From positions 1 to 38,771 of the forward strand of contig JAZQHX010000318.1 of assembly GCA_045540835.1 (NCBI GenBank): a stretch of 38,771 bases of DNA, read 5' to 3'. The translations under genes and the position numbers were made by a program. The DNA comes from Acutalibacteraceae bacterium (lineage in GTDB: Bacteria > Bacillota > Clostridia > Oscillospirales > Acutalibacteraceae). This document shows, in pieces, positions 1 through 38,771 of this stretch (position 1 is the stretch's first letter; the number at the start of each line of letters is the position of its first letter). The notes beneath the pieces are model-generated. The model had not been told where the DNA came from, did not search any database, and saw only the letters and a program-made list of their open reading frames with translations.

Positions 1-128
1 GGTAATAAGTAAGAGGTAATAGTGAAGAAGTTTCGGCGTCGGCTTTGCCGACGAAATATAAAAAATATGTAGGAGTTCAAATCCTTACAATGAATTTTTT
101 AAAAGCATCTAAATTGTACGTCCATTCC

Positions 129-164
129 AAAAAATCGACAAGTTTTGACTTGTCGATTTTTTTA
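129..164. terminator. Bidirectional intrinsic terminator-like hairpin
   Basis: Perfect 10-bp stem ATCGACAAGT/ACTTGTCGAT (134-143/148-157) with a TTTG loop. An A-run lies 5' and a T-run 3'. Confidence 0.6.
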
Positions 165-322
165 TCCATTGCGAAAACAATTGTATATCATCACGCGTAG
201 CGTGTATAAAAACCACAATGATGATATGCAGCAGTTAAATATAAAGCAGTATATTTGTTATAGCTATATCACTTGATACGAGCTTTATTTTTTGCTATAA
301 TAAAAATGGAGGTGGCATTTAT

Positions 323-955
323 ATGAAAAATGTGTTGCTTATAGGTGACTCTATCCGTATGGGATATGATAAGGCTGTGAAAAAATCGCTTGAGGGTATA
401 GCGCAGGTGCATTTTCCGCGTGAAAACTGCAAGTTTGCCGCGTATGTACTGCGGTTTTTGCATGAGTGGAAACCAAAGCTTGAGGAAGGTGAGCAGATTG
501 ACGTTATCCACTGGAATGCAGGCCTTTGGGATAATCTCCGCCTTTTTGGCGAGGAGCCGCAAACACCCATTGATTTTTATGCATATTATATTGAGCGTAT
601 CTGTATTCGCATTAAAAAGCTTTTCCCCGATGCCAAGGTGATTTTTGCTACCTCAACAAGTGTCCAGAGTGAAAAGATGAACATCAATTTTATGCGGCAA
701 AACAGTGATATAGAGCGTTATAACACCGTGGCGTGCAACATTGTAAAAAAATACGGGTTTGAGGTAAACGACCTTTATTCCTTATCACTTACATTATCAC
801 CCGAGGCGCACTCCGATGCCGTTCACTATTACACAACCGAGGGCACTGAGACCTTTGCAAATCAGGTTCTTTCCTATATAGCCTCGGCTTTAAAGCTTGA
901 AACCGTTCCCGAGTATAAAGAGGAGCTTTACACCGATAAACCAATTGGAATATAA
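323..955 (+). CDS. SGNH/GDSL-family hydrolase (esterase-like)
   Basis: 210-aa ORF with RBS GGAGGTG upstream of the ATG. N-terminal block-I motif LLIGDSI and C-terminal DAVH (DxxH block V). Confidence 0.7.
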   Translation: MKNVLLIGDSIRMGYDKAVKKSLEGIAQVHFPRENCKFAAYVLRFLHEWKPKLEEGEQIDVIHWNAGLWDNLRLFGEEPQTPIDFYAYYIERICIRIKKLFPDAKVIFATSTSVQSEKMNINFMRQNSDIERYNTVACNIVKKYGFEVNDLYSLSLTLSPEAHSDAVHYYTTEGTETFANQVLSYIASALKLETVPEYKEELYTDKPIGI

Positions 956-964
956 ATTAAATGA

Positions 965-996
965 GGGCAGAGGCGCAATCGCGTCTCTGCCCTTTA
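965..996. terminator. Intrinsic terminator between convergent genes
   Basis: About 12-bp stem GGGCAGAGGCGC/GCGTCTCTGCCC (one G:T) followed by TTT. It sits between the 955 and 1000 gene ends. Confidence 0.6.
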
Positions 997-999
997 AAT

Positions 1000-2028
1000 T
1001 CAACTGTTTTTGCTTCTTATATTGTTATCATCGTTGCTATAGATTCCGCAAATTATTTTCTGAATCTTAAGCGCCTCTTGACCTGATACCTCAAGCTCCT
1101 CAAGACCCATAACCGAGCGATAGAACTGCCTTATCTGCACTGCGTGCTGAGTGCCCCAATAATCCTTGCCGCCTGTATACGAAACCAGCTTTTGAGGACT
1201 GTTTTTAACGGTTTCAACCTCACCGTTATTATAGGTTATAGTGCCACTGTCATAGGAGAAGCAGGCTCTGCCGTTTTCGCATAAAAGCCTTATTTCTATA
1301 GGCTCGTCAAAGAGATAATTGTTCATAGCATAAAAGGAGAGCAGCGCGCCGTTTTTATACTTGATAAGACCCTCTGCCGAATCCTCTACCACCATTATTT
1401 CGTGATTTCGGTTGTGAAGGGTTGACTGAATTTCAGAAATTTCGTCATTTATCATCCAGTTTGCAAGGTCAAGTGAGTGAATAGCCTGATCTATAATTAC
1501 TCCGCCACCTTCCTTGTCCCAGGTGCCCTTCCAATCCGAGCCGTTATAGTAATTATCCGAGCGGAACCAGGTAAGAGTTGTGCGGCCGCATTTTACACGG
1601 CCGAGCTTTCCGTCGGTAATTCTTTGCTTTATAAGCCGGGAGGGCGTGTTATAACGGGTCTGGAAAATAACGCCGTATTTAACACCGCACTCGCTCGCTA
1701 AATTCACTGCATTTTCGGCATCTTCATAATTGATGCTCATCGGCTTTTCGGAAATAACGTTAACACCTGCTCTGAATGCATCGCAGGCAACGGACGTGTG
1801 CAGATAGTGCGGCAGGCAGATATGCACCGCATCCAGCTTTTCACATTCAAGCATTTTTTTATAATCGGTATATATTTTACCGCCATATTTTTCTGCTGCC
1901 CGTTTAGCTCTTTCGGGCTTGATATCGCAAACAGCCACAAGTTCGGACTCTTCGAGCGCTCTTATTGAATCAAGGTGCATAACCGAAATGTGACCGCATC
2001 CGATAACTCCGATTTTCAGTTTATCCAT
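1000..2028 (-). CDS. Gfo/Idh/MocA-family NAD(P)-dependent oxidoreductase
   Basis: 342 aa. N-terminal Rossmann motif KIGVIGCGHIS and an EKP motif (ISEKPMS) typical of the family. Confidence 0.8.
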   Translation of the reverse strand: MDKLKIGVIGCGHISVMHLDSIRALEESELVAVCDIKPERAKRAAEKYGGKIYTDYKKMLECEKLDAVHICLPHYLHTSVACDAFRAGVNVISEKPMSINYEDAENAVNLASECGVKYGVIFQTRYNTPSRLIKQRITDGKLGRVKCGRTTLTWFRSDNYYNGSDWKGTWDKEGGGVIIDQAIHSLDLANWMINDEISEIQSTLHNRNHEIMVVEDSAEGLIKYKNGALLSFYAMNNYLFDEPIEIRLLCENGRACFSYDSGTITYNNGEVETVKNSPQKLVSYTGGKDYWGTQHAVQIRQFYRSVMGLEELEVSGQEALKIQKIICGIYSNDDNNIRSKNS

Positions 2029-2035
2029 ATTATCC

Positions 2036-2980
2036 TCACAGATTATTAAGAATATCTATAACAGTTTCAAGCTCCTCGGGTTTTACCATATCGGGAGAAA
2101 TGTTGTTCTTAACACAGTCAGTAAAGTAGATGATTTCGTTAGAGTAAGCGTTGCTTTTAGGAAGGTTAATGCCGTCAACAGCATCGTTGCTTGCAAAGTT
2201 AATATCAACAACCTCGCCACCGCGCTTATATACCTTAAGTCCGTCATCCTCGTTTGAAACAACAGCATTCTCAAATTGGAATCGGAACTGAGCTTTGAAT
2301 TTATAGGGGGACGCATACCAAGAGGATTCAGTGTTTATACAGAACCCGTCAAACTCATAAACCGTGTTAATATAATCCTGATCCTTTTTCTTTGAGCGGA
2401 AGGTGTTAGACTTCTTCGGAGCGCCAAAGGCGTATACCATAAAATCAAGGTCGTGGATATGAAGATCATAGGGTACCCAGCCGCTACGTCTTTCATCTCG
2501 CATCCAGTCATCCCAGCTCCAACCTGGGAAGGCGCTAAGGCGCGTCATAGTACCTGAAAGAAGCTTGCCGAACTCGCCGCTATCGTATACTGACTTGAGG
2601 TATACGTATTCGGGCCAGAAGCGCAGAACCTGAGCTACCATAAACTTAACGTTGTTCTTTTGAGCGGTTTCGTAAACGCGCTTAACATCTTCCTGTTTCA
2701 GAGAAATAGGTTTTTCACAAAGCACATTGATTCCCTTTTCCATTGCTTTAACAGCAAAATCGGCGTGCATAAAAGTGGGGAGACAGATATCAAGAATATC
2801 AAGCTCCTCATTTTCAAGCATCTCATCAAAATCGGTGTACTTGCGGACATCCTCATATTTATCCATTCTTTCGGGGCGTACGTCACAAAGTGCCACAAGG
2901 CTTACACCCTCTAATTTTTTCCAAGAAGGAATGTGCGCGCCACTGATGTTTCCAACACCAACTAAACCAACCTTAAGCAT
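2036..2980 (-). CDS. Gfo/Idh/MocA-family oxidoreductase
   Basis: 314 aa with KVGLVGVGNISGAH and CEKPIS motifs. Lies in tandem with the previous paralog-like gene. Confidence 0.8.
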   Translation of the reverse strand: MLKVGLVGVGNISGAHIPSWKKLEGVSLVALCDVRPERMDKYEDVRKYTDFDEMLENEELDILDICLPTFMHADFAVKAMEKGINVLCEKPISLKQEDVKRVYETAQKNNVKFMVAQVLRFWPEYVYLKSVYDSGEFGKLLSGTMTRLSAFPGWSWDDWMRDERRSGWVPYDLHIHDLDFMVYAFGAPKKSNTFRSKKKDQDYINTVYEFDGFCINTESSWYASPYKFKAQFRFQFENAVVSNEDDGLKVYKRGGEVVDINFASNDAVDGINLPKSNAYSNEIIYFTDCVKNNISPDMVKPEELETVIDILNNL

Positions 2981-2984
2981 AGCA

Positions 2985-3821
2985 TTAACCTCCGTAAACT
3001 TCGTTAATTATTTCTGACAGGTAATCCTTGGCATAGAGAATATCCTTTGCCTGCTGTTCGCCTTCAATCTCGCGTTCAATGGTTATGTAGCCGTTATAGC
3101 CGAGCTCGTGAAGCTTTTCTATAACACCTCTGAAATCGACCTTACCGTCACCAATACGGGTCTCTTTGCCTAAGTTCTTGCCATCAGTGGGATAAAGTCC
3201 ATCCTTAGCGTGAATATTTTTGACAAGCTTTCCGAAAACATCGAGTGAGTCAACGGGATTTGCCTTGCCATAGAGAATAAGATTTGCGGTATCAAGGTTA
3301 ACGCCAAGGTTATCCATACCGATTTTCTCCATACAACGAAGCATTGTAACAGGTGTTTCCTGACCCGTTTCAAAAAGCAGATTCTGATCATTCTTTTTAA
3401 GGTGTTCTGCAACAGTTTTTATAGCGCACACAAGGGGGTTAAAGTTTTCGTCATAAGGGCTCTCGGGAATAAAGCCCATATGTGTTACAACATCACGTAC
3501 ACCAAGCTTTTTGGCAAAATCTGCACCGTCGCAAAGGTTCTTGATGCGCATTGCGCGGTATTCAACCGGCACAAGACCGATGGTTATAGGTCCCTCGTAG
3601 AAGTTCCAAATGCAAGGACCGTCCCAGCCACACCAGAAAGCCGAAATGGTAATGCCATACTTATCGCAAAGGCCGTTTATAAGCTCTGCGTTTTCGCCTG
3701 TCCAGAGAGAAGGCACCCAGCAGGTTATCTGGCAGTTATCAAAGCCATATTCTTTGAGTTTAGCAAATTTGTCCTCAAGACCTTCAGTGGTTTTGAAGGA
3801 AACAACAGTACCGATTTTCAT
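2985..3821 (-). CDS. Sugar phosphate isomerase/epimerase (xylose-isomerase-like TIM barrel)
   Basis: ORF-track ORF trimmed to the ATG at 3821, which follows an AGGAGG RBS (MKIGTVV...). Length and overall pattern fit AP-endonuclease-2/xylose-isomerase-like TIM-barrel proteins. It is 4 nt from the downstream oxidoreductase. Confidence 0.6.
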   Translation of the reverse strand: MKIGTVVSFKTTEGLEDKFAKLKEYGFDNCQITCWVPSLWTGENAELINGLCDKYGITISAFWCGWDGPCIWNFYEGPITIGLVPVEYRAMRIKNLCDGADFAKKLGVRDVVTHMGFIPESPYDENFNPLVCAIKTVAEHLKKNDQNLLFETGQETPVTMLRCMEKIGMDNLGVNLDTANLILYGKANPVDSLDVFGKLVKNIHAKDGLYPTDGKNLGKETRIGDGKVDFRGVIEKLHELGYNGYITIEREIEGEQQAKDILYAKDYLSEIINEVYGG

Positions 3822-3938
3822 AAAATACCTCCTATATAGTTGATTTATCAATAGTTTTATGATAACATATCCCTAGGATTTAAAAATAAATTTTTTGACA
3901 TAGCATTGTAAAATTTTGACCTTTTGTGTGGTGATTAA

Positions 3939-4781
3939 ATGCTTGACAGTAAAAAAGAGCTTACGCCGGTAGTGTACGGCGAATATCCTGCCAAGGTGAT
4001 AAAGAGCCTTAAACGAAATGCGGGAATGCTTGCAATTCACGCCCATTGGCACGACAGAGTAGAGCTGCACCGTATTATAAGCGGCAGTATGACACTGTAT
4101 TGCGGCGATGAACAGATAGTTTTAAGGGAGGGCGATGTATCGGTTATATCACCGCGCCTTATGCACAGCGCTATCGCGGGTAGCGGCGGTGTAGTGTATG
4201 ACGTTATAATGTTTGATATGAGTCTGCTTCAGAATGCAACTGCGGCATGTGAGCAGTTAAAACCGCTTGTAGAAGGGGAGCTTATATTTAATATCAGTTG
4301 TTGCAATCCTATAATAACTGCAAAGGCGGATGAAATCATAAATATGCATGAATGTCGCGGGCAGTCATCCTCGCTCGAAGCTCTTGGCTCCTTATATTCA
4401 CTGCTCGGTCTTCTTATAAAGTACTGCGGCACGCATCGGAAAACCGAGCGCCTCGGGGATGACCGCTTCGGTGGGGTTATAGCGCATATAAATGAGCATT
4501 TTTGCGAGGATATCTCGGCCGCATCATTAAGCCGCGAATTCGGATACGATGAAGCCTATTTTTGCAGAAAGTTCAAGCGGAATACCGGTCTTACCGTTAT
4601 GAAATACATACAGATTATGCGCCTTGAAAAAGCGAGAAAGCTCCTTCGTGATACAAAGGATTCAGTACGTCAGATATCGCTTGTGTGCGGCTTTTCGGAT
4701 GCGGCATATTTTGCCAATTGCTTTAAAAGGCTCTATAATATGACCCCGCTTGAGATGCGAAGCGCCCATATAAAAAAATAA
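3939..4781 (+). CDS. AraC-family transcriptional regulator (N-terminal cupin, C-terminal HTH)
   Basis: 280 aa. The C-terminal AraC signature (SLVCGFSDAAYFANCFKRLYNMTPLEMR) follows a cupin-like N-terminal domain. Confidence 0.85.
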   Translation: MLDSKKELTPVVYGEYPAKVIKSLKRNAGMLAIHAHWHDRVELHRIISGSMTLYCGDEQIVLREGDVSVISPRLMHSAIAGSGGVVYDVIMFDMSLLQNATAACEQLKPLVEGELIFNISCCNPIITAKADEIINMHECRGQSSSLEALGSLYSLLGLLIKYCGTHRKTERLGDDRFGGVIAHINEHFCEDISAASLSREFGYDEAYFCRKFKRNTGLTVMKYIQIMRLEKARKLLRDTKDSVRQISLVCGFSDAAYFANCFKRLYNMTPLEMRSAHIKK

Positions 4782-4812
4782 TGGCAGAGTCGGTTTTAGA
4801 CTCTGCCATTTA
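4781..4812. terminator. Intrinsic terminator between convergent genes
   Basis: 11-bp perfect stem ATGGCAGAGTC/GACTCTGCCAT with loop GGTTTTA, followed by TT. Confidence 0.6.
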
Positions 4813-4814
4813 TA

Positions 4815-6665
4815 TTATCCTTTTTTCATACGAATCAGCATCACGCGGCACTGACCTTCGTGGTTGTTTATAAGCTCATAATCACCGAAATCGGCAGGGA
4901 TATTTGCGGCCTGCAGATAATCAATGGTGGTCTCAAGTGATGGGTCTTTCTTTGAACGGATGGTGATGTTTTTGCCTATCTCCAAGGTTATGGCGTGGAG
5001 ATATTTGCCCTCGGTGCTGTATTCTGCGCGCTCGTTAAAGGTGATGCGCTCAATGTGGAACGGCATTTCAGGGAGGGTTGAGAACTGCTCTAATGAGTAT
5101 TCGGGTGTCCATTTAATAACCTTGGGACGCGCTCTCAGATGATCCTTAACCCAGCTTTCGCGGCGGGCGCGGTCTATATTAAAACCGTGACGCGCCTGGA
5201 TATTACTCGGCTTTGCAGTCATAGTCTTTGTGTTATCATCCCAGGTGTTTCTGCCAAAATCGTGCATAAAGAAGGAATATTCGCAGGTGGTGGTGTTAAC
5301 GTTGGTATCCATCTCAAGCACCATCTGTCTGCCGCCGTGACCATGGGTGGTTCCGGGCGGGATTAGGAACAAATCTCCGGGCGCTGTTTCCCACACCTTA
5401 ACATAGTTGCGCCAATCGGGAATATAATCCTTGTTTTCTGCCGCTTTAAAGCATTTTTCCTGCCATTCGTCAAGATTTGCATCGTCCTTGAAGCCCATAA
5501 CCGTAGCAGAATTCTCATAGGCTTCTAATATATAATAGGTCTCATAGCGGCCGAACTGCTCGTTAAAGGTGCGGCGGGCATATTCTGTAGAGGGGTGGTT
5601 ATGCTGCGGCATCGCGGTACGCTCCATCGGAACGTCGGGGTCCTCAAAATAGCCGTCATCAATAGCAACAAGCAACGGCCACCACTTAGGAACCTCGGTG
5701 TCCCAGTATTTGCCGACAAAGCGTTCGCCGTACTGCAAAAGGTTAACAGAGGGCAGACGAATCTGCTTTTTACCGATATCAATTATCATATCAAGCTTGG
5801 GGCTTGCAATGGTGTTCCAGGCGCTGTTTGAAAGTCCGGGTACATCCCAGAGCTGTTTAAAGCGATATGCGCCCCAGGCGCCAGGCATAAATATCTTAAC
5901 CTGCTTAACGGGCAGGTCAAGCACGCGGTTAATTATTGTTTTATAGGCATCCTTTGAAATAAGGGTGAGCTCCTCGGGATGAACGGCCTCAACATAGAAG
6001 TCCATATTGTCGAGCATAAACCATTTCTGATTATCAAGCAGATGGAAATCTACGTAGTAAAGCTCCTTCCAATAATAATCGGGGTCGGGCTCGCTGTGTC
6101 CAAAGGGAATAAGAGTATTGTCCCACATATTCCACATAATAGGGTCCTTGGTCATATCAAAATAAAACTTATAATCGTAGACCTCTATAAGCTCTCTTAT
6201 GCAAGCGCCGGGCGCATAAACGATTATTATTTCCTTTTCGCCCGTTTCACTCTTTAACGCCTTAAGCTCGGCCTTGAGTGATAGTATGGCATCGCTGTCC
6301 ATAATATCCTCAACAAGACCGTCCTGATTTTCCCAACCGAGACTCTGGTCATATTCGAGATTGGGGCGCTTATATTCGCGGATAAACTCCTTGTCCTTGA
6401 AAACGCGGTTAATATGTATGGCGCGAACCTTAATATTCTCTTTTGTGGCTTCATTGGTTATGGCTTTGAGAATCTTGTCCCATTCTACACAATAGTTACC
6501 GTCAAATCCTAAAATACAACGGTCACTCTTTTTAAAGATCTCAAGACTTAAAGCCATAATTTTTTTATCGCAGATATCGGTTCCGATAAAAACGTTGTCA
6601 ACTGTATTCTGGTCAACCTTGATTTTGTTTTCGGCATTCACTGCATATTCGTATAACTTGCGCAT
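4815..6665 (-). CDS. Uncharacterised ~616-aa protein with type-I phosphomannose-isomerase-like cupin motifs
   Basis: ORF trimmed to the ATG at 6665 (RBS AAGGGGG). QHNHP and PPGTTHGHGG...LEMD resemble the QxHP and PAGTxHA metal-site motifs of class I PMI. The N-terminal ~300 aa are unassigned. Confidence 0.4.
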   Translation of the reverse strand: MRKLYEYAVNAENKIKVDQNTVDNVFIGTDICDKKIMALSLEIFKKSDRCILGFDGNYCVEWDKILKAITNEATKENIKVRAIHINRVFKDKEFIREYKRPNLEYDQSLGWENQDGLVEDIMDSDAILSLKAELKALKSETGEKEIIIVYAPGACIRELIEVYDYKFYFDMTKDPIMWNMWDNTLIPFGHSEPDPDYYWKELYYVDFHLLDNQKWFMLDNMDFYVEAVHPEELTLISKDAYKTIINRVLDLPVKQVKIFMPGAWGAYRFKQLWDVPGLSNSAWNTIASPKLDMIIDIGKKQIRLPSVNLLQYGERFVGKYWDTEVPKWWPLLVAIDDGYFEDPDVPMERTAMPQHNHPSTEYARRTFNEQFGRYETYYILEAYENSATVMGFKDDANLDEWQEKCFKAAENKDYIPDWRNYVKVWETAPGDLFLIPPGTTHGHGGRQMVLEMDTNVNTTTCEYSFFMHDFGRNTWDDNTKTMTAKPSNIQARHGFNIDRARRESWVKDHLRARPKVIKWTPEYSLEQFSTLPEMPFHIERITFNERAEYSTEGKYLHAITLEIGKNITIRSKKDPSLETTIDYLQAANIPADFGDYELINNHEGQCRVMLIRMKKG

Positions 6666-6858
6666 AAAGAGCCCCCTTATAACTAATTTTCCAATTAAAA
6701 TATAACATTTATATTTTAAAACTTCAATGTATAAAATCGTAATATTTTTATACTTTTTCGTAAAATTCACAAACAAAATATGCCTAAAAATAAAACACTT
6801 GCAATTTTTGTTTTGTCTGATATAATAAAATTGACATTTGTAATTTCGAGGTGATTTT

Positions 6859-7650
6859 TTGGAGATTATTAATTCTGACAGTATAAATATTAAATTAAAT
6901 CGCGTTATCTACAGAAACCGCGTGCCTTCAACCTATATAACCAAAGGCCGCGAAAACAACGGTTTTCTTTATTATGTAAAGGGCGGCCACGAATTTGATT
7001 TCGGCGATAAAAGTATATTGACACACAAGGGCGATTTCGTTTATATGCCGTATAGCAGCGTCTATGAAAACAGGTTGATTTCGGATGATACCGAGTATTA
7101 TCAGGTAGATTTTCTTTTGTTCGATGAAGGCAAGCCCTGTGCGCTATTTGACGATGCCCGCGTTATAAGCGGAACCAAGGCCACCGATTACTTTATATTG
7201 ATAAAGGAAATATATGATTTGTATTCTGCGAGAGATTCTTCATATAATATTTCCTGTATAGGCAGTATCTGCAAGCTTATAAATATGATTATGCTTACCC
7301 ACGAAAGCGATGAGCTTAAAATTAAAGGCTCAAATATTATTTCAAAGAGCATAAGCTATATTAAGGAGCACTATAACGAGGATACCTCTATTGAGGAGCT
7401 GGCGGCAATTTCCGATATAAGTGTTTCCAATCTTGAGAAAACCTTTAAAAAATGTTATGGCACCACGCCGATTAACTATAGAAACACGATAAGGATTAAC
7501 GAAGCTAAAAAGCTTATTCTCACAGGCTTTTCCATTCAGGATGCGGCCGAGAGGGTAGGGTGGCCTAACTATTATTACTTTTGCAAGATATTTAAAAAGC
7601 ACGTAGGTATGTCACCCGGCGAGTTTCGTACTGCAAATAAGGGAACGTAA
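6859..7650 (+). CDS. AraC-family transcriptional regulator
   Basis: 263 aa with a TTG start after a GAGGTG RBS. C-terminal AraC HTH (VGWPNYYYFCKIFKKHVGMSPGEFR). Confidence 0.8.
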   Translation: MEIINSDSINIKLNRVIYRNRVPSTYITKGRENNGFLYYVKGGHEFDFGDKSILTHKGDFVYMPYSSVYENRLISDDTEYYQVDFLLFDEGKPCALFDDARVISGTKATDYFILIKEIYDLYSARDSSYNISCIGSICKLINMIMLTHESDELKIKGSNIISKSISYIKEHYNEDTSIEELAAISDISVSNLEKTFKKCYGTTPINYRNTIRINEAKKLILTGFSIQDAAERVGWPNYYYFCKIFKKHVGMSPGEFRTANKGT

Positions 7651-7754
7651 GGAAATTTATGGGTTATCCTTTGTTTGCCGCCGACATTTTGACCAAATAT
7701 GACATTAAAAATAGCTAAAAGATTGGATAAATATTAGAACTTATTAACAAAATG

Positions 7755-7782
7755 TTGACGATTTCATTAAATGTGGTATAAT
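7755..7782 (+). promoter_or_regulatory. Sigma-A-type promoter for the HPr gene
   Basis: TTGACG (7755-7760), 16-nt spacer, extended -10 TGgTATAAT (hexamer 7777-7782). A small hairpin AGATACA/TGTATCT lies in the 5' UTR. Confidence 0.5.
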
Positions 7783-7831
7783 TAGATACAGAGATTTGTA
7801 TCTCAAAACCAATTTTCGAGGAGATTTTATC

Positions 7832-8095
7832 ATGTGTGTTAAAGATGTTGTAATACAGAATCAGGTTGGTCTTCATGCGCGTCCCGCTACCTTCTTTATT
7901 CAGAAGGCAAACGAGTATAAATCTTCTATCTGGGTTGAGAAGGACGATCGCAAGGTAAATGCAAAGAGCTTGCTCGGCGTTCTTTCGCTCGGTATCATTG
8001 GCGGCACAACAATCAAGATTATTGTTGACGGCAGTGACGAAAAAGAGGCTCTTGAGGGTCTTGTAGCTCTTGTTGAATCAGGTTTTGTAGATTAA
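7832..8095 (+). CDS. ptsH: HPr-family phosphocarrier protein
   Basis: 87 aa from the ATG at 7832 (RBS GAGGAG). Active-site motif GLHARPA (His15) and a KSLLGVLSLG regulatory-Ser region. Confidence 0.85.
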   Translation: MCVKDVVIQNQVGLHARPATFFIQKANEYKSSIWVEKDDRKVNAKSLLGVLSLGIIGGTTIKIIVDGSDEKEALEGLVALVESGFVD

Positions 8096-8107
8096 TTAAT
8101 TTTTTGT

Positions 8108-8136
8108 TTGACATTTCTGCCTGACTGATGTATAAT
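8108..8136 (+). promoter_or_regulatory. Consensus sigma-A promoter upstream of tRNA-Pro
   Basis: TTGACA (8108-8113), 17-nt spacer, TATAAT (8131-8136). Confidence 0.55.
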
Positions 8137-8179
8137 ATGTCGGTCGGGCAAAGTTTGTCCGTAAAAAACTACATAGTAT

Positions 8180-8255
8180 CCGGGTGTGGCGCAGCTGGTA
8201 GCGCGCTTGACTGGGGGTCAAGAGGCCGCAGGTTCAAGTCCTGTCACTCGGACCA
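8180..8255 (+). tRNA. tRNA-Pro (anticodon GGG)
   Basis: 76-nt cloverleaf folded by hand. Acceptor CCGGGTG/CACTCGG, D arm GCGC-AGCTGGTA-GCGC, anticodon arm CTTGA-CTGGGGG-TCAAG (GGG, G37), T arm GCAGG-TTCAAGT-CCTGT, encoded CCA. Confidence 0.85.
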
Positions 8256-8257
8256 TT

Positions 8258-8305
8258 GCGAGTGACGTTATAGGATTCCAAATTCTTTAACGTCGCTCGC
8301 TTTTT
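8258..8305 (+). terminator. Intrinsic terminator after tRNA-Pro
   Basis: 13-bp stem GCGAGTGACGTTA/TAACGTCGCTCGC (one G:T) followed by TTTTT. Confidence 0.65.
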
Positions 8306-8399
8306 ATTACTATATTTACCTTTTTAAGATAGCTTTTGATAGCTATCTTTTTTTGTTTTTAATTGTATATATGTTCTCTGAAAATTACATCTCCTTAAG

Positions 8400-10118
8400 T
8401 TATATTGATGGCGCCGGCATATAATTAACCGTAACACCTTTTCGCATAGGAACCTCAATAGTTGGCAATGGTGCAGTGTCAGGCAAGTCTACCGTTCCGA
8501 TGAATTTGTAATGTATTTTTAACCGCTGAATGTTTACTCCATCAACCTTTTCGATAGTATAAACCTCTATATGATCAATTAGCTCATTTAACATAACAGG
8601 GTTAAGTTTTTTAACACGAGTATATTTTTTTACTGTAGAAATAAAACTGTCTATCGTACTGTATTTCGATTCATCGGTTTCGATTTCTGCTTGCAACTTA
8701 CTGATTAACTCAGAAACTTCCTTTTGTTCTTCTTCGTACTTTGCAGCCATTTTCTTAAAACGTTCGTCAGATAATTTACCGGATACATTATCTTCGTATA
8801 TATTCTCGAACAGTTTGTCAAGTTCCTTATCCCTTTTTTTGAGAGTTTTAAGCTGTTGGGTTCTTGATTCTTTTTTGGAATGATATACCGTTTTAGAGTA
8901 ATCTGCAACAAGTTTGGTAAATTGATCCTCGTATCGAGTCGCAAAACGGGTGAGACGTCTGATTTCACCAAGCACTACTTCCTCAAGAAAATCCACGCGG
9001 ATATGATGTGAAGAAAAGCAAGTCTTTCTTTTGCCGCTATTGTAGTTTGGACAGTTAAAATACTTAATACTATTATTCTTTTGATGAAAATGATAGTTTA
9101 AGTTGCGCCCACAATCGCCGCAAATTAATAACCCGCAAAACATATTTCTCTCACCATCATTATTATTCCTACTTCTGGTTCCTTTCTTCTCATTATTCCT
9201 TCTTTCGAGATTAGCTTCAAATAATTCTCTTTCAATTATTGCAGGATTCACATCTTTAAATATCATCATATCTTCAGGTTTGTTCGCAAAACGCTGCTTC
9301 TTTTTGTAAGAGATTGAATATGTTTTGAAGTTAATTATATCGCCGCAGTATTCCTGGGTTGAAAGAATTTTAAGAATTGTTGAATGACCCCATTGATATG
9401 GGTTAGGATGTCTTCTGTTTCCGGCACGTTTGATGCCCTTCCTTGAAAGATACTCTAAAGGAGTCAGTATTTTTTCGTCGGTTAATATATTAGCTATCTG
9501 CAGTGGCCCCATACCGTTATAATAAAGAATATGAATTCTTCGCACAACGGGAGCAACCTCGACATCTATTGCCCAATGATAGGGGTCGTCCGGTATTTTC
9601 ATATAACCATATGGCGGGGGAGATAGAGGCATTCCGGCACTGCCGCGTATTTTGTTGCTTATTCTACGCTTTTTGCTAATATCTCGTGCATACCATTCAT
9701 TGAACAGATTCTTTATTGGTGCAAATTCGTTATCACCTTCATCACTGTCAATGTTATCAGATACAGCTACAAGGCGGACACTATGTTCAGGAAGAAAATC
9801 TTCAATCAATCTTCCTACTTCAATATAGTTTCTACCAAGACGAGATAAATCCTTGACGAATACTGCCGAGACCTTTCCAGTTTCAATAAGCTTTATCATA
9901 TTATTGAATTCCGGGCGGTTCATTGTAACGCCTGAAACACCATCATCGCAGAAAATCTTTATGTCGGTGTAGCCGTAGTCCTTGGCGATTTTTAAAAGTA
10001 ACTTTTTCTGATTGCTGATACTATAGCTTTCGCCTTCCAAATCATCATCTCGAGATAATCTTACATATATGCAAGCGATGCCAAGGCGGACTAAAGTATT
10101 GAGATTTGACTTTGACAC
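8400..10118 (-). CDS. Large serine recombinase (integrase)
   Basis: 572 aa with a GTG start after AGGAGG. N-terminal resolvase catalytic motif IYVRLSRDD. Central recombinase domain, Cys-rich zinc ribbon (CGLLICGDCG...FNCPNY) and C-terminal coiled coil. Confidence 0.9.
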   Translation of the reverse strand: MSKSNLNTLVRLGIACIYVRLSRDDDLEGESYSISNQKKLLLKIAKDYGYTDIKIFCDDGVSGVTMNRPEFNNMIKLIETGKVSAVFVKDLSRLGRNYIEVGRLIEDFLPEHSVRLVAVSDNIDSDEGDNEFAPIKNLFNEWYARDISKKRRISNKIRGSAGMPLSPPPYGYMKIPDDPYHWAIDVEVAPVVRRIHILYYNGMGPLQIANILTDEKILTPLEYLSRKGIKRAGNRRHPNPYQWGHSTILKILSTQEYCGDIINFKTYSISYKKKQRFANKPEDMMIFKDVNPAIIERELFEANLERRNNEKKGTRSRNNNDGERNMFCGLLICGDCGRNLNYHFHQKNNSIKYFNCPNYNSGKRKTCFSSHHIRVDFLEEVVLGEIRRLTRFATRYEDQFTKLVADYSKTVYHSKKESRTQQLKTLKKRDKELDKLFENIYEDNVSGKLSDERFKKMAAKYEEEQKEVSELISKLQAEIETDESKYSTIDSFISTVKKYTRVKKLNPVMLNELIDHIEVYTIEKVDGVNIQRLKIHYKFIGTVDLPDTAPLPTIEVPMRKGVTVNYMPAPSI

Positions 10119-10182
10119 AAATCCTCCTTTCCGCAGTCAAATACACAGCACAATGCATTGGTACTATAGCTGCAAAAGGAGT

Positions 10183-10362
10183 TTAGCGTGAGAGCTCAAC
10201 GTCAAACTGCATCATTCTTATGAGAGCGGTTGTGAGGGTATTATGGCCGTCGGTTTTAAAAACCGGTTCAACCATAAATACCAATCCGTTTTTTGCTTTG
10301 TAGGTTTGTTCTTTTGCTAAATTCTCTTTTGGCTTTTTCTTATAGCGATTATTATCAGCCAT
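10183..10362 (-). CDS. 59-aa mini-protein upstream of the recombinase, TnpW-like by position and pattern
   Basis: Not in the ORF track (below the size cutoff). ATG at 10362 after a GGAGGTG RBS. Product MADNNRYKKKPKENLAKEQTYKAKNGLVFMVEPVFKTDGHNTLTTALIRMMQFDVELSR. Small ORFs of this type precede serine recombinases in clostridial transposons (Tn4451 TnpW), recalled from memory. Confidence 0.45.
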   Translation of the reverse strand: MADNNRYKKKPKENLAKEQTYKAKNGLVFMVEPVFKTDGHNTLTTALIRMMQFDVELSR

Positions 10363-10437
10363 ATTTACACCTCCGAATTCCTTGTATGAAAATCGAGGTA
10401 CAATGCACTGCTATAGTATAACGCCTATTGCAACTCG

Positions 10438-10466
10438 ATTTTACACGTATCAAAAAAAGTTGTCAA
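10438..10466 (-). promoter_or_regulatory. Consensus promoter for the mini-ORF/recombinase transcript
   Basis: On the minus strand: TTGACA (10466-10461), 17-nt spacer, TAAAAT (10443-10438). Confidence 0.5.
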
Positions 10467-10940
10467 AATTTTCAATTTAAAAAAATAATAAAAATTAGTT
10501 TAAAAGCCTTATTTTATCAGCAATGTGAAAATTATAAAATTTTGTGATTTGCGAATTTTTTCAGCCCCATTCGCGAGGGATACACTGCATCGGTTGACTA
10601 CAAAGTGCACCGGGTGCACCAAGTTCCGCATTACATATAATTCACAATTTATATATAGCCACTCATTTGGCGCCGCTAAGCTGTTCGGCAAGTATCATTA
10701 TTCGGTATCATGGCAGCTGTTAATAGTCAGTAAACAGATTTTTCGCAAAAAGCGCCGCTCACCGAATTGTTATGCAGTGTACTACTATGATGCAAATGCA
10801 TATTTGTCAAGGTACGACGGGTAGATTTTCCCTTGTACAAAATAAGTGGATTTTTCGAACAATTTTCTCCCCCTGTAAAATGAAAAAAGATTCGAGAAAA
10901 TTTACTCGAATCTTTGGCTACTATGACAGTTCGTATTTAT

Positions 10941-10969
10941 TTGACAATATTTTCGCTCTATGCTAAAAT
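10941..10969 (+). promoter_or_regulatory. Promoter of the small-toxin mRNA
   Basis: TTGACA (10941-10946), 17-nt spacer, extended -10 TGcTAAAAT (hexamer 10964-10969). Confidence 0.55.
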
Positions 10970-11070
10970 TTATTTGATGCAGCAATGCATCCCTAAGGGC
11001 TACCATAACGGGTAGGCGGTTAGCTCTCCATCTGGAGGGCGCTTTCCCTCCGGAAAGGAGGGCGGTGCCA

Positions 11071-11157
11071 ATGGTTACATATAATGATTTGTTCCTTTTA
11101 GGGACGCTTATTGTATCAATCATCGCACTTGTTGTTACTGTAAACAAAAAGAAATAA
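11071..11157 (+). CDS. 28-aa hydrophobic peptide, type-I-toxin / holin-like-toxin type
   Basis: Product MVTYNDLFLLGTLIVSIIALVVTVNKKK: one TM helix plus a KKK tail. SD AAAGGAGGG lies 8 nt upstream. A CCCTCC anti-SD (11046-11051) is flanked by two GGAGGG copies (11034-11039 and the SD at 11057-11062). Confidence 0.6.
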   Translation: MVTYNDLFLLGTLIVSIIALVVTVNKKK

Positions 11158-11235
11158 CCGCCCGGTCTCAAACAAGCGGTTATAACTTTTAAACCAATTT
11201 TTTGAGGGCTAACCGTCTATCGGTAGTCCTTTTGT
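11140..11235 (-). ncRNA. Predicted antisense (antitoxin) sRNA convergent with the toxin gene; ends approximate
   Basis: A perfect minus-strand promoter lies just upstream (11242-11270). The transcript would run into the toxin 3' end and stop codon, and end after the 11155-11182 hairpin plus a T-run. Confidence 0.45.
11155..11190. terminator. Bidirectional terminator-like hairpin shared by the toxin mRNA and antisense RNA
   Basis: 7-bp stem TAACCGC/GCGGTTA (11155-11161/11176-11182) with U-rich sequence on both strands. Confidence 0.4.
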
Positions 11236-11241
11236 ATTTGT

Positions 11242-11270
11242 ATTATAACACATTACGTGTGAGGTGTCAA
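11242..11270 (-). promoter_or_regulatory. Consensus extended -10 promoter for the antisense RNA
   Basis: Minus strand: TTGACA (11270-11265), 17-nt spacer, TGtTATAAT (hexamer 11247-11242). Confidence 0.6.
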
Positions 11271-11350
11271 ACAGTAATTTTCTTTGATTTCTTTTCTAGT
11301 TGCTTTTTTGTTGCCTTTGGTATATAATTGTCGCAAAAGGTGGGTTTTGA

Positions 11351-11515
11351 ATGTTAGGAAAGATTTATGCTTGCGATAATTGCGGATTTTTGTTTATTCG
11401 TTCGGGCGAATGCGAGCAATGCCCCGATTGCGGTAAAAGGCAGGTAAGGTTTGCGAATTCAAAGGAAAAAGAGGAACTGCTTGAAAGGCTTAAAGAAGAT
11501 AAGGAAAACAAGTAG
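11351..11515 (+). CDS. 54-aa zinc-ribbon mini-protein
   Basis: Not in the ORF track. RBS AAAGGTGGG. Product MLGKIYACDNCGFLFIRSGECEQCPDCGKRQVRFANSKEKEELLERLKEDKENK, with CxxC...CxxCxxC and a charged tail. Possible promoter TTGCTT-17-TATAAT at 11300-11328. Confidence 0.6.
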   Translation: MLGKIYACDNCGFLFIRSGECEQCPDCGKRQVRFANSKEKEELLERLKEDKENK

Positions 11516-11528
11516 AGTAATGCCTATA

Positions 11529-11557
11529 TTGACAAAAGAGATAAAATATCATATAAT
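11529..11557 (+). promoter_or_regulatory. Consensus sigma-A promoter P1 (operon 1)
   Basis: TTGACA (11529-11534), 17-nt spacer, TATAAT (11552-11557). Confidence 0.7.
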
Positions 11558-11656
11558 AATTATGTTCTAAGGTTTGATTTAACTCCCGTTTAATCGGGCG
11601 TTTGTTTGAGTTAAGAGGTCGGATTTATCCTGTTAGGATAAGTCCGCTTTTTTGTT
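11552..11656 (+). repeat. Conserved leader, copy 1 (partner at 20839-20943)
   Basis: Manual alignment gives 103/105 identical positions. Both mismatches (11632, 11634) fall in the loop of terminator T1. Contains a nested stem TTAACTC..CCCG-TTTAAT-CGGG..GAGTTAA. Confidence 0.85.
11617..11653 (+). terminator. Leader terminator T1 (copy 1)
   Basis: About 11-bp stem CGGATTTATCC/GGATAAGTCCG followed by TTTTTT. Confidence 0.7.
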
Positions 11657-11690
11657 TTTAAAAGTTAATAAACCCAAGCGGCCAATCAAG

Positions 11691-11736
11691 ACCGTATCAG
11701 CACTATCCTTTGTGGTAGGTTGGTACGGTTTTTTTG
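11691..11736 (+). terminator. Leader terminator T2 (copy 1)
   Basis: Long interrupted stem ACCGTATCAGC.../...GTTGGTACGGT followed by 7 T. Confidence 0.65.
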
Positions 11737-11776
11737 TTTATATAAAAAACCGTAAAAGAAAGGACTGATGTAAAAA

Positions 11777-14776
11777 GTGTCAACCCCACCTCTGATTCGG
11801 GTATCCTGTCGGGATAAGGTCGAAAATATCGGTATTGAGACCTATTCGGATATGGTTGTATTCGATTCAGAAAAAACACTTGTTGCCATGAGAATCGGTG
11901 GTTATCCGGAATCGGTGCAGGCGATGTCTCAGGCAATCCAAACGGGATGCTCTCTTGAGCTTAAAGGCAAAAGAGAAACATTCCACGTACAAACCAAAGG
12001 CGGTAGAAAATATGAGAAAAGGACATCTCATGACGGCATTTATGCCGAAGGTATGTTTTACCTTAAAGACGATACCGCACATTCGCTGTCTCTTGATGAC
12101 GATGAGCGCAGCGAGAAGGAAGCAGTAGCCTTAAAGCAAAACCTATACTTTTTCTGTAGGGATGACGATGAACTGTATCAGGAGCTCGACAAAAAGCTTT
12201 CGGTGCCATTGATACCCGAGTTCAAAGAATATTTTCTTTCAGAATTAAAGCGTAGGAAACTACTGAAACCATTGCAGGTTTACTGTATCGGCAGAAAATT
12301 TGATGGCTGGGAAATGAGTATCTCAGACAACGAGGCAGCGGTTATAAAGGTTCTTGAGGACGGACTGAAATCGGGGACAATAGAAATCCCCGGCGGTAAG
12401 AACGGCAATCAGGCGGTATTTGCGAATATTAAAAGCTTTACCGACTATTTGCACGACTTTGGAACTATGATAGCTGACCGTATAAAACAGAATTTTCCGC
12501 CAAGATACAATCCCGCAGAGGAATCTATCTGTGCCGAGCTTAAAGAAGTCAATCAGTATGTAATAGACCATGCGGGCTATTCGCTTTTTGATGCGCAGCT
12601 TGGTGCGGCTGAAGGACTTAAAAGGCAGCTTCAAAAGGACAAGATGGCTTTACTTGTAGCTGAATGCGGCACAGGTAAAACCAAAATCGGCAGTGCGGCA
12701 ATATATGCACATCAGCACTCTAACCCCAAAAGCCGAGTATATAACAAGGCGTTCAATGTTATTATTTGCCCTTCACATATTACAGGCAAATGGGTAAGAG
12801 AACTGCATGAAACAATACCGAACTGCTATGCGGAACACGTTCAGACAATGGCTGATGTAGATGCGCTTTATGACCTTTATTTAAAGGAAAATAAAACAGT
12901 GTACTGTATTCTTTCCAAGGAAACCGCCCGTAACGGCTATATGAAAAAGCCTGCGGTTAAATGGAATAGAGTAAGGCGCGGATTTGAGTGTCCTCACTGT
13001 GGCGCCATACAAATGATGCCTATTATGGAAGATGGCGTTCAACTTCTTGTAAAAGCTAACGCTAATTACTTTCTGAACGAAACCGGCAGGAACCATAAGT
13101 GCCGAGACTGCGGCGAGCCCTTGTGGTCTATGATAAACCCAAATGACCTTTCCCCAAAGCGTAACGAATGGGTGCGAATAGGAGGGTATGGATTTGTTCA
13201 TAGACAGTTTTTAGGCGAGGCTATAAGCTTTTGCAAGAAAAAGGATGTTATGGCAAAAATATATGAAATAGCAGATAATCCCGACGGTGTTTTTCCTGCT
13301 GTCGGTGCTTATGAACGGTATCCGCTATCTGCATATATTAAACGCAGAATCAGGCACATTGATGCCTTGCTTGTGGATGAGCTTCATCAGTATTCCGGCG
13401 AGAGTGCTCAAGGTCAGGCTATGGCAGAGCTTGCAGGTATATCGGATAAGGTTGTCGGTATGACAGCCACCCTTATTAACGGATACGCAAAAGGTATTTT
13501 CTATCTTCTTTTCAGACTCAAGGCACACCTTATGCTGGAGGATAACCACCGTTATAATAACTCAAAGGATTTTTGTTATCAGTACGGAGTTGTCGAGCAG
13601 GTATATGAGGTTGAGGCAGATAAATATAACTCTGCTTCCAAATGCTCTAAAAAGAAGGTAAGGGAAAAGTTTTTGCCCGGAATATCCCCGATAGTGTATT
13701 CAAGATTTTTGCTTGAAAACGCTGTGTTTTTATCACTTGCGGATATGGGTAAAGAGCTTCCTGATTACGAAGAAATACCTGTTTTCTGCAAAATGCTCGA
13801 TGAAATATGCGACGAGTATAAGAGACTTGAAAATGAATTCAGGTCAATTATGGCAAAGTCGCAGAAAATCGGCAAACGTATTATGTCGGCATATATGAGC
13901 CTGCTAACAGCCTATCCCGACCAACCCTACGGACACGAGCCACTTTATAACCCATTTAACCGTGAAGAGCCCCTTATCGAACCTAAAGGCTTTGGCGACA
14001 GCGATGTGCTTCAGCCTAAGGATGAGCAGGTTATGGAGCTTATTGAAGGGAAAATTGCAGCAGGGGAGCGTGTAATAATATACACCGCTTGGACAAGGTT
14101 AGATACCCAGACGAAGCTGCATAAGGCTCTCACCGAAAAGGGCATATCTGCTGCAATTCTTGACCAAAGGGTGCCTACTGTAAAGCGTGAGGCCTGGGTA
14201 GATAAACGCTTAGCAGAGGGTGTTAAGGTTCTTATAGTAAATCCCGCACTTGTTGAAACGGGACTTGACCTTAATGCTTTTACAACCCTTATTTTCTATA
14301 ACATAGCCTTTAACTTATATATTTTCCGTCAAGCCGCAAGGCGAAGCTGGAGAATAAATCAGACAGCGCCAAAAGTTGAGGTGTATATGTTCTGCTATCA
14401 GGATACTATGCAGCAACGAGCACTTAAGCTTATGGCTTCAAAGCTATCGGCAGCTACTGTTATAGAGGGTAATATATCCGATGAAGGTTTGGCGGCGATG
14501 TCGGCTTGTGAGGATATGACTACTCAGCTTGCAAAGGAGCTTATGTTAGGGCTTAAGGATAATACCGAGTCTTTGGCCGAAAGCTTTAAAAAGATGGCTA
14601 TTCATAATGAGCGCAAAGCCGAGCCTGTTAAAAAGATTGTGGTAACGCTACCGCAGGTAGAAAAGCCAAAACCAAAACCGATAGAAACATCGGCAAAAAC
14701 TATTAAATTCAGAGAAACCACCGGTAATAAGTACGATACGGGTCAGCTTAGTATTTTTGACCTTATTGCATCTTAA
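11777..14776 (+). CDS. SF2 (SNF2/DEAD-like) helicase with an embedded zinc ribbon
   Basis: 999 aa with a GTG start. Motif I AECGTGKT, motif II LLVDELHQY, motif III MTATLING, C-terminal RecA-like lobe (LIVNPALVETGLDLN, FRQAARRSWRINQ). A CPHCG...CRDCG insertion lies between motifs I and II. Confidence 0.8.
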   Translation: MSTPPLIRVSCRDKVENIGIETYSDMVVFDSEKTLVAMRIGGYPESVQAMSQAIQTGCSLELKGKRETFHVQTKGGRKYEKRTSHDGIYAEGMFYLKDDTAHSLSLDDDERSEKEAVALKQNLYFFCRDDDELYQELDKKLSVPLIPEFKEYFLSELKRRKLLKPLQVYCIGRKFDGWEMSISDNEAAVIKVLEDGLKSGTIEIPGGKNGNQAVFANIKSFTDYLHDFGTMIADRIKQNFPPRYNPAEESICAELKEVNQYVIDHAGYSLFDAQLGAAEGLKRQLQKDKMALLVAECGTGKTKIGSAAIYAHQHSNPKSRVYNKAFNVIICPSHITGKWVRELHETIPNCYAEHVQTMADVDALYDLYLKENKTVYCILSKETARNGYMKKPAVKWNRVRRGFECPHCGAIQMMPIMEDGVQLLVKANANYFLNETGRNHKCRDCGEPLWSMINPNDLSPKRNEWVRIGGYGFVHRQFLGEAISFCKKKDVMAKIYEIADNPDGVFPAVGAYERYPLSAYIKRRIRHIDALLVDELHQYSGESAQGQAMAELAGISDKVVGMTATLINGYAKGIFYLLFRLKAHLMLEDNHRYNNSKDFCYQYGVVEQVYEVEADKYNSASKCSKKKVREKFLPGISPIVYSRFLLENAVFLSLADMGKELPDYEEIPVFCKMLDEICDEYKRLENEFRSIMAKSQKIGKRIMSAYMSLLTAYPDQPYGHEPLYNPFNREEPLIEPKGFGDSDVLQPKDEQVMELIEGKIAAGERVIIYTAWTRLDTQTKLHKALTEKGISAAILDQRVPTVKREAWVDKRLAEGVKVLIVNPALVETGLDLNAFTTLIFYNIAFNLYIFRQAARRSWRINQTAPKVEVYMFCYQDTMQQRALKLMASKLSAATVIEGNISDEGLAAMSACEDMTTQLAKELMLGLKDNTESLAESFKKMAIHNERKAEPVKKIVVTLPQVEKPKPKPIETSAKTIKFRETTGNKYDTGQLSIFDLIAS

Positions 14777-14810
14777 AACCGATGGCATTTTTTATTTAAG
14801 GAGAAATTAA

Positions 14811-15308
14811 ATGCTAAATAAATTGCGTGGAATTTTACGGCAAATTGCAATTGGAAAGGATAAAATAATCGAAATTTCCGCCTCGCTTGAGCCGGAGAAA
14901 AAATCCTGCAATATCACCGAACTTTTTGAAAGTATTGTAAAGAAGGTATATGAGAATCGAGAATCGCTCAAAAGATGTATTGTGGATTGCGATGTAAATT
15001 CAAAGAATTTCGCAATAATTACTCTTGATATGAAAAAAATATCGAAGCGTAAACAAAGACAGTACAATTTGCATCGATTGTTTGATGGCACTTTTAACAT
15101 ACAACGGTGTTCGTTTTGTGGCTGTCAATTTCTTACATACTTTCCCTATACTTACAGAGAATATGCGGGATGTGTCGGAAGGTCTTACGAATGTATAACG
15201 TGCAGAAATTTTGATAATAAATCAGCTCACGAAATTATTGTTGTTCGTAAAAAGAAAGGCGCAAAAGCCGCAAAAAAATTTCAATTAAAATTGTTTGAGG
15301 TGAAATAA
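14811..15308 (+). CDS. Hypothetical protein with a C-terminal Cys cluster
   Basis: 165 aa with RBS AAGGAG. Contains CSFCGC...CITC. No family recognised. Confidence 0.6.
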   Translation: MLNKLRGILRQIAIGKDKIIEISASLEPEKKSCNITELFESIVKKVYENRESLKRCIVDCDVNSKNFAIITLDMKKISKRKQRQYNLHRLFDGTFNIQRCSFCGCQFLTYFPYTYREYAGCVGRSYECITCRNFDNKSAHEIIVVRKKKGAKAAKKFQLKLFEVK

Positions 15309-15533
15309 ATGAGTTACATAAGAAAACCAAAAATACGGATAGATTTCGATTCCCCTGATGGCAATATTTTTGTAATAAGGGCAAAGGCAATAGGCGCTAT
15401 AAAAGCCTTTTACGTTCTCGATAAAGCAGAAAAGCTTAAAGAGTTTGATGAAAAATGGGAGCAGATAAAGGATAAAACCTATGAGGATGCTCTTAATGTT
15501 ATCAGAGAGTTTGTTGAGATTGAAGAGGAATAG
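15309..15533 (+). CDS. Hypothetical small acidic protein
   Basis: 74 aa with RBS GAGGTG. The start abuts the upstream stop. Confidence 0.6.
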   Translation: MSYIRKPKIRIDFDSPDGNIFVIRAKAIGAIKAFYVLDKAEKLKEFDEKWEQIKDKTYEDALNVIREFVEIEEE

Positions 15534-15541
15534 GTGAAATT

Positions 15542-16720
15542 ATGAAATTTACCGTAAAAAGAACCAAGATGCTTGATGCCATGAAAACGGTTTTAGCCGT
15601 TGTACCGGATAAAAGCTTAATTGAAGAAATCAGAGGTGTACTTTTCACCGTGAACGCAGGAACGGGAACGGTAAATGTTGCCGGTACTGACCTTCAGACA
15701 TGGATTGAAAAAAGAGTTCCGTGTGAGCATATAAGCGAGGATGGGGAATTGGTATTAAAGCCCATAGTATCGGATATGCTCCGTCTTATGTCGGGGGAAA
15801 CAGTAGAATTTGAGCAAACAGCGGGCGCACTCCGAATTACATGCGGCAGTACGGTATATGACGTTCCGTATATTGATGCTGCGAGTTTTCCAAAATGCAG
15901 TATCAAATATCCCGAAAATACAATACGCATACAGGGTATTAACTCCCTTATTAAGCGTACTGTATTTGCTGCAGAGGGTAAAACTGACGATAAAAACCGT
16001 GTGAAAATGCAGTTTGTCAAGCTTACCTTTAAAGGCGGTAATTCCTATGCTGAAGCAACAAACGGAAACTGTACGGCAATTTCTGCTTCTCTTCACTGCG
16101 CAGATGGTAATCTATCGCTTATCGTGCACGAAAAAGCACTGCAAATACTGTCTAAAATTGTTTCGCCAGATGATGAGATATATGTCGGCTCTGAAGGTAA
16201 GATAGCAGTATTTATGCGGCCCGATACCATGTTTATAACCCTGCTCCATACAGGCGATTATGTTGAGGGCAGCAAGATAATGTCCCGACTCAAAAGCGAG
16301 TACGGAGCAATAACGGATACCCGTAAAATGGCTGACCTTTTAGAGAATGCAACCTCACTTTTCAGGCCTACGGATGACCAATGTATAAACATTAGCATAC
16401 GTGGCGGAAAAATAACTGCAAGGGGGCTTACAAGTGTAGGCAGGAGTGAAGCATCCATTGATGCAACACATACTGTAGACACAGCGGAAGAGGGCTTTAA
16501 TTATAAGCCTAAACTTCTTCTTGATTGCTTAAAGCATTCAACAGGACCACTCAGGATTTCAATGGACAAGAGAGGTTTTTTAATGTTTGAGGCTAATCAA
16601 AGCAGATTTCTTGTATGTCCGCGCCGAGAGGTGCAAATCAAAAAGGAAGAGCCTAAAAAGGCGGCAAAACCCAAGACCAGAAAGACAAAGGCAAAGACCG
16701 CACAACCTGCAGCGGCTTAA
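15542..16720 (+). CDS. DNA polymerase III beta sliding-clamp homolog with a basic K/P/A tail
   Basis: 392 aa. The N-terminus MKFTVKRTKMLDAMKTVLAVVPDKS...GTDLQTWIE follows the DnaN pattern and the length fits three clamp domains. It carries an extra KKEEPKKAAKPKTRKTKAKTAQPAAA tail. Confidence 0.7.
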   Translation: MKFTVKRTKMLDAMKTVLAVVPDKSLIEEIRGVLFTVNAGTGTVNVAGTDLQTWIEKRVPCEHISEDGELVLKPIVSDMLRLMSGETVEFEQTAGALRITCGSTVYDVPYIDAASFPKCSIKYPENTIRIQGINSLIKRTVFAAEGKTDDKNRVKMQFVKLTFKGGNSYAEATNGNCTAISASLHCADGNLSLIVHEKALQILSKIVSPDDEIYVGSEGKIAVFMRPDTMFITLLHTGDYVEGSKIMSRLKSEYGAITDTRKMADLLENATSLFRPTDDQCINISIRGGKITARGLTSVGRSEASIDATHTVDTAEEGFNYKPKLLLDCLKHSTGPLRISMDKRGFLMFEANQSRFLVCPRREVQIKKEEPKKAAKPKTRKTKAKTAQPAAA

Positions 16721-16735
16721 AGTAGGAGGTAATTT

Positions 16736-18100
16736 ATGTTAAGAGATAAAATTAACGCAATAATATCCGAGGTTAACTCACAGCTTGCTGAAAGGGAGGA
16801 GCTTGTATATACCATAGCTTTAGCCCTTTTAACAAGAAAAAACCTGTTTGTTCTCGGCGACCCCGGACAGGCAAAATCTCAGGCTATAGACAGCTTCCGT
16901 TCTCATATACGGGATGCCAGACAGTTTGAGATTCTTATGAGCAAGGGTATAGACCAAGAACAGCTTTTCGGACGTCTTGACCTTGCAAGCATCATTCCGG
17001 GACATGTATCAGGCTCGGTATTAAATGATGATGAGGGCTATAAGCAGCTTTCTTTTGAGCTTGAGTGTGTACTGCGTGATGCTGCGGGCAATACCGATTG
17101 CGCTCAGTATTTTAACTCAATTCAGGTCAAACGGGAAAGGCTTGAGGAATACAGAAAGGCACTTGCCGAAATAAAGGGAAATGCTCCGCAGATTATTACT
17201 GCAGGGAAAATTCCCGATAGCCATATTTGTTTCCTTGATGAAATATTTAAGGCAAATGACGGCGTGCTTAACAGTCTTCTTAAAGCCCTAAACGAGCGCA
17301 CCTATACAAATGAGGGCGTTGTGGTAAATATCCCCGTTATCAGCTTTTTCTCGGCATCCAATGAAATACCCAATTTCAACAATCCCGAGGAAAAGTCATT
17401 ACGGGCATTATATGACCGTTTTGATTTTAAGGTGTTTACCCGAAATGTTGAGGCAAAGCAAAATCGAATGGATATACTGCGTAAAAAACAGGGCGGACAA
17501 GCGACAACAACCGTTACATACATTACCCTTGAAGAGCTTGCCGAGATGCAAAAGGCAGTAAGTGAGGTAAAGGTACCTGACAGCATCAATGAGCTTGCAG
17601 ACAATATTTTATGTGAGCTTCGCCGCAAGGATATATCTGTCAGCGACCGTACCTATTTTAACTTTGCGCCTGTTGTGCAGGCTAATGCATACCTTTGCGG
17701 CAGAGATACCGTAAAGCCTGAAGATATGAAGGCTCTTATCAATTATTTGTGGAATAAGCCCCACGAGTATGCGGTTGTAGAGCAAACAATATCGAGACTT
17801 ACGGAAAATCCCCTCGGAGATAAGCTTGATAAACTTTTAGCTGAAGCATTTGAGCATAAAAAGAACTTCGATGCTGCGACAGATAAGCTTCAGGCTTTGG
17901 TAACATTCAGAAAGAATCTTGTTAAGGTTTATATTGAAGCCGAAAAGCTAAAAGACGGATTGACAGAGGGCGATGCCGCAATAAGTGCAGTTGATGGTAT
18001 GATTTCGTCGCTTGAAGCTTTAAGTAAAGAGGCGCATGACAATACCGGATATACCTATTTGCCGCTTTCGGAACTAAAAGCGTTTTTCGCTGTAAAATAA
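16736..18100 (+). CDS. MoxR-class AAA+ ATPase, RavA-like
   Basis: 454 aa. Walker A LGDPGQAKS and Walker B/sensor FLDEIFKANDGVLNSLLKALNER closely follow the RavA pattern (GPPGIAKS; FLDEIWKA..ILNTLL.AINER). Confidence 0.8.
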   Translation: MLRDKINAIISEVNSQLAEREELVYTIALALLTRKNLFVLGDPGQAKSQAIDSFRSHIRDARQFEILMSKGIDQEQLFGRLDLASIIPGHVSGSVLNDDEGYKQLSFELECVLRDAAGNTDCAQYFNSIQVKRERLEEYRKALAEIKGNAPQIITAGKIPDSHICFLDEIFKANDGVLNSLLKALNERTYTNEGVVVNIPVISFFSASNEIPNFNNPEEKSLRALYDRFDFKVFTRNVEAKQNRMDILRKKQGGQATTTVTYITLEELAEMQKAVSEVKVPDSINELADNILCELRRKDISVSDRTYFNFAPVVQANAYLCGRDTVKPEDMKALINYLWNKPHEYAVVEQTISRLTENPLGDKLDKLLAEAFEHKKNFDAATDKLQALVTFRKNLVKVYIEAEKLKDGLTEGDAAISAVDGMISSLEALSKEAHDNTGYTYLPLSELKAFFAVK

Positions 18101-18120
18101 TTAAGAAATGAGGAAATATA

Positions 18121-18540
18121 ATGTTAAATTTAACAGTAATGACAGGTAGACTCACAGCAGATCCGGAACTCAGATACACAGAAGGTAATAATACCCCCGT
18201 TTGTAATTTAACTATTGCAAATCAGCGTAATTATCCAAACGCTGAGGGAGAGCGTGATACCGATTTCTTCAATTATGTTGCTTGGAGAAAAAACGCAGAG
18301 TTTATCTGTAAATATTTTAAAAAGGGTTCATTGATTACCTTGGTAAGCTCAGCACAAACAAGGCGTTATCAGGAGAACGAAACAGGCAAAACAAGAGTTG
18401 TGGTTGAATTTATTGTAAACCAGGCTCAGTTTGCCGAGAGTAAAAAGGGCGCCGATGGCGGAGAGCCTAGCGCAGATGCACCCGATGACATTGTTGCAGA
18501 TTTCGGCGATGTCAGTGCAGATGATGATCTTCCGTTTTAA
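18121..18540 (+). CDS. ssb: Single-stranded DNA-binding protein
   Basis: 139 aa. OB-fold start MLNLTVMTGRLTADPELRY, acidic tail ending DDDLPF. Confidence 0.9.
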   Translation: MLNLTVMTGRLTADPELRYTEGNNTPVCNLTIANQRNYPNAEGERDTDFFNYVAWRKNAEFICKYFKKGSLITLVSSAQTRRYQENETGKTRVVVEFIVNQAQFAESKKGADGGEPSADAPDDIVADFGDVSADDDLPF

Positions 18541-18555
18541 ATTCGGGGTAATACT

Positions 18556-18798
18556 ATGACAGCAAATATTGTAAGACTTGATATTGTTGATAGCGGCCCT
18601 GAAAAAGAATCCGAACGAATATTATCTACATTTTATTTGCTAAATCCTGATATGAACAAGCTCAATGATTATAAGCAAAGGCTTGAAAAAAGAGAGGATG
18701 CTTTAATGGATGAGATTGACGGTATTTGGGATATTGAAGGTTATATTACAGATAACTTTGAGACGATAGATGTAGAAACGATTGAGTTTAAATGGTAA
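18556..18798 (+). CDS. Hypothetical small acidic protein
   Basis: 80 aa, lying in the operon frame. No family recognised. Confidence 0.5.
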   Translation: MTANIVRLDIVDSGPEKESERILSTFYLLNPDMNKLNDYKQRLEKREDALMDEIDGIWDIEGYITDNFETIDVETIEFKW

Positions 18799-18818
18799 TA
18801 ACCGAAAGGAGTAATATT

Positions 18819-18995
18819 ATGAGTACCGATAGAATTTATGTTACAAATCTAACTATAATGGGCGAGAAGGTAAGAGTTGATTTTTCTGATGGTGACCACA
18901 CCTTCGTAACCTACAATGATTACAACCGTGCCTTGATGGCTATTGCGAATGCCAGCAAGGAAGAAATAATCCGCGATTTCGCAATTAAGTCCTGA
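18819..18995 (+). CDS. Hypothetical small protein
   Basis: ORF trimmed to the ATG at 18819, which follows RBS AAAGGAG. 58 aa. Confidence 0.5.
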   Translation: MSTDRIYVTNLTIMGEKVRVDFSDGDHTFVTYNDYNRALMAIANASKEEIIRDFAIKS

Positions 18996-19015
18996 TTATC
19001 TTATAAAAAATAAAA

Positions 19016-19043
19016 CTCACGGGCAGGGAAACCTGTCCGTGAG
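19016..19043. other. Perfect 12-bp hairpin without a plus-strand U-tract
   Basis: CTCACGGGCAGG-GAAA-CCTGTCCGTGAG. The A-run 5' means it would act as a terminator only on the minus strand. On the plus strand it may be an RNA stability or processing element. Confidence 0.35.
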
Positions 19044-19067
19044 CAGTAAAAATAAACGGAGGACAAA

Positions 19068-20612
19068 ATGAGAAATCGTAATATTTTCAGAGATTTTGGC
19101 GAAGCAGATAACTGGCTTAACAGCCACCTGCTTACAAATCGGAACCCTATAACAGATAGGCTTTTTCAATCAACAAGGCTTACCGACCTTATCTACTCGG
19201 GACTTTCCTTTGAGGATGTGTTCTATAACACTGAAAACCTCAAATTCCCTGTAAATACTGAAAGAATATCGCAAGATATGTTTGGAGCATTGTTTTCGCC
19301 GGTTATAAGGAAAAACGATAACGAATCACTTTTCAGGCGGGAAAGAATGTTCAATAAGCCCCTTATGGACAGAGTGCTTCGGGATGATAGGTTTGATACC
19401 CTTAAATCCCTTTGCGAAGATAAGGAAATGACAAGCTATGATGCTGCCTCGGTTTTTGCACATACCTTGCAGGAACTCCTAAACGAAAAGCCCTATGAGC
19501 CTGAAAGAAATTATCTTATTGTTATTAAAACGCTCGAAGGGCAAATCGAAGGCGCAATTGCTGAAATTCAGGCAATGAGAGCAGATAAGAAGATAAATCC
19601 CGATAGATATCTTGTTTTAGTTAATAAGATACGCGCAAAGCTTTCTCAGGTAAAGAATCTTGAGAAAAGGCTTAAAAAGGATGCTCTTATTTATATTCAA
19701 TCCATAGAAGAGGATATAAATATTGCCTTGGATACTGCAGTAAACCGTGCCGCTGAAACCCATAGCATAATGTCTGCTTGGGGAAATGACAGTGGTGAAA
19801 TGAAAAGCACACCCTTAAACCGTGACCTGCTTGACTATGTCAAAAAGAGTGAAGAACTCAGGCGCATAGCAGTGTTGCTTGGCCGATACCGTGAAATAAT
19901 TGCGGATAAGCGTAAAAACGGTTATGCATACGGGCTGGGAGAGAAGTATGACCTTACTACAGGAAACGATATAACTAACTGCCTGTCAAGTGAGTTAGCA
20001 CTCCTCGGAACACCCGAAACCGAAATTCTTTTTATGCGAAAATATGAGCAAAAAAGACTTCAGCAGTACCGTAAGCGCACGCAGGTTATAAAGGGTAAGG
20101 GAGATATGATTGTCCTTGTGGACGAAAGCTCCAGTACCCGAAGGGTTACAGGATGGGCAAAAGCGTTTACACTCGCTCTCTTGGATATTGCGGCACGTGA
20201 TAAACGCAAGTTTGCTGTGGTGCACTTTGCATCTGCAAGGGATATCAAGACTGATTTATTCGAGCCTGATAAATACACATCACAGGATGTAATGAAAGCC
20301 GCTGAACATTTTTGGGGCGGCGGTACAAATTTCGAAGCACCGTTTAAAGAGGCTATACGGCTTATGGAGAACGGATATGAAAATGCGGATATTACGATAA
20401 TAACCGATGGTGAATGTGAAATGTCCGACACTTTCTGCGAGGAGTTACATACCAAGCTTCAAAGCTATAAGGCTACCGTTACGGGAATTCTTTTAGATAA
20501 GGATGAGCCCTGCGGTACGGCGCTTGAGCCATTCTGCAATAAAATCTATCATTCGAAAGAGCTCACCGAAGATGAAATTGCAATAGATATCATCCAAGGA
20601 AAAGCTGCTTAA
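19068..20612 (+). CDS. von Willebrand factor A (VWA) domain protein, ViaA-like partner of the AAA+ ATPase
   Basis: 514 aa. The C-terminal VWA has MIDAS motif VLVDESSST, then GGGTNF and ITDGE. Confidence 0.75.
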   Translation: MRNRNIFRDFGEADNWLNSHLLTNRNPITDRLFQSTRLTDLIYSGLSFEDVFYNTENLKFPVNTERISQDMFGALFSPVIRKNDNESLFRRERMFNKPLMDRVLRDDRFDTLKSLCEDKEMTSYDAASVFAHTLQELLNEKPYEPERNYLIVIKTLEGQIEGAIAEIQAMRADKKINPDRYLVLVNKIRAKLSQVKNLEKRLKKDALIYIQSIEEDINIALDTAVNRAAETHSIMSAWGNDSGEMKSTPLNRDLLDYVKKSEELRRIAVLLGRYREIIADKRKNGYAYGLGEKYDLTTGNDITNCLSSELALLGTPETEILFMRKYEQKRLQQYRKRTQVIKGKGDMIVLVDESSSTRRVTGWAKAFTLALLDIAARDKRKFAVVHFASARDIKTDLFEPDKYTSQDVMKAAEHFWGGGTNFEAPFKEAIRLMENGYENADITIITDGECEMSDTFCEELHTKLQSYKATVTGILLDKDEPCGTALEPFCNKIYHSKELTEDEIAIDIIQGKAA

Positions 20613-20620
20613 AACCAAAA

Positions 20621-20656
20621 GGAGATACCGCCATAAACGGTATCTCCTGATTTTTT
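20621..20656 (+). terminator. Intrinsic terminator ending operon 1
   Basis: 10-bp perfect stem GGAGATACCG/CGGTATCTCC followed by TGATTTTTT. Confidence 0.75.
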
Positions 20657-20815
20657 GCATAATATAAGGGGCGCCGCCAACCCCTCAGCGACACCCCATT
20701 AAAAAGGACAAATACAAAATAGCATATATTTGTTGCTTTGTCAAATAATTCAGGGGTGTTTTTGAAAATTATTTTTAAAAGAATTCTTACACGGATTTTA
20801 GTGTTCTCTCAGCGC

Positions 20816-20844
20816 TTGACAACACCTTAAAAATACAGTATAAT
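20816..20844 (+). promoter_or_regulatory. Consensus sigma-A promoter P2 (operon 2)
   Basis: TTGACA (20816-20821), 17-nt spacer, TATAAT (20839-20844). Confidence 0.7.
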
Positions 20845-20943
20845 AATTATGTTCTAAGGTTTGATTTAACTCCCGTTTAATCGGGCGTTTGTTTGAGTTA
20901 AGAGGTCGGATTTATCCTATAAGGATAAGTCCGCTTTTTTGTT
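20839..20943 (+). repeat. Conserved leader, copy 2 (partner at 11552-11656)
   Basis: 103/105 identical to copy 1. A second short conserved block TTAATAAACC(C)AA(R)CGG follows in both copies (11664-11681 / 20969-20985). Confidence 0.85.
20904..20940 (+). terminator. Leader terminator T1 (copy 2)
   Basis: Same stem as copy 1 with loop ATA instead of GTT, then TTTTTT. Confidence 0.7.
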
Positions 20944-20998
20944 ATCTGCCATAAGCAGATTAGTAAATTTAATAAACCAAACGGTAATTCCAAAGAAG

Positions 20999-21040
20999 GA
21001 CCGGCTTTCACTGTGCTCAGTTGAAGGTCGGTCTTTTTTT
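20999..21040 (+). terminator. Leader terminator T2 (copy 2)
   Basis: 12-bp stem GACCGGCTTTCA/TGAAGGTCGGTC (two G:T) followed by 7 T. Confidence 0.65.
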
Positions 21041-21075
21041 GTTTTACAAATAAAATACGAAAGGACAAAACCATC

Positions 21076-22392
21076 ATGAGCGAAAACAAAAACCCCTTCG
21101 GCGATTTTTTAGACCTAGGAGATAACGGTGACGTAGGCAATCTTTTTGCCGAACTGGACTTTCCTGAGACACCCGCCGAAAAGACAGAACCCCAAACCCC
21201 GGCGCAGACAGAAACTGCGTCAAATGAGCCTGCGAAGCAGGAAAGTAAGGCCGAAGTGAGCATAGCTGAGGGAAAGGCGGCACCTGCCGAAACAGCAGAC
21301 GTTGACCCCTTTGCCGCGGCACTTGCCAAAGCGCAGGAAGCCAGCAATCAAAGACTGGCAGAAAGCTTTGCTGCAAAACCTGCAGTTTTCACCTACGGCA
21401 AGGCAAAAGACCCTATAGAAGACAAGGATTGCACCTTTGAGGAGCTCCGCCAGAAGTATGAGGGAGATTTCCCTGAATTATCTGACGCCAAAAGAGTAAC
21501 ATGGACAGTTACTTACGGTAAATCCTCTAAAACCATAGCTAATCCCGGCTCGGACAGGGTATATGAAATTAAAGAGGAAATTGAAAAATCCAAGACCTTT
21601 CTCGATGGCATTAAAAAGGCAAAGAAGGATGAAGAGAAGAATCCTGAATGTATTATTAAGCCCAGCGTGAGAGCACAAAGCAAGGGTAAGATTATAAGAC
21701 TTCCCGAGTATAAGGATTTTCAGTTTACCGAATCTGATGCACGTGCATCGGATAAACCAATAGTTCTTCTCCCGTCGAAAGACGGGAGAATCTACCAAAT
21801 GCGAAAAACACCTGTAGGAGTGTTTACGGCTCCCGCTGAAAACATCAAGGAATTTGATGAAATTCAGTCCGGTTTTCATATGTGTATGCCTAAAATCCCA
21901 TTTAAAATATTTTTCTTTATACTGAACTTTTTCAGAGCAGTATCAGATAAATATGCATACGAGGCTTTGGCGCATATTCTTTATGATACCAACGAACAGC
22001 GGTATGTTGTAAAGATTCCAAAGCAGCGGGTGTCCCACGCAAGTGTAAACTCGGTTATGGATTCAGACTATCCCGACCACCTTATCCACGTTATGGATAT
22101 ACATTCCCATAACACAATGCCCGCAGAGTTTTCGGGTATTGATGATGACGACGAAAAGGCTACAAGGCTTTACGGAGTTATTGGCCGACTGGATAGGATA
22201 TTACCGGATATAAAGATCAGAGCAGGTTGCGCAGGCAGCTATATCTATCTTAAGCCCGAAGATATCTTTGATGTCGAGGATGCCGACCATCCTTATCCTA
22301 CAGAATGGGATGAGCAGATAGTAGCGATGGAAATGCCAAAATTTAAAGGCTTTTTTCCTAAAAGGCTGCGTGCAAAGGATGTGTATATATGA
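21076..22392 (+). CDS. JAB/MPN (JAMM) metallopeptidase-domain protein with a long low-complexity N-terminal region
   Basis: 438 aa. Exact JAMM motif H343-S-H345-x7-S353-x2-D356 (HSHNTMPAEFSGID, nt 22102-22143) with upstream Glu in AYEALAH. Residues 1-100 are E/A/P/T-rich. Confidence 0.75.
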   Translation: MSENKNPFGDFLDLGDNGDVGNLFAELDFPETPAEKTEPQTPAQTETASNEPAKQESKAEVSIAEGKAAPAETADVDPFAAALAKAQEASNQRLAESFAAKPAVFTYGKAKDPIEDKDCTFEELRQKYEGDFPELSDAKRVTWTVTYGKSSKTIANPGSDRVYEIKEEIEKSKTFLDGIKKAKKDEEKNPECIIKPSVRAQSKGKIIRLPEYKDFQFTESDARASDKPIVLLPSKDGRIYQMRKTPVGVFTAPAENIKEFDEIQSGFHMCMPKIPFKIFFFILNFFRAVSDKYAYEALAHILYDTNEQRYVVKIPKQRVSHASVNSVMDSDYPDHLIHVMDIHSHNTMPAEFSGIDDDDEKATRLYGVIGRLDRILPDIKIRAGCAGSYIYLKPEDIFDVEDADHPYPTEWDEQIVAMEMPKFKGFFPKRLRAKDVYI

Positions 22393-23189
22393 GGATGTCG
22401 AGAACCTCTCCCGTTAAAATTATTGTAATAGGAGCAGGCGGAACGGGCGGTTATGTTATACCGCACCTATACCGTTTGTCTTATGCTTTAAGACGGGATA
22501 TAAGAGTTATTATCTGCGATGGAGATTTGGTAGAGGAAAAGAACCTTATAAGGCAGAACTTTATTGCTCAGGACATCGGGAGAAATAAAGCGCAGGTACA
22601 GGCTGAACGGTATTCAGCGGCCTTTGGTATCGAGTGCGAATATATCCCGAGATATGTTGAGAGCGTAGAAAATCTTGCAAGTCTTGTAAGACCGGATTTC
22701 TATAAAGGCAATCAGCATATTGAAACGCAGGATGTTATCCTGCTCGGCTGTGTAGATAATAATAATTCCCGTCAGATTTGTCATAAAGTATTCGGCAAAC
22801 AAAAGGATATTGTTTACATAGATTCGGGCAACGGAGAGCATACCGGTCAGGTTGTATGCGGAGTAAGGCAAAAGGGAAAAACGGTATATAAATCGGTTTG
22901 TACGAAGTATCCTGATATGCGTAAAAAGACCGATAAATTACCTTCAGAGCTTTCCTGTGCAGAACGCAGCGTATCTGCTCCACAGAGCGTTACGGCAAAT
23001 TTAATGGCAGCAACTGCAGTTGTGAGCTTTCTTTACGATTTGCTTGTATGCGGAGAGCTTAAAACCGAATCGGTAACCTTTTCTTCAAAGCAGATAAATA
23101 TGCGCCCTGAGTTTGAAGAGCCGCCTAAACCAAAGGCGAAGACAAAGCCTAAAACCAAAGCAGCCAAGACTGCGAAACGAAAGGAGTAA
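22389..23189 (+). CDS. ThiF/MoeB/E1-like adenylyltransferase
   Basis: 266 aa with a 4-nt ATGA overlap with the JAB gene. Rossmann motif VIGAGGTGG and DGDLVEEKNLIRQNF (the DxDxV...NLxRQ motif of E1-like enzymes). Basic tail PPKPKAKTKPKTKAAKTAKRKE. Confidence 0.75.
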   Translation: MRMSRTSPVKIIVIGAGGTGGYVIPHLYRLSYALRRDIRVIICDGDLVEEKNLIRQNFIAQDIGRNKAQVQAERYSAAFGIECEYIPRYVESVENLASLVRPDFYKGNQHIETQDVILLGCVDNNNSRQICHKVFGKQKDIVYIDSGNGEHTGQVVCGVRQKGKTVYKSVCTKYPDMRKKTDKLPSELSCAERSVSAPQSVTANLMAATAVVSFLYDLLVCGELKTESVTFSSKQINMRPEFEEPPKPKAKTKPKTKAAKTAKRKE

Positions 23190-23192
23190 CCT

Positions 23193-23414
23193 ATGAAACA
23201 GCAAGAATTTATTGTTTCCTACGATAAGCAAAAATGCCGTATTAACGGTCAGACGGGTACGATTAAAACGGTCCGTATCGAAGAGGTATTACCTGATGGT
23301 ACTAAAAAGACCGTACATACCGATGTGCGTTATATCAGCAGCGGTAAACCTAATCCCTTAAGGAATCTTATAAGCATTATAAGTACACCTAAAAAGGATA
23401 GGAGAGCTGCCTGA
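23193..23414 (+). CDS. 73-aa protein of unknown function directly after the E1-like gene
   Basis: RBS AAGGAG. Predicted mostly beta and ends RRAA. No Gly-Gly terminus. Confidence 0.55.
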   Translation: MKQQEFIVSYDKQKCRINGQTGTIKTVRIEEVLPDGTKKTVHTDVRYISSGKPNPLRNLISIISTPKKDRRAA

Positions 23415-23839
23415 TGACATACGGATATTGGCGTCCCGTTTGTGCTGCAAAGCTTCCTGCCTGCGATGGATTTTTAATAAGCTCCAAGGCGATATATAAA
23501 TCGAATATTGATAAGGATTGGAATACCTTTTTAAATCAGCTTATTGCTGAGCTACAGAGCAGAGAACCAAGCCTTAAGCAAATATGCGATTGGAAGCTTT
23601 ACAGTGAGGAAGATAAACTGTTTGTGGTACTTAAAAATGAATCCGTGGATATTATCGTTGAGGATGTGCCGGGCTTTGTTGCAGTTTACGTTATTGTGCC
23701 AAAAGAGTGCAAAATTAAAAGAACAGCAAAAAAGCAGCATCCGAGATATACCGAAATTCTAAAAATGAGCCTTTCAAAGTTTTATAAAGGAAATATCTAT
23801 AAGAGAATAGATACCCGAAATATAGAGCTTGCAGGTTAA
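23414..23839 (+). CDS. Hypothetical protein
   Basis: 141 aa. Its ATG overlaps the upstream TGA by 1 nt. Ends ELAG. Confidence 0.55.
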   Translation: MTYGYWRPVCAAKLPACDGFLISSKAIYKSNIDKDWNTFLNQLIAELQSREPSLKQICDWKLYSEEDKLFVVLKNESVDIIVEDVPGFVAVYVIVPKECKIKRTAKKQHPRYTEILKMSLSKFYKGNIYKRIDTRNIELAG

Positions 23840-23883
23840 ACCGAGGTCGCAGTTAATGCGGTCTTTTTTATTTGGAGGAAAAT

Positions 23884-24939
23884 ATGAGAGTTAATTTTAA
23901 AAATCTTGTTCTTGAGGTAACGCGCAAATGTAATATGCAGTGTGCGCATTGTATGCGTGGTGATGCCGAGGATGTAGATATGTCTACCGATATGCTTCAA
24001 AAACTGTTTGAGCAGGTAGGGGACATTGAGCATATCTGTATAACGGGCGGAGAGCCTTCGCTTAATCCAACCGCTATACACTATATTGCATACTTCGCAC
24101 GAACAACCCTTTGCAATATTGGTTCATTCTTTTGTTCTACTAATGCTAAAGAATACAGCCCTGAATTTGTAAAGGCGTTAAACGAGCTGTATATGATGTG
24201 CGACCAAAAGGAAGAATGCACCCTTACTGTCAGTATCGACCAGTTCCACGCACCTGCAGATGAATACGCCCTTAAGATGTACAGAGGTCTCCCGTATTAT
24301 AAGGGGACTAAAGAAAAGGGCTTTATATCCCGCGGCTATATATTGTCCGAAGGCAGGGCAAATGAAAATAATCTTGGTAGATTTTCAATGCCCTTCAGCG
24401 AGCATTTGTATGATATTTCATTCCATGGAATTCGTATGAACGTAGGCGACAGGATATATGTAAATGCGCTTGGAGATATTTTGCTTGATGCCGATTTAAG
24501 CTATAAAAATCAGGAGAACGAGCGTATCGGTAATGTAATGGAAGATCCGTTATATTGCCTTTTTACCTCGAATTATTTTGAAATCCCTGACCATTGGTTT
24601 GAAAAGGGCAAAAAATGCTTTTACTGTGTGCACATTCACGCTGATGCCAACACAATCAGCGGTACAGAGGAGGATAGTCGTGTGTATTATACCGAGCCGC
24701 AGAAGGCTTCGGCGGCTTACCAGAGTGCACTTACGAATATACGCATAACTCCCGTAAGCCCTAAATACAGCAAAATACCCGACGATTTAAAAATGACCTT
24801 TGTACCGCTTGAAGTCGAGGATGACAGATGCATTGGCACAAAAATCAGGTATTCACTACCCGAAGATAAGCGTGAGAGGTATGTAACCATCGAAATACTT
24901 CGCTGTCCCTTAGAGGAGGGTTATTACGATGGAAAGTGA
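23884..24939 (+). CDS. Radical SAM enzyme with an unassigned C-terminal domain
   Basis: ORF trimmed to the ATG at 23884 (RBS GGAGGA). Contains CNMQCAHC (CxxxCxxC) and the ITGGEPSLNP SAM-binding motif. About 351 aa. Confidence 0.75.
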   Translation: MRVNFKNLVLEVTRKCNMQCAHCMRGDAEDVDMSTDMLQKLFEQVGDIEHICITGGEPSLNPTAIHYIAYFARTTLCNIGSFFCSTNAKEYSPEFVKALNELYMMCDQKEECTLTVSIDQFHAPADEYALKMYRGLPYYKGTKEKGFISRGYILSEGRANENNLGRFSMPFSEHLYDISFHGIRMNVGDRIYVNALGDILLDADLSYKNQENERIGNVMEDPLYCLFTSNYFEIPDHWFEKGKKCFYCVHIHADANTISGTEEDSRVYYTEPQKASAAYQSALTNIRITPVSPKYSKIPDDLKMTFVPLEVEDDRCIGTKIRYSLPEDKRERYVTIEILRCPLEEGYYDGK

Positions 24940-26311
24940 GCAAACCCTGTTTTGTTTAAGTGAGATATCTGATTCTAAGAGGTATCTTGAGACAATAGCA
25001 CCGCAGCTTTTAAAGCTTCGCCTACAGTACGAAAAATATAAAGGCAGCGGTCTTAAAGCAGAACAGGACAGCCTTAGCGAACTGTCTAAAACAGTAAAAA
25101 AGATATTACGACATTTTCCGTCTTTAATACAGCAGCTTAGTGAGCTTGGCGACAGTGCGACACTTGAAACTACCGAAAAAATGTATTCCGTTTTAAAAAA
25201 GTACGATTATCTCGGTGTTTCGGATTACACTCCGTTATGCAAAGCACTGCTTGTATTTGCCTCAAAGCTTCCAAGCAGAGAGGGTAATATCAATAAGGCT
25301 GCACTCGGGCATCTTATGAATCAGGTAAGGATTGGATATTTCCCAACCGATACTGAGCATGTAAAGCTTATAAAAAAGGCGGTAGTTTTCCCCGAAAACA
25401 AGGTTAATCTTATTGACCCTTGTTGTGGAGAGGGAATTGCCTTATCGCTTTTTGCTGAGGGAACAAACTCGGATACTTACGGTGTAGAGATAGATACAGT
25501 TAGGGCTGAAAATGCACAAAGCAGACTTAAAAGGGTAGGCTTTGGGAGCTTTTTTCATTCAAGAATAAGCAACAATGCTTTTCAGTGCCTTTTTCTGAAC
25601 CCGCCATATCTGTCGGCACCGAGTGAACACGGAAACCGAAGGCTTGAAAAAAGCTTTTTGGCAGACAGCTTAAGGCTGCTTGAGGATGGCGGACTCCTGA
25701 TATACATAATTCCGTATTACAGAGCCACAGCCGATGTTTGCAGGGTGCTATGCGAGTTCTTTTGCGACCTTAGTGTTTACCGCTTTACAGGCGATGAATT
25801 CGGCAAATTTAAGCAGGTAGTATTTCTTGGTAAAAAGATTCCAAGACGTGAGGCGGAAAAGCCTACCGAACGCCTGACCGAGCTTATGCTGTATCCGGAT
25901 AAAATACCTCCGCTGACTAGTGTTCGTGATGGTGTATATACACTCCCCGAAGCATCCAAGTCGGTAGATATTTTTAAAGGTGCAGTATTTAACGAAAAGG
26001 AGCTTGCCGAACAGCTTAAACGTTCCAACAGTATCGAGAGACTTTTCCCTATAAGCCGACTTGATAAATGTGAGCGTCAGCCACTATTGCCTCTGAACCT
26101 ATCTCAAATAGGTTTAGTTGGTGCCAGCGGTATGATGAATGGCCTTGTAAAATGCGATACTCCCCACATTATTAAGGGGCGAATCGTAAAGGAAAAGAAA
26201 AGCCGAGTAGGTCCTGAGGATGAGTACGGAAAAATCGAGCTTAAGGAGATAACCTCTAACAAACTAATATTTAATTTATTAACCCAGACCGGGTTTAAAT
26301 CACTCGGTTAA
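24929..26311 (+). CDS. N6-adenine-type DNA methyltransferase (orphan, no cognate nuclease seen)
   Basis: 460 aa. Motif I IDPCCGEGIAL and motif IV NPPY (FLNPPYL). The start overlaps the radical SAM gene by 11 nt. Confidence 0.7.
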   Translation: MESEQTLFCLSEISDSKRYLETIAPQLLKLRLQYEKYKGSGLKAEQDSLSELSKTVKKILRHFPSLIQQLSELGDSATLETTEKMYSVLKKYDYLGVSDYTPLCKALLVFASKLPSREGNINKAALGHLMNQVRIGYFPTDTEHVKLIKKAVVFPENKVNLIDPCCGEGIALSLFAEGTNSDTYGVEIDTVRAENAQSRLKRVGFGSFFHSRISNNAFQCLFLNPPYLSAPSEHGNRRLEKSFLADSLRLLEDGGLLIYIIPYYRATADVCRVLCEFFCDLSVYRFTGDEFGKFKQVVFLGKKIPRREAEKPTERLTELMLYPDKIPPLTSVRDGVYTLPEASKSVDIFKGAVFNEKELAEQLKRSNSIERLFPISRLDKCERQPLLPLNLSQIGLVGASGMMNGLVKCDTPHIIKGRIVKEKKSRVGPEDEYGKIELKEITSNKLIFNLLTQTGFKSLG

Positions 26312-26336
26312 ATTTAAAGAAAAGAGGACAAATAAA

Positions 26337-26852
26337 ATGTTAAAACAACCCCGGAAATTAACAAATGAAGAGGCTGCTTTTGCGGCCGAAAATCACAGTA
26401 AAATATATGACTTTCTTTATGAAAACGGACTGTCTTGCGATGATTTTTATGATGTTGCCGTTTTCGGATATTTGAAAGCGGTGCAATTATATTTTGAGGG
26501 CGAAATGTCCTGCGATTTTATAGAAATTGCAGGTCGTGAGATGCTTTCTGCCTGCGTAAGCGCCGAAGAAGAAAATAGCCTTCTTGCCGAGCCTGCATCC
26601 TACCTTGAGGATACTATTGCAGATGCAAAATCTATTGCCGAAGAAGCAATAAAAGCGGTGGATTTAGATAATACACTGGCGAGCTTTTCGGCAAACGAAC
26701 AGCGTATCGCAAGGCTTGTTGTAAGCGGATATTCGGTAGAGGATATTGCCGATATTTTCGGTATGGGCACAGGTACTGTTACAAAACTTGTTTTGGATAT
26801 GTGCCGCAGACTTGAAGGTAACAGCTTTTCTCCCGTAATGATTGCAGCGTAA
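26337..26852 (+). CDS. Sigma-70-family / sigma region-4 HTH protein
   Basis: 171 aa. The C-terminal NEQRIARLVVSGYSVEDIADIFGMGTGTVTKLV fits a region 4.2 HTH, and the N-terminal half is region-2-like. Confidence 0.55.
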   Translation: MLKQPRKLTNEEAAFAAENHSKIYDFLYENGLSCDDFYDVAVFGYLKAVQLYFEGEMSCDFIEIAGREMLSACVSAEEENSLLAEPASYLEDTIADAKSIAEEAIKAVDLDNTLASFSANEQRIARLVVSGYSVEDIADIFGMGTGTVTKLVLDMCRRLEGNSFSPVMIAA

Positions 26853-26877
26853 AACACAAAAAAGAAAGGACGATTTT

Positions 26878-27369
26878 ATGTTCAACCCCATTTTATATTT
26901 AATAACCCTTTTTGAGCTTTTTATTGCAAGAAAAAGGGCAAAAGCGGCAAAAAATGCTATGAACCATAAAATAACAAAGACCCGCACCGACGCCGATGAG
27001 CTCGATAGGTGCTATGAGAACTTTCTCAAGAGAGCTAACCGTGAAGAAAAACTGGCGGTAAAGCTCAAGAGAATAAAGAACCAGAACACCGATTTTGCAA
27101 TTTTAAAGGTGTGTCTTAACCTTGGCGATGTAATGAAAAGCAAAGGAGCCGAAGGTCTTACAAAGCTTGATATTTCTACTGCCCTTACCCGTCATAAGCA
27201 CGGGGACTGGGGAGAGCAGGAGCGTAACCGCTGGATAGATAACAATATGGCAGTAATAGAAGGCACGGGCGTTATCTGTTCAAGATATAAATATCACGGC
27301 GGCGGAGCTTTCCTGATTAACACCGATATCCTGAACCATAAAACCAGAATATGTCTGGAGGGTGAATAA
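26878..27369 (+). CDS. Membrane-anchored protein with a C-terminal HGDWG...SRY motif
   Basis: ORF trimmed to the ATG at 26878 (RBS AAAGGAC). Has an N-terminal TM helix. The C-terminal RHKHGDWGE...NNMAVIEGTGVICSRY recalls a small family I remember from plasmids/ICEs, but I cannot name it. Confidence 0.4.
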   Translation: MFNPILYLITLFELFIARKRAKAAKNAMNHKITKTRTDADELDRCYENFLKRANREEKLAVKLKRIKNQNTDFAILKVCLNLGDVMKSKGAEGLTKLDISTALTRHKHGDWGEQERNRWIDNNMAVIEGTGVICSRYKYHGGGAFLINTDILNHKTRICLEGE

Positions 27370-27704
27370 TGAGCTTGAAACTGGATATCCCGCTTTTTAA
27401 GACAATCCTTATTGGAATTGATGAAGAAAGCGACAGATTTGAGCAAATGCTGAGCGCCAAAATGAAGCAGTATAAAGGCATTGAGTATATCAGAGATGCT
27501 GTGCTTCAGTCATTGCTAAACGGTGTAGAGGTCAGTGTCAGCGATTTAGACTTAGATGCTTTTGATATTGAGGATGTGTGGGAGTTTAATAGTTGCTACT
27601 ATGATTATTGTGATAATATGGGTTCTCTTCGCAGTCTTTCCTCACGCTTTATTGATTCCTGCAAGGAAACTGAGCCGAAACCCGTTGTGGCAAGCTTTAT
27701 TTGA
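27369..27704 (+). CDS. Hypothetical acidic protein
   Basis: 111 aa with RBS GGAGGG. D/E-rich. Confidence 0.5.
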   Translation: MSLKLDIPLFKTILIGIDEESDRFEQMLSAKMKQYKGIEYIRDAVLQSLLNGVEVSVSDLDLDAFDIEDVWEFNSCYYDYCDNMGSLRSLSSRFIDSCKETEPKPVVASFI

Positions 27705-27715
27705 GAGGTGCCATT

Positions 27716-28297
27716 ATGTCTAATAGAGATATAAGCGATATAGCTTTTGAGGATGTAATCGGGACATTAGCTATTGTAAAGCTTGTTTATGATGAAACAG
27801 GTATAAGGATGAATACTCAGTTAAACGAGTATTCGCTTTGCGAAACCTATTTTGAGGCATTGGATTATGCGGGAAACAGAGAGGAATCGGCAGATGATTA
27901 TTACGGCGGATATATAGATAAGTATTCCTTTGAATTCATGCCCCGCTATTATGAACTTTGCAAGGAATACGGGCGTATGAATAAAGTGAAATTCAGCAAA
28001 AATCCGTTTGTGCTGGAGGCTGCTCGACTTGTCAATTCTGAAATGAACGGAGTCGATAGTTACTGTATAAGCTGGTCTCTTTTTACCCCTAAAAGGATAG
28101 AAAAGAAAAAGTATCCTTGTCTTGCAATTTTCCTTGACCCTGAGTTCTTTCAGCCGATTCAGCTTGTTGAAGCCCTTTGTAATATCCGCGCATTTTACCG
28201 TGAGGGTGTTATAAGACTTGAAAAGGCGATAAATGCGCAAAAGAACAACATAATCGTAATGCCGGACAAAACTGCCGAAAGGAAGAAAGCCGCATGA
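27716..28297 (+). CDS. Hypothetical protein
   Basis: ORF trimmed to the ATG at 27716 (RBS GAGAGGTG). 193 aa, ends KKAA. Confidence 0.5.
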   Translation: MSNRDISDIAFEDVIGTLAIVKLVYDETGIRMNTQLNEYSLCETYFEALDYAGNREESADDYYGGYIDKYSFEFMPRYYELCKEYGRMNKVKFSKNPFVLEAARLVNSEMNGVDSYCISWSLFTPKRIEKKKYPCLAIFLDPEFFQPIQLVEALCNIRAFYREGVIRLEKAINAQKNNIIVMPDKTAERKKAA

Positions 28298-28947
28298 GAA
28301 ATGAAGTATTATTACATATCTTTGATGATGGCAACGTTCATGTTGAAATAACCGAAGGTGTTAAGGTAACCACAAAATCCATTGCGGTAGATACCCTTGT
28401 GAACTGTATTAAAAGCAGTCTCAGGAGTACTGCAATCCAATCGGGCTTGCTTCCGAGAAATGTAGTCGCAACCGCATTTTCTACCGATGGTTCATACAGG
28501 CGAGTTATAGTTGAGCTTGCATCAGAACGTGCGACGATTACCTACGGAAACACCGAGTATGAAAACTTTCCGCTACCGAGAATGCTGTTCGCTTTCAAAG
28601 TGGCGCAAAATGGCAGGGTGTCCGGTGTGGAGGTTGCAGTATGCGGACAGGGCAAGCTGACCCCCGAAACACCGCTGTATTATTATCCGTTTTCAAATGT
28701 AAATGGTTTTAATATGTGCACAGGGGGAAATCCGCTGCCTAAAATTGAGAGTTTAAGCCAACTTGAAAATCTTCCTGATTTTATCGTATCCATTCCCGAT
28801 AATGATGATTATTACAAGGAAGATCACAACTCTTTAAATCTCGGGCACCGTGACCTTTTAGAGCATCTTCGGGACAAGGACAGACAGTACTATTATGACC
28901 GTATTTTAGTACCGATGAAAAACCAAACCTTACAGAATTTCCTATAA
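28294..28947 (+). CDS. Hypothetical protein; possible E2/UBC-like fold (speculative)
   Basis: 217 aa. FPLPRMLFAF (92-101) and YPFSNVNGFNMCTGG (131-145, Cys142 at nt 28717-28719) loosely echo the UBC YPxxPP..F and HPN-x7/8-C layout. Confidence 0.3.
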   Translation: MRNEVLLHIFDDGNVHVEITEGVKVTTKSIAVDTLVNCIKSSLRSTAIQSGLLPRNVVATAFSTDGSYRRVIVELASERATITYGNTEYENFPLPRMLFAFKVAQNGRVSGVEVAVCGQGKLTPETPLYYYPFSNVNGFNMCTGGNPLPKIESLSQLENLPDFIVSIPDNDDYYKEDHNSLNLGHRDLLEHLRDKDRQYYYDRILVPMKNQTLQNFL

Positions 28948-28959
28948 GGAGAGTAAGCT

Positions 28960-29814
28960 ATGAACAAAGAACAAGAAGCAAAATTACAAGAGCCTTTTAC
29001 CGCCGCTGAAATAGACTGGCGTGTAATAAGGACAACCAAGGACAAAACCAAAGGCCAGGTAGCCGCTTATGTGGACTCAAGAGCCATTCAAAACAGGCTT
29101 GACAGTGTAGTAGGTAAGGATAACTGGCAAAACGATTTTATAACTGTGTCGGGGGCGGACAATAATGCTACCGCACACATTTGTAAGCTGAGCATTTACT
29201 ATCCTGAAAGAGGTGAGTGGATAGTAAAAAGCGATGGTGCAGGCTGTACTGATATAGAACCCATAAAAGGCGGTCTTTCAAACGCTTTTAAGCGTGCTGC
29301 ATCTATGTGGGGAATGGGCAGATACCTTTATGAGCTTAAAAATATATGGGTAATGCTCGATGAATATAAATGCATTGCAAAACACGAAAAGCCAAACCTT
29401 GATTCGATTTATAACGAGTTTTTAGCAAAGCTTTTAAAATCATCAGCCAAAGGCGCACAAAAAGGTAGTGCTCAGCAAACCGCACCGACGGTCAGAAAGC
29501 CCAATACGGCGCCTTCTGCCGATAGCAAGCCAAAGCCGAACGGTGAAGTTCCTGCAGGAAGATTTGCGGGTAACTCTGCTCCAAAACCTTCGGGATTTGA
29601 TTTTTACAACATAACCGAACTCAAGGTTATGAAGGATAATTCACAAACAAAGGTTACGATGCAGTCACCTGACGGTGAAGTAATTGTAGGCTATATGAAG
29701 GGAGTGCCTGAACTCAGGAAAGGACAAACAATCTCCAAACCTAAAATTGTTGTCAAAAACGCTCCCGGAATAGGAAATTACAATATAATCCAAGGCTATG
29801 ATTTAGCCGCATAA
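28960..29814 (+). CDS. Rad52/Rad22-type single-strand annealing protein
   Basis: 284 aa. Hallmark motif GGLSNAFKRAASMWGMGRYLYEL, followed by a low-complexity linker and a C-terminal beta-rich domain. Confidence 0.75.
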   Translation: MNKEQEAKLQEPFTAAEIDWRVIRTTKDKTKGQVAAYVDSRAIQNRLDSVVGKDNWQNDFITVSGADNNATAHICKLSIYYPERGEWIVKSDGAGCTDIEPIKGGLSNAFKRAASMWGMGRYLYELKNIWVMLDEYKCIAKHEKPNLDSIYNEFLAKLLKSSAKGAQKGSAQQTAPTVRKPNTAPSADSKPKPNGEVPAGRFAGNSAPKPSGFDFYNITELKVMKDNSQTKVTMQSPDGEVIVGYMKGVPELRKGQTISKPKIVVKNAPGIGNYNIIQGYDLAA

Positions 29815-29841
29815 ATTCGAAAACCGAAAGGACAAAAAATT

Positions 29842-30435
29842 ATGAAAACCCCAAAATATCAATATGTATTTTTTATTACAGTAACGGTACTGGAGAGCCT
29901 TTTGGCAATCGCAGTATCAATGCTTTACGCAAGCAACATTTTGCCTTATATGAAAGGCACCCTTATATTTCTGTCTATCATAGGCGGAAATATTGCCATA
30001 TTCTCCTTAACGAGATTCTTTTATAAGACTGCAATCGACTCTGCTTTAGAGCAAACTGCAGCCTACAGGGATAAAAGCAAAGAGCTTGAAGCCGAAAATA
30101 AGCATCTTTCTGATAAGGTAAGGGAGCTCGAAAGCAAAGAACGGGATGTAGGACGTCTTCGTGAAAAATGCAACTCTATAGAATACTTCCGTAACAGCTT
30201 TCCCCTTAATATTTCGGATGAATATGCCGTTTACAATATTATGCGAACCGACCTTCAAACCGGCGATTACAGCAAATGGCAGATTGTCGGCGTGTATAAG
30301 GATGAGCTTTGGTCCTATACGCTGCTTCGTCCGGACTCTCAAACCTTTAAGGAAATGTTAAGCTTAGTTTCCTCAACAAAGGAACCTGCAGGACTTAAAA
30401 ACATTAACCTCGATACAGAACTTTTGTACATGTAA
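29842..30435 (+). CDS. Membrane protein (2 TM helices) with a coiled-coil segment
   Basis: 197 aa. Two hydrophobic helices in residues ~8-60, then a heptad-like KELEAENKHLSDKVRELESKE. Confidence 0.55.
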   Translation: MKTPKYQYVFFITVTVLESLLAIAVSMLYASNILPYMKGTLIFLSIIGGNIAIFSLTRFFYKTAIDSALEQTAAYRDKSKELEAENKHLSDKVRELESKERDVGRLREKCNSIEYFRNSFPLNISDEYAVYNIMRTDLQTGDYSKWQIVGVYKDELWSYTLLRPDSQTFKEMLSLVSSTKEPAGLKNINLDTELLYM

Positions 30436-30445
30436 GGAGAATAAT

Positions 30446-32257
30446 ATGGAGCAGATTACTGCAATGAAAATAACCCAGCTTGAGCTTCGAAATTTCAGAA
30501 ACCAAGTTGACCCCGAAACCTTTGAGCTTGGCGATGTAAGCTATATTTCCGGTCATAACGGAACGGGCAAAACAACCTTGGCTCACGCCGTTTGTTATGC
30601 TCTTTTCGGCGTAAGCTATTACGGTGAGCAGAAAATAGAGCGCCTTATGAATGAGGACTCGGATTCTGTAAGTGTCCGTATGCAGTTTATTGACCAAGAC
30701 GGAAATATACACAACATTACCCGCAGTCGTAATAAGGATAAAACATATATACTGCTTGATGGTGTTACGGTACGCCAGGCACAGATAGAGGCAATGTTTT
30801 GTGAAAGAGATATGTTTCTTTCTATGTTTAACCCTGCGTATCTTACCGAATGTATGGACAGCGCCGACAGTCGCAAGCTTGTTTTGCGGTATCTGGGTGA
30901 AGTATCAAACGAAGATATTTTGCAGGAAATTGGCGGCAGCAGGGAATACCTTGAGGGTGTTGATTTATCCGTTAAACCGCCCGAAATGCTTATGTCAGAC
31001 TTTCGTGCTATGATACGGCAGGCCGAACAGCAAAGTGATATTTTAAAGGGTAATATTGATGCTGTTAAGCAAAACCTTGAGGCATCAAAAAAGAAGCTCT
31101 CCGACCTTTATGATGAGCGCCGAAAGACCGATGAAGAGATTAAAGGTCTTGAAAGCAAAAGAAATGAAGGGCTCGATTTTGGCGAGCTTGCCATTACTAA
31201 GGATTTGCTTTTGAGCCAGCTTCAGTCAGCGGGCAATAACGCGGCGGAATTTGAGCTTAAGTCAAAGCTTGAGCAGGCAAAAGGCAGAGTATATGAATCT
31301 AAATTCACTACAGCTATTGCCGAGGCGCAGGCAGAGGTAAAGCTGCTCACCGAAAAGCACGGTAAGCTTAAAAAGAGAGCTGAAGCTATAAGGCCCGGTA
31401 TCAAATGCCCAACCTGTATGATGGCTATTACAGAACAGAATATGGGTGCAGTTAAAAAGGGTATTATAGAAGAGCTTAACGGTATAGCAAAGCAGGGCAG
31501 AGAGGCTGTTGAACGTCTCAAGGAAGTAACCGAGATGGATAAACAGTCCAGACTTAAATTTGAAGAATTTAAAGCTGCTGATATTGCAAAGCTTACCGAA
31601 GAAATCAGTGCTTTAAGCTCTGCCAATAATACCGAAGACATATCCGAAATACAGGCTCGGCTAGATGATGTTGAATACACTCTTGCAAACGGTAATCTTG
31701 ATGAAGAAGAGCTTTCACGTCTTAAAATTTTAGAGGCTACATTAGTGGGTATTGATGCACAAATTGAAGCCATTAAAAATGAGACCAGTGAAGAGCGCCT
31801 TTTGGATGCAATTACTCAGCAACAGCTATTTACGGAGCAAATTGAAAAATACGAAAAGACAATATCTGCGCTTCGTGAATTTCTTTTCAAAAAGGCTGAA
31901 CTTGCTACAAAGGGGCTTGAAATGCCCAACGTTAAGTTCCGTTTGTTTGAGGTGATACGGACAACTGGTGAGCTAAAGAGCGTGTTTAAATTTGAGTATA
32001 AGGGCAGGGAATATACAACCCTATCCTTATCCGAAAAAACACTTGCGGGTATTGAAATTGCCGCTATGATGCGCCGCATTACAGGTGTTGACTGCCCGAT
32101 TTGCGTAGACAATACCGAAAGCGTTGCAGGCTTTAATCCTGTTGCAATGCCATCTCAAACGGTGTTGCTTAGATTCGTAAAGGGAACACCCCTAACCGTG
32201 CAGGTTAAGAACAGGACACCTGCCGTACAGATTCAGGAACTGCGGAAAGCGAGCTGA
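30446..32257 (+). CDS. Rad50/SbcC-family ABC ATPase with coiled coil and CxxC zinc hook
   Basis: 603 aa. Walker A GHNGTGKTT, long coiled coil with central KCPTCMM hook, signature-like LSLSEK and Walker B ICVDNTES. Confidence 0.75.
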   Translation: MEQITAMKITQLELRNFRNQVDPETFELGDVSYISGHNGTGKTTLAHAVCYALFGVSYYGEQKIERLMNEDSDSVSVRMQFIDQDGNIHNITRSRNKDKTYILLDGVTVRQAQIEAMFCERDMFLSMFNPAYLTECMDSADSRKLVLRYLGEVSNEDILQEIGGSREYLEGVDLSVKPPEMLMSDFRAMIRQAEQQSDILKGNIDAVKQNLEASKKKLSDLYDERRKTDEEIKGLESKRNEGLDFGELAITKDLLLSQLQSAGNNAAEFELKSKLEQAKGRVYESKFTTAIAEAQAEVKLLTEKHGKLKKRAEAIRPGIKCPTCMMAITEQNMGAVKKGIIEELNGIAKQGREAVERLKEVTEMDKQSRLKFEEFKAADIAKLTEEISALSSANNTEDISEIQARLDDVEYTLANGNLDEEELSRLKILEATLVGIDAQIEAIKNETSEERLLDAITQQQLFTEQIEKYEKTISALREFLFKKAELATKGLEMPNVKFRLFEVIRTTGELKSVFKFEYKGREYTTLSLSEKTLAGIEIAAMMRRITGVDCPICVDNTESVAGFNPVAMPSQTVLLRFVKGTPLTVQVKNRTPAVQIQELRKAS

Positions 32258-32263
32258 TAATCT

Positions 32264-33400
32264 TTGAAAAACTATGTCTATATTGATGTAGTTGATACAG
32301 CATTAGTCTGCGGTCTGGACATTAAGCCCGGAACTCTCGGAAACGAAGAGGTAGAGGCGAGATGCCCATACTGTAATGACTATAAATACCGTATGTACCT
32401 GAGCCATAAAAGAGATAACGCCGCCTTCTGGTGCCACAATTGCGGTACCGGAGGCAGCGCTGTCACCCTGTATGCTGATTTTAATCCCGAAGGCAAGCGC
32501 CTTACTCATTATGCGGCATACAAGGAGCTTTTAGCCCATCCTGATATTCGTTGTGATGAGGTGCCGATAGAGAATAAAAAATACTCTACTGGAAAAATAA
32601 GACCATTGCATGAGCGCAGTGAGATTTACCTTGAATTTCTAAAGCTTTTGGATCTTGAGGAAAGGCATTATACTAATCTTTTCAACAGAGGACTAAGCGA
32701 TGAAATGATAAAGGGTAATATGTACCGAAGCATACCTACAGATTACTTTAAACAGCAAAAGGTACTAAATGAACTCACAAAACGCTATGACCTTTCGGGA
32801 ATTCCCGGGTTTTATACCAAAAACAACAAATGGAAGATAGCAAACTGCAAGCATAGCGGTATCCTTATTCCCGTTGCCGATAAAGATAATATGATACAGG
32901 GCTTACAGATTCGTCTTGATGAGCCGCCGCCAAAGATAATCGAAATGCCTGACGGCAGTAAAGCCGAAAAGGCAGGAGACCGTTTCAGATGGTTTTCCAC
33001 AGGCGGTAATTATTATGAAAACGGAACGGGAATATCCAGTTATATTCACATAGTAGGGGACCAGAGCTCCGACACTGTGTATATAACCGAGGGCCCGATG
33101 AAAGCAGATGTAGCAAGCTATCTTTCGGGAGGTAAACTCTTTATAGGGCTTACGGGCGTACAGAATGTACGGTATTTAGCCGATGTTGTATCAACCCTTA
33201 AACCTCGGCGAATAGTGGAATGTATAGATATGGACTGTAGAACTAACCCCCATGTGCAAAGAGCACAATCTAAAATACGGTCAATATGTGCGACGCTTTG
33301 TGAAGAATATAAGCTATTCACATGGCCTATTGAACAAAAAGGAATTGATGATTACCTCTTGTTTGAAAAGCTTAAGCGTGAGCATGGATTGGCAGCTTAA
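32264..33400 (+). CDS. DnaG-type primase (CHC2 zinc finger + Toprim)
   Basis: 378 aa with an uncertain TTG start. Contains CPYC...FWCHNCGTGGSAVTLY, NLFNRGLSDEMI, Toprim Glu in ITEGPMKAD and the acidic CIDMDC. Confidence 0.7.
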   Translation: MKNYVYIDVVDTALVCGLDIKPGTLGNEEVEARCPYCNDYKYRMYLSHKRDNAAFWCHNCGTGGSAVTLYADFNPEGKRLTHYAAYKELLAHPDIRCDEVPIENKKYSTGKIRPLHERSEIYLEFLKLLDLEERHYTNLFNRGLSDEMIKGNMYRSIPTDYFKQQKVLNELTKRYDLSGIPGFYTKNNKWKIANCKHSGILIPVADKDNMIQGLQIRLDEPPPKIIEMPDGSKAEKAGDRFRWFSTGGNYYENGTGISSYIHIVGDQSSDTVYITEGPMKADVASYLSGGKLFIGLTGVQNVRYLADVVSTLKPRRIVECIDMDCRTNPHVQRAQSKIRSICATLCEEYKLFTWPIEQKGIDDYLLFEKLKREHGLAA

Positions 33401-33426
33401 ATTTGAAAACTGAAAGGACAAATAAT

Positions 33427-34404
33427 ATGAAGAATATGGAAAGCTTTATGGCTGTAAATGAGAATACCGATGGTATTATAGGTAAATTCTTCTATTACTC
33501 AACCTCTAAAATCCTGATTCGCAAGGATGAGTTTATAAATGTCGGTATGTCGTTCGGACTGCCGAAATTTAAACCCGCCAAGGAATCAAAATCCGGCGCT
33601 TACAGAAACGCCACTACGGCAATAAAAGACAGGGTAACTGTAAAGGATGCTACGGGCACCCACGTGTACCGTATTTATTGCCGAGATAACAAAAAGGAAA
33701 CGGAAAATGCAGAGCGTATTTGCAGGGAGCTTGTAAAGGAAACACTTGAGTCCCGCACCAATGAATACAAGAAGCTTGCTAACATCATATTTGATAAGCA
33801 AACCGAAACGGTTTACTTTGAAAACGAGGTTTTTGACCCCGATGTTGATGTTACAGCTTACTGTGAAAAGGCGAGGGAGCTCTTTGAGCTTTACTGTGAC
33901 TGCTACACCTCTGACCAGGTAGATGCGGTTATAACCGATATGCTTGACCGTATGCAAGCAAATGAAATAAGCATACACGGAAAGCTTTTCTTTATTCCAA
34001 ACCCCAATCTGCCGTTGCTTAACGTGCTTGAGGATTATATTGAGGCGATAAGCCAGCATAACCTCAGTGACGGTCTTGTGATGAGCAACAGTATGTTTGT
34101 TGTTGATGACGAAAAGCAGAGAAAGAAGATGACCGAAGAGTTTTATGCGAACTATAAGCGGGATATTGAATTTTACCAGAAACGCATACAAAACTTTATT
34201 GAAAACGGTTGTGATTCAAAAACGGTTATTGACCGTTGGCTTAAAAAGGTCAGCGACCTGCAGAAGAAAAAGGCTTTATATGAGGATGTGCTAAAGCAAC
34301 AGCTTGATGCACTGAACTCCGATTATGCTGTTCTTCAGATGCAGTCGCAGGAGCTTTTAGTAAGGAGCAATGGCGGACACGCACAAATGCAATTTGCAGC
34401 ATAA
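33427..34404 (+). CDS. Hypothetical protein (last gene of operon 2)
   Basis: ORF trimmed to the ATG at 33427 (RBS GAAAGGAC). 325 aa, ends QFAA. No family recognised. Confidence 0.55.
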   Translation: MKNMESFMAVNENTDGIIGKFFYYSTSKILIRKDEFINVGMSFGLPKFKPAKESKSGAYRNATTAIKDRVTVKDATGTHVYRIYCRDNKKETENAERICRELVKETLESRTNEYKKLANIIFDKQTETVYFENEVFDPDVDVTAYCEKARELFELYCDCYTSDQVDAVITDMLDRMQANEISIHGKLFFIPNPNLPLLNVLEDYIEAISQHNLSDGLVMSNSMFVVDDEKQRKKMTEEFYANYKRDIEFYQKRIQNFIENGCDSKTVIDRWLKKVSDLQKKKALYEDVLKQQLDALNSDYAVLQMQSQELLVRSNGGHAQMQFAA

Positions 34405-34444
34405 ATAAAAATTTTAAATAGCCGTAAAAACGGCATAAAACAAG

Positions 34445-34497
34445 GCACTCCAGCAGATTTTTTGGTCTGTTGGAGTGCTTTCTAATTTGTTTTTTTA
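34445..34497 (+). terminator. Intrinsic terminator ending operon 2
   Basis: 12-bp stem GCACTCCAGCAG/CTGTTGGAGTGC (one G:T) followed by a T-rich tract ending TTTTTTT. Confidence 0.65.
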
Positions 34498-34523
34498 TAA
34501 ATTGTATTAAAATTTAATAGAAA

Positions 34524-34565
34524 ACCTCTAAGCGTTTTGCTATTGTAAGCTGAAACACTTAGAGG
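34524..34565. terminator. Terminator-like hairpin downstream of the minus-strand regulator
   Basis: CCTCTAAG/CTTAGAGG stem with A-rich 5' and T-rich 3' flanks. Confidence 0.45.
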
Positions 34566-34612
34566 CTTTTCTATTTGGTTATGTACTCATAGAAAAAATA
34601 TTAAAACATATT

Positions 34613-35458
34613 TCAAAATTGTACTGATTTACGGTATTTTAATGGCGATAACCCGACATTCATTTTAAAAAATTTTATAAAGTAATTATAATTTTTTATG
34701 CCCACCATTGTACTTATTTGGGTGATGGGATAATCGGTTGTGCTAAGTAATTTTTTGGCTTCGTCAATTCTTGCGGATGCAATATACTCTCCTATCGACA
34801 TATGAAAACTGTGGTGTGAAGTTTCGTAGAGCTTGTTTTTTGAAATTCTTAATTCATCACAAAGGTGCTTAATTGAAAGTTCTTCATTTATGTGCGCACG
34901 GATATAACTATCAATTTTTGATGCTGTTGTGTTATAGCCTATCTCGATATACTCAGCAAGCCATAATGAACGTGTAGCTGTTTTTAAAATATTTGCCGCA
35001 GATATAATTTTATCTTCGTTATAAACCTCAAGCTCATTATAACTATTGAACAAACTATCGTATTGCAAATTTAATTCGCGGCTAAGAGTTTCTAAAAGCG
35101 GATTTAGTTTTGTTTTATCTGTATTGATAACCTGCCCAAACATCATATATCCTATGATTGTATCCTTGAATTTTATGGGTATTGCAGTATCTATAAGACC
35201 AGCATGACAATAATGGGTAGCTGGCTTACCTGTTTTTCCGCATTCAATACAAAGCTGTTTATCGCTTAAAAAACAGCGGCGGTTTCCTTCTGGAGAGGAT
35301 TTAATAATTCGGCAAAAACTACGCATTTTTTTTGGTTGATAACTTAGTTGCGTGAATTGCGCATTCCAAATACTGATTGTAAGACCTGTAATAAGGTAAA
35401 AATCATATAAAAGGTCATCAAGTTTTTCGATATTAAAGTTTATAAGCACAATCTTCAC
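34613..35458 (-). CDS. AraC-family regulator with N-terminal PocR sensory domain
   Basis: 281 aa. PocR-like Cys pattern (FCRIIKSSPEGNRRC...CIECGK...HYCHAGL) and a C-terminal AraC HTH. The start may instead be the GTG at 35449. Confidence 0.75.
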   Translation of the reverse strand: MKIVLINFNIEKLDDLLYDFYLITGLTISIWNAQFTQLSYQPKKMRSFCRIIKSSPEGNRRCFLSDKQLCIECGKTGKPATHYCHAGLIDTAIPIKFKDTIIGYMMFGQVINTDKTKLNPLLETLSRELNLQYDSLFNSYNELEVYNEDKIISAANILKTATRSLWLAEYIEIGYNTTASKIDSYIRAHINEELSIKHLCDELRISKNKLYETSHHSFHMSIGEYIASARIDEAKKLLSTTDYPITQISTMVGIKNYNYFIKFFKMNVGLSPLKYRKSVQF

Positions 35459-35614
35459 CTCATTTGCATTATATCAAGCAGATTAACGATTTTCAATACA
35501 AATCTTCTTATATTTTGGGAAGAAAGTGCTATTTTTTAGAAAAGTAGATACTATTATAATTTATTCGTTACAATTATGATTAGAGTGTAAATCATTGATT
35601 TGGAGGTCACTATT

Positions 35615-37009
35615 ATGAAAAAAACAACCTTCGCGCTTTATTTCGGTAACCGTGGTTTCTTCCCCGGCGAGCTTGTAGCTGCAGCCAGAGAAAAAATGGT
35701 TAAAGTTTGTGAAGAAAATGGCTACGGCTATTTAATCATGGACGAAAGCCTTACCCGTTACGGCGCAATTGAAACAATTGCTGAAGGCAAACTTTATGCA
35801 AAGTTCCTTGAAGAACACAAGGGCGAGTATGACGGTATTATTCTTTGCCTTCCCAACTTCGGAGATGAAAACGGCGCTTCTGTAGCATTTAAGGACGTAG
35901 ACATTCCTATTCTCGTTCAGGCTTGTCCTGACCATATGGACCAAATGGACTTCGCTCACCGTAGCGATACAATGGCTGGTAAAATGGCTATCTGTAACGT
36001 ATTGCGTCAGATGAAGATTAAGTACACACTTACAAAGAAATTCTGTGTTGATCCGTTGGATCCTTCTTTCAAAGAAGATTTACGTCTCTTCGCAGGTACT
36101 TGTCGTGTAGTAAGCGGTATGCGCAAGTTTAACGTTGGCGCAATCGGTGCACGTACTACTGCATTCAAGACTGTTCGTTGCGATGAAATCGCTTTCCAGA
36201 ACAAGCGTGTTAATATTGAAACTATCGATATGACCGTTGTTTTTGATTTGATGGATAAGGCCGATTTCTTAAAGATTGATGCTAAGAAGAAGGATTTACT
36301 TGCTACTGCTGATTTCTCTGCTTGGGCAGATATTAAGCTTGAAAATTTGGCTCGTCTCGGAGTTGCGATTGACCAACTTATCGAAGACTATGATTTACAG
36401 GCTATTGCTATTCGTTGCTGGAACGAATTACAGCTTCGCTACGGTATCGCTCCCTGCGTACTCTTGGGCGAACTTAACGAACGCGGTATCGCTGCGGCTT
36501 GTGAACTTGACATCACAAATGCTGTTATGATGCGCGCTATGGGTCTCGCTGCAAACTGGCCAGTAGTTCTTCTCGACGTTAACAACAACTACGAAGATGA
36601 TATGAACAAGGGTATCTTCTTCCACTGCGGACCTGCTCCTATTTCTATGATGGAAGGCAAGGGTACTATTGAACAGCACCTTATGTTCAAGAAGTCTTAC
36701 GGCGACGGCAGCGGTGTTGGTATCAACGTTGGCGAACTCATTAAGGGTGACGTTACTGTTGGTAGCTTCAAGACCGAAGACGGCGACCTTTGCGCATTCG
36801 TAACCGAAGGAAAGTTTACAAACGACAAATTGCCTGATGTATTCTTCGGTATGGGCGTTGTATTTGAAAAAGAAAACGCTAACGAAATGTTCAACTATAT
36901 GGCACGTAACGGCTATCGCCACCACGCTGCTATCACCAAGGGCAACTATGCTGAATCTGTAAGAGAAGCATTTGATAACTACCTTGGCTATAAGATTGAT
37001 TTAATCTAA
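35615..37009 (+). CDS. L-fucose/L-arabinose isomerase-family protein
   Basis: ORF trimmed to the ATG at 35615 (RBS GGAGGT). 464 aa. The N-terminal FALYFGNRGFFPGELV and overall length fit the family. Confidence 0.6.
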   Translation: MKKTTFALYFGNRGFFPGELVAAAREKMVKVCEENGYGYLIMDESLTRYGAIETIAEGKLYAKFLEEHKGEYDGIILCLPNFGDENGASVAFKDVDIPILVQACPDHMDQMDFAHRSDTMAGKMAICNVLRQMKIKYTLTKKFCVDPLDPSFKEDLRLFAGTCRVVSGMRKFNVGAIGARTTAFKTVRCDEIAFQNKRVNIETIDMTVVFDLMDKADFLKIDAKKKDLLATADFSAWADIKLENLARLGVAIDQLIEDYDLQAIAIRCWNELQLRYGIAPCVLLGELNERGIAAACELDITNAVMMRAMGLAANWPVVLLDVNNNYEDDMNKGIFFHCGPAPISMMEGKGTIEQHLMFKKSYGDGSGVGINVGELIKGDVTVGSFKTEDGDLCAFVTEGKFTNDKLPDVFFGMGVVFEKENANEMFNYMARNGYRHHAAITKGNYAESVREAFDNYLGYKIDLI

Positions 37010-37034
37010 TTACATATTTTTGAGGAGAATTAAT

Positions 37035-37916
37035 ATGTTAGTATCAATGACAGAACTTATGAAGGACGCTGAAGAAAAAGGCTATGCCGTTGGCGCATTT
37101 AACGCTGTAAGCTTTGAATCTTTAAGAGCTATTATCGCCGCTGCTGAAGAAACCGGTAAGGGTGTTATTCTTAACCATGCTGAAGTTCACTTCCCCATTA
37201 TGCCTTTAGAAGTTATCGCTCCCGTTATGGTTGATATGGCTAAAAAGGCTTCTGTTCCGGTATGTGTTCACCTTGACCACGGTCAATCACTCGAAAGCTG
37301 TATGAAGGCTATTCAATTAGGCTTTTCTTCAGTTATGCTTGATGTTTCAGGCGAAGATTATGAAGAAAACGTTGCTCAAACTGCTCTTATGTGCCGCTTG
37401 GCTCACAGCGTTGGTGTTACTGTTGAAGCTGAGCTCGGCCACATCTTCCAATCCGACATTGGCGTTGGCGAAGGTGCAGAACAAGAAACCCTCGATTCTT
37501 TTGAAAGCACTGAAGACGTTTACACAGACCCCGATTTAGCAAAAGACTTCGTTGAACGCACAGGCGTTGACGCTTTGGCTATCGCTTTCGGTACTGCTCA
37601 CGGTGTATATCAAGTTAAGCCTAAGCTTGACCTTAACCGTATTTCTATGATTAAAGAAAAAATCAACGTTCCCTTCGTAATGCATGGTGGTTCAGGTCTT
37701 ACTAAAGAAGAATTCCAGACCGCTATTCGTAACGGTATCCGTAAAATTAACTACTACACCTATATGGCACTTGCAGGCGGTAAAGCTATTAGAGAATTTA
37801 TCGAAAGCAAGCCCGAAGGCGCTAACGTATTCTATCACGACATTCCCAGTGTTGCTATGGAAGCAATGAAGGAAGACGTGAAAGAAGCAATCCGTATCTT
37901 CAGTTTAGAGGTGTAA
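37035..37916 (+). CDS. Class II fructose/tagatose-bisphosphate aldolase-family protein
   Basis: ORF trimmed to the ATG at 37035 (RBS GAGGAG). Motifs GYAVGAFN, VHLDHG, AIAFGTAHG and MHGGSG. Confidence 0.85.
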   Translation: MLVSMTELMKDAEEKGYAVGAFNAVSFESLRAIIAAAEETGKGVILNHAEVHFPIMPLEVIAPVMVDMAKKASVPVCVHLDHGQSLESCMKAIQLGFSSVMLDVSGEDYEENVAQTALMCRLAHSVGVTVEAELGHIFQSDIGVGEGAEQETLDSFESTEDVYTDPDLAKDFVERTGVDALAIAFGTAHGVYQVKPKLDLNRISMIKEKINVPFVMHGGSGLTKEEFQTAIRNGIRKINYYTYMALAGGKAIREFIESKPEGANVFYHDIPSVAMEAMKEDVKEAIRIFSLEV

Positions 37917-37920
37917 TACT

Positions 37921-38771
37921 GTGGAAAATAAGAAAACAGGTATTGCAGTTGCAGGCTCACTTATTGCCGACATATTTTACGAAATCGATACCTACCCCGA
38001 CCAAGGCTTTTTAGTATCTGTAAGGGATACAAGCCTAAACATTGGCGGTTCGGGTAATATGATTCTTGGCCTTGCAAAGTTTGACGAAAACTTAAAGGTT
38101 AAGGTTTGTGCCATTATCGGCTCTGACAAGGGCGGCAAGCATTTAGAAAAGGTGTTGGCAAACTTCCCCAATATTGATACCACCAATATCACTGTGGAAG
38201 AAAACAGCTCTATAACACACGTTATGAACGCTGCCGACACTAAACAACGCACCTTCTTTTTCGTTCCCGAAGCGAGTGATAAATTCGGTATGGATTACAT
38301 TAACTGGGATACAGTTGATGCTAAAATCTTCCAACTTGAATATTTGCTTTTAATGAAGAAGGTTGACTCGCCCGACGAAGAATACGGCACCCACGGCGCT
38401 CGTATCTTGGCTGAAGCTAAAAAACGCGGTATGATTACTTCTATCGACGTTGTGTCAGAACAAAGCGACCGCGCAAAGAACGTTGTTAAAGCTGCACTTA
38501 AATACACCGATATTTGCTGTATTAATGAATTCGAAGCCGAAGCAGTAACAGGCATCACTATGACTAAGGGCGGGGGACTCATCCCCGAAAAAGTTTTTGA
38601 GGCTATTGAGAAAATCCGCAAGTTTGGTGTTTCTAAGTGGATAGTTATCCACGCTCCTAAATGCAGTTTCGGCCTTGACTGTGTAACAGGTGAAAAAATT
38701 GCCGTTCCAAGTTTAAATTTACCGAAGGATTTTATTAAAGGTTCCACGGGTGCAGGTGATGCTTATTGCAG
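37921..38771 (+). CDS. PfkB-family carbohydrate kinase (3' end outside the window)
   Basis: Open frame from the GTG at 37921 to the window end, not in the ORF track because it has no stop. Contains NIGGSGNM and the C-terminal STGAGDAYC (GAGD) motif. Confidence 0.7.
   Translation, partial: MENKKTGIAVAGSLIADIFYEIDTYPDQGFLVSVRDTSLNIGGSGNMILGLAKFDENLKVKVCAIIGSDKGGKHLEKVLANFPNIDTTNITVEENSSITHVMNAADTKQRTFFFVPEASDKFGMDYINWDTVDAKIFQLEYLLLMKKVDSPDEEYGTHGARILAEAKKRGMITSIDVVSEQSDRAKNVVKAALKYTDICCINEFEAEAVTGITMTKGGGLIPEKVFEAIEKIRKFGVSKWIVIHAPKCSFGLDCVTGEKIAVPSLNLPKDFIKGSTGAGDAYC

Follow-up and report, generated by a model that had tools for sequence, protein, structure and literature searches.

A tRNA-adjacent integrative element of Acutalibacteraceae with two operons of replication- and repair-type genes and without recognised virion or transfer genes

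The window analysed here is a stretch of 38,771 nucleotides from an Acutalibacteraceae bacterium (GCA_045540835.1, contig JAZQHX010000318.1, positions 1-38,771). Its segment from ~8256 to ~34,490 is one discrete, site-specific integrative element of ~26 kb, situated between tRNA-Pro(GGG) and a PocR/AraC gene. We read the copy in the window as one member, itself transfer-less, of an ICE-related family, in kind like integrative mobilisable elements (IMEs), pipolins and tycheposons.

The tRNA gene and the two ends of the element are as follows:
8180..8255, + strand: tRNA-Pro(GGG), a host gene left intact, with the attachment point at its 3' CCA end (ARAGORN; Rfam tRNA, 64.4 bits)
8256..8308, no strand: left element end; after a 4-nt spacer (TTGC) come a conserved hairpin, GCGAGTGACGTT..AACGTCGCTCGC, and a T-run
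34444..34496, no strand: terminal hairpin-terminator, an inverted repeat; the right end of the element lies somewhere within ~34,484-34,520

A preliminary description of this DNA had proposed an integrative element with a large serine recombinase beside tRNA-Pro, and profile HMMs together with the tRNA-CCA junctions bear this out. The left end, set there at 8330, has to be moved to ~8256-8260. The hairpin named there as the tRNA-Pro terminator (inverted repeat at 8258-8300) is conserved element DNA; together with the T-run it acts as the terminator of tRNA-Pro. Six independent insertions (that in the window and five others) have their recombinase end directly against the CCA of a tRNA-Leu or tRNA-Pro gene, and the arrangement of tRNA-CCA, 4 nt and a GAGTG..TTATAGGATT hairpin is conserved in six independent junctions. 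The GA of the GAGTG motif, a candidate for the GA crossover dinucleotide repeated at both ends of TnpX/TndX-type elements, is present at the left junction and again within the terminal hairpin on the right, and in relatives the conservation ceases just past the last terminator. A site-specific integrase and defined ends, as in an ICE, are thus provided by the recombinase and the conserved end hairpin at the tRNA-CCA. As described earlier, tightly packed ORFs (~30 in our count) fill the interval between tRNA-Pro and the PocR/AraC gene (34613-35458), and sugar-type host genes flank the element on both sides.

No conspecific empty site was found in the databases, where the PocR protein of the window clusters only with itself; in its nearest relatives (85% identity) PocR is accompanied by Asp23/spoIIIA and not by tRNA-Pro. 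An equivalent of the empty-site test is given by near-identical copies at different tRNA genes, from which we conclude that the family is mobile. Loci L001 and L002 are 99.8% identical and occupy two different tRNA-Leu genes, L080 is a ~90% identical copy of the window element located at tRNA-Leu(TAG) instead of tRNA-Pro, and L083 and L084 are 99.95% identical and differ in their left contexts. At least 50 species-representative genomes of Oscillospirales contain members of the family, among them those of Clostridium leptum DSM 753 and Massiliimalia massiliensis, with conserved gene order. The family is widespread in gut Clostridia and apparently undescribed.

The recombinase end contains the following features:
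8400..10118, - strand: large serine recombinase of the TnpX/TndX type with DUF4368 (Pfam; phrog_95 integrase, 1e-87)
10183..10362, - strand: conserved 59-aa ORF adjoining the recombinase
10941..11270, no strand: type I toxin-antitoxin-like cassette with a Hol_Tox ORF (11071-11157, +)
11351..11515, + strand: 54-aa Zn-ribbon protein (weak rubredoxin-like Pfam matches; conserved in L080)

All four domains of the recombinase (Resolvase, Recombinase, Zn_ribbon_recom and DUF4368) score above the Pfam cut-offs. The 59-aa ORF has no match in the family libraries searched; its homologs of 57-60 aa adjoin the recombinase in L002, L004, L005, L080 and L083, and we regard it as a candidate directionality or accessory factor. 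The Hol_Tox ORF matches PF16935 with 24.6 bits (cut-off 23.3). Opposite to it a convergent antisense consensus promoter is predicted at 11270-11242 (-), and a predicted terminator at 11154-11183 is common to the toxin and antisense units, so that the small hydrophobic toxin and the antisense transcript of a type I Hol_Tox system both appear to be present, the latter as a putative RNA. The 54-aa Zn-ribbon protein is possibly a regulator. Sigma and HTH_16 regulators, which accompany the recombinase in L001 and L083, are absent from the window copy.

This end resembles that of IMEs, Tn4451, Tn5397 and the CTn elements of C. difficile, which share the recombinase domain set (DUF4368 included) and a small ORF alongside; the sigma-like and HTH_16 regulators beside the recombinase in some relatives likewise recall TnpX/TndX elements. 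Like IMEs, the element integrates itself and has no mating pore. However, no relaxase or Mob of any known family and no oriT was identified in it, in which it appears to differ from IMEs and TnpX-type elements, and the Tn4451, Tn5397 and CTn elements lack its 22-kb two-operon core. The target also seems different: here it is a tRNA-Leu or tRNA-Pro gene at its 3' end, whereas TnpX and TndX use GA-centred sites and are not known to use tRNA ends.

The first of the two co-directional operons, here called the helicase operon, comprises:
11529..11776, + strand: promoter-leader copy 1 (TTGACA-17-TATAAT, conserved leader, two intrinsic terminators), preceding the helicase operon
11777..14776, + strand: SF2/SNF2-like helicase, 999 aa (Pfam ResIII and Helicase_C; phrog_62)
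14811..15533, + strand: two small ORFs of 165 aa and 74 aa (74-aa: phrog_1933, 1e-5; homologs scattered among relatives)
15542..16720, + strand: DnaN-like sliding clamp (Pfam DNA_pol3_beta, 1e-12; phrog_947 processivity factor, 1e-33)
16736..18100, + strand: MoxR/RavA-type AAA+ ATPase (Pfam bpMoxR, 6e-37, AAA_5, AAA_lid_8; phrog_19600, 3e-63)
18121..18540, + strand: SSB (Pfam SSB, 3e-26; canonical acidic DDDLPF tail)
18556..18995, + strand: two small ORFs of 80 aa and 67 aa, without family matches
19068..20612, + strand: ViaA-like VWA protein, partner of the MoxR ATPase (VWA_CoxE; NCBIfam ViaA, 8e-18, below cut-off; phrog_24053, 4e-45)

The second, here called the JAB operon, comprises:
20816..21075, + strand: promoter-leader copy 2, preceding the JAB operon, 91% identical to copy 1 over 128 nt
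21076..22392, + strand: JAB/JAMM metallopeptidase with a long N-terminal extension, PRTRC_A-like (Prok-JAB; PRTRC_A, 4e-11, below cut-off)
22389..23189, + strand: ThiF-type E1 adenylating enzyme, PRTRC_ThiF-like (ThiF, 4e-17; PRTRC_ThiF, 108 bits, below cut-off)
23193..23839, + strand: ORFs of 73 aa and 141 aa
23872..24939, + strand: radical SAM enzyme (Pfam Radical_SAM)
24929..26311, + strand: DUF6094 methyltransferase (Pfam DUF6094, 3e-89)
26337..26852, + strand: sigma-like or HTH protein (weak; every match below curated cut-offs)
26842..28297, + strand: three ORFs of 175, 111 and 198 aa (order conserved in relatives; no family matches)
28294..28947, + strand: E2-like protein (Prok-E2_D), PRTRC_B-like (Prok-E2_D, 28.8 bits, cut-off 25; PRTRC_B, 2e-6, below cut-off)
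28960..29814, + strand: Rad52/Erf-type single-strand annealing protein (Pfam Rad52_Rad22, 8e-14; phrog_1097, 1e-43)
29842..30435, + strand: 197-aa membrane and coiled-coil protein (position conserved in relatives)
30446..32257, + strand: SbcC/Rad50-like ABC ATPase (AAA_23, SMC_N; phrog_77)
32264..33400, + strand: Zn-finger and Toprim (DUF3854) primase-like protein (DUF3854, 1e-9; phrog_47 primase; dnaG domain, 8e-6)
33403..34404, + strand: DUF6744 protein, the last gene and the family signature (Pfam DUF6744, 1e-87; 320 homologs)

Profile HMMs recovered the SF2 helicase, clamp, SSB and RavA/ViaA pair of the preliminary description, as well as its JAB/E1 pair, radical SAM enzyme, methyltransferase, Rad52, Rad50/SbcC-type ATPase and primase; the sigma-like protein was recovered weakly, and the E2 is an addition to that list. 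The helicase, with 971 homologs, bears an invariant CxxC..CxxC insert (alignment A4). For DUF6744 there is no PDB match, either by sequence or by fold. The radical SAM enzyme is accessory and carried by only some relatives.

Both operon promoters match the consensus perfectly, and the portion common to the two promoter-leaders is a 128-nt repeat (D1). The promoter-leader is conserved in relatives, its hairpins covary, and the leader has no match in Rfam. As the same consensus promoter and two-terminator leader stand before both operons, these are probably controlled jointly, by transcription termination. The tandem-terminator leaders resemble, by analogy only, the conAn processive antitermination system, in which the ConAn1 protein and a large conAn2 RNA are found at the start of a conjugation operon (PMC8191782).

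The best NCBIfam matches of the JAB, E1 and E2 proteins are PRTRC_A, PRTRC_ThiF and PRTRC_B, all below the cut-offs (42.9 vs 101.8, 108.3 vs 144.75 and 27.4 vs 131.45, respectively). PRTRC, the ParB-Related, ThiF-Related Cassette, is operon type 6d of Iyer et al. 2006 (PMC1779556). The element shares with it a JAB with an N-terminal extension, a ThiF-type E1 and an E2 (Prok-E2_D), and, like the element, the cassette is borne on mobile elements; the JAB HxHx7Sx2D motif is intact, seen as HSHNTMPAEFSGID. On the other hand, the E2 gene lies 5 kb away from the E1 and JAB genes, PRTRC hosts are mainly Proteobacteria or Bacteroidota whereas the host here belongs to the Firmicutes, and no matches to PRTRC C (ubiquitin-like), D, E, F or the ParB-family protein were found among the small ORFs of the element. 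In the 141-aa protein the C-terminal Gly is conserved, and its AF2 model, of low confidence (pLDDT 60), gave no beta-grasp match. We regard the E1, E2 and JAB genes as distantly related to PRTRC, a variant form of that cassette.

JAB/E1/E2 sets function in CBASS and Bil defence (PMC10097602), which raises the question of whether the operons are mainly defence or anti-defence cargo, that is, ubiquitin-like conjugation together with a helicase, a methyltransferase and an ABC ATPase, with a life cycle independent of them. PADLOC gave weak domain-level matches to E1-E2, pVip, mad2, mad3, LmuB, DpdE, ZorD and DrmD; MNT/HEPN toxin-antitoxin genes are inserted between the operons in L080 and L083, and an AcrIIA9-family gene stands beside the module on an Alicyclobacillus plasmid. 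However, these PADLOC matches are to single proteins, and no known system is complete (CBASS type II, MADS, Lamassu, DISARM, Dpd, Zorya and others). Moreover, the order is kept down to ~40% identity, together with replication-type genes and recombinases, so the operon genes behave as core and not as swappable cargo. We therefore regard a cargo role as quite unlikely and treat the operons as the core of the element.

The absence of virion and transfer genes reported earlier was confirmed by sensitive HMM searches, which revealed no hidden virion or T4SS genes. Neither capsid, portal, terminase, tail or lysin genes nor relaxase, T4CP, VirB4, Rep or polymerase genes were found in the element with Pfam and PHROGs (all proteins) and NCBIfam (20 proteins). 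Searching the window by tblastn with the VirB4, T4CP, RepA_N and neighbouring proteins of relatives likewise yielded nothing, and megablast against 50,697 phage records gave no match.

Another reading is that of a phage satellite or defective prophage reduced to a phage-type replication/recombination module and carried in a helper capsid. PHROG matches were obtained for many proteins, among them the clamp, SSB, Erf-like annealase, SbcC-like ATPase, primase, MoxR and VWA proteins, relatives with 40% identity are listed as viral contigs in IMG/VR, and the Bacillus jumbo phage 0305phi8-36 has DUF6744, MoxR ATPase, VWA protein and clamp genes in its replication region. Yet the virion and lysis genes of a tailed prophage are missing from the window (capsid, portal, terminase including the small subunit, tail, lysis) and from the annotated ORFs upstream of the helicase in two IMG/VR relatives, where the ORFs checked are RHS, SLH and ABC genes. 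Several IMG/VR contigs begin exactly at the helicase, the 40%-identity relatives end past tandem recombinases, and no known satellite hallmark is present. A phage origin of this kind is, in our opinion, decidedly improbable.

The deeper core of the integrative element, i.e. DUF6744, MoxR, VWA, clamp, SSB, SbcC-like ATPase, DUF6094 and a long DEAD/SF2 helicase, also occurs in one cluster on a large plasmid of Bacilli (the 137-kb Alicyclobacillus plasmid NZ_CP066785, where it adjoins AcrIIA9-family and PcfJ genes), and partly in the jumbo phage. Identity to the element is only 22-38% in both, and both lack JAB/E1/E2 in the stretches examined as well as the serine recombinase-tRNA arrangement.

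A link to conjugation comes from relatives. In L081 and L082, a helicase operon of 67% identity is immediately preceded by VirB4-like, CD1115-family VirD4 (359 bits, cut-off 250) and RepA_N genes, and in L019 and L023 VirB4-like, VirD4 and RepA_N genes are convergent, just past DUF6744. These VirB4/VirD4 proteins are of the CD1110/CD1115 type, which ties the relatives to the T4SS family of clostridial conjugative transposons. No relaxase was identified in the annotated loci of the T4SS-bearing relatives. They are a minority: T4SS genes were present within 10 kb in only ~4 inspected relatives, so most family members may move by another route. As the same operons stand beside VirB4/VirD4 in relatives, the window copy, which lacks the T4SS and relaxase of an ICE, is best taken as transfer-less and probably mobilisable. 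The partial replisome and the protein-modification set are borne out, but the claim that the layout stands apart from all known kinds is not supported: the operons adjoin VirB4/VirD4/RepA_N genes in some relatives, and the core is found on a plasmid and partly in a jumbo phage. The suggestion of a hitchhiker on another element is the best-supported reading.

The same adjacency to VirB4, VirD4 and RepA_N would also be expected if the window copy were a dead remnant of an ICE, which had lost its T4SS, relaxase and RepA_N and no longer moved; the missing sigma and HTH_16 regulators fit such decay. However, every ORF is intact, both promoters retain the perfect consensus, the T4SS-less layout recurs in several lineages, and the near-identical copies at different tRNA genes point to recent movement. 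Decay is thus unlikely, and we retain the view of a transfer-less element. In this respect it may be compared with pipolins (PMC11551731) and tycheposons (10.1101/2020.12.28.424599), which integrate themselves at tRNA genes and lack transfer genes; they have in common with the element a position beside tRNA genes, a replication-type gene content and the lack of capsid and conjugation genes. The element differs from them in its serine recombinase, its other core module and the T4SS link in some relatives. The pipolin marker pPolB is absent from it, and none of the tycheposon hallmark genes was recognised.

Taken as a whole, we consider it probable that this is a tRNA-integrating, transfer-less element with replication/repair operons, which spreads through the T4SS of another element in trans. 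The TnpX/TndX-like recombinase, probably helped by the 59-aa protein, would insert it directly 3' of the CCA end of tRNA-Leu or tRNA-Pro, and the element end would give the tRNA a replacement terminator. Under joint control at termination, the two operons would supply a helicase, clamp homolog, SSB, primase, Rad52 annealase and SbcC-like ATPase that work with the host polymerase, along with the MoxR/VWA pair, the orphan methyltransferase and the distant PRTRC-type JAB/E1/E2 proteins; their joint role is most likely to replicate, repair, establish and protect the element once it is excised. The Hol_Tox type I cassette would favour its retention. Spread most likely occurs via a CD1110/CD1115-type conjugation system in trans. 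Since no relaxase, oriT or circular form was identified, this mobilisation is an inference; neither a replication initiator nor a polymerase is encoded, so that autonomous replication would be no more than a possibility.

Approximately ten protein families of the element family end in a conserved Ala-Ala (clamp, helicase, E1, sigma-like, Rad52, SbcC-like ATPase, primase, DUF6744 and others), an ending that the 0305phi8-36 and NZ_CP066785 counterparts do not have. Cap2 and Cap3 conjugate and release bacterial cGAS via its Gly or Ala C-terminus. By analogy, the Ala-Ala tail might be a handle by which the E1/E2/JAB of the element conjugate and release these non-ubiquitin proteins, an idea that we offer as a long shot. 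More ordinarily, the tail could be a ClpXP degron, ssrA-like or Ala-tail-like, that would keep the proteins short-lived. If the tail were indeed a conjugation handle, the element would possess a multi-substrate, self-directed conjugation system controlling a mobile replisome.

The only tRNA gene in the window, a complete metagenomic contig with a G+C content of ~40%, is that for tRNA-Pro(GGG), and ~30 closely spaced ORFs fill the interval between this gene and the PocR/AraC gene. The interval is laid out as follows:

8180-8255: tRNA-Pro(GGG)
8400-10118, minus strand: large serine recombinase (Resolvase, Recombinase, Zn_ribbon_recom and DUF4368 domains in the profile search)
beside the recombinase, minus strand: 59-aa ORF
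after these two: gene-poor stretch of 1.4 kb
11529-11776: promoter-leader region ahead of the first operon
11777-20612, plus strand: first (helicase) operon
20816-21075: promoter-leader region ahead of the second operon
21076-34404, plus strand: second (JAB) operon
28294-28947: E2-like protein (Prok-E2_D)
last gene: DUF6744 protein (E = 1e-87)
34613-35458, minus strand: PocR/AraC gene

The E2-like protein and the DUF6744 assignment were absent from the preliminary description; all functions that it named were recovered in profile searches. These are the serine recombinase, an SF2 helicase, a DnaN-like clamp and SSB, a RavA/ViaA pair (a bpMoxR AAA+ ATPase with a ViaA-like VWA protein), a JAB peptidase with an intact HxHx7Sx2D motif paired with a ThiF-type E1, a radical SAM enzyme, a methyltransferase (DUF6094), a sigma-like protein (weak match), a Rad52/Erf annealase, an AAA_23 SbcC-like ATPase, and a primase with a Zn-finger plus DUF3854 Toprim domain. 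In the SF2 helicase (11777-14776), a CxxC...CxxC pair at residues ~405-445 is invariant in 16 homologs of 51-75% identity, which suggests a putative Zn-ribbon inserted into the motor domain. The DUF6744 profile gave no meaningful match to PDB sequences, and a Foldseek search with its AF2 model (pLDDT 68) returned no match with E below 0.1.

The claim that the interval is devoid of virion and transfer genes also held. Pfam and PHROG searches of all element proteins, together with NCBIfam searches of 20 of them, gave no match to capsid, portal, terminase, tail or lysin proteins, nor to a relaxase, coupling protein, VirB4, Rep initiator or DNA polymerase, and nothing was found when the conjugation proteins of relatives were compared with the whole window by tblastn. 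Megablast of 24.7 kb against phage and plasmid collections gave no match, and look-ups of the PocR protein and the methyltransferase of the window returned no identical protein.

The left edge, originally placed at 8330, was shifted to ~8256-8260 by comparison with relatives. The recombinase-proximal end is uniform in six independent insertions, consisting of the tRNA CCA, 4 variable bases, a conserved hairpin (starting with GAGTG, with the loop TTATAGGATT) and a T-run. The tRNA genes occupied by these insertions are:

window: tRNA-Pro(GGG)
L080: tRNA-Leu(TAG)
L001: tRNA-Leu(CAG)
L002: tRNA-Leu(TAG)
L039: tRNA-Pro(TGG)
L083: tRNA-Leu(GAG)

Because the same end structure, hairpin included, is present at all six junctions, the hairpin after tRNA-Pro, previously interpreted as the terminator of the tRNA gene, belongs to the element and takes the place of the native terminator. 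Integration at tRNA 3' ends is normally a trait of tyrosine integrases. The right end lies directly after the terminator hairpin 3' of the DUF6744 gene (~34,484-34,520), and in relatives conservation ends immediately past this last terminator. No displaced 3' portion of the tRNA was detected at the right end, and an inverted-repeat comparison of the two ends revealed only the short GAGTG motif in common.

As no conspecific sequence is available in databases, mobility was judged from three comparisons between copies of the element in place of a species-level empty site. Loci L001 and L002 are 99.8% identical over 14.8 kb and their divergence begins exactly at the tRNA; L080 shares ~90% identity with the window element across 15 kb, yet it resides at a tRNA-Leu gene; L083 and L084, at 99.95% identity, differ in their left contexts. 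Since near-identical copies thus occur in differing contexts, the element family moves. The two 99.95%-identical elements part (L084, 9400-9760; L083, 9576) at a point that has repeats of the motifs GGAGTGTCC / GGACACTCCCTTAACAATCG on its flanks; these motifs are similar to the GAGTG end motif and may indicate either secondary recombination or the junction with a cargo segment. In the nearest relatives of the PocR gene (85% identity, L070 and L071) it is followed by Asp23 and the spoIIIA operon, a neighbourhood that differs from the tRNA-Pro and sugar genes of the window (34405-35458, 1-8255); the window host may be rearranged near PocR, or the synteny may merely be different.

Homolog detection yielded 320 DUF6744 proteins and 971 helicases. 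Among species-representative genomes, 50 loci were detected, exclusively within Oscillospirales, with hosts including Clostridium leptum DSM 753, Massiliimalia massiliensis, Faecousia and Acutalibacteraceae. Genes of the second operon follow a conserved order: JAB, E1, two small ORFs, an optional radical SAM gene, DUF6094, the sigma-like gene, three unknown ORFs, E2, Rad52, a membrane protein, the SbcC-like ATPase, primase and DUF6744. The recombinase module is found at either end of the operon block and in either orientation. A clade of ~40% identity, which includes IMG/VR contigs (L059-L068), carries 3-4 tandem large serine recombinases downstream of DUF6744, not one. Several of the IMG/VR contigs start exactly at the helicase, and where upstream DNA is visible it contains only RHS, SLH, DUF4367 and ABC genes and no virion genes; their 'viral' label therefore probably stems from the replication and recombination genes. 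In L078 (2206-3129), a degraded copy is interrupted by a reverse transcriptase of group II intron type.

Two intervals vary among relatives. Between the recombinase and the first operon, the window has a Hol_Tox cassette with a Zn-ribbon ORF, and L083 has sigma and HTH genes with three glycoside hydrolases (4993-9572). The inter-operon gap of the window (20613-20815) is empty, while in L080 (13689-15041) and L083 (18862-19936) it is occupied by an MNT/HEPN toxin-antitoxin pair and another small gene, so that it looks like a putative small cargo hotspot. No published description of the element family was found in the literature; DUF6744 was not mentioned in the literature searched, and DUF6094 was mentioned in a single paper.

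In a minority of relatives the two operons belong to genuine ICE-type elements, because conjugation (T4SS) genes adjoin them. L081 and L082 carry a helicase operon that shares 67% identity with that of the window and is located directly 3' of four co-directional genes encoding a VirB4-like ATPase, a VirD4-like coupling protein, RepA_N and DUF5697. The coupling protein is a member of the NCBIfam CD1115 family (359 bits versus a cut-off of 250). The best matches of the VirB4-like ATPase, the Mbov_0397 ICE and CD1110 VirB4 families, are below cut-off because only part of the gene is visible. The same genes are found in convergent orientation immediately past DUF6744 in the isolate genome L023 (scaffold of 1.08 Mb) and in L019, with no recombinase or tRNA in between. 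The window copy, L080 and L083 begin with the recombinase and tRNA, not with T4SS genes, and in L075-L077 the element stops at DUF6744 and host genes follow. The window copy is a transfer-gene-less member of a family related to clostridial ICEs. We infer that such a copy would most likely spread by mobilisation in trans.

Searches by tblastn with the DUF6744 and VWA proteins as queries led to two distant clusters. The 137-kb Alicyclobacillus plasmid NZ_CP066785 has a single cluster encoding SSB, an SbcC-like AAA ATPase, DnaN, DUF6744, a MoxR ATPase, a VWA protein, DUF6094 and a long DEAD helicase, adjoining AcrIIA9-family and PcfJ genes. In the replication region of the jumbo Bacillus phage 0305phi8-36 (171-188 kb of the record), gp46 (DUF6744-like), gp63 (VWA), gp66 (MoxR) and gp39 (clamp) are encoded near the polymerase and RecQ genes of the phage. 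The MoxR/VWA pair and DUF6744 accompany DNA-handling genes on the plasmid and the jumbo phage too, and this co-occurrence in very different mobile elements argues that they function together with those genes and speaks against a role as detachable defence cargo. A PADLOC search for known defence systems gave domain-level, generic matches only.

Among NCBIfam families, JAB, E1 and E2 match PRTRC_A, PRTRC_ThiF and PRTRC_B best, respectively, all under the curated cut-offs. In the classification of Iyer et al., PRTRC is operon type '6d', which is often found on mobile elements and comprises a JAB protein bearing an N-terminal domain, E1, a small ubiquitin-like protein whose last residue is Gly, a helical protein and E2 (PMC1779556). 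PRTRC C-F and ParB proteins were not found among the element proteins; given this and the sub-cut-off scores, the element set would be a distant variant with PRTRC-like function and not a member of PRTRC. A 141-aa protein with a conserved C-terminal Gly was considered as the missing ubiquitin-like protein; this assignment is unsupported, as its low-confidence single-sequence AF2 model (pLDDT 60) gave no beta-grasp match. Literature searches yielded no functional study of PRTRC or of the gene combination of the element.

Eight of the 28 element proteins of the window end in Ala-Ala (binomial p ~1e-6), with the stops of their genes at 16720, 20612, 23414, 26852, 28297, 29814, 33400 and 34404. 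Conservation of this ending was scored in homologs from L001-L101:

Rad52: 45/45 homologs Ala-Ala
DUF6744: 56/64 Ala-Ala
sigma-like protein: 19/19 Ala-Ala
198-aa ORF: 26/28 Ala-Ala
clamp: 4/4 Ala-Ala
SbcC-like ATPase: 25 Ala-Ala, 20 Ala-Ser
E1: 7/12 Ala-Ala

Ala-Ala ends were present in 38% of 454 dereplicated element homologs versus 2.9% of 444 background ORFs, and the pattern is the same in the 40%-identity clade, where the helicase ends in Ala-Ala as well. One reading is that the tail might be an ssrA-like or Ala-tail-like ClpXP degron, which would make the proteins short-lived; it rests on what is generally known of ClpX recognition. Another is that it might serve as a handle for the element's own E1, E2 and JAB enzymes. 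The analogy for this reading is Cap2 and Cap3, which act on a C-terminal Gly or Ala of cGAS; this terminus is conserved only where the operon has both Cap2 and Cap3 (PMC10097602). The evidence on the two readings is mixed. A compact variant of the family without visible JAB, E1 and E2 genes keeps the Ala-Ala ends; the distant plasmid and phage homologs have no such end, and no JAB, E1 or E2 was seen in the stretches examined there.

Each operon is preceded by a copy of a 128-nt direct repeat (11529-11656 and 20816-20943, 91% identical). The repeat provides a perfect TTGACA-17-TATAAT promoter and a leader with a conserved TGTTCTwAGGTTTGA sequence, a hairpin and an intrinsic terminator; a second terminator ~80 nt beyond the first is followed by the ribosome-binding site GAAAGGAC. 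L080, L081, L083 and L003 have this arrangement ahead of their equivalent operons, and the leader hairpins of relatives show compensatory changes. Two terminators between the promoter and the first gene imply termination/antitermination control of the operons. The closest described counterpart, by analogy only, is conAn of Gram-positive conjugation operons (PMC8191782). No Rfam family matched the leader, and a BSnc120 match (E = 0.27) was dismissed as chance.

Region 10941-11270 contains a 28-aa Hol_Tox ORF (11071-11157, plus strand), above the Pfam cut-off, with its own promoter, a convergent antisense promoter of perfect consensus and a terminator common to both; it is likely a type I toxin-antitoxin cassette.

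Taken together, the window contains a real, intact and recently mobile integrative element, probably a mobilisable one. It is distinguished by serine-recombinase targeting of tRNA 3' ends, a PRTRC-like set without a recognisable ubiquitin-like protein, a duplicated two-terminator promoter-leader and Ala-Ala protein tails. The leaders and tails offer simple, testable handles on the timing of gene expression and on protein lifetime. The recombinase exemplifies the use of tRNA 3' ends by a serine recombinase, and it may be useful as an integration tool with natural and highly conserved landing sites. The element also ties a poorly understood PRTRC-type ubiquitin-like cassette and a MoxR/VWA pair to a conserved DNA-replication/recombination module, parts of which are common to ICEs, plasmids and a jumbo phage. 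The family is common in Oscillospirales of human and animal guts, and constitutes a concrete case of a 26-kb element staying mobile without transfer genes.

Follow-up and report, generated by a model that had tools for sequence, protein, structure and literature searches.

A conserved promoter, RNA and terminator leader ahead of both core operons of an integrated element: a candidate loading site for processive antitermination

Why would an integrated element place two strong terminators between a perfect consensus promoter and the first gene of a long operon? This question is raised by positions 11529–11776 of the window, by which we mean the whole 38,771-nt stretch of Acutalibacteraceae DNA analysed here. 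The source element is integrated, 26 kb long, and has two long operons, each headed by a promoter, a structured RNA and two terminators. The core of one operon comprises SNF2-like helicase, DnaN, MoxR, SSB and vWA; that of the other comprises JAB, E1, E2, methyltransferase, Rad52 and an SMC-like protein. The region had been read as an antitermination switch, and our results partly support that reading. Judged by comparison with its homologues, it is a real, conserved cis-regulatory leader, the same one heading both operons. The comparison speaks for a nut-like site that loads a processive antitermination activity, and the leader most likely passes transcription only when an antitermination activity is present.

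Layout of the two leaders

Promoter P1 (11529–11557, plus strand) has a −35 TTGACA at 11529–11534, a 17-nt spacer and a −10 TATAAT at 11552–11557 (score 12/12), with a predicted start site at G11564. Promoter P2 (20816–20844, plus strand) has the same TTGACA-17-TATAAT form. Three perfect promoters of this form are present in the whole window, both strands counted, against about 0.016 expected. The leader of operon 1 is repeated as that of operon 2 (11529–11656 versus 20816–20943). Of the 105 positions that run from the −10 through the T1 U tract, 103 are identical, and both mismatches lie in the T1 loop; the −35/spacer region of P1 and P2 is only 57% identical. Copy 2 of the 5′ module (20845–20943, plus strand) consists of box 1 (20857–20864), a hairpin, box 2, box 3 and the T1 stem (20907–20933). 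It scores 83.6 bits against our covariance model of the leader and is 98% identical to copy 1. In a folding test, the whole leader was more stable than shuffled sequences (z = −5.05, 0/200 shuffles).

Two terminators follow on the plus strand. T1 (11616–11656) has a 12-bp core stem (11620–11646) and a U tract (11648–11653), with a folding energy of −19.1 kcal/mol; the stem is followed by CTTTTTTG. Then comes block 2, GTTAATAAACCCAAGCGG (11664–11681), an A-rich conserved segment just 5′ of T2, which reads AATAAATCCCAACGG or ACGGACAATAAAA across the family and ATTTAATAAACCAAACGG in copy 2. T2 itself (11690–11736) is a 19-bp stem with one bulge, an upstream A tract and 7 U (−24.1 kcal/mol). The corresponding stretch of operon 2 (20968–21041, plus strand) holds block 2 at 20968–20984 and a T2 of about 23 bp with 7 U, which differs in sequence from that of copy 1 and is stronger (−31.4 kcal/mol). 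This operon-2-type sequence is kept in four relatives (L009, L012, L013 and L024). Among homologues, T2 stems are 17–27 bp long (−24 to −42 kcal/mol), with a conserved base (GACCG...CGGTC) and a variable top. Since the MAFFT alignment of the T2 region mixes operon-1 and operon-2 types, it was excluded from pair counts. Both T1 and T2 have the hallmarks of intrinsic terminators, namely a G+C-rich hairpin, an adjoining U tract and covariation, and termination and read-through at these sites are predicted on that basis.

Downstream of T2 in operon 1 lies the start region (11758–11779, plus strand), with a ribosome-binding site GAAAGGAC at 11758–11765, an ATG-TAA start-stop at 11768–11773 and the GTG start codon, at 11777, of the first gene, which encodes a 999-aa helicase. 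The first gene of operon 2 is the JAB gene, at 21076. A candidate antisense small RNA, which may repress translation of the helicase and JAB genes, lies on the minus strand at 20744–20660. An inverted repeat, TACGGTTTTTT / AAAAAACCGTA (11724–11754, plus strand; −10.7 kcal/mol), overlaps the 3′ arm and U tract of T2, its 11-nt arms being 11724–11734 and 11744–11754. This repeat is lineage-specific: it is also found in the near-identical relative L226 and is absent from more distant homologues. Further terminators on the plus strand are a bidirectional one at the end of operon 1 (20620–20656), one at the end of operon 2 (34442–34495; 18-bp stem, −28.2 kcal/mol), and an internal intrinsic terminator in operon 2 (23843–23872), directly 5′ of the ribosome-binding site of the radical-SAM gene. 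The internal terminator is conserved in 5/10 homologous operons; for example, a hairpin and U tract occupy the same position in L009, L171, L191 and L120. The original prediction had listed a consensus promoter, a ~105-nt sequence repeated ahead of operon 2, T1, a second conserved block and T2 with its seven Ts, together with a pairing of 11724–11734 and 11744–11754 confined to copy 1; each of these is present as described, and the last is absent from copy 2.

The boxes, the hairpin and their homologues

The conserved core of the leader consists of three single-stranded boxes, AGGUUUGA, GUUUGA and AGGUCGGA, all on the plus strand. Box 1, AGGTTTGA (11570–11577), lies about 6 nt from the predicted 5′ end of the RNA. 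Its AGGT is invariant in 16 homologues, and the distance from the −10 to its AGG is 12–13 nt in all groups. Box 2, TGTTTGAG (11603–11610), is AGGTTTGATG in most relatives. Box 3, AGGTCGGA (11616–11623), forms the base of the T1 5′ arm, an overlap seen in three subfamilies; it is nearly invariant, whereas the upper T1 stem covaries (double changes in 8/11 modelled pairs). Between boxes 1 and 2 stands the P1 hairpin, CCCG-TTTAAT-CGGG (11585–11598, plus strand), which is present in 22/22 distinct homologues with differing stem sequences, compensatory changes, and loops as varied as UUCG, UUUU, AUUU, UUUAAU and GCCU. The box1–box2 spacing ranges from 29 to 45 nt, tracking hairpin length, which fits badly with a rigid array of DNA sites; because the hairpin loops out, the boxes are in effect evenly spaced. 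They amount to 8-bp direct repeats with a period of about 15 nt, and 31 distant leaders contain three or four each.

These findings bear on the nested stem (TTAACTC..GAGTTAA) of the original prediction, in which the conserved 5′ RNA had been offered as the recognition element. The inner hairpin is conserved. The outer helix (extension 11579–11614) is specific to this lineage, being absent in homologues, and is not the choice of the minimum-free-energy fold. The putative recognition element is not the nested stem but the set of three short single-stranded boxes around a sequence-variable hairpin.

A covariance model and pattern scans, applied to genomes and metagenomes, brought up about 110 homologous leaders, in elements of gut Clostridia. 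The covariance model, a search called for at the outset, returned 27 leaders from the window and 23 genome loci, and a further 49 from metagenome contigs, so that the motif is indeed present in homologous elements, with compensatory changes. Among the aligned matches, 93.5% of cells are paired, 11/14 pairs show double changes, and 0/500 shuffles were as good. G-U pairs and U tracts occur on the plus strand only, which suggests that the leader acts at the RNA level, from that strand. The −35 and −10 of the promoter are conserved as well. Wherever the downstream gene can be assigned, the leader lies directly 5′ of a helicase or JAB homologue, and it was not seen elsewhere in the searched sequence; the 44 metagenome matches with a callable ORF include 17 with a helicase and 19 with JAB as the first gene. 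Helicase homologues themselves number at least 972. Where contigs allow, there are usually two leaders per element. In 9/11 elements, the copies of the 5′ module are 84–99% identical to each other and the flanks are far less similar, suggesting concerted evolution of the module. Distant relatives have three or four boxes and a hairpin without T1, and their sole terminator (T2) lies 100–135 nt after the boxes.

Several other features of the leader were considered and set aside. An alternative antiterminator pairing for T1 was rejected: there is no complementary segment upstream, and block 2 shows no covariation with the T1 5′ arm. Complementarity of 3–5 bp between block 2 and T2 is seen in 18/18 distinct sequences, with apparent double changes that include TGGT/ACCA in L024b and CCGT/ACGG in L075. 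It exceeds that of shuffled block sequences (p about 0.01). Against partners permuted among sequences it is not significant (p = 0.24), and we do not retain it as an alternative helix. Box and anti-box counts across the window are at chance level, so an anti-box small RNA encoded there was rejected, and no complementary or box-rich targets were found elsewhere in the window. A leader peptide or uORF was likewise dismissed, the small ORFs not being conserved.

A possible mechanism and its rivals

Our tentative account, to which we give somewhat less than an even chance, is that the leader puts both core operons under termination control and that its boxes load a processive antitermination activity. 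Host σA RNA polymerase would initiate at the consensus promoter, and the three short, single-stranded, G/U-rich boxes would lie within the first ~60 nt of the transcript. By default, given the two strong intrinsic terminators, transcription would stop at T1 after ~90 nt, and polymerases that read through would stop at the long-stem T2. On the nascent RNA, the boxes may serve as a loading site of nut type, where a multidomain or multimeric RNA-binding activity could capture them while polymerase is still promoter-proximal. As box 3 is also the T1 5′ arm, capture of the boxes would block T1 too. The bound activity would then stay with the elongation complex, such that T1, T2 and internal terminators such as that at 23843 are ignored. 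Candidate readers include a multi-S1-domain protein, products of the operons themselves (which would give positive feedback), and host proteins of S1/NusA type. Designs combining promoter, RNA element and terminator have precedents in mobile elements (PMC11658703, PMC8191782). A processive mechanism is favoured by two observations, the conserved internal terminator and the >100 nt that separate the boxes of distant relatives from their only terminator; in those T1-less leaders, action at a distance is required. One caveat concerns T2. A pLS20 terminator resists processive antitermination when its stem is 15 bp long (PMC10325885), and T2, with its 17–27 bp, may therefore need a separate mechanism or be leaky. 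Additionally, an Xre-type repressor gene is found in many relatives, whose promoter also bears an operator-like inverted repeat, and so the leader need not be the main switch.

The leader is a compact RNA motif with clearly separable parts (boxes, hairpin, two terminators), and it occurs in several cultured strains, which makes it directly testable; carriers include Massiliimalia massiliensis Marseille-P2963 (L024, with both leaders), Solibaculum intestinale CLA-JM-H44 (L016), Clostridium leptum DSM 753 (L007) and Flintibacter muris DSM 110149 (L050). If the boxes do load an antitermination activity, the few processive antitermination systems would gain a new RNA signal and perhaps also a protein reader not seen before. 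This would also explain how these elements, abundant in the gut, silence their costly genes for replication and anti-defence for as long as they are integrated.

It is also possible, though unlikely, that the RNA acts alone in cis, in the manner of put, canT or EAR. The leader would then render polymerase terminator-resistant at each firing, and T1, T2 and the internal terminators would do no more than insulate against read-in and filter out spurious transcripts. HK022 putL/putR, Tn916 canT and pLS20 conAn2 are documented cases of this logic, no element-encoded factor is universal, relatives control the promoter itself through the Xre-type repressor and its operator-like repeat, and the fixed promoter–box distance could limit modification to polymerases that started there. 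However, known RNA-only antiterminators are elaborately folded, whereas here there are three unstructured boxes and a hairpin free in sequence and loop. Read-in transcripts would carry the leader too, so insulation fails unless loading is coupled to initiation, and a constitutive antiterminator placed right before two very strong terminators looks futile. A local, non-processive attenuation seems decidedly unlikely. Here, a box-bound protein would act like HutP, or like TRAP in reverse, and sequester the T1 5′ arm, with T2 controlled separately via block 2, for example by a factor that stabilises the weak helix between CGG of block 2 and CCG of the T2 5′ arm. Such a scheme draws on the identity of box 3 with the T1 5′ arm and on the block 2:T2 complementarity, the latter above shuffles yet no better than permuted partners. 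Like TRAP and HutP leaders, this one has several short, evenly spaced, single-stranded repeats, the last overlapping a terminator arm. But the TRAP triplets are spaced at 5–7 nt, against 8-mers at ~15 nt here, distant relatives have boxes without the overlapped T1, no cognate oligomeric protein is known, no ring-shaped RNA-binding protein of TRAP/HutP type was detected in the window, and the conserved internal terminator is left unexplained.

A further reading is a passive attenuator, in which two leaky terminators behind a strong promoter set a low, low-noise constitutive level, protective 5′ hairpins are carried along, and nothing is switched. A few per cent read-through from a consensus promoter could suffice, and no regulator was found in the window; nevertheless, we consider this quite improbable, as the invariant boxes, their number, spacing and promoter distance, and the concerted evolution of the 5′ module would all go unexplained. 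Very improbable, in our estimation, is that the boxes are DNA operators, bound by a roadblock repressor or by a Q-like loader, with the 171-aa sigma-R4-like protein of the element as an analogue of Q21. The architecture of constitutive strong promoter, short terminated RNA and long operon is that of lambda PR′-tR′ and Q (also Q21, Q82, AlpA). As in those systems, the putative element lies at a fixed distance from the promoter, the boxes being 8-bp direct repeats at a set distance from the −10; Q21, which has a sigma-R4-like fold, binds two 8-bp direct repeats beside a sigma-dependent pause (bioRxiv 10.1101/651190), and the element does encode an ECF-sigma-like protein. With regard to a sigma-dependent, −10-like pause element near the promoter, the close group has TAnnnT (TAAGGT or TAGGTT) at about +5 to +11, and the distant group CAGGGC or TAGGGC. 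What sets the leader apart from Q systems is that the repeat spacing, 29 to 45 bp between boxes 1 and 2, follows the length of a covarying RNA hairpin, that the spacer of the promoter, the expected place of a Q binding element, is poorly conserved between the two copies and offers no conserved promoter-embedded site, that no Q or AlpA homologue was detected in the window (for Q, no match in Pfam or PHROGs for any screened ORF), and that the sigma-like gene lies mid-operon 2 and is missing from several relatives. Least probable of all is a stand-alone small RNA or decoy, by which the ~90-nt T1-terminated transcript is itself the product, for instance a protein sponge, and downstream expression is leakage. 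It is true that a conserved 90-nt RNA in which binding motifs recur lies between a consensus promoter and a strong terminator, and that the two copies of the 5′ module evolve in concert. Yet distant relatives, lacking T1, would make no discrete short RNA ending there, the leader is always directly 5′ of a helicase or JAB gene where this can be assigned, and box-rich or complementary targets are wanting in the rest of the window.

Known systems and candidate readers

The leader RNA motif matches no Rfam family, known element or described RNA family. In the window, tRNA alone matched Rfam at the gathering threshold, with no cis-regulatory family among the hits; the best sub-threshold match in a permissive search scored 21 bits, where the cut-off is 59, and the JUMPstart model gave no match. 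Leader blastn searches (word size 11, E ≤ 0.01) found nothing in 50,697 phage records, nor did blastn against 72,556 PLSDB plasmids or an exact-pattern scan of viral contigs. A full-text literature search found no paper describing the motif.

Among known systems, a comparison with the logic of putL/putR or nutL/nutR, the former already drawn in the original prediction, is apt, considering the conserved internal terminator and the distance over which the boxes of distant relatives would have to act. Like lambda nutL and nutR, with N, the leaders are two near-identical RNA sites just after two promoters of one element, and they likewise combine a single-stranded box and a hairpin, followed by terminators ahead of long operons. 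Unlike nut, the leader has three repeated boxes rather than one boxA, lacks a conserved loop and hence a GNRA-like boxB loop, has no N-like gene between the site and the first terminator, and belongs to a Gram-positive Clostridium-class bacterium. It resembles boxA (UGUUCUUA) only in part, and the resemblance is not conserved. Some leaders contain TGTTCTTA, and others have TTACT, TACTT, TAACT or ATTTG at varying positions; a boxA/NusB reading of the 5′ end was rejected for want of conservation. HK022 putL and putR likewise form a pair, in which each site directly follows a promoter and is itself followed by terminators, with no obvious protein factor from the element. However, put RNA consists of two specific adjacent stem-loops (~70 nt) that bind the RNA polymerase β′ subunit, whereas the leader combines unstructured repeats with a single hairpin whose sequence is free to vary; the hairpin that comes next has a U tract and is a terminator, not part of a put-type double stem-loop, and none of the 50,697 phage records resembles it in sequence.

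Also comparable are pLS20 conAn (ConAn1 plus conAn2 RNA, with the upstream cATT zipper attenuator) and Tn916 canT (with terminators T1–T3), in which operons of Gram-positive mobile elements have intrinsic terminators, in the leader and internally, that are overcome by leader-encoded RNA. There, conAn2 and canT span hundreds of nucleotides in conjugation operons; here, the leader is compact, its terminators stand between the RNA element and the first gene, and the operons begin with helicase and JAB genes in place of a ConAn1-like gene. T2 is long-stemmed, a feature that confers resistance in pLS20, and no zipper-type alternative pairing like that of cATT was found. As to homology with the 452-bp canT region, the leader had no match in the phage and plasmid collections, which may not include Tn916 itself. 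As for RfaH and LoaP, a NusG paralogue (NGN-KOW) is missing among the about 40 ORFs screened, none of which matched NusG or KOW.

The screened ORFs of the window contain no detected antiterminator of the Q, N, NusG-paralogue or other families. Small ORFs compared with Pfam, PHROGs and NCBIfam gave no match to an N-type arginine-rich protein, such proteins being highly divergent, and nothing useful came from searching PDB sequences with the sigma-like protein, the Zn ribbon or the N-terminal domain of the helicase. Two candidate factors had been named in the original prediction, and neither is borne out. The 54-aa Zn ribbon has homologues in 0/80 related genome loci and only three matching protein clusters among 5.8 billion, all in the same arrangement; it is lineage-restricted and was rejected as a general factor. 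The sigma-like protein (171 aa, sigma-R4-like or ECF-sigma-like) is encoded inside operon 2 and its gene is absent from the leader-bearing relatives L130, L165, L032 and L036, leaving it unsupported as a universal partner. A speculative candidate for reading the boxes is a multi-S1-domain protein whose gene, present for example in L015 and L050, often lies upstream of the leaders in conjugative relatives and is absent from the window. In a new bipartite system of processive antitermination, the tri-box leader could be one half, the RNA, and this protein the other, one S1 domain to each box. Islands lacking the protein would be satellites, their replication/recombination and ubiquitin-like operons being switched on in trans by a helper conjugative element or, under some condition, by host S1/NusA; we regard this extension as rather unlikely. 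Islands like the source element do keep leaders and terminators without a multi-S1-domain protein.

A repeated leader at the head of two operons

The ~26-kb island (about 8.3–34.5 kb of the window) adjoins tRNA-Pro. Its large serine recombinase gene points leftwards, and two rightward operons come after. Operon 1 (11777–20612) encodes a 999-aa SNF2-like helicase with Zn ribbons, a DnaN-like clamp, a MoxR ATPase, an SSB and a vWA protein. Operon 2 (21076–34404) encodes a JAB protein, ThiF/E1, a radical-SAM enzyme, a DUF6094 methyltransferase and an ECF-sigma-like protein, together with a prokaryotic E2, Rad52, an SMC-like ATPase, DUF3854 and DUF6744. Each operon is headed by one promoter-leader-terminator cassette, and all features of the original prediction are present where it placed them. 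P1, the promoter of operon 1, is indeed a perfect consensus promoter (TTGACA at 11529–11534, 17-nt spacer, TATAAT at 11552–11557), and P2 of operon 2 (20816–20844) is equally perfect. Three promoters of this form occur on the two strands of the whole window, versus about 0.016 expected from base composition.

A repeat finder matched 11529–11656 to 20816–20943. From the -10 to the U tract of T1, the first of two intrinsic terminators, pairwise alignment of the two leader copies gives 103/105 identity with both mismatches in the T1 loop, as predicted for the repeat of ~105 nt; the -35/spacer and all sequence past T1 are much less alike. T1 comprises a 12-bp stem (11620–11646) followed by CUUUUUUG (-19.1 kcal/mol). 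T2 of copy 1 (11690–11736) pairs over 19 bp, has one bulge and is followed by seven U (-24.1 kcal/mol), bearing out the claim of two strong terminators before the first gene. T2 of copy 2 differs in sequence and is stronger (-31.4 kcal/mol). Overall, the 213-nt leader is far better folded than shuffled sequences (z = -5.05). The inverted repeat noted in copy 1 (11724–11734 / 11744–11754) is real and missing from copy 2; it is confined to the lineage, being found also in the near-identical homologous locus L226 and absent from more distant homologues. Straight after the RBS, at 11768–11779, lies an ATG-TAA start-stop, in frame and two codons ahead of the helicase GTG/TTG start. It recurs in loci L001, L005, L013 and L021; in L003, L004, L010 and L015, ATG TAT stands in its place and reading continues into the helicase.

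A widespread RNA element with three conserved boxes

The helicase has at least 972 homologues. We compared 80 genome loci, mostly from Oscillospiraceae, Ruminococcaceae and Acutalibacteraceae and including cultured strains; upstream regions in homologous loci align to the window leader at 65–77% identity. The original prediction had proposed a covariance-model search in other genomes, and a model built from 16 homologues does find the motif in homologous elements, giving 27 plus-strand leaders in the window and 23 loci. Two copies are seen in every element with a long enough contig (window, L004, L009, L013, L016, L024). Scanning metagenome contigs with a degenerate pattern and filtering the hits by the covariance model added 49 leaders. 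By a crude ORF rule that left 8 of these without assignment, 17 have a homologue of the helicase as first downstream ORF and 19 have one of the JAB protein; the cassette is thus the dedicated leader of those two gene families. On one metagenome contig, L185, two minus-strand leaders (838–937 and 2748–2846) are separated by only 1.9 kb, and a helicase N-terminal fragment follows each; the pair may be a duplication or an assembly artefact.

The structure is supported by covariation. In a model-guided alignment, 93.5% of cells hold standard pairs, and both partners have changed in 11 of 14 pairs. None of 500 shuffles matched these pairing values, and the signal collapses when partners are slid. 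Of the nested stem originally proposed, the inner hairpin stands: all 22 distinct homologues form it between boxes 1 and 2, and its stem sequences and loops are unrelated from one homologue to the next. The outer helix is lineage-specific and not the minimum-free-energy choice. T2 is present in every homologue (17–27 bp stems, -24 to -42 kcal/mol), preceded by an A tract and followed by a U tract. Only the plus strand shows G-U pairs and U tracts, which implies that these structures act in sense RNA.

None of the invariant columns falls in the hairpin; they map to three short unpaired boxes. Box 1, (U)AGGUUUGA, begins some 6 nt after the predicted 5′ end; box 2, (A/U)GGUUUGA, follows the hairpin (UGUUUGAG in the window); box 3, AGGUCGGA, lies 15 nt further on, at the base of the T1 5′ arm. 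Block 2, a short segment between T1 and T2 (AAUAAAUCCCAACGG / ACGGACAAUAAAA), and the GACCG...CGGUC base of T2 are also kept family-wide; a similar base, GACyGCA...UGCGGUC, is seen in a terminator internal to operon 2. More distant subfamilies follow the same plan with other box sequences. The 31 Oscillibacter-type leaders carry three or four tandem AGGGCGGAG units, one every ~15 nt, followed by a hairpin that lacks a U tract and, 100–135 nt later, by T2 only. Lachnospiraceae-type leaders carry UGGUUAAAG or UGGUAAGCAG repeats, the third one in the 5′ arm of a terminator. In six loci of the latter type (L032, L035, L036, L037, L039, L068), the tri-box leader upstream of the helicase is replaced by a hydrophobic peptide ORF of ~34 aa, e.g. 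MKLVENILKAAAALIASAMAIVKFVNIIRKMATA, followed by a hairpin and short U tract just before the helicase RBS.

How the leader may work, and what may read it

The cassette resembles several known systems in logic: lambda nutL/nutR and PR'-tR'/Q, HK022 putL/putR, pLS20 conAn with its leader attenuator, and Tn916 canT with its terminators. It nevertheless fails membership tests for nut, Q, put and conAn; canT gave no match in plasmid and phage collections, in which Tn916 may not be represented. It lacks the conserved boxA and boxB loop of nut, the two-stem fold of put, and both the promoter-embedded site and a homologue of Q. No Rfam family matched, there was no similarity to any plasmid or phage record searched, and we found no description of a tri-box leader in the full-text literature. 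Because of these results, we class the cassette with the terminator-gated leaders of operons in mobile elements, its tri-box RNA signal being undescribed. This new motif is abundant among gut bacteria, occurs in cultured strains and lends itself to clean tests.

How might the terminators be overcome? Nothing upstream is able to pair with the 5′ arm of T1, so an alternative RNA fold alone does not control T1. A short helix between block 2 and T2 is possible in every sequence, yet it is no better than partner permutation (p = 0.24). The first AGG lies 12–13 nt from the -10 in essentially all leaders (13 nt in 30/31 of the distant group). The spacing of boxes 1 and 2 in the close group (29–45 nt) tracks hairpin length, which argues for recognition of RNA with the hairpin looped out rather than of duplex DNA. 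In distant relatives the boxes lie >100 nt from the sole terminator, and operon 2 contains an intrinsic terminator at 23843–23872, directly before the RBS of the next gene, that is found at the same place in 5/10 homologous operons (among them L009, L120, L171 and L191). Together, these last two observations make a nut-like loading site for processive antitermination the most economical reading. T1 and T2 would keep both operons off, or insulated, by default; the boxes would load an antitermination activity, perhaps while polymerase is still promoter-proximal, as the fixed promoter-to-box distance suggests. One caution is that the T2 stem is longer than the 15-bp stem that renders a terminator resistant to the conAn system of pLS20 (PMC10325885), if that analogy holds. 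The leader stands as a widespread, structurally supported RNA element, and the antitermination originally predicted is plausible and partly supported.

The factors put forward with it lack support. The 54-aa Zn ribbon gene lies immediately upstream of the leader under its own promoter, but none of the 80 loci has a homologue, and only three clusters, all in the window's arrangement, exist among 5.8 billion proteins; the Zn ribbon is an addition specific to this lineage. The sigma-like protein is similar to ECF sigma factors. Its gene is found 5.5 kb into operon 2 and does not follow the methyltransferase gene in L130, L165, L032 and L036. The ORFs screened gave no hit to Q, N, NusG paralogues or any other antiterminator family. 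Clustering of ORFs upstream of leaders returned Xre-type repressors (13 loci), Tn916 Orf7/Orf8-like regulators (7) and a 291-aa protein (19) with hits to ribosomal protein S1 models that span two to three S1 repeats (E 1e-10 to 1e-13). The gene for this S1-like protein lies on the same strand, 0.1–8.8 kb before the first leader, in 33/225 loci (L015, L018, L023, L043, L050 and 28 others); the 494-aa L050 protein, called from the first in-frame start, is probably over-extended. Where present, the gene is always upstream of the leader-controlled operons and on their strand, and in conjugative relatives it is the last gene of a VirD4 / RepA_N / DUF5697 block. The tandem-S1 protein is an attractive candidate reader of three single-stranded boxes, although its absence from the window keeps this idea a speculation. 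Within elements, the two copies share 84–99% identity in the 5′ module (boxes, hairpin and T1) in 9/11 cases, and much less in the promoter spacer and T2 module; this fits a shared specific partner or gene conversion.

Further possible control signals and neighbouring features

Oscillibacter-type promoters carry an element-specific inverted repeat at about -60 to -40, just upstream of a TATACA/TTTACA -35 (e.g. GTTGAG-N5-CTCAAC, GGTGGA-N5-TCCACC or GTTGGA-N5-TCCAAC; L050, L058, L054, L067, L062 and others). Since both promoters of one element share the same repeat, it is probably an operator. Xre-type genes are common nearby, and in these elements promoter control and leader are predicted to work together. 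The gap separating operon 1 from P2 holds a small, conserved transcription unit (20744–20660, minus strand; also L009, L012, L016), with an invariant TTGACA -35 and a TATTTT/TATAAT/TATACT -10. Its predicted transcript comprises 5′-UGUCCUUUUUAAU, a 10-bp G+C-rich hairpin (20697–20668) and a U-rich tail. The single-stranded GUCCUUUUU is complementary both to the conserved helicase RBS AGAAAGGAC and to AAAGGACAAA of the JAB gene (10 nt), making the unit a candidate trans-acting small RNA that would block translation of both.

Upstream of the leader, 10941–11270 resembles a type I toxin-antitoxin module. A promoter (10941–10969) precedes a long 5′ UTR, a strong RBS, a 30-aa hydrophobic peptide (MPMVTYNDLFLLGTLIVSIIALVVTVNKKK; 11065–11157) and a bidirectional terminator (11154–11183). 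A convergent, perfect TTGACA-17-TATAAT promoter on the minus strand (11270–11242) would yield a short antisense RNA. The sole Rfam hint for this module is a sub-threshold BsrG match. The adjacent 10470–10900 holds no convincing gene and has no Rfam match, yet its six-frame translations match L001, L003, L004 and L013 (42–75%), which suggests that the stretch separating the integrase promoter from the toxin module is conserved and non-coding.

Finally, 8 of about 21 proteins of both operons (ORFs in 15542–34404) end in Ala-Ala: DnaN (..AAA), vWA (..KAA), a 73-aa ORF (..RAA), the sigma-like protein (..IAA), a 198-aa ORF (..KAA), Rad52 (..LAA), DUF3854 (..LAA) and DUF6744 (..FAA). Their homologues share such endings (also in L032 and L171), which look like a built-in ssrA-like degradation tag.

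Follow-up and report, generated by a model that had tools for sequence, protein, structure and literature searches.

Why does about one third of the proteins of a mobile element end in the same two residues? The question is raised by a stretch of 38,771 nucleotides from an Acutalibacteraceae bacterium (contig JAZQHX010000318.1), which in full length is called the window here and which holds an integrated element of ~26 kb of gut Clostridia. A tRNA gene stands at the left end of the element, and the serine recombinase gene that adjoins it likely encodes the integrase (Table 1). A sister element in L019 shows the same recombinase layout as the window, but beside a tmRNA gene. ORF translation of the window reveals a single plus-strand operon of 25 genes for replication, recombination and regulation, in which the MoxR ATPase is the partner of the VWA protein. 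Similar AAAGGA ribosome-binding sites are found after several gene ends.

Table 1. Features of the integrated element, with profile matches and protein C-termini.
Feature	Position	Strand	Profile matches	C-terminus	Remark
tRNA-Pro(GGG)	8180-8255				left end of element, adjoins serine recombinase gene
Large serine recombinase	8400..10118	-	Pfam Resolvase, Recombinase, Zn_ribbon_recom, DUF4368		
DnaN-like sliding-clamp homolog	15542..16720	+	Pfam DNA_pol3_beta E=1e-12	...QPAAA	
MoxR AAA+ ATPase	16736-18100				
VWA (CoxE-like) protein	19068..20612	+	Pfam VWA_CoxE	...QGKAA	
JAB/MPN metalloprotease	21076..22392	+	Pfam Prok-JAB; NCBIfam PRTRC_A 4e-11, below cutoff		
ThiF-type E1	22389..23189	+	Pfam ThiF 4e-17; NCBIfam PRTRC_ThiF 4e-31, below cutoff	...KRKE	
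73-aa protein (u73)	23193..23414	+		...DRRAA	directly after E1
Sigma-region-4/HTH-like regulator	26337..26852	+	weak GerE, Sigma70_ECF, phrog_351	...VMIAA	
Pre-E2 protein	27701..28297	+		...RKKAA	function unassigned; stop overlaps E2 gene start
E2-like protein (Prok-E2_D / PRTRC_B-like)	28294..28947	+	Pfam Prok-E2_D 1e-6; NCBIfam PRTRC_B 2e-6		
Rad52/Sak-type annealing protein	28960..29814	+	Pfam Rad52_Rad22 8e-14	...YNIIQGYDLAA	
SMC/RecN/LmuB-like ABC ATPase	30446..32257	+	Pfam AAA_23, SMC_N; PADLOC LmuB	...RKAS	
DUF3854/Toprim primase-like protein	32264..33400	+	Pfam DUF3854; phrog_47 DNA primase 2e-15	...EHGLAA	
DUF6744 protein	33403..34404	+	Pfam DUF6744 1e-87	...MQFAA	last operon gene

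The eight Ala-Ala (AA) C-termini listed in an earlier note on this DNA were all reproduced exactly by ORF translation and belong to 8 of the 25 operon proteins. Four further proteins have the small endings described there, namely IAS (stop at 14776), LAG (23839), SLG (26311) and KAS (32257), and none of the 13 translated flank ORFs ends in AA. The endings are non-random, as had been claimed: against a background of 1%, eight out of 25 corresponds to a binomial P of 9e-11. The observation is confirmed, and it is stronger than first stated. In 72 unrelated Rad52-carrying viral contigs AA ends 30 of 1465 ORFs (2%), mostly in high-GC contigs, and in the eight viral contigs of the element family 39 of 177 (22%). 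Among the genome loci of the family, AA is carried by 122 of 377 operon orthologs versus 23 of 292 other ORFs (Fisher P 2e-15). The AA-tailed proteins of the window are not rich in Ala (2.7-12.8%). Their terminal Ala residues make use of all four GCN codons and are followed by TAA, TGA or TAG, so that AA is a signal of the protein and not a nucleotide motif. Selection on the tails acts at the protein level.

If the ending has a function, it should be conserved, as the earlier note pointed out. Terminal AA is indeed retained across ~50 related elements (Oscillospiraceae, Ruminococcaceae, C. leptum, Agathobaculum and IMG/VR contigs), whereas tail length and the residues ahead of AA vary. Retention holds down to ~30% identity and in elements spanning 36 to 56% GC. 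It concerns about nine protein families, i.e. the clamp, the E1, the small post-E1 protein, the sigma-like protein, the pre-E2 protein, Rad52, the SMC-like ATPase, the primase and DUF6744. Seven of the eight AA proteins of the window have conserved AA in their orthologs, and the SMC and ThiF families carry it too. In eight families Ala occupies position -1 in 71-100% and position -2 in 50-100% of orthologs. Position -3 is unconstrained (K, R, E, L, M, Q, F, I) and often charged (K, R, E); Leu or Met is found there mainly in Rad52, DUF6744 and the sigma-like protein. Substituted endings among orthologs are xVA, xTA, xSA, xCA and xIA. We rejected the reading that the endings reflect chance, composition or a nucleotide signal at gene ends, such as stop-codon context or a coupling sequence. 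Short motifs can recur, and similar AAAGGA sites do follow several gene ends, but a binomial P of ~1e-10, conservation across ~50 elements of such different GC content and the diversity of codons and stops leave this reading a negligible probability. Free Ala-Ala-COOH is a selected protein-level signal of this element family, present on about nine unrelated protein families.

The individual families differ in how strictly the ending is kept. AA is found in 18 of 19 orthologs of the sigma-like protein and in 6 of 7 of the clamp, where a Lys-rich tail precedes it. Rad52 has, besides a low-complexity linker, a small beta domain at its C-terminus. Of its genome orthologs 26 of 28 carry AA, the other two being explained by an ORF fusion and by a gap in the assembly, and AA is invariant in the alignment. 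The pre-E2 position shows an AA end in 34 of 41 loci, despite a family identity of just 11-33%, and 27 of 30 database homologs retrieved for it agree, the exceptions being one MEVAT and two with rearranged C-termini. DUF6744 has AA in 23 of 27 orthologs; among full-length representatives of distinct 50%-identity clusters it has AA in 26 of 48 and a terminal Ala in 42 of 48. The primase is more permissive (AA in 15, SA in 5 of 29 orthologs). All 29 SMC-like orthologs end in A[AGS] (AA 13, AG 10, AS 6), with Ala always at position -2. Same-position homologs of u73 in close and distant relatives are 60-80 aa long and end in RRAA, GRAA or GRVA. Pfam, PHROG and NCBIfam searches gave no match for u73. 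Its AF2 single-sequence model predicts three beta strands (pLDDT 79-88 by 10-residue block) and a disordered tail of ~24 residues; a beta-grasp was not seen in this low-depth, provisional model. The VWA protein, in the earlier note one of the set, drops out of it. None of its 12 orthologs ends in AA (theirs are VS, AS, AC, RA and similar), and it is the sole AA protein of the window without conserved AA. The clamp, SMC, ThiF and pre-E2 proteins bear the ending on variable-length low-complexity tails, whereas in Rad52 and the primase conserved and apparently structured sequence comes within 2-5 residues of it.

Only one element family shows the trait. It was not found in 71 other Rad52-carrying phage contigs nor in four other ThiF or PRTRC cassettes. 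Within the family it extends beyond the conserved set, and in relatives AA also occurs on non-homologous accessory proteins, on the E1, sometimes on JAB and on a helicase fragment. In viral contigs AA on Rad52 was seen solely alongside the E1/E2/JAB suite: E2 is encoded in all 8 AA-rich viral loci, plus E1 and JAB where the contig reaches, as compared to none of the 72 others.

This suite deserves attention of its own. An E1-like/JAB pair had been recognised in the earlier note. Both genes are there, but the description was understated, since an E2 is also encoded and the pair is a trio; the E2 gene went unmentioned. By their motifs, the three enzymes of the family core are catalytically intact. 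JAB has an intact JAMM motif (HSHNTMPAEFSGID). In alignments the E1 keeps GxGGxG, the Mg-binding Asp and an invariant Ser-Cys, and the E2 keeps an HPN-like motif plus a Cys; its conserved PFxNV...C.G, aligned with PRTRC_B outgroups, contains the presumed catalytic Cys. AA was never seen at the end of E2. JAB lacks it in the window and has it in 5 of 37 orthologs, in Agathobaculum-type relatives. The E1 does not end in AA in the window, and yet in 21 of 41 orthologs it has a short basic tail with AA, the remainder being mostly TA, IA or VA; in relatives that lack the small post-E1 protein, [RK]x[AT]A is nearly always the end of the E1. Profile searches of the operon (Pfam, NCBIfam, PHROG) detected no Gly-ending ubiquitin-like protein (Ubl), no beta-grasp Ubl and no known Ubl family.

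Sequence similarity suggests that the trio is distantly related to PRTRC (ParB-related, ThiF-related cassette) of proteobacterial plasmids and ICEs. The best NCBIfam matches of JAB, ThiF and E2 are PRTRC_A, PRTRC_ThiF and PRTRC_B, both systems reside on mobile elements, and dnaN, sigma-like and recombination genes lie near PRTRC on a Pseudomonas megaplasmid. However, all scores are below the curated cutoffs (PRTRC_ThiF 108 vs 145 bits, PRTRC_A 43 vs 102 bits, PRTRC_B 27 vs 131 bits), and Pfam and NCBIfam searches of the element found neither the PRTRC_C Ubl nor ParB nor proteins E or F. In canonical PRTRC regions proteins with an AA terminus are missing, and the Ubl has a terminal Gly (...DKG or ...SNG). 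Type II CBASS likewise encodes E1, E2 and JAB activities without a beta-grasp modifier, and there as here the candidate substrates are functional proteins that share only the extreme C-terminus with a small terminal residue. Unlike Cap2, a fused E1-E2, the element has separate E1 and E2 genes of a PRTRC-like branch, and PADLOC E1-E2 models match weakly and only the Rossmann part of its E1. The terminal residue is Ala instead of Gly (Gly in an SMC minority only), candidate substrates are many instead of one, and in place of a CD-NTase, an effector and defence signalling the context is replication and recombination. The Bil and Bub defence operons also direct a bacterial E1, E2 and metalloprotease DUB to a protein C-terminus. 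They do so with a true Ubl whose Gly is universally conserved and where an added residue blocks adenylation; no such Ubl was found here.

The earlier note offered two mechanisms and did not choose, a ClpXP-type degron and substrates of the E1-like/JAB pair; both are still candidates. As the tentative best explanation, we propose that the AA tails may be ssrA-like C-degrons read by host ClpXP. AA-COOH is an established ClpX determinant, with which both the ssrA tag (...LAA-COOH) and RqcH alanine tails terminate. The last two Ala and the carboxylate of ssrA reportedly dominate recognition by ClpX, and in E. coli endings such as LVA are said to direct proteins to degradation. Terminal Ala-Ala makes ClpXP substrates of Caulobacter CtrA and of the SMC-like repair ATPase RecN of E. 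coli, and Ala-rich C-termini mark B. subtilis RsiW and Ala-tailed RQC products for degradation. The tails of the element resemble these in that a free Ala-Ala stands on unrelated proteins with the last two positions constrained and -3 free, in that one carrier family is SMC/RecN-like and in that the tmRNA of the L019 host, whose gene lies directly beside the sister element, encodes the tag DNNKVALAA with the end ALAA. They differ from the ssrA degron in being genetically encoded on ~1/3 of a mobile element's proteins and conserved family-wide; the likeness is one of sequence. That ClpXP is the reader, and all that concerns timing and co-regulation, we infer. Host ClpXP would keep the DNA-handling proteins and the regulator intrinsically short-lived, erase leaky expression and allow a quick reset after an induction burst. 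Through one shared protease the tagged proteins would be co-regulated, and all would be stabilised together when ClpXP is saturated. The occurrence of AA on accessory proteins, E1 and JAB looks like an element-wide stability policy and not like the substrate range of one enzyme. If this holds, a family of mobile elements of gut Clostridia hard-wires post-translational co-regulation of its whole replication/recombination module via a host quality-control protease, with a compact reset after induction and possibly a sensing of protease overload.

Several observations argue against ClpXP and bring in the trio. All compared hosts are expected to have ClpXP, and since AA is absent from the other phage contigs and cassettes, this reading leaves the restriction to one family unexplained. 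Nor does it explain why this family is the one with the E1/E2/JAB trio and no recognisable Ubl, or why there is a small post-E1 protein ending in GR[RVA]A and, where it is missing, a corresponding E1 tail. Rad52 and the primase, with a spacing of 2-5 residues, may leave ClpX rather little to engage, and -3, non-polar in ssrA (Leu), is often charged here. Alternatively, and as the main rival though less likely, the tails could be handles for the element's own trio: E1 would adenylate the terminal Ala, E2 would take over the thioester and couple the protein to a lysine residue, and JAB would undo the link, similar to Cap2/Cap3 on cGAS but with Ala replacing Gly and many substrates. The small post-E1 protein, the pre-E2 protein or the tail of E1 itself would be modifier-like candidates. 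Consistent with this, AA tails occur only where the conserved core holds JAB, ThiF and E2D with their catalytic motifs kept, and the operon lacks a detectable Gly-ending or beta-grasp Ubl, whereas canonical PRTRC has the former and no AA tails. The RRAA, GRAA and GRVA ends are reminiscent of ubiquitin LRGG, and E1 takes on a similar end when their carrier is absent. Moreover, translation of pre-E2, the small protein with the most constant AA tail, is coupled to that of E2, the alternative terminal residues A, G and S are all small, and Cap2, whose operon has no beta-grasp gene, binds a non-Ubl protein by its last 7 residues only. Yet characterised conjugating bacterial E1s require a terminal Gly. 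Mutation of this Gly to Glu abolishes the function of V. cholerae cGAS, and an extra terminal Ala behind the Gly of BilA blocks ATP binding and conjugation. No E1 is known to have a substrate range of such breadth: about nine unrelated proteins, a third of the element proteome, with accessory proteins, E1 itself and sometimes JAB among them. Position -2 is strongly Ala, a constraint that non-canonical E1 substrates lack (Ufm1 VG, Atg8 FG, PRTRC_C KG or NG), and for some tails the length looks insufficient to reach into an adenylation site. The co-occurrence with the trio comes from a single clade and is thus phylogenetically confounded, and the ThiF cassettes of the C. baratii and B. cereus plasmids do without AA tails. 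If true, this reading provides the first candidate substrates for uncharacterised PRTRC-like E1/E2/JAB cassettes of mobile elements and extends cGAS-style C-terminal conjugation to Ala termini and many proteins. Under either reading, an operon with many uncharacterised genes becomes a directly testable system.

Conjugation and ClpXP might also be combined, which we regard as rather doubtful. The trio would use the Ala of many own proteins as Cap2 uses the Gly of cGAS, while AA would at the same time be a ClpXP degron. Conjugation, hiding the free carboxylate, or binding of E1 would mask the degron and shield the proteins from ClpXP, and JAB would re-expose it, so that the trio sets the stability of the element machinery as a block. 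Such a switch would be without precedent as a bacterial E1 system that is specific for Ala and serves many substrates, and it would for the first time tie a ubiquitin-like cascade directly to the ssrA/ClpXP degron. Less probable still is that AA-COOH serves as a short docking peptide for a hub protein that assembles the replication/recombination machinery, comparable to the SSB DDLPF tail and clamp-binding motifs. A carboxylate-binding groove, the MIDAS site of VWA or an uncharacterised domain of JAB or DUF6744 would be candidate readers. Pfam, NCBIfam, PADLOC and PHROG profile searches found no PDZ or other C-terminal-peptide-binding domain, and MoxR, VWA and the clamp are absent from many AA-rich relatives, which excludes them as a universal reader. 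The specificity of a two-residue motif is low, and an exposed AA-COOH would still be visible to ClpXP. On the other side, a PDZ-like reader of C-terminal peptides would be well served by tails as short as the 2-5 residues of Rad52 and the primase. Most carriers act in DNA transactions and come from a single coupled gene block, and according to the window translation the SSB of the element retains its own canonical docking tail.

We translated 38 plausible genes from the ORF listing of the window. The plus-strand operon (11777-34404) holds 25 genes, of which eight encode products ending in Ala-Ala (AA), as compared to none of the 13 flank ORFs. On translation, the eight C-termini claimed in the earlier note were recovered at the same coordinates and with the same sequences, and its claim that the flanks lack such ends was likewise borne out. 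The AA-ended proteins are not Ala-rich (2.7-12.8% Ala), and against a generous background of 1% the count gives a binomial P of 9e-11, which rules out chance or composition as the cause. Terminal Ala is encoded by all four Ala codons and the stops are of all three kinds. A nucleotide motif or stop context is thereby ruled out, so that a signal at the DNA level is excluded along with chance, and selection acts at the protein level.

Conservation was followed with the central DUF6094 protein as anchor. Eighty genome loci were taken with 10-kb flanks, about 49 of them belonging to the same element family, and orthologs were assigned by BLASTP. The hosts of the family loci are Oscillospiraceae, Ruminococcaceae, Clostridium leptum DSM 753, Massiliimalia, Agathobaculum and Ruthenibacterium. 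Among the C-termini singled out in the earlier note, the AA end is kept in the clamp, u73, the sigma-like protein, the pre-E2 protein, Rad52, DUF3854 and DUF6744, but that of the VWA protein is not conserved. AA was never found on SSB, E2, MoxR, the radical-SAM enzyme, u141 or u197. In the alignments, tail lengths and the residues just before AA vary freely, and the pre-E2 family keeps its AA in spite of an overall identity of only 11-33%. An exhaustive HMMER search with DUF6744 against 1.8 billion representatives yielded 48 full-length C-termini, each representing a different 50%-identity cluster. Of these, 42 have a final Ala and 26 have AA, decay starting only below about 30% identity. The AA feature is real, conserved and protein-level.

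Features of the element and frequency of AA ends in orthologs; all genes from the SNF2-type helicase to DUF6744 are operon members
Feature	Position	Strand	Remark	AA in orthologs
tRNA-Pro(GGG)	8180-8255	plus	immediately beside 3' end of recombinase gene	
Large serine recombinase	8400-10118	minus		
Interval before first operon gene	10119-11776		1.6 kb, small ORFs only	
54-aa ORF	11351-11515		two CxxC pairs, zinc-ribbon-like	
SNF2-type helicase	11777-14776	plus	C-terminus ...LIAS	
DnaN-like clamp		plus		6/7
MoxR AAA+ ATPase		plus		
SSB		plus	canonical ...DDLPF tail	
VWA protein		plus		
Interval between VWA and JAB genes	20613-21075		463 nt, no plus-strand ORF >46 aa	
JAB protease		plus		
ThiF-type E1	22389-23189	plus	window copy without AA	21/41; rest mostly TA, IA, VA
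u73 (73-aa protein)		plus	directly after E1 gene	7/10; others VA, TA
u141 (141-aa protein)	23414-23839	plus	after u73	
Radical-SAM enzyme		plus		
DUF6094 methyltransferase		plus		
Sigma/HTH-like protein		plus		18/19
Three unknown proteins (next two rows included)		plus		
175-aa protein	26842-27369	plus		
Pre-E2 protein	27701-28297	plus	stop overlaps E2 gene start	18/21 (BLAST); 34/41 (by position)
E2-like protein (Prok-E2_D)	28294-28947	plus		
Rad52	28960-29814	plus		26/28; other two: fused ORF, assembly gap
u197 (197-aa protein)		plus	unknown	
SMC/LmuB-like ATPase		plus	window copy without AA	AA 13, AG 10, AS 6; position -2 100% Ala
DUF3854 primase		plus	phrog_47, 2e-15	15/29; SA in 5
DUF6744		plus		23/27; others CA, VA

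Within a single element family the AA tails are a shared derived trait. The conserved core of this family consists of JAB, E1, DUF6094, pre-E2 (AA), E2, Rad52 (AA), SMC (AA/AG/AS), primase (AA/SA) and DUF6744 (AA). Family members further show AA on a helicase fragment, on accessory proteins that are non-homologous and, in the Agathobaculum group, on JAB. In locus L085 a fragment of the SNF2-type helicase ortholog ends ...EAAA. We compared 80 IMG/VR contigs carrying Rad52 relatives, which separate cleanly into eight of family type and 72 others. All eight (GC 36 to 56%) have genes for E2D, DUF6094 and the SMC-like ATPase, and mostly for JAB, ThiF, DUF3854 and DUF6744 as well; their Rad52 ends in AA in 8/8 cases, and AA ends occur on 39 of 177 ORFs versus 30 of 1465 (about 2%) in the other 72. 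A general habit of Rad52-carrying phages is ruled out, since Rad52 lacks AA in 71 of the 72 unrelated viral contigs, the sole exception being a contig of 63% GC (L121). AA ends were likewise absent from about 120 annotated CDS in regions of a C. baratii plasmid, a B. cereus plasmid and the canonical PRTRC (plasmid ThiF-related cassette) of Alteromonas and Pseudomonas plasmids, which rules out that ThiF or PRTRC cassettes have them in general. The trio of E1, E2 and JAB is present in every AA-rich locus that extends into its region, and no relative was found that lacks this trio yet keeps the AA tails or the gene block. An outgroup locus with DUF6094 and DUF3854 (L057) has no AA ends, and no ThiF, JAB or E2 match was found in its 21 kb. 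No description of the AA-tail pattern was found in the searchable literature.

The best NCBIfam models for the trio are PRTRC_A for JAB, PRTRC_ThiF for ThiF and PRTRC_B for E2, all scoring well below the curated cutoffs; judged by these matches, the three proteins are distant relatives of the PRTRC cassette, for which the papers retrieved report no experimental function. Catalytic signatures are intact in all three: GxGGxG, the Mg-binding Asp and an invariant Ser-Cys in E1 (alignment A3), the PFxNV...C.G motif that PRTRC_B also has in E2, and the JAMM motif HxHx7SxxD in JAB. Profile searches of the window proteins gave no match to a ubiquitin-like protein (Ubl) family. A beta-grasp Ubl is unsupported for u73, which has no profile matches and whose single-sequence AF2 model shows a sheet of three strands and a disordered tail of 24 residues instead of a beta-grasp. 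Nor is there evidence for u141 as a Ubl; it matches no family and has no relationship to the small protein with a Gly end that C. baratii encodes upstream of ThiF. The end ...R(I/L)NSQHxxxVG is conserved in 14 of 20 u141 orthologs and reads ...IELAG in the window. In canonical PRTRC of Alteromonas and Pseudomonas plasmids, the Ubl PRTRC_C ends in a single Gly. The C. baratii protein (L081:14540-14962, on the plasmid just upstream of ThiF; 140 aa) is Lys-rich at its N-terminus, and its C-terminal domain (about 70 aa) ends ...NKG. It is a candidate Gly-ending modifier of that cassette, unlike the AA family.

As to what reads the tails, we tentatively rank first the possibility that they are ssrA-like degrons for host ClpXP. 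In the ssrA tag and in RqcH Ala-tails, ClpX recognition is dominated by AA-COOH, which is also the degron of natural substrates such as RecN (SMC-like) and CtrA. The sister element L019 directly adjoins the tmRNA gene of its own host, whose encoded tag is DNNKVALAA; in a host with such a tag an exposed AA-COOH should be degraded, whatever other role it may have. Across the families the final two positions are under constraint, as they are in ssrA, and the xVA, xTA, xSA and xCA variants tolerated here resemble known functional tag variants. This would be a known type of degron deployed element-wide, with a real chance of something more unusual.

The tails could instead be a handle for the element's own E1, E2 and JAB, or, in a combined version, conjugation could hide the degron; taken together, we place these second and consider them less likely. 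The handle is favoured by the perfect co-occurrence of the trait with an intact trio lacking a recognisable modifier. Distant relatives, too, have a small u73-type protein after E1, which always ends RRAA, GRAA or GRVA, and where it is absent E1 itself almost always ends [RK]x[AT]A; both points favour the handle, the complementarity being suggestive but drawn from only some dozen clades and without significance when their relatedness is taken into account. A precedent is Cap2, the type II CBASS E1, for which the final seven residues of a non-Ubl protein can be the target. However, Cap2 and BilD (the E1 of the Bil operon) require a terminal Gly, and Ala added after this Gly blocks BilD. Moreover, nine or more substrates, with E1 itself among them, would be unprecedented, and certain tails are very short. 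A function of AA as a docking peptide comes third and appears improbable.

Rad52 is built of three parts: the Rad52 domain is followed by a low-complexity linker, rich in Pro, Gln and Ala and varying in length, and then by a C-terminal beta domain with five strands and about 70 aa. YNIIxGY, the final stretch conserved in the beta domain, stands 2-4 residues ahead of AA. The beta domain is missing from those phage Rad52 relatives that fall outside the family. For the pre-E2 protein the initial homolog search returned three close relatives only, and the AF2 model from a 17-sequence alignment was unusable (pLDDT 38.6). In a database protein of 252 aa (P0156), a ParB-like N-terminus (PF02195) precedes the C-terminal half of the pre-E2 family, and the end is still ...MEVAA; the fusion could be genuine or a chimera made in assembly.

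tRNA-Pro(GGG) is the immediate neighbour of the recombinase gene on its 3' side, and the element therefore probably lies at or next to this tRNA gene. L019 has a like layout, with the tmRNA gene at L019:3877-4223 and the recombinase at 4297-5997. Nothing convincing was found as flanking direct repeats or att sites at the element ends. Neither phage structural nor conjugation genes are present within the window; in relatives, too, what comes after the block is serine recombinases or host genes, and Megablast of the operon against phage genomes gave no match. A relative on a viral contig carries three tandem large serine recombinase genes (L167:14637-19651) a few kb downstream of DUF6744. The interval between recombinase and first operon gene probably serves the element as its regulatory region. 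The interval between the VWA and JAB genes, without Rfam match at the gathering threshold, could contain a regulatory RNA, the remains of a gene or a promoter internal to the operon. Residues 870-934 of the SNF2-like helicase give a weak, sub-threshold match (E=3e-4) to the MPN-like UfSP_MPN_N. The C-terminal half of the 175-aa protein is a conserved domain of about 100 aa (in relatives ...DWGxxC...ND...ATTxLLPEDY-COOH), which in most relatives is a separate gene (L038:5395-5703; L039:7894-8205) and in L085 (4523-6328) extends the DUF6094 methyltransferase at its C-terminus as a fusion.

Follow-up and report, generated by a model that had tools for sequence, protein, structure and literature searches.

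The window analysed here, a stretch of 38,771 nucleotides from an Acutalibacteraceae bacterium (GCA_045540835.1 JAZQHX010000318.1:1-38771), contains a gene for a JAB metallopeptidase directly followed by a gene for a ThiF/E1-like adenylating enzyme. The original prediction took such a pair as the mark of a bacterial ubiquitin-like (Ubl) conjugation module, but found no ubiquitin-like partner and left the substrate of the E1 open, which raises the question of what the two enzymes act upon. The view of the pair as a conjugation module is strengthened by sequence comparisons that revealed a candidate E2 and a putative tag of the PRTRC-C type as well. We consider it probable that the locus encodes a complete, though diverged, Ubl conjugation system of the PRTRC/type 6d family on a mobile element of approximately 26 kb, in which the tag would be released by the JAB domain and handed from E1 to E2 and on to target proteins.

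The cassette and its carrier element

The cassette, its flanking signals and the E2 gene lie on the plus strand. The first gene (21076-22392) encodes a Ubl-JAB pre-protein of 438 aa and shares the sequence ATGA with the E1 gene (22389-23189; 266 aa), confirming the 4-nt overlap noted earlier; the two are followed by the genes for p73 (23193-23414) and p141 (23414-23839). The same cassette gene order is found in six other contigs. Judged by their relatives, the Pfam ThiF score and the kept gene order, the JAB and E1 open reading frames are genuine genes, and chance motifs are ruled out.

The cassette is preceded by a promoter-like site (20816-20844; TTGACA-17 nt-TATAAT), which agrees with the consensus at 12 of 12 positions and whose hexamers do not vary among five related loci, and by a conserved 5' leader (20850-21075) that contains a small hairpin as well as two terminator-like hairpins, each with a T-run behind it (20907-20933 and 20997-21033; predicted energies of -20 and -31 kcal/mol). 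Column identity of the leader is 75% over six loci, with compensatory changes in 8 pairs, and an Rfam search returned no match. A terminator-like hairpin with a T-run (23843-23865) marks the end of the four-gene unit. A single promoter-leader module is common to both operons of the element.

The element itself adjoins tRNA-Pro in a gut Clostridia genome, is integrated and encodes a serine recombinase. Genes for a sliding clamp, SSB, a helicase, Rad52, an SMC-like protein and a DUF3854 protein are constant neighbours of the cassette, and a radical-SAM gene (23872-24939) and a DUF6094 methyltransferase gene (24929-26311), both assigned by Pfam, follow directly on its 3' side. The cassette keeps company with a mobile element's replication and recombination genes, and a defence-island context is absent; PADLOC and Pfam searches revealed neither a CD-NTase nor an effector. 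The constant neighbours suggest that the system controls the replication or establishment of the element itself, or that it acts on opposing host factors.

The two small proteins are accessory. As originally described, the 73-aa protein ends in RRAA and the 141-aa protein in ELAG. p73 evolves fast, and only its C-terminal end is constant (RR(A/T)A is invariant in relatives); in the related locus L006 half of it is lost and the remainder, with the RRAA end retained, is joined to the E1, and both p73 and p141 are missing from the distant relative L024. A role of p73 as the tag was rejected on account of its fast evolution, its half-deletion and its absence from L024. p141 is conserved: nearly all of its relatives (n = 101) have a length of 141 aa, and the C-terminal residue is glycine in 73 of 86. 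It has no cysteine at 93% conservation, no credible match in Pfam and none in NCBIfam, PHROGs or the PDB.

A putative ubiquitin-like tag within the JAB protein

The earlier statements that no protein of the element ends in Gly-Gly and that no E1-E2 fusion is present hold for all 22 listed open reading frames. The former is true to the letter yet misleading, because the putative tag ends in Lys-Gly inside the JAB gene. The ubiquitin-like partner thought to be missing corresponds to residues 101-204 of the JAB protein (21376-21687), which by structural model and profile comparison are a confident beta-grasp domain homologous to PRTRC system protein C. In the AlphaFold2 model of the full pre-protein (mean pLDDT of 80, and above 90 across most of residues 90-400), residues 103-198 adopt a beta-beta-alpha-beta-beta-(helical insert)-beta topology with pLDDT above 90, the insert spanning residues 162-188; modelled by itself, the domain reached a pLDDT of 89.5 and a pTM of 0.77. 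A small beta-alpha-beta unit suspected at residues 100-150 proved a correct lead, being part of this domain. The beta-grasp fold that the original prediction had proposed to look for is also reflected in the PDB, where the top matches are almost all Ubl beta-grasp folds (PB1, FERM F1, RA, ubiquitin and Elongin B), the best with an E-value of 0.08 and none at E <= 0.001.

No Pfam or NCBIfam model recognises the domain in hmmscan. Its relationship to PRTRC-C appeared in hhalign comparisons, with a probability of 66% when 18 sequences were used, and of 90.8% (E = 1.2e-6) when 122 sequences were compared with eight PRTRC-C proteins. The match is confined to the opening 35 columns, with the first two strands and helix 1, a limit set by the helical insert.

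Ahead of the domain, residues 1-100 (21076-21375) comprise NPxxDFL and LFAxxxF motifs, an acidic disordered stretch and a helix at residues 78-99. M1, N9, F11, L12 and F24 are almost invariant among homologues, and the earlier description of an acidic low-complexity segment agrees with the predicted disorder of residues 14-73 (pLDDT below 50 in the AlphaFold2 model). In Clostridium baratii and the metagenomic locus L021, the stand-alone tags likewise follow on similar N-terminal motifs and a disordered stretch. A profile comparison of this N-terminal part with PRTRC-E gave a probability of 0.4%.

The domain ends in Lys-Gly: of 120 relatives, 119 share the KG motif, K203-G204 is invariant in the alignment, and canonical PRTRC-C proteins likewise stop at KG or carry a short extension after it. 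On a C. baratii plasmid a stand-alone homologue of the tag, located between the E2 and E1 genes, ends in NKG-stop. In L021 a separate tag gene ends in AKTKG-stop and the JAB gene begins 5 nt downstream, its start corresponding to the residue that follows G204 of the fusion, so that nature has split the gene exactly after KG. K203-G204 is the predicted JAB cleavage site and the predicted C-terminus of the mature tag. One could conceive instead that the beta-grasp domain stays attached to the peptidase, like the UBL of some eukaryotic deubiquitinases, and that E1 and E2 use a ThiS/MoaD-type protein of the host or nothing at all. Use of endogenous ThiS/MoaD proteins by such cassettes was considered by Iyer et al. 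(PMC1779556), and the fusion is the dominant form, the best 120 of 1,292 relatives (database search at E <= 0.001) measuring 351 to 524 aa. However, the stand-alone tags stop exactly at KG, the two residues are invariant despite their position in a lower-confidence linker of the AlphaFold2 model, and JAB processing of a fused tag has a precedent (PMC11601596), so that we regard an uncleaved domain as very unlikely.

The JAB/MPN+ domain (21901-22392), which would perform this cut, contains the exact JAMM motif reported before (H343-S-H345-x7-S353-x2-D356; 22102-22143) and the upstream catalytic glutamate E296 (21961-21963), all five residues being invariant across 57 homologues. In Foldseek searches it matched the bacterial Ubl deubiquitinase 8tyx_B (BilC-type; 1e-5), followed by Rpn11 and AMSH, and in NCBIfam it matched PRTRC_A (3.8e-11; 42.9 bits against a curated cut-off of 101.8). 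Between tag and peptidase lie a linker and a beta-rich domain (residues 205-275; 21688-21900), with strands at 213-215, 229-233, 239-244 and 249-253 in the AlphaFold2 model. [quoted passage not shown] Here R243 is invariant and there is no invariant Trp, and the match to the PRTRC_A model starts only at residue 257.

The E1 and E2 enzymes and their nearest relatives

The motifs that led to the assignment of the E1 were all recovered: GAGGTGG at residues 15-21 (22431-22451), DGDLVEEKNLIRQNF and the CVDNN Asp motif (22749-22763); the ATP-binding motifs are conserved in related E1s. A ThiF domain (residues 8-247; Pfam ThiF, 4e-17) is followed by a Lys-rich tail, and a rhodanese domain is absent. 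The candidate catalytic residue is Cys190 within LSCAE (22956-22958), and an S-C-(S/A) cysteine is kept in the E1s of Cupriavidus, Parabacteroides, Alteromonas, B. cereus and C. baratii. The model that fits best, and by a wide margin, is NCBIfam PRTRC_ThiF (TIGR03736; 3.7e-31, 108.3 bits against a cut-off of 144.75), compared with 40.3 bits for ThiF (TIGR02356) and 40 or less for ThiF/MoeB models. Judged by these scores, the enzyme is not a sulfur-transfer or microcin-type E1.

The open reading frame at 28294-28947 (217 aa), which the original prediction had singled out for a search for a UBC-type fold, turned out to be a good lead. It matches Pfam Prok-E2_D above the cut-off (1.2e-6; 28.8 bits against 25) and NCBIfam PRTRC_B below it (1.9e-6; 27.4 bits against 131.45). 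Cys142 in the motif M-C-T-G (28717-28719) is its predicted catalytic residue, and aligning the protein with canonical PRTRC-B and the E2s of B. cereus and Parabacteroides shows C142 and G144 to be invariant. The classical E2 His is absent; the His of the F-(T/S/N)-H motif of canonical and B. cereus E2s faces Ile, Leu or Phe here, in an insecure alignment at about 20% identity. On this sequence evidence an E2 is present in the system, 4.4 kb downstream of the E1, and its position is kept in all related loci. Since the two genes are not adjacent, the functional coupling of E1 and E2 is deduced from their conserved co-occurrence only. With a tag in the JAB protein and an E2 present, the question of the E1 substrate, previously left open, is closed in favour of the PRTRC-C-type domain as the candidate.

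The membership of the E1 in the ThiF/MoeB superfamily also accommodates a different function, in which the E1 would adenylate the Gly204 tag for thiocarboxylate formation, as for ThiS, MoaD or CysO, with a Mec+-like JAB enzyme exposing the glycine, and the sulfur would serve a radical-SAM/methyltransferase modification of nucleic acids or a cofactor. The radical-SAM and DUF6094 methyltransferase genes directly after the cassette, PAPS-reductase-like genes near the Alteromonas and B. cereus cassettes, and the existence of sulfur operons with JAB and ThiS/MoaD (PMC1779556) are in line with this idea. However, sulfur carriers need no E2, and an E2 with an invariant Cys occurs in every relative; the E1 has its strong affinity to PRTRC_ThiF; and the radical-SAM gene is truncated in L003 and missing from L024, while Ubl, E1 and E2 are kept in both. 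Furthermore, neither rhodanese, cysteine desulfurase or PP-loop genes nor a ThiS/MoaD protein or genes of thiamine, molybdopterin or sulfur metabolism were found in the element. A sulfur carrier system is thus highly improbable.

For the conjugation system that we favour, we infer JAB cleavage, adenylation, a thioester relay and conjugation from the domain architecture, homologies, conserved residues and natural gene splits that we observed, and by analogy with related systems. The first gene would yield a pre-protein whose N-terminal half (residues 1-204) is the tag and whose C-terminal half is the JAB metallopeptidase. Cleavage after Gly204, in cis or in trans, would produce a free tag with a C-terminal glycine, which the compact E1 may adenylate using ATP and probably bind as a thioester on Cys190. 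From there the tag could be handed to the E2 (Cys142), which would attach it to lysines of target proteins, and the JAB domain probably also strips it off again.

The comparison with PRTRC cassettes made in the original prediction was apt, as PRTRC_A, PRTRC_ThiF and PRTRC_B are the best NCBIfam matches; all scores lie under the curated cut-offs, yet these are the best or only credible matches in NCBIfam. The type 6d family (Iyer, Burroughs and Aravind 2006; PMC1779556) was defined by a Ubl ending in Gly, a JAB protein with JAB-N, an E1, and an E2 without the classical His. The locus studied here has a beta-grasp Ubl with a conserved C-terminal Gly (as a domain, not as a separate gene), an intact JAMM site, a Prok-E2_D protein with a Cys and without the classical His, and an E1 without rhodanese; the absolutely conserved type 6d His located after the E2 Cys is not kept. 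Four parts match (Ubl with PRTRC-C, JAB with PRTRC-A, E2 with PRTRC-B = Prok-E2_D, and E1 with PRTRC ThiF), and a conserved Lys-Gly tag end, an extra domain ahead of JAB, a C-x-G E2 active site and carriage on mobile elements are common to both. In contrast to PRTRC, the tag precedes JAB in one polypeptide, begins with an N-terminal extension of about 100 residues and has its beta-grasp interrupted by a helical insert; the E2 gene is remote from the E1 gene, while the canonical order is E-C-F-B-A-ThiF; and the carrier is an integrated element with a serine recombinase in Clostridia, not a proteobacterial plasmid. Neither PRTRC-E nor PRTRC-F was found by Pfam or profile comparisons (hhalign probability of 0.1% for p198 against PRTRC-F-type proteins), and no ParB match was obtained among the element proteins scanned with Pfam. 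With the tag fused to the front of JAB and the E2 far downstream, the locus therefore represents a new variant of a family that was itself predicted in 2006; it departs from canonical PRTRC in fusing the tag to JAB, in its split layout and in lacking ParB. A literature search found no experimental study of the PRTRC/type 6d family or of this variant.

Other Ubl systems are more distant. [quoted passage not shown] Type II CBASS pairs a JAB protein (Cap3) with E1 and E2 chemistry (the E2-E1 fusion Cap2), and the Rossmann part of the E1 has weak matches to PADLOC E1-E2 models (best 3.8e-7); here, in contrast, E1 and E2 are separate, CD-NTase and effector are lacking and a dedicated tag is present. 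In eukaryotic ubiquitin precursors (polyubiquitin and ubiquitin-ribosomal protein fusions) a deubiquitinase cut after the terminal Gly frees the tag; the fusion partner here is the deubiquitinase itself, and the end is Lys-Gly, not Gly-Gly. In Type I Bub operons, described by the Corbett laboratory (BubAB Ubl-E2, BubCD JAB-E1), the JAB domain cuts the Ubl-E2 fusion directly after the conserved Gly and thereby exposes the tag (PMC11601596). Bub thus resembles our system in having a fused tag and in needing a JAB cut after a conserved Gly, but there the tag is fused to E2 and JAB to E1, E1 and E2 lack a catalytic Cys and use oxyesters, while both Cys are conserved here, and DUF6527/BubE is absent from our locus.

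Ala-Ala ends and significance of the system

Eight of the 22 listed element proteins, about a third, end in Ala-Ala (binomial P about 5e-13), namely the clamp, VWA, HTH, p198, Rad52, DUF3854 and DUF6744 proteins and p73; among relatives, the E1 and the SMC-like protein often do so, too. In type II CBASS a protein that is not a Ubl is conjugated through its own C-terminus. By analogy, E1 and E2 might act mainly or also on the Ala-Ala ends of element proteins, as Cap2 does on the CD-NTase, with the beta-grasp serving in docking or regulation instead of being the transferred tag. Each orthologue group retains its tails, also in a relative whose JAB protein is only 39% identical, the E1-adjacent p73 preserves just this end, also in its half-deleted E1 fusion, and several E1 orthologues carry it themselves. 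This reading has to contend with a genuine tag of the PRTRC-C type whose Lys-Gly end is exactly where natural gene splits occur, and with the lack of Ala-Ala tails in B. cereus, C. baratii, Alteromonas, Parabacteroides and most phage cassettes with the same enzymes. In addition, C-terminal Ala-Ala is a bacterial ClpXP degradation signal (ssrA tag, RqcH Ala-tails), so that the tails can be explained without the E1. We give this reading very little credence. Somewhat less improbable, though still speculative, is a coupling of the Ala-Ala ends to the Ubl machinery, either as a second, CBASS-like class of E1/E2 substrates or as ClpXP signals tuned by tagging; if so, the mobile element would run its own ubiquitin-and-protease-like circuit on replication and recombination proteins.

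Among the bacterial Ubl operon families predicted in 2006, experiments have elucidated type II CBASS, Bil and Bub. The variant described here is abundant in human-gut Clostridia, with more than 1,200 relatives of the JAB protein, and offers a compact, fully specified system: a tag from a putative self-processing deubiquitinase, a predicted cut after Gly204, and predicted catalytic residues Cys190 of the E1 and Cys142 of the E2. As cut site and catalytic cysteines are predicted, its reconstitution should be straightforward. For annotation, the locus teaches that a missing small open reading frame with a Gly-Gly end is no proof that a JAB-E1 cassette is tagless. Given the neighbouring replication and recombination genes, mobile elements may, as eukaryotic cells do, control DNA replication or repair factors by protein tagging.

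The overlapping gene pair and its tag domain

The first two genes of operon 2 (ORFs 21076-22392, 438 aa, and 22389-23189, 266 aa) do overlap, in the sequence ATGA, and both carry the motifs on which the original prediction of a JAB peptidase and an E1-like enzyme was based. In the JAB protein the exact JAMM motif H343-S-H345-x7-S353-x2-D356 was found at nt 22102-22143; its residues and the upstream Glu296 show no variation in 57 aligned homologues, and the fold matches of the JAB are the bacterial deubiquitinase 8tyx_B (1e-5), Rpn11 and AMSH. The E1 contains GAGGTGG, DGD...NLIRQ and the Asp motif CVDNN and matches Pfam ThiF at 4e-17. As also stated at the outset, Gly-Gly ends occur in 0 of the 22 listed ORFs of the element, and an E1-E2 fusion is likewise absent. 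Because the motifs and ORFs were verified and the JAB protein has 1,292 database relatives at E <= 0.001, the observation is real and far beyond chance. The cassette of JAB and E1 stands, but the tag that it was thought to lack is not missing: a ubiquitin-like (Ubl) domain is hidden within the JAB gene, and residues 100-150, pointed out as a possible beta-alpha-beta unit, fall within a predicted beta-grasp.

The domain containing these residues is strongly conserved (33/104 columns invariant). AlphaFold2, run with 57 homologues, gave residues 103-198 a pLDDT above 90 and the topology strand-strand-helix-strand-strand-(three short helices)-strand; as modelled, this segment is a beta-grasp carrying a helical insert. 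When the tag domain was modelled on its own, pLDDT was 89.5 and pTM 0.77, and the top matches of a fold search against the PDB were almost all ubiquitin-like (PB1, FERM F1, RA, ubiquitin, Elongin B), at E values of only 0.08-1 and TM-scores of 0.4-0.6. Furthermore, the pattern F-x-Y-x-G ... (S/T)-x-(E/D)-x-(V/L)-R-x-x-Y-x-x-x-(Y/F)-P-E-L is common to the tag domain and to canonical PRTRC-C proteins, the Ubls of the PRTRC operon family, whose sequences were taken from annotated plasmids. Single-sequence hhalign of the tag against one PRTRC-C protein was too weak (4.9%), and profile-profile comparison gave a probability of 66% (E 5.5e-5) with 18 sequences and of 90.8% (E 1.2e-6) with 122 sequences including bridging relatives. 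Judged from these alignments, homology between the tag and PRTRC-C appears convincing only with the deeper ones.

The short tail that follows the domain ends in K203-G204, both invariant, and the KG motif is found in 119/120 relatives. PRTRC-C proteins end in GTKG, GDKG or GRKG followed by a stop, or in AKG plus a short extension. On the C. baratii plasmid pNPD11_1, a 140-aa protein encoded between E2 and E1 has the same layout as the tag of the window (N-terminal motif, low-complexity stretch, domain) and ends NKG-stop, and a metagenomic relative (L021) has a separate 182-aa tag gene with the end ...IRAKTKG-stop, 5 nt after which the JAB gene starts, at the residue next to G204 in the fusion. 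The JAB protein of a B. cereus plasmid shows the same fusion, with the junction ...GAKG. The stand-alone tags of C. baratii and L021 fix the tag boundary. Since KG is conserved, PRTRC-C proteins end alike and the natural splits fall at KG, we conclude that tag and peptidase are made together as a single pre-protein from the first gene, with Gly204 as the predicted last residue of the mature tag. The ubiquitin-like domain might alternatively stay uncleaved on the JAB, against which stands the termination of the stand-alone homologues at KG.

For a pre-protein with its mature tag end at Gly204, the JAB would cleave after this residue, the E1 would adenylate the tag and carry it as a thioester, and the E2 would take it over and hand it on to lysines; the JAB might also be able to reverse the tagging. 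A direct precedent is provided by Type I Bub operons, in which a Ubl-E2 fusion is cut by a JAB domain immediately after a conserved Gly (PMC11601596). The E1 retains its ATP-binding motifs and C190 in the motif S-C-A/S, a cysteine common to canonical, Bacteroidota, Bacillus and Clostridium E1s, and in the E2 (28294-28947) Cys142 and Gly144 (C-x-G) are invariant over the whole range of aligned E2s. The cassette could instead be a sulfur-carrier system; the constant presence of an E2 with an invariant Cys makes this unlikely, as does the lack of sulfur-handling genes in the element. The E1 also has a C-terminal Lys/Pro-rich basic tail of ~25 residues (PPKPKAKTKPKTKAAKTAKRKE; window 23120-23189); the tails of its relatives are similarly basic, and this tail could bind nucleic acid.

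Relationship to PRTRC cassettes

By their profile matches, JAB, E1 and E2 all point to a PRTRC cassette, that is, a 'type 6d' operon. In searches against NCBIfam the JAB matched PRTRC_A (3.8e-11), the E1 matched PRTRC_ThiF (3.7e-31, 108 bits, compared with 40 bits for the true ThiF model) and ORF 28294-28947 matched PRTRC_B (1.9e-6); the latter also passed the cut-off of Pfam Prok-E2_D (28.8 bits, cut-off 25). Every NCBIfam PRTRC score falls under its curated cut-off, which makes the cassette a divergent relative rather than a canonical member. Used as a tblastn query against plasmids, the E1 retrieved 584 records, which range from annotated PRTRC cassettes (Pseudomonas, Cupriavidus, Alteromonas) to unannotated ones (Bacillus cereus-group, Clostridium baratii).

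Iyer, Burroughs and Aravind (2006) described 6d operons (PMC1779556) as comprising genes for a small Ubl whose C-terminal Gly is conserved, a JAB with an additional domain at its N-terminus, an E1, an alpha-helical protein and an E2 in which the classical His is lacking. In contrast to canonical PRTRC / 6d cassettes, the tag is here fused to the JAB, is extended at its N-terminus by ~100 residues that include short conserved motifs, and has the helical insert; E1 and E2 are 4.4 kb apart, and ParB, PRTRC-E and PRTRC-F were not found in the element by Pfam scans and hhalign. In addition, where 6d E2s have a conserved downstream His, the alignment shows a hydrophobic residue in the family of the window. 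Neither the N-terminal 100 residues of the tag, tried as a fused PRTRC-E (hhalign probability 0.4%), nor p198 (27701-28297), tried as PRTRC-F because it precedes E2 as F does (0.1%), could be matched to these components.

Among solved structures, no sequence match was found for any member of this family; for the E1 the top PDB hit is a partial one, to the NEDD8 E1 subunit UBA3 (6e-4, Rossmann part only). The PRTRC / 6d kind is already known, but our search of the literature on it and on JAB/ThiF/E2 in plasmids found no experimental or functional study; what is new is the variant architecture.

Putative phage contigs from IMG/VR (L026, L028-L033) show, around 8400-11300, the canonical order helical protein, E2, JAB, E1; several of their E1s end ...YGKG or ...QANG and several JABs ...NG, resembling the Lys-Gly end of the tag. 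In another contig (L017, 10001-11437) a lone Ubl-JAB gene lies amid ordinary chromosomal genes, with E1, E2 and the remaining element absent, and may be a remnant.

The integrated element and its accessory genes

The window is chromosomal DNA into which an element of about 26 kb has integrated. Sugar-metabolism genes, AraC-type genes and HPr lie in the flanks (1-8.1 kb and 34.6-38.8 kb), and the left end of the element is marked by a large serine recombinase (8400-10118, minus strand) adjoining a tRNA-Pro (GGG) gene (8180-8255). Comparison of the tRNA-Pro side with the right end near 34.4-34.6 kb revealed no exact or direct attachment-site repeat of at least 10 bp. The products of operon 1 are an SNF2-like helicase, a sliding clamp, a MoxR ATPase, an SSB and a VWA protein. 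Operon 2 begins with the Ubl-JAB/E1 cassette, after which come a radical-SAM protein, a DUF6094 methyltransferase, an HTH/sigma-like protein and three unknown proteins, followed by the E2-like protein, Rad52, an SMC-like ATPase, DUF3854 and DUF6744. This gene order is kept in contigs of Ruminococcaceae and other gut Clostridia, with JAB proteins that share about 50-70% identity with that of the window, and in a distant IMG/VR relative (L024) with a JAB protein only 39% identical; a search of genome contigs with the E1 as query returned only two close loci. Among the element ORFs scanned with Pfam there is no ParB, PHROGs recognised among the element's proteins just the E1 (weakly) and the radical-SAM protein, and PADLOC assigned no defence-system label, giving only weak partial matches to Cap2-type E1-E2 models and to BilD.

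Several neighbours of the cassette were considered for a part in it. The small protein p73 (23193-23414) was rejected as a tag: it evolves fast apart from the constant RR(A/T)A, L024 lacks it, and in a related locus (L006) half of it is deleted. There (11509-12405) the E1 is 298 aa long, and p73 has lost its N-terminal half while its C-terminal half including RRAA is fused in frame to this E1. A word-indexed search found only 2 relatives of p73, and its N-terminal 45 residues, read by eye, look all-beta, strands 2 and 3 not being separated by a helix. For p141 (23414-23839) there was no credible Pfam match and none in NCBIfam, PHROGs or PDB; a role as tag, E2 or E3 finds no support, as a Gly end occurs in just 73/86 of its relatives, no Cys reaches 93% conservation and L024 lacks the protein. 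As L024 retains Ubl-JAB, E1 and E2 and is without p73, p141 and the radical-SAM gene, the latter three genes are accessory.

In operon 1, the MoxR-type AAA ATPase (bpMoxR, 16736-18100) and the VWA/ViaA-like protein (19068-20612) form a pair, with the SSB between them, that is kept in all relatives. Between the VWA gene and the Ubl-JAB promoter, relatives have a cargo hot-spot that is empty in the window; its cargo includes an AAA_14/DUF4143 ATPase on the opposite strand (L006, L016 and L018, around 8000-9450, minus strand) and a PhdYeFM/ParE toxin-antitoxin pair (L016, 6626-7214). Furthermore, a small domain with the motif (H/Q)GDWG(E/N) ... WIITE.DRSATT and without Pfam match recurs in the window (26842-27369), in L021 (5708-5971), directly upstream of the stand-alone tag gene, and in L024 (13254-13817).

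Shared leaders and Ala-Ala C-termini

The four genes for Ubl-JAB, E1, p73 and p141 are bounded by a promoter matching the consensus at 12/12 positions and by a terminator-like hairpin (23843-23865). Promoter and leader occupy 20816-21075. The leader measures ~230 nt and contains, ahead of the Ubl-JAB gene, two strong terminator-like hairpins; it is conserved in five relatives, where compensatory changes occur, and Rfam yielded no match to it. At 11530-11650, upstream of the helicase gene of operon 1, the promoter and the leader's first ~110 nt recur almost unchanged, and the two operons thus have a regulatory module in common.

Eight of 22 element proteins end in Ala-Ala-stop, with varied Ala codons, compared with 0.5% expected from the Ala content of the element (binomial P about 5e-13). 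The ORFs concerned are 15542-16720, 19068-20612, 23193-23414, 26337-26852, 27701-28297, 28960-29814, 32264-33400 and 33403-34404; the SMC-like protein ends in Ala-Ser. These tails are kept per orthologue group in related loci (L001, L003, L006, L016, L018, L019, L024), and are found neither in the window's ORFs on either side of the element nor in the chromosomal genes of L017; the cassettes of B. cereus, C. baratii, Alteromonas, Cupriavidus and Parabacteroides have few or none of them. ClpXP recognises a C-terminal Ala-Ala as a degradation signal, as in the ssrA tag and the Ala-tails added by RqcH, and on the simplest reading the tails could be such a ClpXP-type signal. The Ala-Ala proteins could also be a second class of E1 substrate; a CBASS-like conjugation of these proteins is less economical now that a tag of canonical type has been found.

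In summary, the cassette is a complete ubiquitin-like system of the PRTRC / 6d type with its tag concealed in the JAB gene, and is as such less mysterious than proposed. The biochemistry of the Ubl-JAB/E1/E2 system is now precisely testable, and the Ala-Ala tails and the twin leaders merit separate attention.
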